Positions 1 through 37,310 of a stretch of 37,310 bases of DNA are shown here, one piece after another. Both the position numbers and the translations under genes were made by a program. The stretch is from the NCBI GenBank assembly GCA_964637495.1, contig CAZWWJ010000001.1, forward strand, positions 15,569 to 52,878, read 5' to 3'. The notes under the pieces are model-generated. The model did not search any database. It saw nothing but the letters and a program-made list of their open reading frames with translations, and was not told where the DNA came from. Each line of letters begins with the position of its first letter. The first letter of the stretch is position 1. The DNA is from an uncultured Candidatus Peribacteria bacterium (GTDB taxonomy: Bacteria > Patescibacteriota > Gracilibacteria > Absconditabacterales > Absconditicoccaceae).

Positions 1-357
1 GTTTGTTTCTTCGTCTTCTTGCAAATCATTTTCAATATTATTAGCTTCTTCATCTACATCTTCTTCTTCATTTTCTGATATTTCCTCATCTTCATTGTTT
101 CCCTCAGCTTCTTCATTTTCTGATATTTCCCCATCTTCATTGTTTCCCTCAGATTCTTCATATATCTGCTCATCCACATCATCTGAAAATTCCTGCTTAA
201 TAGAATCCAATTCATCCTGATACTCTTCTTCCAATTTTTCTCTGTATTCTTGTTCTTCTTGCTTTGCAGTCTCTTGAGCTTCATAGTACATATAATAAGT
301 TACACCACTTCCAACAATCAAAACAGCAACTACAAAATAAAAAAAATTTTTCAGCAT
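1..357 (-). CDS. Membrane-anchored acidic repeat protein, N-terminal part (C-terminus lies beyond the window start)
   Basis: ATG at 355-357 (complement). MLKNFFYFVVAVLIVGSGVTYYMYY is a single N-terminal TM helix. It is followed by an E/D/N/Q-rich tail with two 15-aa repeats (xEGNNEDxEISENEE). The frame stays open to position 1. No family recognised. Confidence 0.6.
   Translation of the reverse strand, partial: MLKNFFYFVVAVLIVGSGVTYYMYYEAQETAKQEEQEYREKLEEEYQDELDSIKQEFSDDVDEQIYEESEGNNEDGEISENEEAEGNNEDEEISENEEEDVDEEANNIENDLQEDEETN
66..155. repeat. 45-bp direct tandem repeat, two copies (66-110 and 111-155), 43/45 identical
   Basis: cttcattttctgatatttcc[t/c]catcttcattgtttccctcag[c/a]tt is read twice in a row. 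It is in frame and encodes the 15-aa acidic repeat of the CDS at 1..357. Confidence 0.8.
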
Positions 358-372
358 TTTTGTTGTTTAAAA

Positions 373-1344
373 TTAAAATTTTTTATAGTAACTTAATATT
401 CCTGCTACTCATATCATAGCAGCATTATCAGTTGAATAAATATTTTTTACAGGAACTATAAATTCTTTTCCCGTATTTTTGTTAACATAATCTACTAAAT
501 TTTTATTACAAGAAACCCCACCAGCTATTCATATTGTATTTGCTTCATAAACTTCAGAAGCTTTTATAAGTTTTTTTCAAAGTATTTCAACTATACATTC
601 CTGAGCCTCAAAACATATATTACACACATCCTGCTCACTCAAACCAGAACTATTATCAATTATCCTTTTAACTCCTGCTTTTATTCACGAAAAACTAAAG
701 TTAAAATCACCCGAATCCAAATAAGCTCTTTTCAAATAAAACCTTGAGTCATTTACTCATACAGAAGCTTTTTCTCATACCCAAGCCCCTCAGGGATAAG
801 GTCCACCAAGCATCTTTGAGATTTTGTCAAAACATTCTCCCGCAGCATCATCTATTGTTCTTCAAAGTCTTTCTATAGAAAAACCGTTCTTATTATAATC
901 TACATAATAAATATCATTGTGTCCTCACGAGGCAGTTAAAACAATTATGGGAAAACTTGTTTCATCAACACTTCTTTCAAGAAAAAGAGAAAATATATGT
1001 CAGTTTATATGATTCACTTCAACAACTTCTTTTCAAAAATACTCTCCCAAAGAATAAGCTCATGTAATTCAAACTATCAAAGAACCGGGCAATCACGGAG
1101 TTGATGTTACACTTACAAAATCAACATCATTTATATCTTCTTTTCAAATGTTTTTCAGCAAGGCCTGAAATTTTTCATTATGTAGTCTTGAGGCAATTTC
1201 AGGAACTACTCCACCATATTCTTGATGATTTTTGATTTGTGAAAAACTTATTAATTTTTTTTCTCTAAAAAAACTTCAGTTACCTTCTATTATTCCTATT
1301 GAAGTGTCATCACAACTTGTTTCTATAGCCAAAGTTTTTACCAA
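373..1344 (-). CDS. tsaD: tRNA N6-adenosine threonylcarbamoyltransferase TsaD (Kae1/Gcp family)
   Basis: With TGA=Gly the product reads MVKTLAIETSCDDTSIGII..., VNHINGHIF (HxxGH metal site, with its Gly encoded by TGA at 1000-1002) and C-terminal STDNAAMIGVAG. It has 324 codons with no in-frame TAA/TAG (checked codon by codon). Start assigned to TTG at 1342-1344, the first start-like codon after the in-frame stop at 1360-1362. Stop TAA 373-375. Confidence 0.85.
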
Positions 1345-1373
1345 ACTATTAATTTTAATTTATAAAATATATC

Positions 1374-3380
1374 TTATCAAGTAAACTCTTCAAAAAAATC
1401 TGGCAGATTATATCTTAATATTCCTTCTCCAGTTACAAGATATAATATCGGATTTTCTCAGGAATCTACAAAAGCAGATTCTATATCCTGTTCATCTAAA
1501 TTAAAATCTATTGTAAAAAAGTGTCTTAAATCATACTCCATTTCTCTTCAAGGTGTAGTTTTTTGAGGATTTTCAGAAACATAAGCAGTAAATGTTTGTT
1601 TTTCGTTATCAAACAAGTATACATAATCTGATCATTCATAAGTTAAAACATCTACTTCTTCACTATACTCACCTTCTGTCCCGGCTTCTCCAACTCTATC
1701 TATACTGCGTGCTTCAAGGTATCAAGTATCTGCGTTTCTGCGAAACTGAAAGATTTCTTTCCTTTCTTTTGACCAGGTCAGGAAACTGCCATCAATTGCT
1801 AAATTTGTTACTCCACCCTCTATTGCATTCTGATATTGATCTAAAGCATCAGGATCAATATCATATAAATTTTCTACTCAAAACTCAGTTTGACTACCTG
1901 GTTTATTTGAATACATAGATATTATAGAACCTTGTTGATTAACTTCCTCATTATCAATAAGTGTATAAATACGACTTTCTCAATATATATTTACATCTTT
2001 TATACCTGAATAGAATCCATCAGAGTCGGTTGTTACAGTTTCTATTCATCCGTTTGTTACATTAATTATGTCTCAATCCTCTGAAAAACAATATAATCAA
2101 TCTCTTACTAAATTCAGACTACATCAATCCATAAACACTGGTAAATCATATTCTACAGTTGTACCTCTTGCTTCTTCGTTTACAATATTAAGCATAGCTC
2201 ACTCATCACCACCTATCATTAATCAATCATCATAATAAACAGAAAGTATCTCTCAAATATTTTCAATTTCTTCTTCTTCAAACTCAAAGATTTTATTTCA
2301 CGAAACATCATCTATTATCACCACATCAAATCAATCATAGTAAACTTCATCCAAAGTATGTCTTAATTCTTCAACATCATGAGACCATCTACCAAGATCC
2401 TCAAGAGCAGTTAATTTATTATCTATACTTTGATATTTTTGCTCTCTTTCAGGACCAGATTCCATATTACTTAATATACCAATCTCCTCTTCAATATCTT
2501 CGATATCATAATCTATTGTTACCTGCTCTCAGTCTACTTCTACAACTTCATTAGTTGATGAACCTATAAAAGAAGTTACCATCGTATAAAGAAGATAGAA
2601 AACAAACAAAAAACCTATAGTAACAGCTATTGGATACCTAAATCTAACAAGAAATTCTTTAACTCCTTGAGTATACTTTAACGAACTTAATATTTTTTCT
2701 TTAACATTCTGTTGATCAATAACTGTTTCAAATTCTACTGAATTCAATAATATAAAGAATATGTCATCTTCATTTATTCTTGAAGAAATATTTTCTTTAA
2801 AATTATTTATAAATCATTCAAGATCCTCTGATTCTTCAAAATACTCCTGTATTTCATCTTTTACAAAAATTTCGGTCAGATTAGTTCCAACACATAAGAT
2901 TCTGTCATTGTTTTCAAGGTCTCACTCCAAAAAATCTGTAAATGTATCTATTTTATCTTCCTTTGAAAAATCATTATCCACAAGATAATTTAATTTTGAA
3001 TTTCTAAATATCACTGTACTTACATCTCCTATCATTGAAGAAATATAAGTACCATTATAAAATATTTGTACCACTCATTTAATCTCAAATCTTTCTACAT
3101 CCTTTATTTTTTCGGAAAAGGTAGAAAGTTTTGTATTCATTCATTGCAACTTCTCCTCAAATCCTGATTTTAGTTTTTTTACAGTAATTTCTTCCACAGG
3201 TGATACAAAATCTATTAATTCTGAAAAAAACTCATTAAATAGATCTTTCTGATACTCAAGGAACTTATCTGTATTTAACAATACTTCTCCCTGCAGGATA
3301 ACTCATTCTCAAAAATCCCTGTAGACAGAAACTTTTTTTTCATCATCTACAGAAAAAAATTTGTGTTGTTGTAGTTTCAT
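1374..3380 (-). CDS. Hypothetical single-pass membrane protein, 668 aa
   Basis: Runs from ATG 3378-3380 to TAA 1374-1376. There is no in-frame TAA/TAG over 669 codons (checked codon by codon) and there are many in-frame TGA. One hydrophobic helix, PIAVTIGFLFVFYLLYTMVTSFIG, sits near aa 240-265, between a ~240-aa N-terminal domain and a ~400-aa acidic C-terminal domain. The track ORF 2529..2747 is an internal fragment of this gene. Confidence 0.6.
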
Positions 3381-3425
3381 ATTTTTTAAAATATAAAGAA
3401 ATAAAAAGTCTAATCCTATTAATAA

Positions 3426-4160
3426 CTAATTTTTAATTTTTTTCAACATAAAATAAGGCAAAAATAAACTATAGTAAACTTTTTTGAAATTCTTTTTTGG
3501 ATTTGTAAGAAGTCTGTAAAACCATTCAAGTTTAGCTTTTCTTATCATATAAGGTGCTCTTTTTTCTGCTCATCCAAGAAAATCAAACAATCCTCATACT
3601 CAAAAAACCATAATATTATATTTTTTGATATTTTCCATATTTTCCAGTATCCGTATTTCCTGAAGAGGTGTACCAAGCCCTACAAGTAATATATTGTATC
3701 ACGTAACACCCTCAAAAACAGAAAAATCAAACTCATTATATCAATCATAAGCTTTTTTGACTTTTATTCAATAATATTCTTCAAAATTTTTCTGAGCTTT
3801 TTTAATAATATCCTCTTTTGCTCAAAAAAACACCAGATTTAGATCTTTGCTTTTAAATTTTGATAAAAAGTAAGGGGTAAAATCCGTACCATTTAAATTA
3901 TCTAATTTTTTTTTATACTGAGTTTTATAAAAAATCTGAAAAGCTATTCAATCAGGTAATATAACATCAGTATTTTCCAGAGATTTTGCATATTGTTTTT
4001 CTTTCTGGGTTTTTGAATCATTTGATCAAAACAAGTTTAAAAAAGGAATATTTGCAAAATACAAAAAATTAACAATTGCATATCCTTTTTCTTTATATAT
4101 TTTATTAATAGTTTCTACAGCTTCTTTTTTATTACCACTGAAAACTTTATCAAGTACCAT
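3426..4160 (-). CDS. WecB/TagA/CpsF-family glycosyltransferase (UDP-ManNAc transferase-like)
   Basis: 244 aa. Motifs: VILPDGIAFQ, LLVGLGTPLQE, and VFGVGGLFDFLGGAEKRAPYMIRKAKLEWFYRL, which is the family signature G-G-x-FD-x-x-x-G-x-x-x-RAP ... LEW-x-YRL. Several of these Gly are TGA. ATG 4158-4160, stop TAG 3426-3428. Confidence 0.8.
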
Positions 4161-4180
4161 AAAAAAATTATTTATTCAAA

Positions 4181-6652
4181 CTAATTATCCATAATAGAAT
4201 CTATTTGATGAACAGCTGAAGAAGTATAAACTTCCTCGCCATCCTCATCAAATAAACTTATTCTTATATGATCCCCATCTCGTAGCAATGCATCATAATC
4301 TGCATAATGTGCAGGGCAAGAATAAACATTTGTTACTTCAAGATTAGGTTGGATTTCTGGAACAGATGGTATGTCTATATTATCGATTTGGCTTTCTGTT
4401 TCAAGATCAAAATCATACTCACAACCCTCACCTACACCATCTCACTCTGTATCAACCGGATCAGGGTTGTTTTCAAAAGGACACATATCATAAGTATCTG
4501 GAAATTTGTTTGCCATTTTATGCTGTTGTTTAAGTACTTCTTTGTCTAAATGCTCTTCAGAATATTCACAATTTTGAGGATCATCTACATTGTCAGGCTC
4601 TTCAGAAATAATACCAACAAAATTTTCCAAACCATCTCAGCTAATATCACTACTACATATATCTGGAATACCATCTCCACTAGTATCACACTGATACTGA
4701 GAAATATCTCACTCACATATACCTTCTCCTTCTATATTAACAGATGTTTTATTAATTATATCTTCTCAATCTTCTATAAAAATGTATGCTTTCACCTCAT
4801 AACTTCAGGAAGAATTATAGCTCCAGGAAGTTGACATAGGATTTTCTTGAGCATCAGGTGCTTGATCAGTACCTTTTATGGTTACATTATTACCATCACC
4901 AAATTCTCGTCTTATTTTTTCTATATGTTCTTGTTCAAAACCTTCAGAGATAATCTCAAATTCTATTTCTTCTCATACAGTTTTAGTTTCATCAGCTTTT
5001 ACTTCTAAACTAGAAGAAATATCTTTCATTGGATCTTTAGCATATATTGTAGCCAAAGACTCTAGATATGAATCTTCACCAAGATAACTTGTTTGCTTTA
5101 TATATTTGCTTCACTCAGACTCATCAAACACAAATAAACGAGTTAAACTATCTGTAGACACTGCTGATGTTTCATCACTATTCCAAATTATTTCCTCAAT
5201 ATTATCAGGAGCAGGCAGTTCTCAATCAACAGAGACTTCCATTCCATCTCATAAATTAACTATATAATCTTCTACTTCTAAGTTTGAAATATTCTGAACT
5301 TCCTGATTAGTAACATTCAAAGACGAAGTTGCCTGAGCAACAGTATTTCAATTTATATCTTTAGCATCGGCATTGACCGTATAAACTCAATCCTCTTCTA
5401 TAGTGTCTTGAAAACTTTGGTCAGGAGACAAAGTATCTGTGGAATATGCACTCCATTCAATTTCATTTATATTGCCATTATAACTAGGTTCACAATAAAT
5501 CTCTACTTCTGCAGAATCTTCATAATCACAATCTATACCAAGATAAACATAACTATCTTTATCTACTGCTGAAATTACCTTACTTGCGGTTAGTGTTTTA
5601 TTATAATAAGGAAAATGTGCAGTAGCTGTAACTGTATAAATTCATTCTTCTGTATAAGTATATACTATTTCTTCACCTTCCTGATAATCACCATTTCCAA
5701 AATCCCATTCTATATAAGAAGGATTACCTTCATATTCTGCCTCAAATTCTACCTGCAAATCCAAGTCTCAGGTAATTTTATCAGTATTTATATCAAGCGA
5801 AATATTTTCCTGCAATAATGTATTAGGACAGTTAGAAATATCACCTTCGGATGCTTCAGCAGGTATATCAACCTCACTATGATCATCAAAAGGACAAACT
5901 GCATCACTTTCATCCAGCACATCATAAGAAATATTTCACTGATAATTTATTATTCATTCAGGATGAGTATTTCCATCGCCAGAGATATCAGTAGAACAAA
6001 CATCTCATACACCATCTCACGAAGTGTCTCTTTGAGATGGATTATATTCATAAGGACAGTTATCCAAATGATTTTTCACACCATCTCAGGAATAATCAAG
6101 CACAAACTCACTTCCTAGGTTGTTGTATATCCTACCAAAGGCAGTTATTGCTTCTTCTCAAGATATCAATTCTTCATAGTTATCTACTTGACCAAAAAAA
6201 TTATTTTCTAGTTGTTCACTGAGTCACTCTTCTATACTTTCTGCTAAAATTAAAACATCCTCATAAGTTGCGTTATTATATCATCATATTCAATTGTTGT
6301 TGTTTATTTCTTCAACAATTTCATCCAGTACTCAGTCTTCAAAAGATCTAAGTACACAATTTTTTCTTAATTGATTGTTTTCTATCTGTTCAGATGTATC
6401 AGGATATTCTTCTGCAAAATCTTCCATTAGTCAGGATTTTGCATTTTCAAAGTCTTGAGGAGGAACTTTGCAGTTAAATCATTGAGATTTGTTTCCAAGT
6501 ATAATTATTTCAAACCTTGAAATACTATCCTGGTTGGAAATATCTTCATAAGAATAACTTATATCATCCAAATCATTTTTAAAATTTTCATTAGCATTAA
6601 CAAATGTTAACCCTAAAAAAACCAAAACCATAAGTAAAATTATTTTTTTCAT
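4181..6652 (-). CDS. Secreted 823-aa surface protein with thrombospondin type-3-like Ca-binding repeats and PKD-like domains
   Basis: Signal-peptide-like N-terminus MKKIILLMVLVFLGLTFVNA. TSP3 signature: [43 protein letters not shown], and again near the C-terminus (CDTSGDGIPDICSSDISGDG ... CPFENNPDPVDTEGDGVGEGCEYD). PKD signature: WDFGNGDYQEGEEIVYTYTEEGIYTVTATA. There is no in-frame TAA/TAG over 824 codons (checked codon by codon). Stop TAG 4181-4183. Confidence 0.75.
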
Positions 6653-6793
6653 ATCTTTATATTTTTATTTTTGGTATAAATAAAACACCCTCTTTAAATT
6701 ATATCCATTACACTCTGTTTGTCAAAAAATTTTATCATTGAAAAGAACCTAATTTTTATTATCATAAAAATATTTAATTGTATTTACAAAATA

Positions 6794-7684
6794 ATGAAAG
6801 CTATAGAGGTAAATAATTTCTATAAATCTTTTGAAAAAAACAAAATAATTAATTGAATTGATTTTTTTGTTAACAAGGGTGAAATTTTTGCATATCTTGG
6901 CACCAACTGAAGTGGAAAAACCACCACTATAAGAAGCCTTTTGAATATTTACTCTCCGGATAGCTGAACTCTAAAAATCAACTGAAAAAATACAACTGAA
7001 ATTGATACATCACAAATTGGATATCTACCGGAAGAAAGAGGTTTATATCTTGATATGACAGTTGCAGAAATTATGGAATACTTTGGCAGATTAAAAAAAC
7101 TTTCAAAAAACAAAGCAAAACAAAACTGACTAAAATACCTTGAAAAAGTAGGTTTGGAAAACAAACGAAACCTAAACATCAAACAACTTTCTTCAGGTCA
7201 GCAACAAAAAATTCAGCTTTGAATATGTATAATCAATTCACCTGAAATTCTAATATTAGATGAGCCTTGGAAATGATTAGACCCTCTTAACAGAAAACTT
7301 TTTATAGACTTATTCTTAGAACTCAAAAAAATATGAACAACTATTCTTTTCTCATCTCATCAAATGGAAGATGTAGAAAAAGTTTGTGATAGTTTATTAA
7401 TCTTAAAAGACTGAAAATCCAAAGCTTTCGGAAACATTCAGGATGTTAAAAAAAGTTTTGGAAAAAATACTATAAAATTATACTATCAGGGCGAACTACC
7501 AAAAGAAACAAACTTATTTGCAGCAAACATCGAATGAAATTATGCTGAAATAATACCCAAAAACAATTCCTGTAGTAACTCAATAATTGATTATCTTATC
7601 AATAATAACATCAAAATTCTTAATTTTGAATACTCTTATCCTAGTCTTAATGAAATTTTCATAAACATATTCAAAAACAATTAA
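6794..7684 (+). CDS. ABC transporter ATP-binding protein (ABC-2/NatA-like)
   Basis: Walker A is G-T-N-[TGA]-S-G-K-T-T (TGA at 6908-6910). Signature motif LSSGQQQK. Walker B ILILDEP. H-loop SSHQMED. 296 aa. ATG 6794, TAA 7682-7684. Confidence 0.9.
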
Positions 7685-7750
7685 AAAAATCTTTAAATTC
7701 ACTAAAAAATAACTATAAAAAACTTAGTATTTAAATTATAAAACACAAAA

Positions 7751-8563
7751 ATGTCTAATAACTACCCTGAAATGCCAAAGATTTGATTTGGTACCTGGCA
7801 AATCAAAGATGAAAATTGCATTCAAAGCGTACAAAATGCTCTTGAATTAGGATACAAACATATTGATACTGCCATAGCTTATTGAAATGAAGAAGAAGTA
7901 TGAAAATGAATTAAAAACTCCAACATCCCAAGAGAAGAAATCTTCTTAACAACCAAAATATGGATGGATAGCTTAAAACATCAAGATGTAATAGATTCTG
8001 TAAACTGAAGTCTTGAGAGGCTCCAAACTAATTACCTTGATTTAATATTAATACACCGACCTTCCAACAATGTGCCCTTAAAAGAAACTCTGGAAGCTAT
8101 GAAAGAACTACAAAACAAGCAAAAAGTAAGATATATTTGAGTAAGCAATTTTACTACAAAGCTTTTAAAGGATTGTATTGATATACTAGGAGAAAACTCT
8201 ATCTATGCAAATCAAGTAGAGTATCATATTTTTCTGGATCAATCAAAACTTCTGAATTTCTGTAGAGAACATAATATAAAACTTGTAGCATATTCTCCTC
8301 TTGCTCACTGAAATCTTATCCAGAATGACAAAATTAAAGAAATTGCTGAAAAATATCAAAAAACTACATCACAAGTAGCTCTTAAATGGCTTATTCAACA
8401 AGAAAATGTTTATGCAATACCTAGATCTCAAAGTTATAATCACATAAAAGAAAACTTCCAGATATTTGATTTTGAATTAGATGAAACTGATTTTGAAAAA
8501 TTGAATAATCTACCAAAAAACAAAAGAGTACTTAATCCTCCTTTTGCTCCTGAATGGGATTAA
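7751..8563 (+). CDS. Aldo/keto reductase (2,5-diketo-D-gluconate reductase-like)
   Basis: Motifs: [45 protein letters not shown]. 270 aa. ATG 7751, TAA 8561-8563. Confidence 0.9.
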
Positions 8564-8584
8564 TTTAAAAACTAAATAAATATT

Positions 8585-9262
8585 ATGTTTGTGGTATTAG
8601 ATTGAGTTGATGGATCCTGAAAAGCAACACAGACCCAACTTACTATAGAAAATCTAAAAAACAATTGATATAAAGCAGATAATATATCTTTTCCAAGTTA
8701 TTGACACGAAACTGCAACATTTGTGGAAAAATTCCTCAACAAAGAATTTTGAGATCCTGAGACAATAGATCCTTTAATATCAAGTAGCTTTTATATTCTA
8801 GACAGATTCTGACAAAAACAAAAACTTTTAGAAAAAATAAATCAAAATGATTACCTTATTTCCGATAGATACAGTACAGCAAACTTTATTCACAGAGGAA
8901 CCAAATACCTTCAAAATAATGATATAGAATGACTTGAATTTTTCTTTGATCGGTTAGAAGAATTTGAATTTCAAAGAGCTAAACTACCAAAACCAGATAT
9001 TATAATATTTTTAAGCCTTGGAATAGAAAACATTCAAAATCTTATCAAAGAAAAAGTAAACCAGAATAGAAACTATATCAAAAATGGAGAATTAGATGAG
9101 GCAGAAAAAAATATTCAGCATCAAAAACTTTCTCTGGAAATTTGAAAAAATTATCTGCCCAAATACTTTGATAATTTCTATATAGTGGAATGTGAAGACA
9201 AACAATGAAATATACTTTCCAAAGAAGAAATTAACAGCAAAATTCTTAACTTAATAACATAA
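8585..9262 (+). CDS. tmk: Thymidylate (dTMP) kinase
   Basis: P-loop MFVVLDGVDGSGKATQ, with two of its Gly encoded by TGA (8603-8605, 8618-8620). LISDRY motif. 225 aa. TAA 9260-9262. Confidence 0.85.
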
Positions 9263-9270
9263 ACAAAAAA

Positions 9271-9290
9271 GCCACCTTGAAGGTGACTTT
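9271..9290. terminator. Weak hairpin between convergent genes (possible bidirectional terminator)
   Basis: gCCACCttgaaGGTGac is flanked by an A-run upstream and tttctt downstream. The stem is only 4-6 bp. Confidence 0.25.
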
Positions 9291-9291
9291 C

Positions 9292-9699
9292 TTATAATGG
9301 TATAGTATCAACTGGTAAATTATCTAATAAAAATACATATTCTTCTTCATCATTATCATAAGTTATTCTTAACTCTCTTCTTTCATTCATTCAACCAAGT
9401 GTTCTGTTGATTATTATAACTACACTATCTTCTTCTAGTATTACTTCTTCTACATCTTCATTTCTCTCAAGATGATTTGTTTTAATATAGTCAGCTAACT
9501 TTTCTTCCAGATCTAAGCCATTAATGTTTTTTGGTATTACTCAATTCTTCATCATACTTGTACATACATCATCAATAGAAATATTTCACTTTGCTGTACT
9601 TTCAAATACATTAAGCAACCTTTTTCTTGTATCTGACACGACGACGGGTTCTGGATTTTCTCATTGTGAACTAAAATCACCCGAAATACCTTCTCTCAT
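9292..9699 (-). CDS. Hypothetical protein, 135 aa
   Basis: Runs from ATG 9697-9699 to TAA 9292-9294. Open with four in-frame TGA (checked codon by codon). MREGISGDFSSQGENPEPVVV... No family recognised. Confidence 0.55.
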
Positions 9700-9921
9700 T
9701 GTTTATTATATTATTTACTAAATAAAATGCTATCTATATATAATCTTTTTTTTTCCTATGTCAACTTCTTTTTTTCCCATTCAAATAAGAAAAATTAAAA
9801 AAAACTTGATATTTTATAGTATTTGCTTAATAATATTAACTTGTTGAACCTCAAAATAAGATTGACTTTTATTGTAAAATTAATATATATAAATAAATTT
9901 ACTATATAATTAAAACATTCT

Positions 9922-11013
9922 ATGGTAGAAACAAAAGAAACTAGCTTTGATGAAAATACACACGAAAATGTAAGCGAAAAAAGTGCACTAATTGTCAAAA
10001 TTTGATCAAAACCTATTCAGGAAATAGCCAATAAGCCTATAATTAGGAAAGAAAATAACTTATTAAAAGAAAAAGTTGCCAATTGTTTTTTGTATTATTT
10101 TTATTACTGTACTGATCAATTCTACAAAATTATAGCAAAATACTCCAAAGATTTTTCTAAACCAACTGTTAAAAGAATGGTTAGACACTTCCAGAAACAG
10201 TTTGTACAAGTCTTTCAGGACAATCCAAATATGGCAACAGCTATTGTAACATCCTGAGCTGTAAGACTTGGAAGAGATCGTCTGGGAGAACAAAAACCAC
10301 CACAAGAAGCAGCATCAATTGGACAAACTCTTCTTGTAAAAGCATGGGACGAAGTACTTAAAAGAAAAAATGTATGACAATTTTTACTTGATAAAAATCT
10401 AGAAAAAAGCTATGAAGATTTTAAAGATAAAAATATAAAAAGAAGAATATTAAGATCATATTCTAAAACTGTAGAAAGTAATTTACAGGATGATGTGATT
10501 CCGGTTTTTAACTGGAATGACACACTAGATACAGAAGAACTTGATAAAGTTGACAAAGATATTATATCTGAAGAAAATAATGAACAATCTAATAAAGAAG
10601 ATGATACAACACTTAAATTAGAAGACAATGACCAGGTAGCTTATTTTGTTACAGAAATTCTGAAAAATCTTTCTACTTTATCTTATGAACAACTAGAATC
10701 TTATAACAATATTAGAGTCATTTTCTTTACAACACCATTTACTAAAGAGAAACCTAATGGAGAACGTGAAATAGAACCATATTTATCATACAATGACATA
10801 CAAAAAAAGATAGAAGAAGAATGTTGAGAAAAATCAGAAGATGGTACATGAGGTATGAAAGGCAAATTAGAAACTATTCAGGATATGCTAAATCAAAAAT
10901 CAGATACTGATATAAGAGTTGTACTTGCAGATATTAGAACAAGTCTAACTGAAGCATTAGAAATGGCAGAAAACAAACAGTGAAACAAGTATGCAACAGT
11001 AATTACAAAATAA
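9922..11013 (+). CDS. Hypothetical protein, 363 aa (first gene of a three-gene plus-strand operon)
   Basis: Runs from ATG 9922 to TAA 11011-11013. It contains the track fragment 10495..10827 in the same frame and is interrupted only by TGA. It is soluble and K/E-rich. No family recognised. Confidence 0.6.
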
Positions 11014-11032
11014 TTTATCAATAAATGAAAAA

Positions 11033-12043
11033 ATGAGTTTTTACCAAAGCAAAATATGGGAAACTATAAATAAAGAAATATACCAAAAACCTACATTTGA
11101 TTTTTGTCTTTTTGACAGAAATTATTTTTGAGTTATCAAAAAAATCAAAAAAGGTTTTATTGAATTAAACTGGTACCAGATACTTGGAGTAGAACTACCA
11201 GAATCCTGGGAAAGCAGCTTAGAACAAGCAACTTATATCAAAGAAGAAATCAACAAATTAAAAAGAGATTTTGCAAAAAATTACTGAGATATATACTTTC
11301 AGATTGGATTTACAAATATTATTGACCAAAGATACACAAACAATACAAAAAACCAAGAAACAATAAATGAAATTAAAAATCTTAGACTCCAAAAACAAGA
11401 ATATATGAAAAACACTTTCTGACTAATTCCATCTCCAAAAGAAAACATGCCAGTTGCAACTAATTACGTAGATCTTTCTCAAAGCCTTGATCAAATACGA
11501 AGTGATATCTCTAAAAACACGAAAGAAAAAATAAAAAAATGAAATAAAAAACTAAAATTCGAAGAAGCAAACTGAAAAGACATCAAAAACTTTTATGAAC
11601 TTTGGTTTGATATTTTATCAGAAAAATGAATCTACATAATCCCTGAACAACAATACTTTGATCTAATTAACTATCTAAACAAAGAAAAACTTGGTAAACT
11701 ATTTGTAGTAAAAGATGAAAACGATAAAATTGCTGCTGGAAGTATTTTTGCTTTCTATAAAGATACAGTAATTTATCTTTATGGAGCAACTCACAAAAAT
11801 TTTGGGAATATATGAGCAGACCAAAAGCTAAAATTTGACACAATAAAATATGCAAAAGAAAAAGAATTCAAATATTTTGATTTCCGAGGAAGTTCACCAG
11901 TAGGATTCCCCAACCATCACCTACAAAATGTCACAAATTTCAAAAAAGGATTCAATGGTATATGGGAAGAATATCTTTGAAATTATGACCTTGTTTTCAA
12001 CAAAAATCTTTATACTGTATACAAGTATCTAAGAACAAATTAA
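11033..12043 (+). CDS. FemAB/FemX-family aminoacyl-tRNA-dependent peptidoglycan peptide-bridge transferase
   Basis: 336 aa. C-terminal half reads KIAAGSIFAFYKDTVIYLYGAT...GADQKLKFDTIKYAKEKEFKYFDFRGSSP...NVTNFKKGFNG, the typical Fem-family core (lyGas ... FK.gFgg). ATG 11033, TAA 12041-12043. Confidence 0.7.
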
Positions 12044-12074
12044 TTAGCAAAATCTATATTATAATAAAAACTAA

Positions 12075-13298
12075 ATGAAACAAACAATAGAAACTCAGGA
12101 AATAAATAATCATGAAAATGATTTCATAGCACTAAAATTAAGAGAAAACTTATTTAATTTTGATAATAGTTTTGATGAAAACACATGGTTTGAAATTTTT
12201 GATATTTTACAAAAAATAGAAAATAAAGAAATCAACATATCATCGGAAATGATACAACATCTAAAATTACTGTGAGTTAAATTCAGTACAAAAAATGAAA
12301 AAATTGAAGACATTAAATCTCAACTGGAATCAACACTTCAGAATCAAAATAAAAAAGAAAAACTTGAATACAACAAGATGATAGTAGAAGATTTTTTTGA
12401 AAGTCATCCTATTGTTTCCCTTTTCTCAACCTCTAAACATTCAATTAAAAACTTGTTCAATAGTTTTTTTCAAGACAGAATTGATGATTACGGGTGTATA
12501 ACAAGTTTTGAAGATTGTGTTAATATAATTTTATACAGAATATATACAGAATTAACTAACAACTACAATCAGATTAATCAGGAATTTAAAAATAACAATG
12601 CAGAATTTCCTTTTTATTCTCCTTTTGATCCAGAATTCAAAAAATTTCTTTCTTTTCTTTACCAGCAAAACAAAGAAAAAAATGAATTTATAGAAAATAT
12701 ACAAAAAAACATAAACAACCTTATTGAAGAAAAAATTTCTTTTATTTCAAATATTGTAGCAGACTACATACATCCAAGCATTACTACATCTACTCAGGAT
12801 CAGCTACATTGAACCTGATCTTGAACAGAAACCCAGAACATCAAGTCTATTCTCTCAAAATACAAAGGTTTTTTACAACAAAAACAGGAAGAAGTTAAAA
12901 AATCCAATTCCTTAGAAGAAATTAAAAAAATATTATCAGAAATAGAAAAAATCAAATTAATAGATATTGTTGATAACAGAAATTTTGATATTGAACAAAC
13001 AAAAAATGATTTAATAAAATACAGAGTAAATCAGGAAGTAAATTTTGAAACAATATTTCAGGTTATTTATTCTATACTTTTAGAAGAAACACAAAAAGAG
13101 TGAAAATCAGACCGATATCAGGAAATAATAAATCAACTTAAAAACATTATAGAAGACTCTTTTGGAAAGAAAGTAAACAAAGATACAAACCCTGATAAAA
13201 TTAGTTTCCAAAGAATTCACTCTAATTCAAAAATTAATAAAATTTATCAAAAACAAAACTGAATTATGAAACTTATTAACAAAATAGAATATATTTAA
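12075..13298 (+). CDS. Hypothetical protein, 407 aa
   Basis: Runs from ATG 12075 to TAA 13296-13298. It joins track fragments 12075..12275 and 12378..12812 (same frame) across TGA codons and continues a further 160 codons. No family recognised. Confidence 0.6.
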
Positions 13299-13299
13299 T

Positions 13300-15081
13300 T
13301 TATTTGTTTCTTTTTCTCTCACTTTCTTTTAAGTATTTTTTTCTTAATCTAACATTATCCGGAGTTACTTCTACATACTCATCAGGTCATATATAACTTA
13401 TTGCATCTTCAAGAGTCATTTCCTGGATTGGGGTCAAATTTATTGCTTCATCACTTCCAGAAGCTCTTACATTAGTTAATTGCTTGGATTTAGTAAGATT
13501 TACTACCAAATCACCTCCTCAAAAGTGCTCCCCAACTATCATTCACTCATACACCTTGGTTCATGGTTTTACAAATATTTTTCATCTGTCTTGAGTTTTC
13601 CATATACTGTATTTTGTTGTTTCTCAGTTTTCATTACTTATTAAAGAACCAACTGTTCTTTTGTTTATATCTCATTTATACTCATCATAATGAGAGAAAC
13701 TGCTGTACATTATTCATTCCCCTTTGGTAAGAAGAATAAACTCTGATCTAAAACCTAATAAGCCTCTTGTTGGAACTTCAAATCTGATAGTTGTTAATCA
13801 ATTTTCAGATTGCATATCTTTCATTTGTCATTTTCTCCCTGCAACTTTCTCTATTATAGTTCAAGAAAGATCCTCTGGAACATGAGTTATCAAGGTTTCA
13901 ATTGGTTCCAATGTTTTTCCTTCTTCTTTCTTAAATATAACCTGAGGAGCTCATACCTGAAGTTCATAACCTTCTCTTCTCATATCCTCTATCAAAACAC
14001 CAAGATGAAGTTCACCTCTTCCTGAAACTATGAACTTATTCTGATCAAAATCCACTTGTAATCATACATTTTTTTCTATTTCTTTTTCTAGTCTTTCTTT
14101 GATTTGTCTGGAAGTTAGAAATTTTCATTCTTTTCCTGCAAATGGTGAATCATTTGGCATAAACTCCATAGTAAGAGTTGGAGGGTCTATACTAATTTCT
14201 TCAAAAGGTGTAAAGTCATCTTCACCTATGGTTTCTCCAACAAAAATATCTGAAATTCAAGCTACTGTTACTATATCCCCGCATCTTCATTCATCTATTT
14301 CCTGTTTTCACATACCAAGACTATTAAATACTCTTGTTATCTTTCAAGTCCTTTTTTCGTTGTTACTGTTTTTTATGGTTACCTGTTGTTGTTTTTTTAG
14401 GGTACCTTCATATATTCTTCATATACCAAGTCTTCCAAGATGATTATCATAGTCAAGATTTGTTATTTGCATCCTTAGGGGATGGTCAGAATAGTTGGGA
14501 GCTTCAGGTACTTGTTCCATTATAGTATCAAGTATAGGAGTAATATCATTTGATTCTTGTTCTAATTCTCTTTTTCAGATACCATCTTTTGCATTTGCAT
14601 AAAGAACCTCAAAATCTAATTGATTATTATCAGCTCAAAGCTCTATAAATAAATCAAAAAGATCATCTACAACTCCATCAGGTCTTGCTGCAGGCTTATC
14701 TATTTTATTTATCACAACGATAGGATGTAATCCAAGTTCTAATGATTTTTTAAGTACAAATTTGGTTTGGGGCATAGGTCCCTCATAAGCATCTACCACC
14801 AACAAAACACTATCCACCATTCTCAATACTCTTTCTACTTCACTCCCAAAATCAGCATGTCATGGTGTATCCACAATATTAATAATGTTATCATTATAGT
14901 TAATTGCTGTATTTTTGGCATATATTGTCATTCCTCTTTCTTTTTCCTGATCATTTGTATCCATTACACATGTTTCCTCCATTTGCTCTAATGTTCAGGA
15001 TTGCTTCAGAAAAGCATCAACTAAAGTTGTTTTTCCATGGTCTACATGGGCTATTATTGCTATATTTCTTATTGATTGCAT
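13300..15081 (-). CDS. typA: Translational GTPase TypA/BipA
   Basis: [22 protein letters not shown] (G1). DTP-[TGA]-HADF (G3, TGA at 14860-14862). VVINKIDK (G4). C-terminal [16 protein letters not shown]. 593 aa. TAA 13300-13302. Confidence 0.92.
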
Positions 15082-15112
15082 AAAGTATTTTCTAATTATC
15101 TAAAATAAAAAA

Positions 15113-15135
15113 CCTTAATACTAAGGCTTTTTTTG
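15113..15135 (-). terminator. Weak hairpin plus T-run downstream of the 555-aa CDS
   Basis: On the minus strand: CCTTAgtatTAAGG followed by TTTTTTTATTTT. The stem is only 5 bp. Confidence 0.25.
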
Positions 15136-15257
15136 TAAAACCTCCTTAACTTTTAATATAATGAAATAATCTTTTTTTTCAATAAAACATAATAAAGATA
15201 ATACTTGTTTGATAAATATCTAAAGAAAACAAAATATAGGAAGAAATTTTAATAAAA

Positions 15258-16925
15258 TTAATGATAATTAACAGTTCAACTATTAAAACGATAAATATAC
15301 TTAAATTCTTCAAATTTTTCATTTGATCTAAAATCCTCATTAACCACTCCTAGTATAAAAGCTGCTTTTTCTTCAAAGCCTAATAACTGAAATACTTTTA
15401 CAACATCATACACAGAAGTTTCATCAATAGTTGAATAAAAATAATATTCTCTTAATATATCCTCAATCATTGGTTCTAAGATTGAATGCAGTCTACCAGG
15501 TAAATCTACATCTATTTCCATTTCCAAAACCTCTTTATCGGACATATTTTCCAGTTGTTCCAATAATTCATTTAGTGATACCTCATTATTTTCCAATAAG
15601 CTTCTAAGATACTCAAAAGACTTTATCTTATAATACAATACATTCAGATCAAATCAAAAATAAAAATATTTTTTTAAGACTTCCAGATAATTTTTCTGAT
15701 TTTTTGATTCAATAAATGATTTCATTTCGTTATCATAAAAATATTTAACATATTCAAAAGCATTTCAGAAACTTTCTCAATTTTGAACAAGTCTTTCATA
15801 AACAATTTTTGCGGGATGCTTTTGAGAATAATTTCACTTTTTGATCTCTTTTATACAAATTTCTAAATACTCTTCTGCTGCAGAAAAATCCAAATTCATT
15901 GCAAGTTCATACAAAAAATTTTTCTTTCATTCTTCATTCTGATTTTGTTCATAATAAGAAAGCAGTTGATTAGCATACCATCAAGTTTCATCTGCAAAAG
16001 CTAAATATGAAGTGATTTTTTCATAAATCTGGATATCACCTTCAATATAACTTATTCAGGCAAGGTAATCCATTGCTACTGCATCATTAAGTTCTGCTCA
16101 TTCATTAAGTATTTTTTTGGCTTCTTCTGTCTTACCAATTTTATAAAGAAAGTATCAGTAATATCCATATATATTGCTTGCATTTTCTATTTCCATTTTG
16201 CCTTGTGTGCAATCATCAAAGAGTTCAGAAAACAAATATTCAAGACTACAAAGTATTCATCTATAGGGAATCAATGGAGATTCTTGGTTTTTCATTCAAG
16301 AAGTATAAGATTCTATAAACATTCAAAATAATGTTATGTCTCAAGCATTTTGTAATCAAAACCTTCCAATATAAAATTCTAGATATATTTTATAAAAATA
16401 TTTGAACATTGAAGTATTATAACACAAATGCAAAACATACTCCAACTCTTCTCTATTCATAAGTTCAAAAATACTGTAAAAATCTCCATCATTTTCAACA
16501 TCTTCTACTCAATAATTATATCCCACTTCCAAAATAGTTGCTATGGATGTTAACAACTCTTTTTGAGAAGATTTATGAACTAAGGCAAGCAACAGTTTGT
16601 CTTTAGGATTAATTTCTTCGCAATAATTTACTATTATTTCTTCCAATGATAGTTGAGTATTATCTTCAAGTACTTTTAAAAATTCTTGTTTGGAATCCTT
16701 ATCTATATTAGATAGAAGTTTTTTGTGTTTTTTGTCCAAATTTGTCTCAGGCATAGTAAGAGCCACCTCTCACACATCATACTCTCAATTCAAACGATAG
16801 TAATCTTCATTTGCTTCTGAAAGAACTTTACCACACTGACTTCTAATAGTTATTCCTAAGTCATCATCTTTTATCTCATCTACTTCTAAGTAATGACCAT
16901 ACATTGCTTCATAAGAATCACTCAT
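15258..16925 (-). CDS. Hypothetical protein, 555 aa, possible Sel1/TPR-like helical repeats
   Basis: Runs from ATG 16923-16925 to TAA 15258-15260. No in-frame TAA/TAG (checked codon by codon). It includes track fragments 16509..16766 and 15276..15638. The latter ends at a TGA that is read through for 5 more codons. Segments such as GAELNDAVAMDYLAGISYIEGD resemble Sel1 repeats, but only weakly. Confidence 0.6.
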
Positions 16926-17274
16926 AAGTATATTATTTTAGATTTTAAAGCAAGTAATAATTAATCACAAAATCAAAAATGTCAAGCAAACTTTGGAAAA
17001 TTAGAATTAATAAAACTGCTATAAAATGAAAATTCAATTTTAAAACCGCACAGTAAAATAATTTATTATAAAGACATTTGATAAGAGTATAAAAATTTTA
17101 TTAATCAAATTTGTTCAAAAAAATTAAATAAAAGCTTTTGATTGTTTCTGGTTAAGTTTAAAATATTTCATTAAAGATATTTTAATTTCTAACTCTCAGA
17201 AATTCTTTCTTTATATAACTGTGAAGTTTTGAGTTATACCTAATAACCAAAAAAATAATTATTACTAAACTATA

Positions 17275-18717
17275 TTAATCAATTTTTTTGAATAAAACTA
17301 TTTTTTCATTATTCTCCAAAGCATATCTTGCTTTGTTACAACTTTCCGGCAATACAGGTTCATACAAATCAATTAATTTATGCAAAAGATAACTTAAATT
17401 ATTCAAACAATTCTGGATATATTCACTTGAATTATCTTTTTCCCAGGGTTTTTTCTCATCAATATACTTGTTTCAGTATATTCCAATTTTGTTGATTATA
17501 TGATAAGCTGAAGATATTTCAAAATCCTCCATATTTCTTTTGGCTTCCTTCTCTAATCTATCAACTTCTGTTTTAAAATCCTGGTCAACATTATCAAAAT
17601 CATTTATTTTTACCTGTTTTTTGTTTGCAAGATTAATAGTTCTGTTCAACAAATTCCCAAAATTATCAGCAAGGTTGGAATTTATTACATTTTTTAATTC
17701 CTCTTCCTGATAATTTCAGTCTCCAAAAGTATTCATATAAGCTCCAAGATAATACCTGACATATTCCTGTCAGTATTTTTCTAGCTGCTGGATTGGATCT
17801 ATTACATTACCAAGAGATTTGGACATTTTTTCACCATTTGGGTCAAGAACATATCAGTGACACAAAAGTTTCTTACTAAATGAAAGATCTGCTCAAGCTA
17901 GCATACCCTGCCACATTGCTCACTGAAACCTAAGATTGTCTGGCCCAAATATCTGATATCATGGTCGCCATTGATCAAAATTTTCTTTATCATCTGCATA
18001 TCAAATTGTTCCAAGATAATTTGTTAGAGCATCAAACCATACATATATTACCTGCTCTTCGTCATTGGGAACAGGTATTCCCCAAGGCATTTTTTCTTTT
18101 TTTCTGGAAATACTAATATCCTGCAAATCTCTTACAAAGTTTTTAAGTTCATTCATTTTGGATTCTGGTTTCAGAACTTCTGGGTTATTGTCAAGGTACT
18201 CCAAAAGTTTATCTTTGTATTTTGAAATGGCAAAAAAATAATTCTCTTCCGATATTGTAATTGGTTCTTTTTTGTGAACAGGACATTTTCCGTCTTCAAG
18301 ATCTTTTTCTGTTTTGAATTCTTCACAATCTACACAATATTTTCAGGTATATTCTTTTTTATAAATATCTCCTTTTTGCATACAATAATTCCATATTTTG
18401 TATACATGTTTTACATGATAATCTGCTGAAGTTCTATAAAAAAAATCATAACTTATATTAAACTTCTCACAAAAATTTTCAAAACTTTTTACATACTTGT
18501 CTACTAATTCTTCAGGAGAAATTCAATTTTCTTTTGCTTTTTCGTATAATTTTGCGCCGTGTTCATCAGTTCAGGTATTAAGGTAAACATTTTCATTTCC
18601 AAGTTTTTTCCTAAAATACCTTGCTAGGATATCCGCTTGGATAAGCTCCATAGCATGTCATATATGAGGCTCTGAATTAACATAAGGAAGTGTAGTTGTT
18701 AAATAAAATTTTTCCAT
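17275..18717 (-). CDS. metG: Methionyl-tRNA synthetase (short form, 480 aa)
   Basis: MEKFYLTTTLPYVNSEPH-I-[TGA]-H (HIGH motif, TGA at 18658-18660). CVDCEEF...CPVH zinc knuckle. KMSKSLGNVIDP. No in-frame TAA/TAG (checked codon by codon). TAA 17275-17277. Confidence 0.9.
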
Positions 18718-18812
18718 AATTATTTATTTTAATTTTAAATTACTATATTATATAAAATAGTCAAAAACTCTTTTTTTTTAACAATAACTTATTTTATTTT
18801 TTTATAAAAAAA

Positions 18813-18884
18813 TGGGTCAGGAGGGAATCGAACCCTCGACCACCGGCTTAAAAGGCCGTTGCTCTACCCCTGAGCTACTGACCC
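18813..18884 (-). tRNA. tRNA-Lys (anticodon UUU), 72 nt, no encoded CCA
   Basis: The minus strand folds by hand as GGGTCAG TA GCTC AGGGGTA GAGC A ACGGC CTTTTAA GCCGG TGGTC GAGGG TTCGATT CCCTC CTGACCC A. That gives a 7-bp acceptor stem, a 4-bp D stem, a 5-bp T stem with a TTCGATT loop, and the anticodon loop C-U-UUU-A-A. Confidence 0.9.
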
Positions 18885-18925
18885 ACAGCAGAAACTACTT
18901 AACCAAGTAGCTTCTAAATATTTTT

Positions 18926-19120
18926 TTATATTGCTCCTTGCTTTACTTTAAGTTTATAACATCTTGAACAAATTTTTTTTCTTTGCTTTTTTCAAGATTC
19001 ATCAATTATATTTTTTACAAATATATTTGGTTTGAATTTTCTTTTGGTTGCTTTCATTGAGTGGGACCTGTTATTTCCAGTTTCTGTTCTTTTCCCACAT
19101 TCACTGCATACTCTCGCCAT
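18926..19120 (-). CDS. rpmB: 50S ribosomal protein L28
   Basis: [32 protein letters not shown]..., 64 aa. TAA 18926-18928. Confidence 0.9.
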
Positions 19121-19145
19121 TTTACTAACTTAATATCTAAAAAAG

Positions 19146-19757
19146 TTATTGTTCTTCATTTATTCACTCCGGAACTGCTTGTTGGTCTTCTTCCTCCTCT
19201 TCGGATTCTTCTTCTATTTCTACTACTGTTACTACTGGCTGTTCTAAATCATCTTTTATTTCTACTTTTTCTCAAAAATCAAGATCTTTAATAAATATTA
19301 TATCATTTTGAGATTCAATTTTGGACAAATCTATTTGTACATCATGCGGAAGATTGTTTGGAAGTGCTTCTACCAATACAGTATCTCTTAGAACTTCTAC
19401 TTTTCCAAGACCTTGTTTCTCAACTGGAGGTTCTCAGTATGTTACTATTGCTACTTCTGCTTCTACTTCCTCATCTGCTTTTACTGCATGAAAATCTACA
19501 TGCTGTAATCTATCTTTTACAGGATCAGCATCTATCTCATGAATTAATACCATTTCATTAATTCCATCTCCTTTTAAAGTTACTGGAGAAGAATGACCTG
19601 CTTCATCGTATGTTCTTAGAAACTCCATTTTGTCAAAGAAAACTGGAATTGAAGATTCCAAGTGTTTTGAATAAATAATTCCTGGAATTTTTCCTTCTGC
19701 TCTATATGGTTTCAATTGTTTACCGAACACATCACGCTTTTCTACTTTTAATTCCAT
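19146..19757 (-). CDS. rplY: 50S ribosomal protein L25 / general stress protein Ctc form
   Basis: MELKVEKRDVFGKQLKPYRAEGKIPGIIYSK... The track ORF 19434..19757 continues through TGA for about 95 more codons into an acidic tail. 203 aa. TAA 19146-19148. Confidence 0.85.
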
Positions 19758-19782
19758 TGTTTAAAAACTTTACTCAAATAAA

Positions 19783-20163
19783 TTATCAGGAAACTAATTC
19801 TACTCATTTGTTTGCATCTTTCCTTGATCTTAACTTAGCCTGTTTTCCTACTTTCTGTCTTATATAATAAAGTTTAGCTCTTCTTATTCTATATTCATCC
19901 AATATCTTAATACTTTCAAATTTTGGATAAGACAAAGGGTATATTTTTTCTACTGTAACTCAAGCTACTTTACCTCTCACTGTAAAACTACCTTCAGGCT
20001 GATTTTTCTTTTTCACTCTAAGTACTAGTCCTCTGAATCTCCAAATTCTTTCATTTTTTCATTCTCAAATTCTTTCTCTAATTTCCAAATACTGACCAGG
20101 CTTTACATCTATGTTTTGGTAATTTCTTTCCTGATACACTTTTTTTAATCTCTCAAAGTTCAT
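19783..20163 (-). CDS. rplS: 50S ribosomal protein L19
   Basis: ...DVKPGQYLEIRERIGEGKNERIWRFRGLVLRVKKK...SFTVRGKVAGVTVEKIYPLSYPKFESIKIL... 126 aa. Ends ...TCC TGA TAA (19783-19788). Confidence 0.9.
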
Positions 20164-20192
20164 TTTCAAATTTTTTAAATCATAAATTCAAA

Positions 20193-20327
20193 CTATTTTT
20201 TCATAACCTTCTGCTTCCATTTTCTTTGTTGTTCTATATGTTTTCTTATCTCCATTATCACTGATCTTTCTACTCTGTTTAGTGCTTTATGAAGCTTTTT
20301 CTTTCCTTTTGTTCTAAGTCTTGCCAT
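20193..20327 (-). CDS. Small basic protein, 44 aa (unassigned; possibly ribosome-associated)
   Basis: MARLRTKGKKKLHKALNRVERSVIMEIRKHIEQQRKWKQKVMKK. Its ATG overlaps the stop of the upstream ORF (TAATG at 20325-20329). It lies inside a ribosomal protein gene string. Confidence 0.4.
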   Translation of the reverse strand: MARLRTKGKKKLHKALNRVERSVIMEIRKHIEQQRKWKQKVMKK

Positions 20328-20593
20328 TAGTTTTTATTAGATAATAAATCTTTTAATCATTTTCTTTCAAAATATTGCTCAAGCATTCTATTTGTTATTC
20401 AATACTTTTTTAATTTCTGTTCTGCTTTTGGTAATGTTTTTCTTATCCACTTAGTATCTCCTTCTTCATTTTTTCTTTTCAAAAGATTTGCATACCATGC
20501 TATTGCTTTTTCATGTTTAGTATAAGATATTGCTCTTTTTCTATTAATATTTCTTAGCCAGTGATTATGTCTTTGCCTCTTCTGATTTCACAT
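20327..20593 (-). CDS. Small basic protein, 88 aa (unassigned)
   Basis: MGNQKRQRHNHWLRNINRKRAISYTKHEKAIAWYANLLKRK... Open frame with TGA=Gly (checked codon by codon). It starts 27 nt downstream of the rpsG stop. Its stop TAA 20327-20329 overlaps the next start. Confidence 0.45.
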
Positions 20594-20619
20594 TCCTAAA
20601 AAAACTTTAACAAATTAAA

Positions 20620-21093
20620 TTATTTAACATACTTTGCAAGATAAGCATAAGCTTTATTTGCTTCTGCCATTTTATGAGCATCTTCTTTTCTTTTAATAGC
20701 AGCTCCTTGATTTGAATAAGCTGCCAACAATTCTTCCGACAAAGCTTTATACATAGGTTTTCATTTTTTCTGCCTGGAAAATCTAATTATCCAGTTAGAA
20801 GCATAAAAAAACTTTTTACTTGACTTAACTTCTAATGGAACCTGATAAACTGCTCATCATATTCTTTTTGATTTCACCATAACCTGAGGAGAAGCATTTT
20901 CAATAGCAAGCTCCCATACTGCATATGGATTCATGTGACCATTTTTCTTCACCTCACCTAGTGCATCAAAAAATATTTTTCTTGCTTTAGATTTTTTTCA
21001 ATCAAGCATTAAATAATTTACAAACTTCTCTATCTTTGAATTAGTACTTGGTAAACCAAAAAGTCATGGTCTCTTGAACTTCTTTTTCGCCAT
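20620..21093 (-). CDS. rpsG: 30S ribosomal protein S7
   Basis: MAKKKFKRP...[19 protein letters not shown]...[23 protein letters not shown]...[19 protein letters not shown]. 157 aa. TAA 20620-20622. Confidence 0.92.
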
Positions 21094-21122
21094 TTATCAA
21101 AATTAAATTATAAAAGATTGGG

Positions 21123-21542
21123 TTACTTTTTCTTTGGTTTCTTTGTTCCATATCTTGATCTTGATTGCTTTTTTCATTCCACTCCTGCAAGATCATAAGC
21201 ACCTCTAACCATATGATATTTTACACCCGGCAAGTCCTTAACTCTTCCTCATCTTACCAAAACTACACTATGTTCCTGTAAAGAGTGCTTCTCCCCTGGC
21301 ACGTAAGCCAAAACTTCAATACCATTTGATAATCTAACTTTTGCTATCTTTCTCTGAGCTGAATTTGGCTTCTTAGGTGAAGCAACAGTTACCTTCAAAC
21401 AAACTCATCTTTTGAACGGAGAAGGATAAGTTGTACGAATCTTTCTTTTGGCTGTATTCAAACCATACCCCAATGCCGGAGATTTTGTCATCTTCTTTTT
21501 TGGTTTTCTTCATTTTTTTATCAGTTGGTTTATTGTTGGCAT
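21123..21542 (-). CDS. rpsL: 30S ribosomal protein S12
   Basis: [13 protein letters not shown]...[43 protein letters not shown]-[TGA][16 protein letters not shown] (TGA at 21249-21251). 139 aa. TAA 21123-21125. Confidence 0.92.
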
Positions 21543-21904
21543 TTTTTATAATAAAAAATAAATATAGTTACTATATAATTACTATTTTTTCGCAAAGCAT
21601 TTTCTTTTATAATTAAAAAAATTAAAATTTCAAGGATAATTAAAATTTTTTCTATAAAATTTTGCTAATTTTATTTTTTAATTATAATATTAACTAAAAA
21701 GACATAGTAAATTATTGCTATAAATCAGAAAATTATATTGATTTTTTTGTTTTTAATGATATCATTGTATAATAAAAGTATTAATTGTTTTTCGTCAACA
21801 TAAAAATAATATTTAGTTTTCTATAATTTGCTTTTTGAAACAAAAAATGTAACATATAATCAACAAAAAAGATTTATATAAAAATCATAACAAAAAAACA
21901 AAAA

Positions 21905-22990
21905 ATGAAATTAGATGATCTTGAAACAAAAGGTTACAATGCAGAAAAACTTTCAGATAAAAATGGTTTTGATTTGGATGAATTTGAAAAACTAATAAAT
22001 CAGTCAGAAAAGAAACAAAAGGAAAGTATTACTCTGGTTTTAACAAAAGAATTATCAAAATTTTTTTGAATATTTTGAGTTTTAACAGTATTTGGGATAA
22101 TTTTTGTTAACTTCAATCTTTTTTATTATGAATTAAAGTCAACATTCTTCAGCGAGCAAACTTATGCAGAAAACTCCTGATTTACTTCTATACAAGAACT
22201 TTCTTCTCAGAAAATAAATATTGGTGATAAAAAAGACACAGAAGAAAAAAGTCACACAACAACAGGTAATCAAGAAACCCATTCTAATAGCAGTCAAAAA
22301 GATACTTCTATACAAGAAACAAAGCTTAATAGCTTAAAAGAAACAACTGATAGTTTCACAAATCTAAAAAAAGAAAACATAAAAGAAAAAATAGATGAAC
22401 TAACTAAAGAGAAGGAATCTCAGAGTCAAACAAATATATATGAAAAACACATAGAAAAAAAACTTTTCACAAAAAATAGAAAGTATGATTTTGAATTTAA
22501 TTTATTACCTCCAGACAATAGAATAATAATACCATCTATAGGAGTGGATGCCCCTCTTGTGGACACAAATTATTCTAACACTCAAGAAATGATGTATGAA
22601 GAAAACTTTGAAGAAGAATTATATGAATGAGTTGTAAACTACCCTTTCACTCCGGACCCGGATGAATCTTGAAATACATTTGTATTTGGACATACAAGTT
22701 ATTACTGGCGAAAAGACAATCCTTACTGAGAAGTTTTTGCAAGAATGTGACAATTAAGTAATAATGATAAAATTAAAGTTATACGAGAATGAAACTTACA
22801 CGAATACAAAGTAACCAAAGAAAAAATAATGCGACCGGCAGAAGTTACTAACTTCTACGAACAACACAAACACAAAGATGCAATAACATTGATGTGATGC
22901 TACCCTATCGGATCAGATGCACAAAGAATCCTTATAAAAGCAGAAAAAACAGATACTTACCAAAACAAAAATTTAGCTGTTAACAACTAA
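21905..22990 (+). CDS. Sortase-family transpeptidase with N-terminal cytoplasmic segment, TM helix and long linker
   Basis: TM helix FFGIFGVLTVFGIIFVNFNLFYY. Catalytic-domain motifs: IIIPSIGVDAPLV, NTFVFGHTSYY (His), AITLMGCYP (TLxTC-like Cys), AQRILIKAE (Arg). 361 aa. ATG 21905, TAA 22988-22990. Confidence 0.75.
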
Positions 22991-22998
22991 TAAACAAA

Positions 22999-25191
22999 AT
23001 GAAGCAAATAATAATAAGTATATTGATCATATTCATTGCACTAAGCACAGTATCTGGGAATAATTCCTCTACTCAGGAAGCAAATACAAATACCTGAACT
23101 CAACGAAGTTATACCTGAAATTTAATTAATACATGAAATCAAGAAAATACTAACTCTCAGGAAACAGATACACACACCTGAAAAAACCGAAACTTCACCG
23201 GCAACTTAATTAAAACATGAACCAAAAATAACATAAAAACTGGAAGTAAGGAAGAAGTAACAACCTGAAGCAATCAAGAAGTTAAAACCTGAAACAAACA
23301 GGAATCCTGAACAGGAGACAAAGATGAAGAACAAAGGTTTGATGAACCTTTCAGGCAGCAACAATTTGATATAATTTCTCCAATTTATGAACAGGAAAGC
23401 GAAGTTCTGGCAAATTTTGCTATCCAGGAAGAAGATATAGAAACTTTAAGTGAGGAATTTCAGTCAATATCTGAAGAGTTTGAGGAACTTGAAGAAAGAA
23501 AAAACCAGATAGAAGAAAGGTATTCTGAAGTAAGGCAAGAAATCTCAAATGTAATAAGAAATATTCAAATGAAAAAACAAACTATTAAAAAATGAATCCA
23601 AAGAATTGAAAATTTAACAGAAAATGTAAGAAAACTTGAAAAATCACTGGAACAAATCAACAAGGATATAGAAACAACAAAACAAAAAATAAAAACTTAT
23701 ACAAATATACTGTTCAAAATAAACAATAATTTTTACAACAAAGAAAGCAATGAAATTGACAACATTAGTTTACTAGTTAGATCAGAACAGAATATAGCAA
23801 ATACTATGTCCGAAGAAGATATAACAAAATGAATTGTTTTCAATCTGGAAAAATTACAGGGCAAAATGAAAGAAAAAAAAGAAAAATACACTCACTACAA
23901 AGAACTATATAATGATGCAAGACAACAATATTACTCATATATTTCCCACCAAAAAGAAAATATTGAAGAATATGAAAACCAAAAGGAAAAACTAACTCAA
24001 ATGTTTCAGTACTACAAAGAAGATATAGAAAAATATAATGAACTTTACACAAGTCTTGTAACAAGCAAGGAAGAAGTAAGAAAAGAGATATCCCAACTTA
24101 GAGAAACAGCACAAGAACAAGAAACTATGGTACATCTTTCTGCTGATCAATCTTATTGAACATGACTTGATGATGTAGAAAGAAATTATTTTAGTTGGCC
24201 TGTACTACCAAGTGAATGAATATCTGCCTTCTATATTGATGAATGATACAAAGAAAGATTCTGAAGAGAAAACCTGTCTGTTGATATTCCAGCAGAACAA
24301 TGAAGCGAAGTATATGCACCAGCAGATTGAAAAGTACACCATGTAGTTGACCAAGACTCACCTTCTTTGAACTGGTTTATTCTAAAACACGACCACTGAT
24401 TTGTTACTGCATATTTACATATGTATCAAACCTTTGTAGAAGAGTGAGATGAAGTTGAAAGAGGTGAAATAATAGGACTTGTAGGATGAGAACCGGGAAC
24501 AAGAGGTGCAGGTAATCAAACAACATGACCTCATCTTCATTTTGAAGTGATAAAAGGTGAAGAATATATAGATCCTTTGAGAGTACTTGACTTAAGTGTG
24601 GTACCTTCTAGACACGATTTGCAATCCAAATATTACAGAAAATATATGAAAGATATATACCAAAGAGATTTTAATGTAAGAAATGTACCAGACTACGGAG
24701 GTGACACACTTGAAGAAAGAAGAGAAAATTACCTTTCTGAAAATGCAATTGAACCTTATCAGAATCTTTCTATGTGGGAAAAAGCAGCAGAGGATATAAA
24801 TGTAGATATAGATCTTTGAATATGTATTGCAGCTGCAGAATCAAGTCTTGGTAGTAATATGACCACTTCTTGGAATATATGAAATGTTGGAAACAACGAC
24901 AGATGAGACAGAATATGATTCAAATCACCTTATCAAGGGGCAAGAGCTATTTTCTTAACTCTGGATAACAGCTTTCTTTGAGAGTACAAAAGGCTTACTC
25001 AACTATCAAGATACAAAAACCAGGATTGAGCAATATATGCTTCCTCTCCTGAAAACTGGCAAAAAAATGTAACAAGGTGCCTTTCTAGCATAAAAGGACA
25101 TCCTGTACCGGAAGATTACTTTTTCAGAATTTACGAAGACGAACTTGATATAGATACAGCTATAGATGAAATAGCCCTGGAAGACATATAA
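22999..25191 (+). CDS. Secreted multidomain murein hydrolase: coiled coil, M23 (LytM) metallopeptidase, C-terminal GH73/FlgJ-like domain
   Basis: Signal-like N-terminus MKQIIISILIIFIALSTVSG. About 280 aa of heptad-like E/K-rich sequence. M23 motifs: HGFVTAYLHM and TTGPHLHFEVIKGEEYIDP. The C-terminal segment has ICIAAAESSLGSN (resembling the glucosaminidase A-x-x-E-S-G-x-G motif). It joins track fragments 23866..24159 and 24547..24819 in one frame. 730 aa. TAA 25189-25191. Confidence 0.85.
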
Positions 25192-25198
25192 AATAAAA

Positions 25199-25235
25199 AA
25201 CCAGAAGCCTGTATAAAGCTTCTGGTTTTCTTTTC
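25199..25235. terminator. Rho-independent terminator, apparently bidirectional, between convergent M23 hydrolase and trxB
   Basis: AACCAGAAGC ctgtataaa GCTTCTGGTT forms a 10-bp perfect stem. It is preceded by aaaataaaaa and followed by ttcttttct. Confidence 0.65.
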
Positions 25236-25246
25236 TGTAATTTTTT

Positions 25247-26185
<939 letters not shown>

Positions 26186-26258
26186 TGTTTTTTTTATTTT
26201 ATGAATTAAATTGTATACACAACAATTATTTTTTTGGTCTAATTTACAAGTTTAAATA

Positions 26259-27578
26259 TTAAATTTGGTAAGTTTCTTCTGTTCATTTTACCATATCCTT
26301 TAGTTTATAAACTCAGTTTGTTTTTTCTCACTCCCCAAGAATTACCACATACCTAATTCACTTCTTGTTTGCATAATCAAGTTGTTTTTTCATTTTTTGA
26401 GGATAAGGAAAAATTTCTACCTGTCTACCTTCTTTTATAAATCATCTTGCAAGATATAAGATGTCCTGATTTGTTTCTTCAAAGTTAACAAAAAAGTATT
26501 TAGAGCTGAAAAAATAATTTTGATCTATTTTGTTATTTTCTGTTAACCAACTAAACAATCTATCAACTCAAATACTCCCTCCAACTCAAGAGAATCAGCT
26601 TTTGGGATCCAGATTGGATGTTAAATCATCGTACCTTCATCAAGAAGCTATACTACTATACCCTCTATAATCCTGTATAAAAGTTTCAAATACTATTCAA
26701 GTATAATAATCAAGACCTCTTACTATCCCGAAATTTATTTTATAATCTATATCAACCTCAAAAATCTCTCCCATATTCAAAAGATTAGAAAGAAAAAGTT
26801 TTAGTTGATCTATTCATTCCTGGAAATTTTGATCAGGTATGAAATCCCTTATACTGCTTAATAGATTATAATCTACATCCATTGTAATGAAATCATATAT
26901 TTTATTTTTTGTTTCTTTATCAAATCAAAGATTGCTAAGTTCCTTGAAAAACTCTTCTTCTCAAATTTTATCAAACTTATCAAGCAATACAGAGAGCTTA
27001 TGTGACTTTTTCTGATCATTTCCACAAACATAATCCAAGAAAGAAGATATAACTTTTTTGTTGTTAATGTGAACAACAAATCTTTCACTAATATCAAATT
27101 TTTCTTTGAGCTGAAATAAAGATTTATAAATCACAAACACCACCTCCCAGTCATAAAAAGGAACATCACCCTGAGAATTAGATCGTATGGCATCAATATC
27201 TGCCTGAACAAACTCCTTGTATCTTCACTTCTGCTGTCTTTCACCTCTCCAGACAGAATCTATCTGATATCTTTTGAAAGGAAAATTCAAAGAAGACTTC
27301 CAGTCCACCACATATCTTGCAAAAGGAATTGTTAGATCAAACCTAAGAGAATAATCCTTTGCATCTTCTGCTCACTGAGCAAGTCAATATACACCAAAAA
27401 TCTGCTTACTTGTTTCCTCTCATCATTTTGCCTGTAATACACTGTTTTTTTCCATAGCAGAAGTAGAAACATGATCATAACCAAACATTTTATAATTGTT
27501 TTCTATTGTTTCCAGTATCTGATCGTATACTTTTTGTTGCCAGGGAGAATATTCACTAAATCAACCAGGTCTTAACAT
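26259..27578 (-). CDS. hisS: Histidyl-tRNA synthetase
   Basis: Motifs: [35 protein letters not shown] (motif 2), GLDYYTGIVFE, ASGGRYDDL, FSGVGGSIGVDRL (motif 3). 439 aa. Contains track fragment 26961..27143 in frame. TAA 26259-26261. Confidence 0.9.
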
Positions 27579-27601
27579 TATTCTTTAATAAAAAAATAAA
27601 A

Positions 27602-28009
27602 CTACAAACCAAAAATCCTTGAGTTTCTCTCTTTCACCAGATCCTCAATCAAATTATTGCCTATTACCTGATCAAAATATTCAAAAGAAATACTATCCAC
27701 TAGTACAAGAGAATCTTTTGCATACTCTTTGTTGAATTTCATAGTATAATACATTTCAAAAACTGCTTCAAGATAACCGGTATCCTGATACATATAATTT
27801 TTGAAGTTGAAATCTCCATGATACATAAAATCCTCCAGAGATATACTGGAGTTCAGAAGATTTTGGTAGTTTTTTATTATATATCCTTTGTTGGTTAAAG
27901 AAATTATTTGCTTATTACTGTCCTCATGCAAAAAATTACAAGCTTCTTTTATTCATTCTGTTTCCTGCAAATTGTTTATATCAAGATACAGTTGTAATTT
28001 ATCGTACAT
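27602..28009 (-). CDS. Hypothetical protein, 135 aa
   Basis: Runs from ATG 28007-28009 to TAG 27602-27604. It extends the track ORF 27602..27931 upstream through one TGA. It is wedged 21-23 nt from proS and hisS on the same strand. No family recognised. Confidence 0.5.
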
Positions 28010-28030
28010 CTAAAAATTTTTATATATAAA

Positions 28031-29308
28031 CTATCCCACAAGTTCATTCCAGCTTATTATCTTTGATTCACCTGTGGATCTTTTTATTAGCTCTACTTTA
28101 TCTTCTCATTCACTAAGTGTTTTATCAGATACTACTACCTTGTAAGGGAAACCAATCAGATCAGCATCATTAAATTTGTAACCAGGTGAATAATTTCTGT
28201 CATCAATTATAACCTCTTCTTTGTTTTCTTTAAGCTTATTATAAATTTCTTCTGCTTTGGATGCACCATTATCTCCTATCGGGATTATACAATACTTATA
28301 AGGAGCAAGATGTTCAGGCCATTTGATTCCTTTGTCATCATGAAAAACTTCTACCAAAACTCACATTACACGGGTTATTCATATTCAGTAACATCACATA
28401 AGCACCGGCTGTTTTTCTCAGTTATGATCAGCATAATAAAAACCAAAATCTTTTGAGAACTTATCATAAAGTTTGAATATATTTGCTGATTCTGCTGCCT
28501 TTGCTTTTTCAAGATATGTTTGGGTTTCATTATCATAAACCTCAACAATTTCATTATCCTCTTCTTTTACTTCAAATCTTTGAGAATACTCTTCAAATAA
28601 TTCTTCATTGAAAGCCTCTTTGGTTCATTTGATAAACCAGATATTATCTTCTCAAGCTTCAGTTAGAGTTTGGAACTCAACTGATGGTTTGTCCGAAAAA
28701 TCTCCACCCGGAGCATTTACCTCAAAAGTTATATCTCCAACTCAAAGTCTTTCAAATATTCTATGATAAGCTCATACTACTTTATCAAAATACTGATCAA
28801 GATCTTCTTCGTTTGAGTGGAAACTGTATAGATCCTTCATCAAAAATTCTCTTCATCTAAGAAGTCAGGATTTGGCTCTTTTTTCGTTTCTAAATTTGTT
28901 TTGTATCTGATAAACACTACAAGGTAGGTCTTTATAAGAAGAAACAAACTTCTCTACCAATGGAGTAATTACTTCTTCATGACTTGGATTAATTATCAAC
29001 TCGTGTCAGTTTACTGTATGTGTAATAAACAAATTATCCATCTCATAATATCTGTTGGTTGCAACCCAGTTTTTCTTGGAGGCCAAAGTAGGCATAAAAA
29101 CTTCGTTACCTCATATATTATTCATTTCTTCTCTTACTATATTTGCTATTTTTGTTAACACAATATTCCCAAAAGGCAAAAACGTATACACTCAAGCTAT
29201 CATTCTGTCTATATATCATCACTTAAGCAAAAGTTTTGCATTAGTGGAAACCTCTTCCTCTGCTATTTGTTTTTGAGTTGTAACAAACAAATTTGAAAAC
29301 CTCATCAT
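28031..29308 (-). CDS. proS: Prolyl-tRNA synthetase, bacterial-like but without the INS editing domain (425 aa)
   Basis: Motifs: [35 protein letters not shown] (motif 2), VLMGCYGIGITRVMG (motif 3). C-terminal anticodon-binding domain CIIPIGDNG...[11 protein letters not shown]. The track ORF 28106..28357 reads through TGA to TAG 28031-28033. Confidence 0.9.
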
Positions 29309-29328
29309 TTTTTTTTAGCAAAATAAAA

Positions 29329-30531
29329 CTAATCATCACTTGTTTTTTGTTTTTTCTTTTTCTTTCTTCCTTTGCCTTCAAGATATCTTTTTCTTTCTAT
29401 ATAGTTTTCTATACCAAGTAGCTTTTGAAGTCAGTCATGCTCTTCAAGTTTTTGCAAAACCTTTTGTTCTATTTGTCTTACTCTTTCTCTTGTTACATTA
29501 AATTCAGCACCTACCTGCTCAAGAGTATATTTGGGCCCATCTATTCAGTATCTCATTTTTATTATTTTTGCTTCTCTTTCATCCAACATATCAAAAATCT
29601 TTTCTAGATTGGTTGATACTGTCTCTTTCTCAACATAGTCATCTGGTTTTAGTGTTTTCTCGTCTGCTATCAGATCTCATATACTATTTTTTCAGTCATC
29701 ACCTACTTCAGCATCCAGAGATATATTACCAAATATCACCTCTTCTAACTTTTTAACTTTTTTGTATGGAAAATCAAGATGTTTTGCAATCTCCTTAACT
29801 GTTGGCTCTCTTCAGTATCTTTGAAAAAGCTCCTGTGAAGCTCTGTTGAATGCATTTATCTCGTCTATAAGATGAACCGGTATCCTTACATTTTTTGTAA
29901 TATCAGCAATAGACTTGGTTATTGACTGTTTTATCCACCATGTTGCATAAGTAGAAAACTTAAAATCTTTTTCAGCATCAAACTTTTCTATTGCTTTTAT
30001 TAATCCCACATTACCTTCTTGTATAAGATCCATGAAAGATAGTCTGGAACCAAGAAATCTTTTTGCTATACTAATCACAAGTCTAAGATTGGACTCCATT
30101 AATTTTTTTCTTGCCTGTTCATCTCACTGCTTTATTCTTGAAGCAAGCTCTTTTTCTTCTTTGGCTGTCAAAAGAGGTATTTTTGAAATATCATTAAAAT
30201 ATAATTTTATAAAATCTTTGAACTGTTGGTCGTTTACATAATGCTCATCATCATATAGTGATACTTTTCCAAGCTTTCTTGTTTCTTCTCATTCGTTTGC
30301 TTCTCTTTCCAAAATCTCTTCTATTGTTTCTACTTTTATTCATAGCTTGTCAGCAAGATCGTATACTCTTTCTATAACATCTATTTGCTGATCAATATCG
30401 CTTACCTTACTTATTATCTCGTCTTCTGTGATATATCATCTATCAAGTCATGTATCCAGAAGTTTTTGTAAATCTTCAGGAAGTTCTTTGATATCATCCT
30501 TTAATTTATCCCATAATTTCTGTTTTGCCAT
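29329..30531 (-). CDS. rpoD: RNA polymerase primary sigma factor (sigma-70 family)
   Basis: Region 1.2/2: [24 protein letters not shown]...[14 protein letters not shown]...[18 protein letters not shown]...[14 protein letters not shown]. Region 3: [10 protein letters not shown]. Region 4: [27 protein letters not shown]. 400 aa. TAG 29329-29331. Confidence 0.9.
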
Positions 30532-30896
30532 ACAGTTTATTTAGGAAGTAAAAGTTTTTTAAGTACTACATAATGAGGTGCACTTTTCAACTATAATAAT
30601 GATTTTTTAACAAAAATCAATAAAAAGTATATCAAAAATTGGTTAAATTTTCAGGATAAAAAAGACATCTTTATTTTAAGTATTATACTGGAAAGTTTAA
30701 GTAATAAAATAATTTTATTCTAAAGGTTTCCTTATCATTGAACTAGAAATAAAATCTTACCAAAATAAAAAGTAAATTTTATTATAATTTTCCAGAATAT
30801 TATTTATTTCAGGTCTTTAGAATTCAAATATATCTTAAAAATCCCAATTTTAAATAAAGATAAAAAAAAACATTGGGTAGTTCAAAACTTTTCTGC

Positions 30897-30924
30897 TTGA
30901 CAAAGAAAACTATATGTATATACA
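30897..30924 (+). promoter_or_regulatory. Candidate sigma-70 promoter for the 122-aa ORF
   Basis: TTGACA (30897-30902), 16-nt spacer, TATACA (30919-30924), about 45 nt upstream of ATG 30970. In DNA this AT-rich such matches occur by chance. Confidence 0.25.
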
Positions 30925-30969
30925 AAAGCAAGCTCAACAAAGTAAATATTTAAATTTCTAAAAATTAGT

Positions 30970-31338
30970 ATGATGACTATAATTTCTGAAAGAAGTCCAG
31001 AACAAATCCCTCAAAAAAACCAGCTACAGGAAGCCACAGAAACTCAAAAAAGAATTGAACAGTTAAAATACAGTTTGTTTAATGGTCTTTGATACCAAGA
31101 TATTATGCATTTTGAGCAACTTTTTTTAGATAATATTATACAAATCGCCCATCAAAACGACCAAGAAAGCATAAATAAATTAGCTATTCAGCTTGAATGT
31201 GAAATGATAGAGAATTTTCGCAAAAACTGTAAACAAACTATTAATGAAAATCAAGCAGCTTATTTATGGATTGAATATTACAGTGTAACTTTTAGAAAAA
31301 TCATAGAAGAATTTATCAAAGAAAACAATATAGAATAA
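30970..31338 (+). CDS. Hypothetical protein, 122 aa
   Basis: ATG 30970. One in-frame TGA. Continues into track ORF 31105..31338. TAA 31336-31338. No family recognised. Confidence 0.5.
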
Positions 31339-31346
31339 AAAATTAT

Positions 31347-32396
31347 TTATAAACCAAACTCGTAATATTCTTGGTACTGATTTGGGTTTCAGGGAGTTAT
31401 ATGTAGTTTTCTATTAGGAAGATCCATAATCAACGAAGTTACACTACCTGTTCTTCCAAAAAATCATTTATCCTGATAAGGTGAACATATAGCATAAATA
31501 CCATTTTCTTTATCTTGCAATATATCCTTACAAATCTGTATATCAAAACTTTCATACTCTGATATAAGTTTATTTGCCTGAGAATACCTTTGCCTGCTTC
31601 GTTCAAGGTTTTTGTCTTCTTTTTGCTTTTCTTCAAGCCAAGGAAAATCTTTGTGAATTTCAGTATCAATAAAATGATTGGTAACAACAAATTTTTCTTC
31701 CTGCCAGGTTGTATAGGCTTTATCATCAAAAAACTGATAATTAAAATAATTTCAGTAAGCATCTCCAGAAGTTATACTACTGCTTTTTCAGTTTTGATTA
31801 GCTAATACAAAATTGTTTACTTGCTCTATATTTTCACATTCCAGAATCTTTCTAAGCATCAAATGTACTGGCAAACCTACAGAATTTATCTGAGAAGAAA
31901 TAAAGTTCAAGGAAACTCATATCCCAAAATTATTAAATCATATTTTTCAGACAAGACCTGGTTCCATCAACATCAAAATCTGATTACCATTATCATTATT
32001 TATCTTGCCAACAAAAAACAAAGACTCAAAATCCTCCAGAAAATCTCGGTTTTGAGCAAGAATTCAATACTTGGAAAGATAAAAACTTGTACATTCATTC
32101 AAAAAACCTTTTTCTTTCAAGTTCATAATTTCACTACGGGCATTGATTGCATATATCCACATAACATCCTGCCCTGATCATTTGGCTATTCACTGTATTT
32201 CTTTGGCAAGATTAGGGGTTTCTTTTTCTATCTTGTCTTTATAAAATTCTGCTTTCTGTAAAACTGTTTCATCTTCTTCTTTGAAAAGCTTTTTATAAAT
32301 ACTTATAACTTTGTCTATTCTTTCACGAAATAGTTCTCAGTGTTGCAATCATATTTCATAATTACTCCCTTTGAAAGTATATTTCTGAAAATTCAT
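31347..32396 (-). CDS. Peptidase C45 / acyl-CoA:6-aminopenicillanic-acid acyltransferase-like Ntn hydrolase
   Basis: 349 aa. MNFQKYTFKGSNYEIGLQHGELF. Candidate autoprocessing nucleophile Cys102 in FLNECTSF. FVVTNHF. C-terminal GRTGSVTSLIMDLPNRKLHITPGNP. No in-frame TAA/TAG (checked codon by codon). The 107-aa track ORF 31439..31762 is an alternative-frame shadow of this gene. Confidence 0.7.
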
Positions 32397-32412
32397 TATT
32401 GTTTTTTAAAAA

Positions 32413-33165
32413 CTAAACATCTCTGGTAGCTACCAACAACATTCAGTCAGTTGGCCTTACATTAAATTGTTTATAAAGATAATGATCTCAAACTCAATCT
32501 CAAGTTGGATCTACAGGATTTCAATCATCGTCTCTTATATAGTCTCTTCTTACAAGATCATCTTCCAGATACTCCAAAGCATCAGGATTTACAGATCCCA
32601 AAACTGATCTTATCCAATCAATATAACTTTGGTCAATATTTCAGATTTGTTTGTTCAGTACATTATATCCATAATTTTCAAGTTTCATAAAATATCTTAT
32701 CACTTCTTCTGCTTTTGTAGTCAAAAATATTACATCCGGGTTGTTCAATCAGATTCTTGAAACTGAAAGCCTACTTCATATTCAAAATCTTCTATAATCA
32801 TCTTTGACACCATTAACAAGTCGATAGGAAACATTATTTCATTCATACTCTCAGTTTTTGGAAAAAGAAATTCATACAGGATTTCATTCTGCAGTATGAG
32901 AAACCACTGCCGAATCTGCATTTTCAATAAGTTTATTCCTTATGATATTTTCATTCAAACTTGGAAATATTTCAAGTAACAAATCAACCAACTCTTCATA
33001 ACTTTGTTGTACCAACTGATTATAAGAATCACCTGTATAATAAGAAAAATTAATACCTGTACTTAGTTTTTCCGAAACTTCTCTTGAAAATTGCTGTATC
33101 ATATTCTCTATAATACCTTGTTGATTACTAGGTTTTTCCTCTGGATTTGTGTCTTTTTCTCTCAT
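32413..33165 (-). CDS. Hypothetical protein, 250 aa
   Basis: ATG 33163-33165. The track ORF 32884..33165 continues through 17 TGA codons to TAG 32413-32415 (translated codon by codon). The C-terminal half is Gly/Asp-rich (DDDGNPVDPTGDGVGDHY). No family recognised. Confidence 0.55.
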
Positions 33166-33189
33166 TTTTATTAATTTATTATATTAAAT

Positions 33190-33840
33190 TTACATTTGCT
33201 TGATATGATTAAGTGTATTTGTTGTACTAACTCAGTATTCTTCAGGGTAATTCGGAACTCCGTATTTTCTGCTGTCTTTTACTCTAAGTAAGATAAGTTT
33301 GATATCATCATAAGAAAGTTTTCTGTAAACTTTCATCACCTTGTCAGCTGTGTCCAGATGCTCTTCATGCAAAACAACTCAATCTGGTTCCAGAAATAAA
33401 GCAACATCAGAAGGTCTTCTATCTTCGTCCATATATTCATACTTGTAAGTATCATCTACCTGCTGTTGATTTAGTATCATCTGCTGCCTTATCCAATCAG
33501 AATATATTGGTCTGTTATTTCATTTTCTTTCTTTTACTCTCTGATCTCACTCTACCCCTACCATAAGATAAAGATCCTGCCTTGAAATACCAAACTGATC
33601 AAGAATTTTTCTTTCCAATGTCTGCAGGTATCACATATGCCCCATATGCAAAAGATCCCATGTTGCATTAACAACCACTACTTTTTTGCCTTTCTCCTGC
33701 TCTTCCTGAATTTTTTCTTTTGCATTGATAAGAACTTCTACTATTTCATCAGTGGCATCCTCTCTCAAAAAATCCATTCTTTGAGCTTCTTGATATCTTT
33801 CTTGATAATCCTGACTGTTTATTGTTAGAATTCTTTCCAT
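33190..33840 (-). CDS. Cytidylyltransferase-like (HIGH-motif nucleotidyltransferase, TagD/RfaE-domain-II type) protein, 216 aa
   Basis: After a ~50-aa N-terminal extension: VVVVNATWDLLHMGH-M-[TGA]-YL (variant of GxFDxxHxGH). A C-terminal YGVSTTNTL resembles the ISST motif. Open to TAA 33190-33192 (checked codon by codon). Confidence 0.6.
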
Positions 33841-34021
33841 TTTTAATTATTGTTTAATAAAATATAAATTTGTAAACTTATATAATTATTTTTTGTATTT
33901 TTTCAATAGTTAAATAAAGAAAATATCAATTATCTAATTCATACAAAAAAATCAAAAAAAATGATTTTAAAAAATATTTCAAAAGATATTAACAATTTGC
34001 AACTAATTTGAGCCAAAAAAA

Positions 34022-34285
34022 TTATATATACTTGTGAATTGCTTTTCTCTGATAACTCAAAAGTCTATTTCACCTGCTTACAGTAGTAATAGATATTCAA
34101 AGTTTGTTTGCTATTTCTCTTTGAGGGATATTTTCTTTCAGTTGTTTCAGGATTTCTATCCTGTCTCATAGTTCACAGATTTCGGCTGGAGTTAACAAAT
34201 CTTCCAGAACCTTTTCGAAATCTTCTTTGTTGTCCACCTGCCAAAGAGTATCTGAAATTATTTTCAGTGATTGATTTAATTCCAT
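34022..34285 (-). CDS. TrpR-like YerC/YecD-family DNA-binding protein, 87 aa
   Basis: MELNQSLKIISDTLWQVDNKEDFEKVLEDLLTPAEICELGDRIEILKQLKENIPQREIANKLGISITTVSRGNRLL, the typical family pattern. ATG 34283-34285 is the first start after an in-frame stop. TAA 34022-34024. Confidence 0.75.
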
Positions 34286-34381
34286 TCTGTTTTATTTTAG
34301 AAGATAAATTTTACTGTATTATTACATTAACATATTTTTTCAAAAACTCAAGAGAATTTTTATGATATTTAAATTTAAAAA

Positions 34382-35404
34382 CTACAAAACACCGCTTTCA
34401 TTTATAAAAACTTTTTGATTATCCATATCCAAAGTCATTTCTGCTCAGATTGGTAGTACAAACATAGGGTCTGTATGCCCAAAATCCATATTTGTAATTA
34501 TTGGCAAATCATCCAAACCAAATTCTTGCCTTACTATTTTCAGGATAGCTTCATTATAGTTATAAGCTTCTTGGGCCCTACCAAAAATCATTCAATTCAA
34601 ATTATGCAAAACTCACTGAGCTCACAAATTCCTAAGTATTCTTTGCACATACTCTTCTGAGGGTCTTTCTTCAGAAAACTCCAAAAACATTATTTTTCAT
34701 TTCCACTCCTCTGCACTTGGCCATATTGATGTTCCAAACAAAAATATAAACACATCAATACATCATCATAACAATTCTCATTTAACTGTTCAAGTTCATT
34801 GCAAAAAATTCCAAGGTACAGTTTCATTCAGTGTTCTTGGAATGTTTTGATTCTTGGGCTCTGCCCAATCCAAAAACTCATTTGTCCATCAGTTATTATT
34901 AGGTTTGATTTCTCATATAGTTTCATTGCTAAACAAAGTCTTTCTAACACTTTCTTTCATATACTCAAACATTCAGCAGTTTTCTGCAAATCAAGCCATA
35001 ATTGCTGGTCAATAATAACTTCTTAATCATGCTTTGTAGCAAATCAAATGAGTAATAGTACTATCAGAATATCACATATATATTTTGGGATTGTTTTTGA
35101 TAACATCAAGATCTATATAGGGCAAAATCCTAATACTATCATCTCATCAAATACTTGAAAATATTGCATCTATACTTGAATCTTCAAAAGCATTCATCAA
35201 ATCTTGGGCTCTTACTTTGGGATTATTATAAACAAATTCCGGATCTTTCAAAGTATGTTCCATCTCTACAACCTGGACACCTAAATCTTGTTCAAGTTGC
35301 TTTTTCCCTGCTTGATATCTATAAGGAAATGCTCAAGGTCATCAAAAAGAGCTAGTAACTACAGCTACTTTTGATCATTTGGATAATTTGTTGGGAATTA
35401 TCAT
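34382..35404 (-). CDS. S66-family serine peptidase (LD-carboxypeptidase LdcA / microcin C7 immunity MccF-like)
   Basis: 340 aa. Motifs: VAVVTSSFGGP, AIFSSIGGDDSIR, GYSDSTITH (nucleophile Ser), ELLGGCIDV, NMDFGHTDP (His). No in-frame TAA/TAG (checked codon by codon). TAG 34382-34384. Confidence 0.85.
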
Positions 35405-35571
35405 TTTTGTAATAGCTAAGAAATAAAGTTAACTGGATAATAACAAATAATTTGGATTTTTCAATCAATAATTAATTTTTAAACACATAAAATTGAAAAA
35501 AACATTGAAAAATCCAATATGTTTTTTATATTCAAATCATCCTGTTTGGAAAAAATACAAGAGGTTTTGTC

Positions 35572-35874
35572 ATGATTAATATCAAAATACTTCCGGTAAA
35601 AATATGTAATCCTTTTGTTTCTAAAAAGACAAGCATGATAGCTTTATCTTTGGTGAAGAATCCTAGACACTGGCGAGTTTATTTCTATGAAACAGACAGG
35701 ATAAGAGAAAAGTGGCTTTTCAACAAGCATACAAAAGACTTTGTAAGCATAAAGTTCCTTAAAAACAGTAGTCAAATGTTTGACGAATGTAACTGTGTTG
35801 TTCTTGGGGAAATTAGAATAAATTCAGTCCAGCTAAAAAACATTGAAAAACAACTACTCAAAGCATTGCTCTAA
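35572..35874 (+). CDS. Hypothetical protein, 100 aa
   Basis: ATG 35572 is preceded by AAGAGG (35559-35564), the only Shine-Dalgarno-like element I saw in the window. TAA 35872-35874 is followed directly by a strong terminator. No family recognised. Confidence 0.5.
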   Translation: MINIKILPVKICNPFVSKKTSMIALSLVKNPRHWRVYFYETDRIREKWLFNKHTKDFVSIKFLKNSSQMFDECNCVVLGEIRINSVQLKNIEKQLLKALL

Positions 35875-35878
35875 CACA

Positions 35879-35910
35879 AGTCAGAGGTATCTTCTCTGAC
35901 TTTTTCTTTT
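35879..35910 (+). terminator. Rho-independent terminator
   Basis: AGTCAGAG gtatctt CTCTGACT forms an 8-bp perfect stem, followed by TTTTTCTTTTG. Confidence 0.65.
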
Positions 35911-35984
35911 GATTTATTTTTTGTTGTTTCTTTCTTTTGATTTCTTATAAAATATGCAGTTTAATAAAATCATAGCTTTAACAA

Positions 35985-36389
35985 ATGATTTATCTAGATT
36001 TCAAGATACACAGGAAATATCTAATAAATTTCTTACTTGCAAACACTAATAATTTTTCGTGTGAAAAATATCAGAATGATATAATAACTTTTCAGAACTT
36101 AGCTCGAGAAAAATCCTCTAGTATTTACAAATTCCTAACAGGACGAACCACTCCAACAGACCTAACCAAAAAGAAACTTGATTATATATTAACCAACCTA
36201 ACAAAATATTATTATGAATTAGAAAATAAGGAAGTTTTCCAAAAATTATACCACCAAACAAAAGAATACAAAAAATTTTGCAAATCACAGCGAAAAAAAA
36301 TTTTGAAAAAAGTTATAGTATTATTAAAAACATCCTATGATTTTCTCCACAAGGAAAATATACAGTTTATATCACCCATCCTGGTATAA
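35985..36389 (+). CDS. Hypothetical protein with helix-turn-helix-like segment, 134 aa
   Basis: ORF from ATG 35985 to TAA 36387-36389. ITFQNLAREKSSSIYKFLTGRTTPTDL looks like an XRE-type HTH. The start is uncertain. Confidence 0.4.
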   Translation: MIYLDFKIHRKYLINFLLANTNNFSCEKYQNDIITFQNLAREKSSSIYKFLTGRTTPTDLTKKKLDYILTNLTKYYYELENKEVFQKLYHQTKEYKKFCKSQRKKILKKVIVLLKTSYDFLHKENIQFISPILV

Positions 36390-36481
36390 AAAACTGACAG
36401 TATCTTTGAAAAAACCAGATACAGTGGGGAAACAAAGAATCTTTTGAAAATCATACCACAGTTTATCTCTGGCATGAAATT

Positions 36482-36709
36482 ATGCATAGTTTTTTTGGAT
36501 ATTCTGATATTGAGCATGTCATAATACAGTTTATCTATGATGAAGAGCTTAGAACACAATTAAACTGATGAGATTACCCTCCTTTTATAGGTCATCCTGA
36601 GCTAAACAATTTAATGGAACAAATTTATCCTTACCGAAAAAAATATCTAATAACAAACAAAAAAAACATATATTATTTCAAAGACAAAATGGAAAAAATT
36701 TTCAGTTAA
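36482..36709 (+). CDS. Hypothetical protein, 75 aa
   Basis: Runs from ATG 36482 to TAA 36707-36709, with two adjacent in-frame TGA (LNGGDYPPF). The frame is open upstream to 36230, but there is no ATG/GTG/TTG between 36281 and 36482. Confidence 0.3.
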
Positions 36710-36801
36710 CCAAAAAATAAATTACAACTTAATTTATCAAGTGTATTTAAGTTTTTAAACACATACTCTACGAAATTTTCCAAAAAATCAGACAAAAAAA
36801 T

Positions 36802-37310
36802 TTAATTGTTTTTAAAAATCCTTTTAAAAAGCTTTTCTTCGTTGCCTAAATAGATTTCTCTCAAAACCTCAAGTGCAAATTCTTTTACCTTAAAATTATA
36901 ACTTGCAATAGTATCCAAAAAATCAGACCAACCAAGTTTGATTACTTTTATTTTTTCTCAGTCTTCTTCTATATTTTGTTCTTGGATTTTTTTGCAGTTT
37001 CTTGCAATAAATATATTGCTATTAAAAGCTATTTTTGAAGATAATTTATAAGAGTTGAACAACTCCCAGTCATTACTTACAAGTCATGTTTCTTCCAATA
37101 ATTCTCTTTTTGCTGTTTCTATTGGTTCTTCTCAAGATTCACAAGTTCATCAAACCAATCAATAATAAACTTCTCTTCAAGGTTGTTTTTCTTCCAAAAT
37201 AATTATTTCTCAGGTTTCTAGTATAGCTATAACATCTACGGTATCCTCTCTTTTAATTTTCTCAAAAATTTGTTTGCTTCAATCAAACATCTCCTGCTCC
37301 CATTGATAAA
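36802..37310 (-). CDS. NUDIX hydrolase (5' end may lie beyond the window; an internal ATG at 37288-37290 would give 162 aa)
   Basis: Complete NUDIX box G-G-T-C-E-S-G-E-E-P-I-E-T-A-K-R-E-L-L-E-E-T-G-L. Four of its Gly are encoded by TGA (three of them at 37132-37134, 37147-37149, 37150-37152). TAA 36802-36804. The frame is open to 37310. Confidence 0.8.

Follow-up and report, generated by a model that had tools for sequence, protein, structure and literature searches.

The stretch analysed here (the window, 37,310 nt) very probably comes from the chromosome of an uncultured Absconditabacteria bacterium in which UGA is read as glycine, CGA and CGG are read as tryptophan, and UAA and UAG are the sole stop codons. 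The amino-acid meanings of TGA, CGA and CGG are shown by alignment to solved structures with the test codons masked, and by comparing codons with those of relatives. Directly observed, too, are the restriction of stops to TAA and TAG, the low G+C content (29%), the codon frequencies and the taxonomic neighbourhood. The code itself is already known; its bearer would be a new, divergent lineage within the group.

Gene structure and stop codons

ORF lengths were compared across codes, as the initial annotation had suggested. Under table 11 only 19 ORFs in the window reach 100 aa, and they sum to 2,334 aa. Reading TGA as sense lifts the longest ORF from 178 to 827 aa and brings the sum to 17,548 aa. 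Reading TAG as sense rescues nothing (maximum still 178 aa), and with TAA as sense the longest ORF is 313 aa. With a longest table 11 ORF of only 178 aa, the TGA-driven fragmentation of genes described earlier is confirmed, and so is the coding density, 91% of the window on the corrected gene set. This set comprises 37 genes and one partial gene, in place of the 39 CDS first announced; two of the latter, on the plus strand at 1-396 and 1148-1384, are spurious. The 37 stops are distributed as 30 TAA, 7 TAG and no TGA: the TAA count and the restriction to TAA and TAG were right, and the earlier figure of 8 TAG was one too high.

In-frame TGA codons number 362 (3.2% of codons) and occur in 35 of the 37 genes, unaccompanied by in-frame TAA or TAG. 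Pfam domains span them at near full length: TsaD (7-263 of 264), GTP_EFTU (2-187 of 188), Aldo_ket_red (1-289 of 291) and Pyr_redox_2 (2-291 of 291). In the structure alignments, homology does not end at the last TGA but extends as far as the C-termini. The G+C content of the window is 0.291 and AGA dominates the arginine box (AGA 290, AGG 53, CGA 22, CGT 11, CGC 3, CGG 2); CGA and CGG thus amount to 19.7 and 1.8 per 10,000 codons.

TGA as a glycine codon

Eleven protein families were aligned to solved structures with the test codons masked. TGA stands opposite glycine at 68 of 122 positions, a rate indistinguishable from that of the GGN codons (67/108, p=0.35) and far above that of the remaining codons (107/3049, p=4e-58). 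Opposite tryptophan it is found once in 122. The TGA sites cited in the initial annotation all lie in frame, at the right coordinates and in the right motifs (12/12; Table 1), and both its assignment of TGA to glycine and its exclusion of tryptophan hold. Its estimate that TGA supplies about one third of glycines is accurate for TrxB (33%); in the window as a whole TGA is the commonest glycine codon and supplies half of them (362/708, 51%).

DNA from three Absconditabacteria relatives was compared codon for codon. The partners of window TGA are TGA (54), GGT (15) and GGA (10), and the window GGN codons are mostly paired with TGA. A near-identical second assembly contains the same codons. In the TsaD HIN[G]H column the homologues have G in 105 cases, W in 14 and nothing else. 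We take the W entries to be database TGA codons translated with table 4, because the same artefact is directly visible in the contig's own record (see below).

Table 1. Features of the window. Square brackets in motifs enclose the codon concerned or the residue proposed for it.
Feature	Position	Strand	Codon	Comment
5' partial gene	1-357	-		
TsaD HIN[G]H	1000-1002	-	TGA	gene 373-1344, TTG start
WecG/TagA glycosyltransferase P-x-QE-x-[W]	3651-3653	-	CGG	TagA has PKQEKW
PKD/TSP3 surface protein	4280-4282	-	CGA	TGG in Ca. Absconditicoccus praedator
PKD/TSP3 surface protein	4907-4909	-	CGA	TGG in Ca. Absconditicoccus praedator
ABC ATPase Walker A GTN[G]SGKTT	6908-6910	+	TGA	ABCA3 has G
ABC ATPase GLENK[W]N	7166-7168	+	CGA	upstream of signature motif; ABCA3 NBD1 has GLEDKWN
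Aldo-keto reductase LIH[W]P	8057-8059	+	CGA	W in 3/3 solved homologues
Tmk D[TGA]VDGS[TGA]K	8603-8605, 8618-8620		TGA	two TGA
FemAB-like FDF[W]G	11885-11887	+	CGA	relatives M, L, W, F or Y; never R/K
TypA/BipA G3 motif DTP[G]H	14860-14862	-	TGA	E. coli BipA has G
MetRS HIGH motif HI[G]H	18658-18660	-	TGA	Aquifex aeolicus MetRS has HLGH
tRNA-Lys(UUU)	18812-18885	-		sole tRNA gene in ~50 kb read of the 56-kb contig
S12 VR[TGA]GRV	21249-21251		TGA	
Sortase HTSYYW[W]K	22709-22711	+	CGA	column W 31, R 10 only
Sortase KVI[W]EG	22784-22786	+	CGA	column W 21, R 18; relatives CGA, CGA, TGG
Sortase KIM[W]P	22832-22834	+	CGA	variable column; relatives TGG, ACT, CGG
TrxB FAD-binding GxGxxG	26156-26164	-	TGA	two TGA, as G-x-G
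HisRS QADIDAI[W]	27183-27185	-	CGA	after motif 2; lineage relatives DID.IW
AAT/peptidase C45-like QN[W]DF	32046-32048	-	CGA	2x1d has QNWDF
NUDIX	37132-37134, 37147-37152		TGA	three TGA

CGA and CGG as tryptophan codons

The initial annotation had adopted table 25 and held it to be the single fact governing how the whole sequence is read. Its glycine UGA and its UAA and UAG stops stand, but the 22 CGA and 2 CGG codons behave as tryptophan codons. In the alignments to solved structures they lie opposite W at 6 of 12 positions and opposite R, or K, at none of the 12. The W rate is equivalent to that of TGG (19/34, p=0.75). The other arginine codons (AGA, AGG, CGT) lie opposite W once in 101 positions (p=2e-6 against CGA/CGG) and opposite R at 62 of the 101 (p=3e-5). 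By summed BLOSUM62 score the best residue for CGA/CGG is W, with 39, and the runner-up reaches -1. Every sense codon other than CGA/CGG that had 7 or more aligned positions came out with its standard meaning; table 25 would leave the other 61 codons standard, and CGA and CGG deviate from this.

Five of the six W matches fall on conserved tryptophan motifs of their families (LIHWP, QNWDF, DW, LGWPE and PKQEKW, in the aldo-keto reductase, the acyltransferase, ValRS at two sites, and TagA/WecG). The sixth, EDKWN of the ABC ATPase, is a variable position with R or A in other NBDs. The statement that conserved tryptophans use TGG is therefore only partly true: it applies to sigma-70 YATWWIKQ (TGG TGG), and several other such sites are CGA or CGG. 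Together CGA and CGG make up about one quarter of the tryptophan codons of the window (24/97).

The relatives' DNA points in the same direction. Window CGA is paired with TGG in 6 cases, CGA in 3, CGG in 1 and ACT in 1, and never, in these three relatives, with AGA, AGG, AAA or AAG. In the sortase columns that mix W and R, the residues listed as R are CGA or CGG codons in the DNA of these three relatives; at 22709-22711, for example, CGA is the codon of the one relative listed with R, and TGG that of the other two. The relatives' CGG is found opposite window TGG at sortase codon 268 and M23 codon 459, and opposite window CGA at sortase codon 310. Two apparent pairings of CGA with glycine, in HisRS and FemAB, dissolve when closer relatives are considered: the HisRS column is G in distant solved HisRS and W in lineage relatives, and the FemAB column has M, L, W, F or Y. 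At a second FemAB-like CGA (11498-11500) the relatives are mostly hydrophobic or aromatic, with one N and one R whose codon was left unchecked.

Taken with the TGG pairing, the aldo-keto reductase, AAT, ValRS, ABC, HisRS and sortase sites argue that CGA is read as tryptophan. The same reading is indicated for CGG from few codons, namely the WecG site, the one informative CGG of the window (the second, in Tmk, is uninformative), and the CGG-TGG pairs of the relatives. Half of the CGA/CGG codons (12/24) are uninformative, lying in unalignable or orphan regions, and the MetRS CGA is ambiguous because a one-residue indel adjoins its WP motif. Five of the 12 uninformative codons are clustered within 1.4 kb in an island of doubtful ORFs at 35.4-36.8 kb, where arginine would be as natural as tryptophan at these codons.

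Alternative readings

Plain table 25, with UGA as glycine, all else standard and CGA/CGG as rare arginine codons, is the conventional assignment for JAEDAM01 genomes, and its glycine UGA is fully supported. Arginine would also suit CGA in basic stretches of the orphan ORFs g36-g38 (e.g. KSQ[R]KK). We nevertheless regard this reading as unlikely: R and K are absent from the 12 aligned CGA/CGG positions while AGA, AGG and CGT reach R 62/101, five of the six W matches are conserved family tryptophans, the relatives exchange CGA/CGG with TGG and never with AGA/AGG, and columns of W and R that lack K would be an unnatural substitution pattern for arginine. Since table 25 alters UGA alone, it would place arginine at 24 positions in 16 genes, conserved family tryptophans included. 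An intermediate situation, in which CGA means tryptophan at some sites and arginine at others or is incompletely reassigned, could draw on the uninformative half of the CGA/CGG codons, on the mixed column of sortase codon 310 (S, K, R, T, W, Y) and on the CGA enrichment of the 35.4-36.8 kb island (5/24 codons in 1.4 kb). It seems very unlikely, as every informative site fits tryptophan or an aromatic or hydrophobic residue, no site demands arginine, and CGA/CGG match W at the rate of TGG.

Public protein predictions for the contig were made with table 4 (UGA as tryptophan). Three deposited proteins, P0001, P0137 and P0152, depart from their table 25 translations by about the number of their TGA codons, and P0001, when checked, has W at 16 of 16 TGA positions. 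Coding density is the same under tables 4 and 25 and does not discriminate between them; gene boundaries are identical, so that density-based pipelines pick table 4. We reject it as extremely improbable, because the UGA columns are not tryptophan: 1 in 122 is opposite W against 68 opposite G, and TGA occupies the glycines of the P-loop, GxGxxG, HIGH and DTPGH motifs. TsaD would moreover contain 5.3% tryptophan and just 5.9% glycine. The standard code, with TGA explained by pseudogenes, frameshifts, assembly errors, or selenocysteine or read-through recoding, has no argument in its favour other than the bare fragmentation of every gene under table 11, and its probability is negligible. It is contradicted by the 362 in-frame TGA codons in 35 of 37 genes free of in-frame TAA or TAG, by full-length Pfam and PDB matches in a single frame, by TGA/GGN interchange in independent relatives' genomes, and by the second assembly. 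Frame continuity and the glycine-specific column pattern led to its rejection.

Decoding machinery

In the ~50 kb read of the 56-kb source contig neither a tRNA-Gly(UCA), nor a Trp-type tRNA(UCG/CCG) (G73, no A20), nor a release-factor gene (prfA or prfB) was found. Following published work on the clade, UGA would be read by a tRNA-Gly with anticodon UCA, and release factor 2 would have been lost, leaving RF1 alone to terminate at UAA and UAG. For CGA and CGG the decoder would be a tRNA whose anticodon is UCG (plus CCG) and which carries tryptophan identity elements. Both reassignments may have arisen by codon capture under AT pressure, as published work also suggests; the AT-rich TGA would later have risen to majority glycine codon (51%) in the lineage.

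Lineage and relation to known codes

The best named matches are Ca. Absconditicoccus praedator, Ca. Vampirococcus lugosii and SR1 RAAC1, all of Absconditabacteria/SR1, in agreement with the SR1/Gracilibacteria assignment made at the outset. The organism is probably one of the Absconditabacteria (alias candidate division SR1; class JAEDAM01 of the Patescibacteria in GTDB). Identity to any relative in the database is at most 55% for TsaD and 48% for the sortase; the synteny of the sortase-M23 gene pair is kept in relatives.

Codetta predicted UGA as glycine and CGA/CGG as tryptophan in Absconditabacteria, with G+C contents of 0.26-0.38 and frequencies below 37 (CGA) and 7 (CGG) per 10,000 codons (Shulgina and Eddy 2021, eLife 10:e71402, PMC8629427). 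The window shows the same three reassignments, with a G+C content of 0.29, AGA as main arginine codon, and CGA and CGG frequencies inside the published bounds. Unlike that genome-wide profile, the evidence presented here is site-by-site, from solved structures and relatives' DNA.

Table 25 is the code of Gracilibacteria and of candidate division SR1 (Campbell et al. 2013, Rinke et al. 2013, as cited in PMC8629427). It shares with the window UGA as glycine, the UAA and UAG stops and the bacterial group, but keeps CGA/CGG as arginine and so mistranslates the 24 codons. Table 4 (Mycoplasmatales, Entomoplasmatales and some endosymbionts) shares a sense UGA and a low-GC reduced genome, whereas its UGA is tryptophan. 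In Anaerococcus and Onthovivens (Bacillota), also of low GC, an arginine CGN codon has likewise been captured by tryptophan (CGG); there CGA remains arginine and UGA a stop, whereas in the window it is CGA that is mainly reassigned, and UGA has changed its meaning as well.

Gene set and termination codons

Open reading frames (ORFs) of the window, whose G+C content is 29.1%, were compared under different readings of the stop codons. With the standard code (table 11) the longest ORF has 178 aa and those of at least 100 aa sum to 2,334 aa; when TGA is read as sense the maximum rises to 827 aa and the sum to 17,548 aa. As controls, reading TAG as sense changed nothing (maximum still 178) and reading TAA as sense gave a modest gain (maximum 313), as expected of any AT-rich DNA. 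A greedy, non-overlapping selection yielded 39 ORFs and was then corrected, two of them being spurious: the plus-strand ORF at 1-396, where the longer source contig places the N-terminus of a minus-strand gene of 580 aa, and the ORF at 1148-1384, antisense to TsaD, whose TTG start is at 1344. The 39 CDS of the initial annotation are thus reduced to 37 genes and one partial gene, and its figure of 91% coding stands. Genes terminate with TAA (30) or TAG (7), no other codon being used, and Pfam domain matches span TGA codons end to end.

In-frame TGA occurs 362 times in the window genes (3.2% of all codons); counted as glycine, it represents 51% of Gly codons and is the commonest of them. All twelve TGA codons that the initial annotation had cited individually lie in frame, at their coordinates and in their motifs, and the TGA share of TrxB glycines, put at roughly one third, was measured at 33%. 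In the ribosomal-protein genes TGA provides 19 of 49 Gly codons, against 343 of 659 elsewhere; this lower use, which is not significant (Fisher p=0.08), is possibly a trace of selection on genes with high expression. The contig also encodes the ribosomal proteins L27 and L32.

The plus strand has a strongly negative GC skew (C 6468 versus G 4394), near zero only where plus-strand genes lie (10-12 kb and 22-24 kb), so that the skew tracks gene orientation; the minus strand carries 25 of the 37 genes. The 45-bp tandem repeat close to the window start encodes acidic EGNNEDxEISENEE repeats at the N-terminus of the 580-aa protein, which runs off the window start, and this repeat gives rise to the artefactual ORF at 1-396.

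Features of the window and codon sites found opposite tryptophan
Feature	Coordinates	Strand	Observation
45-bp tandem repeat	63-161		2.2 copies, 96% match
TsaD	373-1344		public protein P0001
Homopolymer	~3905-3913		T9
PKD/TSP3 surface protein	4181-6652
FemAB	11033-12043		public protein P0137
Ribosomal-protein genes	18926-21542		L28, L25, L19, S7, S12
Very basic orphan ORF, 88 aa	20327-20593	minus	between L19 and S7
Sortase	21905-22990		public protein P0152
Sortase and M23 peptidase genes	21905-25191		adjacent
M23 peptidase CGA codons	23104-23106, 23188-23190		TQ[CGA]SYTGNLI, KN[CGA]NFTGNLI
g32 and g33	32891-33808		SNPs concentrated here
Orphan ORF island	35405-36801	plus	three short ORFs, orientation opposite to neighbours
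Island ORFs g36-g38	35572-35874, 35985-36389, 36482-36709	plus
Aldo-keto reductase LIH[W]P			CGA; W in 3 of 3 structures
AAT QN[W]DF			CGA opposite W
ValRS SVD[W]S			CGA opposite W
ValRS LG[W]PE			CGA opposite W
TagA/WecG PKQEK[W]			CGG opposite W
ABCA3 GLEDK[W]N			CGA opposite W; variable, R or A in other ABCA nucleotide-binding domains

TGA is a glycine codon

The meaning of TGA was examined in eleven proteins, each aligned to its best solved-structure homologue with TGA, CGA and CGG masked as X, and the residue opposite each codon was tallied. They include TypA, aldo-keto reductase, MetRS, AAT, WecG, HisRS, FemAB, the ABC ATPase and the sortase from the window, and ValRS, encoded on the contig just past the window end. 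TGA was opposite glycine in 68 of 122 cases (56%) and opposite tryptophan in one. GGN codons were opposite glycine at a similar rate (67/108, 62%; Fisher p=0.35), whereas all other codons were so in 107 of 3049 cases (3.5%; p=4e-58). Since TGA behaves like GGN and unlike the other codons, it is a glycine codon, as the initial annotation had claimed, and the reading of TGA as tryptophan (table 4) is excluded. In masked alignments with three Absconditabacteria relatives read at the DNA level, TGA was paired with TGA (54), GGT (15) and GGA (10), and the window's GGN codons paired mostly with TGA of the relatives.

Tryptophan nevertheless appears at these positions in public protein records. The public TsaD, FemAB and sortase differ from their table-25 translations by approximately the number of TGA codons, and in TsaD, checked residue by residue, W stands at all 16 TGA codons, so this protein was translated with table 4. 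Density-based pipelines pick table 4 for any UGA-recoded genome, which accounts for these Trp-laden proteins. Many database relatives look likewise mistranslated (W up to 7%, G below 2%), and glycine columns of homologues therefore look like G/W mixtures. A deep TsaD alignment was discarded as independent evidence in favour of solved structures, because its best 120 matches all share the recoding of the group and show both G and W at the TGA columns; this W apparently derives from table-4 translation.

CGA and CGG behave as tryptophan codons

In the same structural alignments CGA (n=11) was opposite W five times and the single CGG once, neither being opposite R. The remaining Arg codons behave as arginine, AGA being opposite R in 53 of 83 cases and AGG in 8 of 16. 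Together CGA and CGG match W in 6 of 12 cases, equal to the rate of TGG (19/34; p=0.75), as compared with 1/101 for the remaining Arg codons (p=2e-6); for R the counts are 0/12 and 62/101 (p=3e-5). Of the six sites matching W, five are Trp motifs conserved in their families and one is variable. The other CGA positions were opposite G (2), P, D, L and H. One CGA site in MetRS was ambiguously aligned, and a second AAT site falls in a poorly aligned, uninformative stretch. Overall 12 of the 24 CGA/CGG codons of the window are informative, and all 12 fit Trp or an aromatic/hydrophobic residue, none requiring Arg. In the M23 peptidase two CGA codons occupy the same position of a repeated N-terminal motif to which no homologue aligns; judged from the repeat itself, this suggests a conserved aromatic residue.

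The two glycine matches raise other explanations. In PDB-only alignments CGA lies opposite a conserved Gly in HisRS (27183-27185) and FemX, as would be the case if CGA meant glycine or if a T-to-C error had altered a TGA codon. Closer relatives reject both: the HisRS site reads Q(A/C)DID(V/A/T)I-W, including in sequences whose normal G and W content indicates correct translation, and the FemAB site (11885-11887) holds M, L, W, F or Y. A second assembly also carries the same HisRS codon, which further argues against an error.

At sortase codons 269 and 294 the family columns contain W and R only (31/10 and 21/18), with no K. Three relatives were examined at the DNA level, namely an ENA scaffold (L005), an Absconditabacteria MAG (L006, GCA_036541305.1) and the complete genome of Ca. 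Absconditicoccus praedator (L007, CP054059.1). In these three, the residues that the columns list as R are encoded by CGA or CGG, in alternation with TGG. With all test codons masked, CGA of the window paired with TGG (6), CGA (3), CGG (1) and ACT (1), and never with AGA, AGG, AAA or AAG in these three relatives; AGA paired with AGA (48), AGG (13) and AAA (12).

The genetic code of the window

The operative code of the window thus departs from the plain table 25 of the initial annotation: UGA is glycine, as proposed there, and CGA and CGG are in addition tryptophan. The code itself is already known, and the lineage is a new, divergent member. For Absconditabacteria, UGA to Gly and CGA and CGG to Trp were predicted by Shulgina and Eddy (2021; PMC8629427), who attributed the Trp reassignment to tRNA(UCG)/tRNA(CCG) with Trp identity, and the same assignment is repeated in a 2026 paper. 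Compared with the values reported there (GC 0.26-0.38; CGA <37 and CGG <7 per 10,000 codons, PMC8629427), the window has a GC of 0.291, 19.7 CGA and 1.8 CGG; its TGG frequency is 65 per 10,000 codons. The reassignment of CGA/CGG, until now resting on Codetta's computational prediction, is here corroborated independently at site level, in a lineage only ~50% identical to described Absconditabacteria.

The practical consequences are direct. Under table 11 all genes are broken up, table 4 places Trp at 362 glycine positions, and table 25 places Arg at 24 tryptophan positions, conserved family Trp residues among them; domain calls, structure prediction and novel-gene searches on the window should read UGA as Gly and CGA/CGG as Trp.

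Codon meanings, termination by TAA and TAG only, codon frequencies and taxonomic neighbourhood are observed in the window itself. As to decoding, the literature on the clade suggests that UGA would be read by tRNA-Gly(UCA), with RF2 lost, that CGA and CGG would be read by a Trp-identity tRNA(UCG/CCG), and that both reassignments may have arisen by codon capture under AT pressure. ARAGORN and Rfam scans of the window and both contig extensions (~50 kb) found neither tRNA, the sole tRNA being tRNA-Lys(UUU); these ~50 kb likewise contain no release-factor gene, and ARAGORN found no UCA or UCG/CCG tRNA in 58 kb from the three relatives.

Orphan ORFs

The first two ORFs of the orphan island have no TGA and about 1% Gly, and the island holds 5 of the 24 CGA/CGG codons of the window. 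Its three ORFs have no Pfam or PHROGs match; the public record calls only g37, otherwise found in a single 1.4-kb Logan contig. It may be non-coding, rapidly evolving or a recent acquisition. Two further readings are together improbable: the island, with TGA-free, Gly-poor and CGA-rich ORFs, might be newly acquired standard-code DNA that has yet to adapt to the variant code, and the lineage, in which UGA is the majority glycine codon and CGA/CGG make a quarter of Trp codons, might be an undescribed deep Absconditabacteria branch with both captures unusually advanced. Elsewhere, the basic ORF between L19 and S7 matched nothing in Pfam or NCBIfam, NCBIfam gave nothing for g10, g20 and g32, and PHROGs gave nothing for g30 and a marginal match for g27.

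Relatives and second assembly

Searches for encoding contigs and for representative proteins used the TGA-free ORF g37, an 87-aa TGA-free fragment of HisRS and database copies of window proteins retrieved by homology. A contig scan with TypA returned only an irrelevant 30% Lutibacter match, as peptide patterns probably miss TGA-coded Gly. The window is a near-copy of contig k141_197087 (56,115 bp) of ENA ERZ27266011. A single homopolymer base and 8 SNPs separate the two, so that the window represents a second assembly of that organism or a second strain. The ENA copy has T8 at the homopolymer, which frameshifts WecG into two called genes. Among named organisms, the closest are Ca. Absconditicoccus praedator (46% for sortase), Ca. 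Vampirococcus lugosii (53% for TsaD) and SR1 RAAC1. The sortase gene also neighbours that of the M23 peptidase in all three relatives read at the DNA level, and Ca. Absconditicoccus praedator encodes a similar PKD/TSP3 surface protein ~7 kb downstream of the pair; the three may constitute a cell-surface module conserved among these epibiotic predators.
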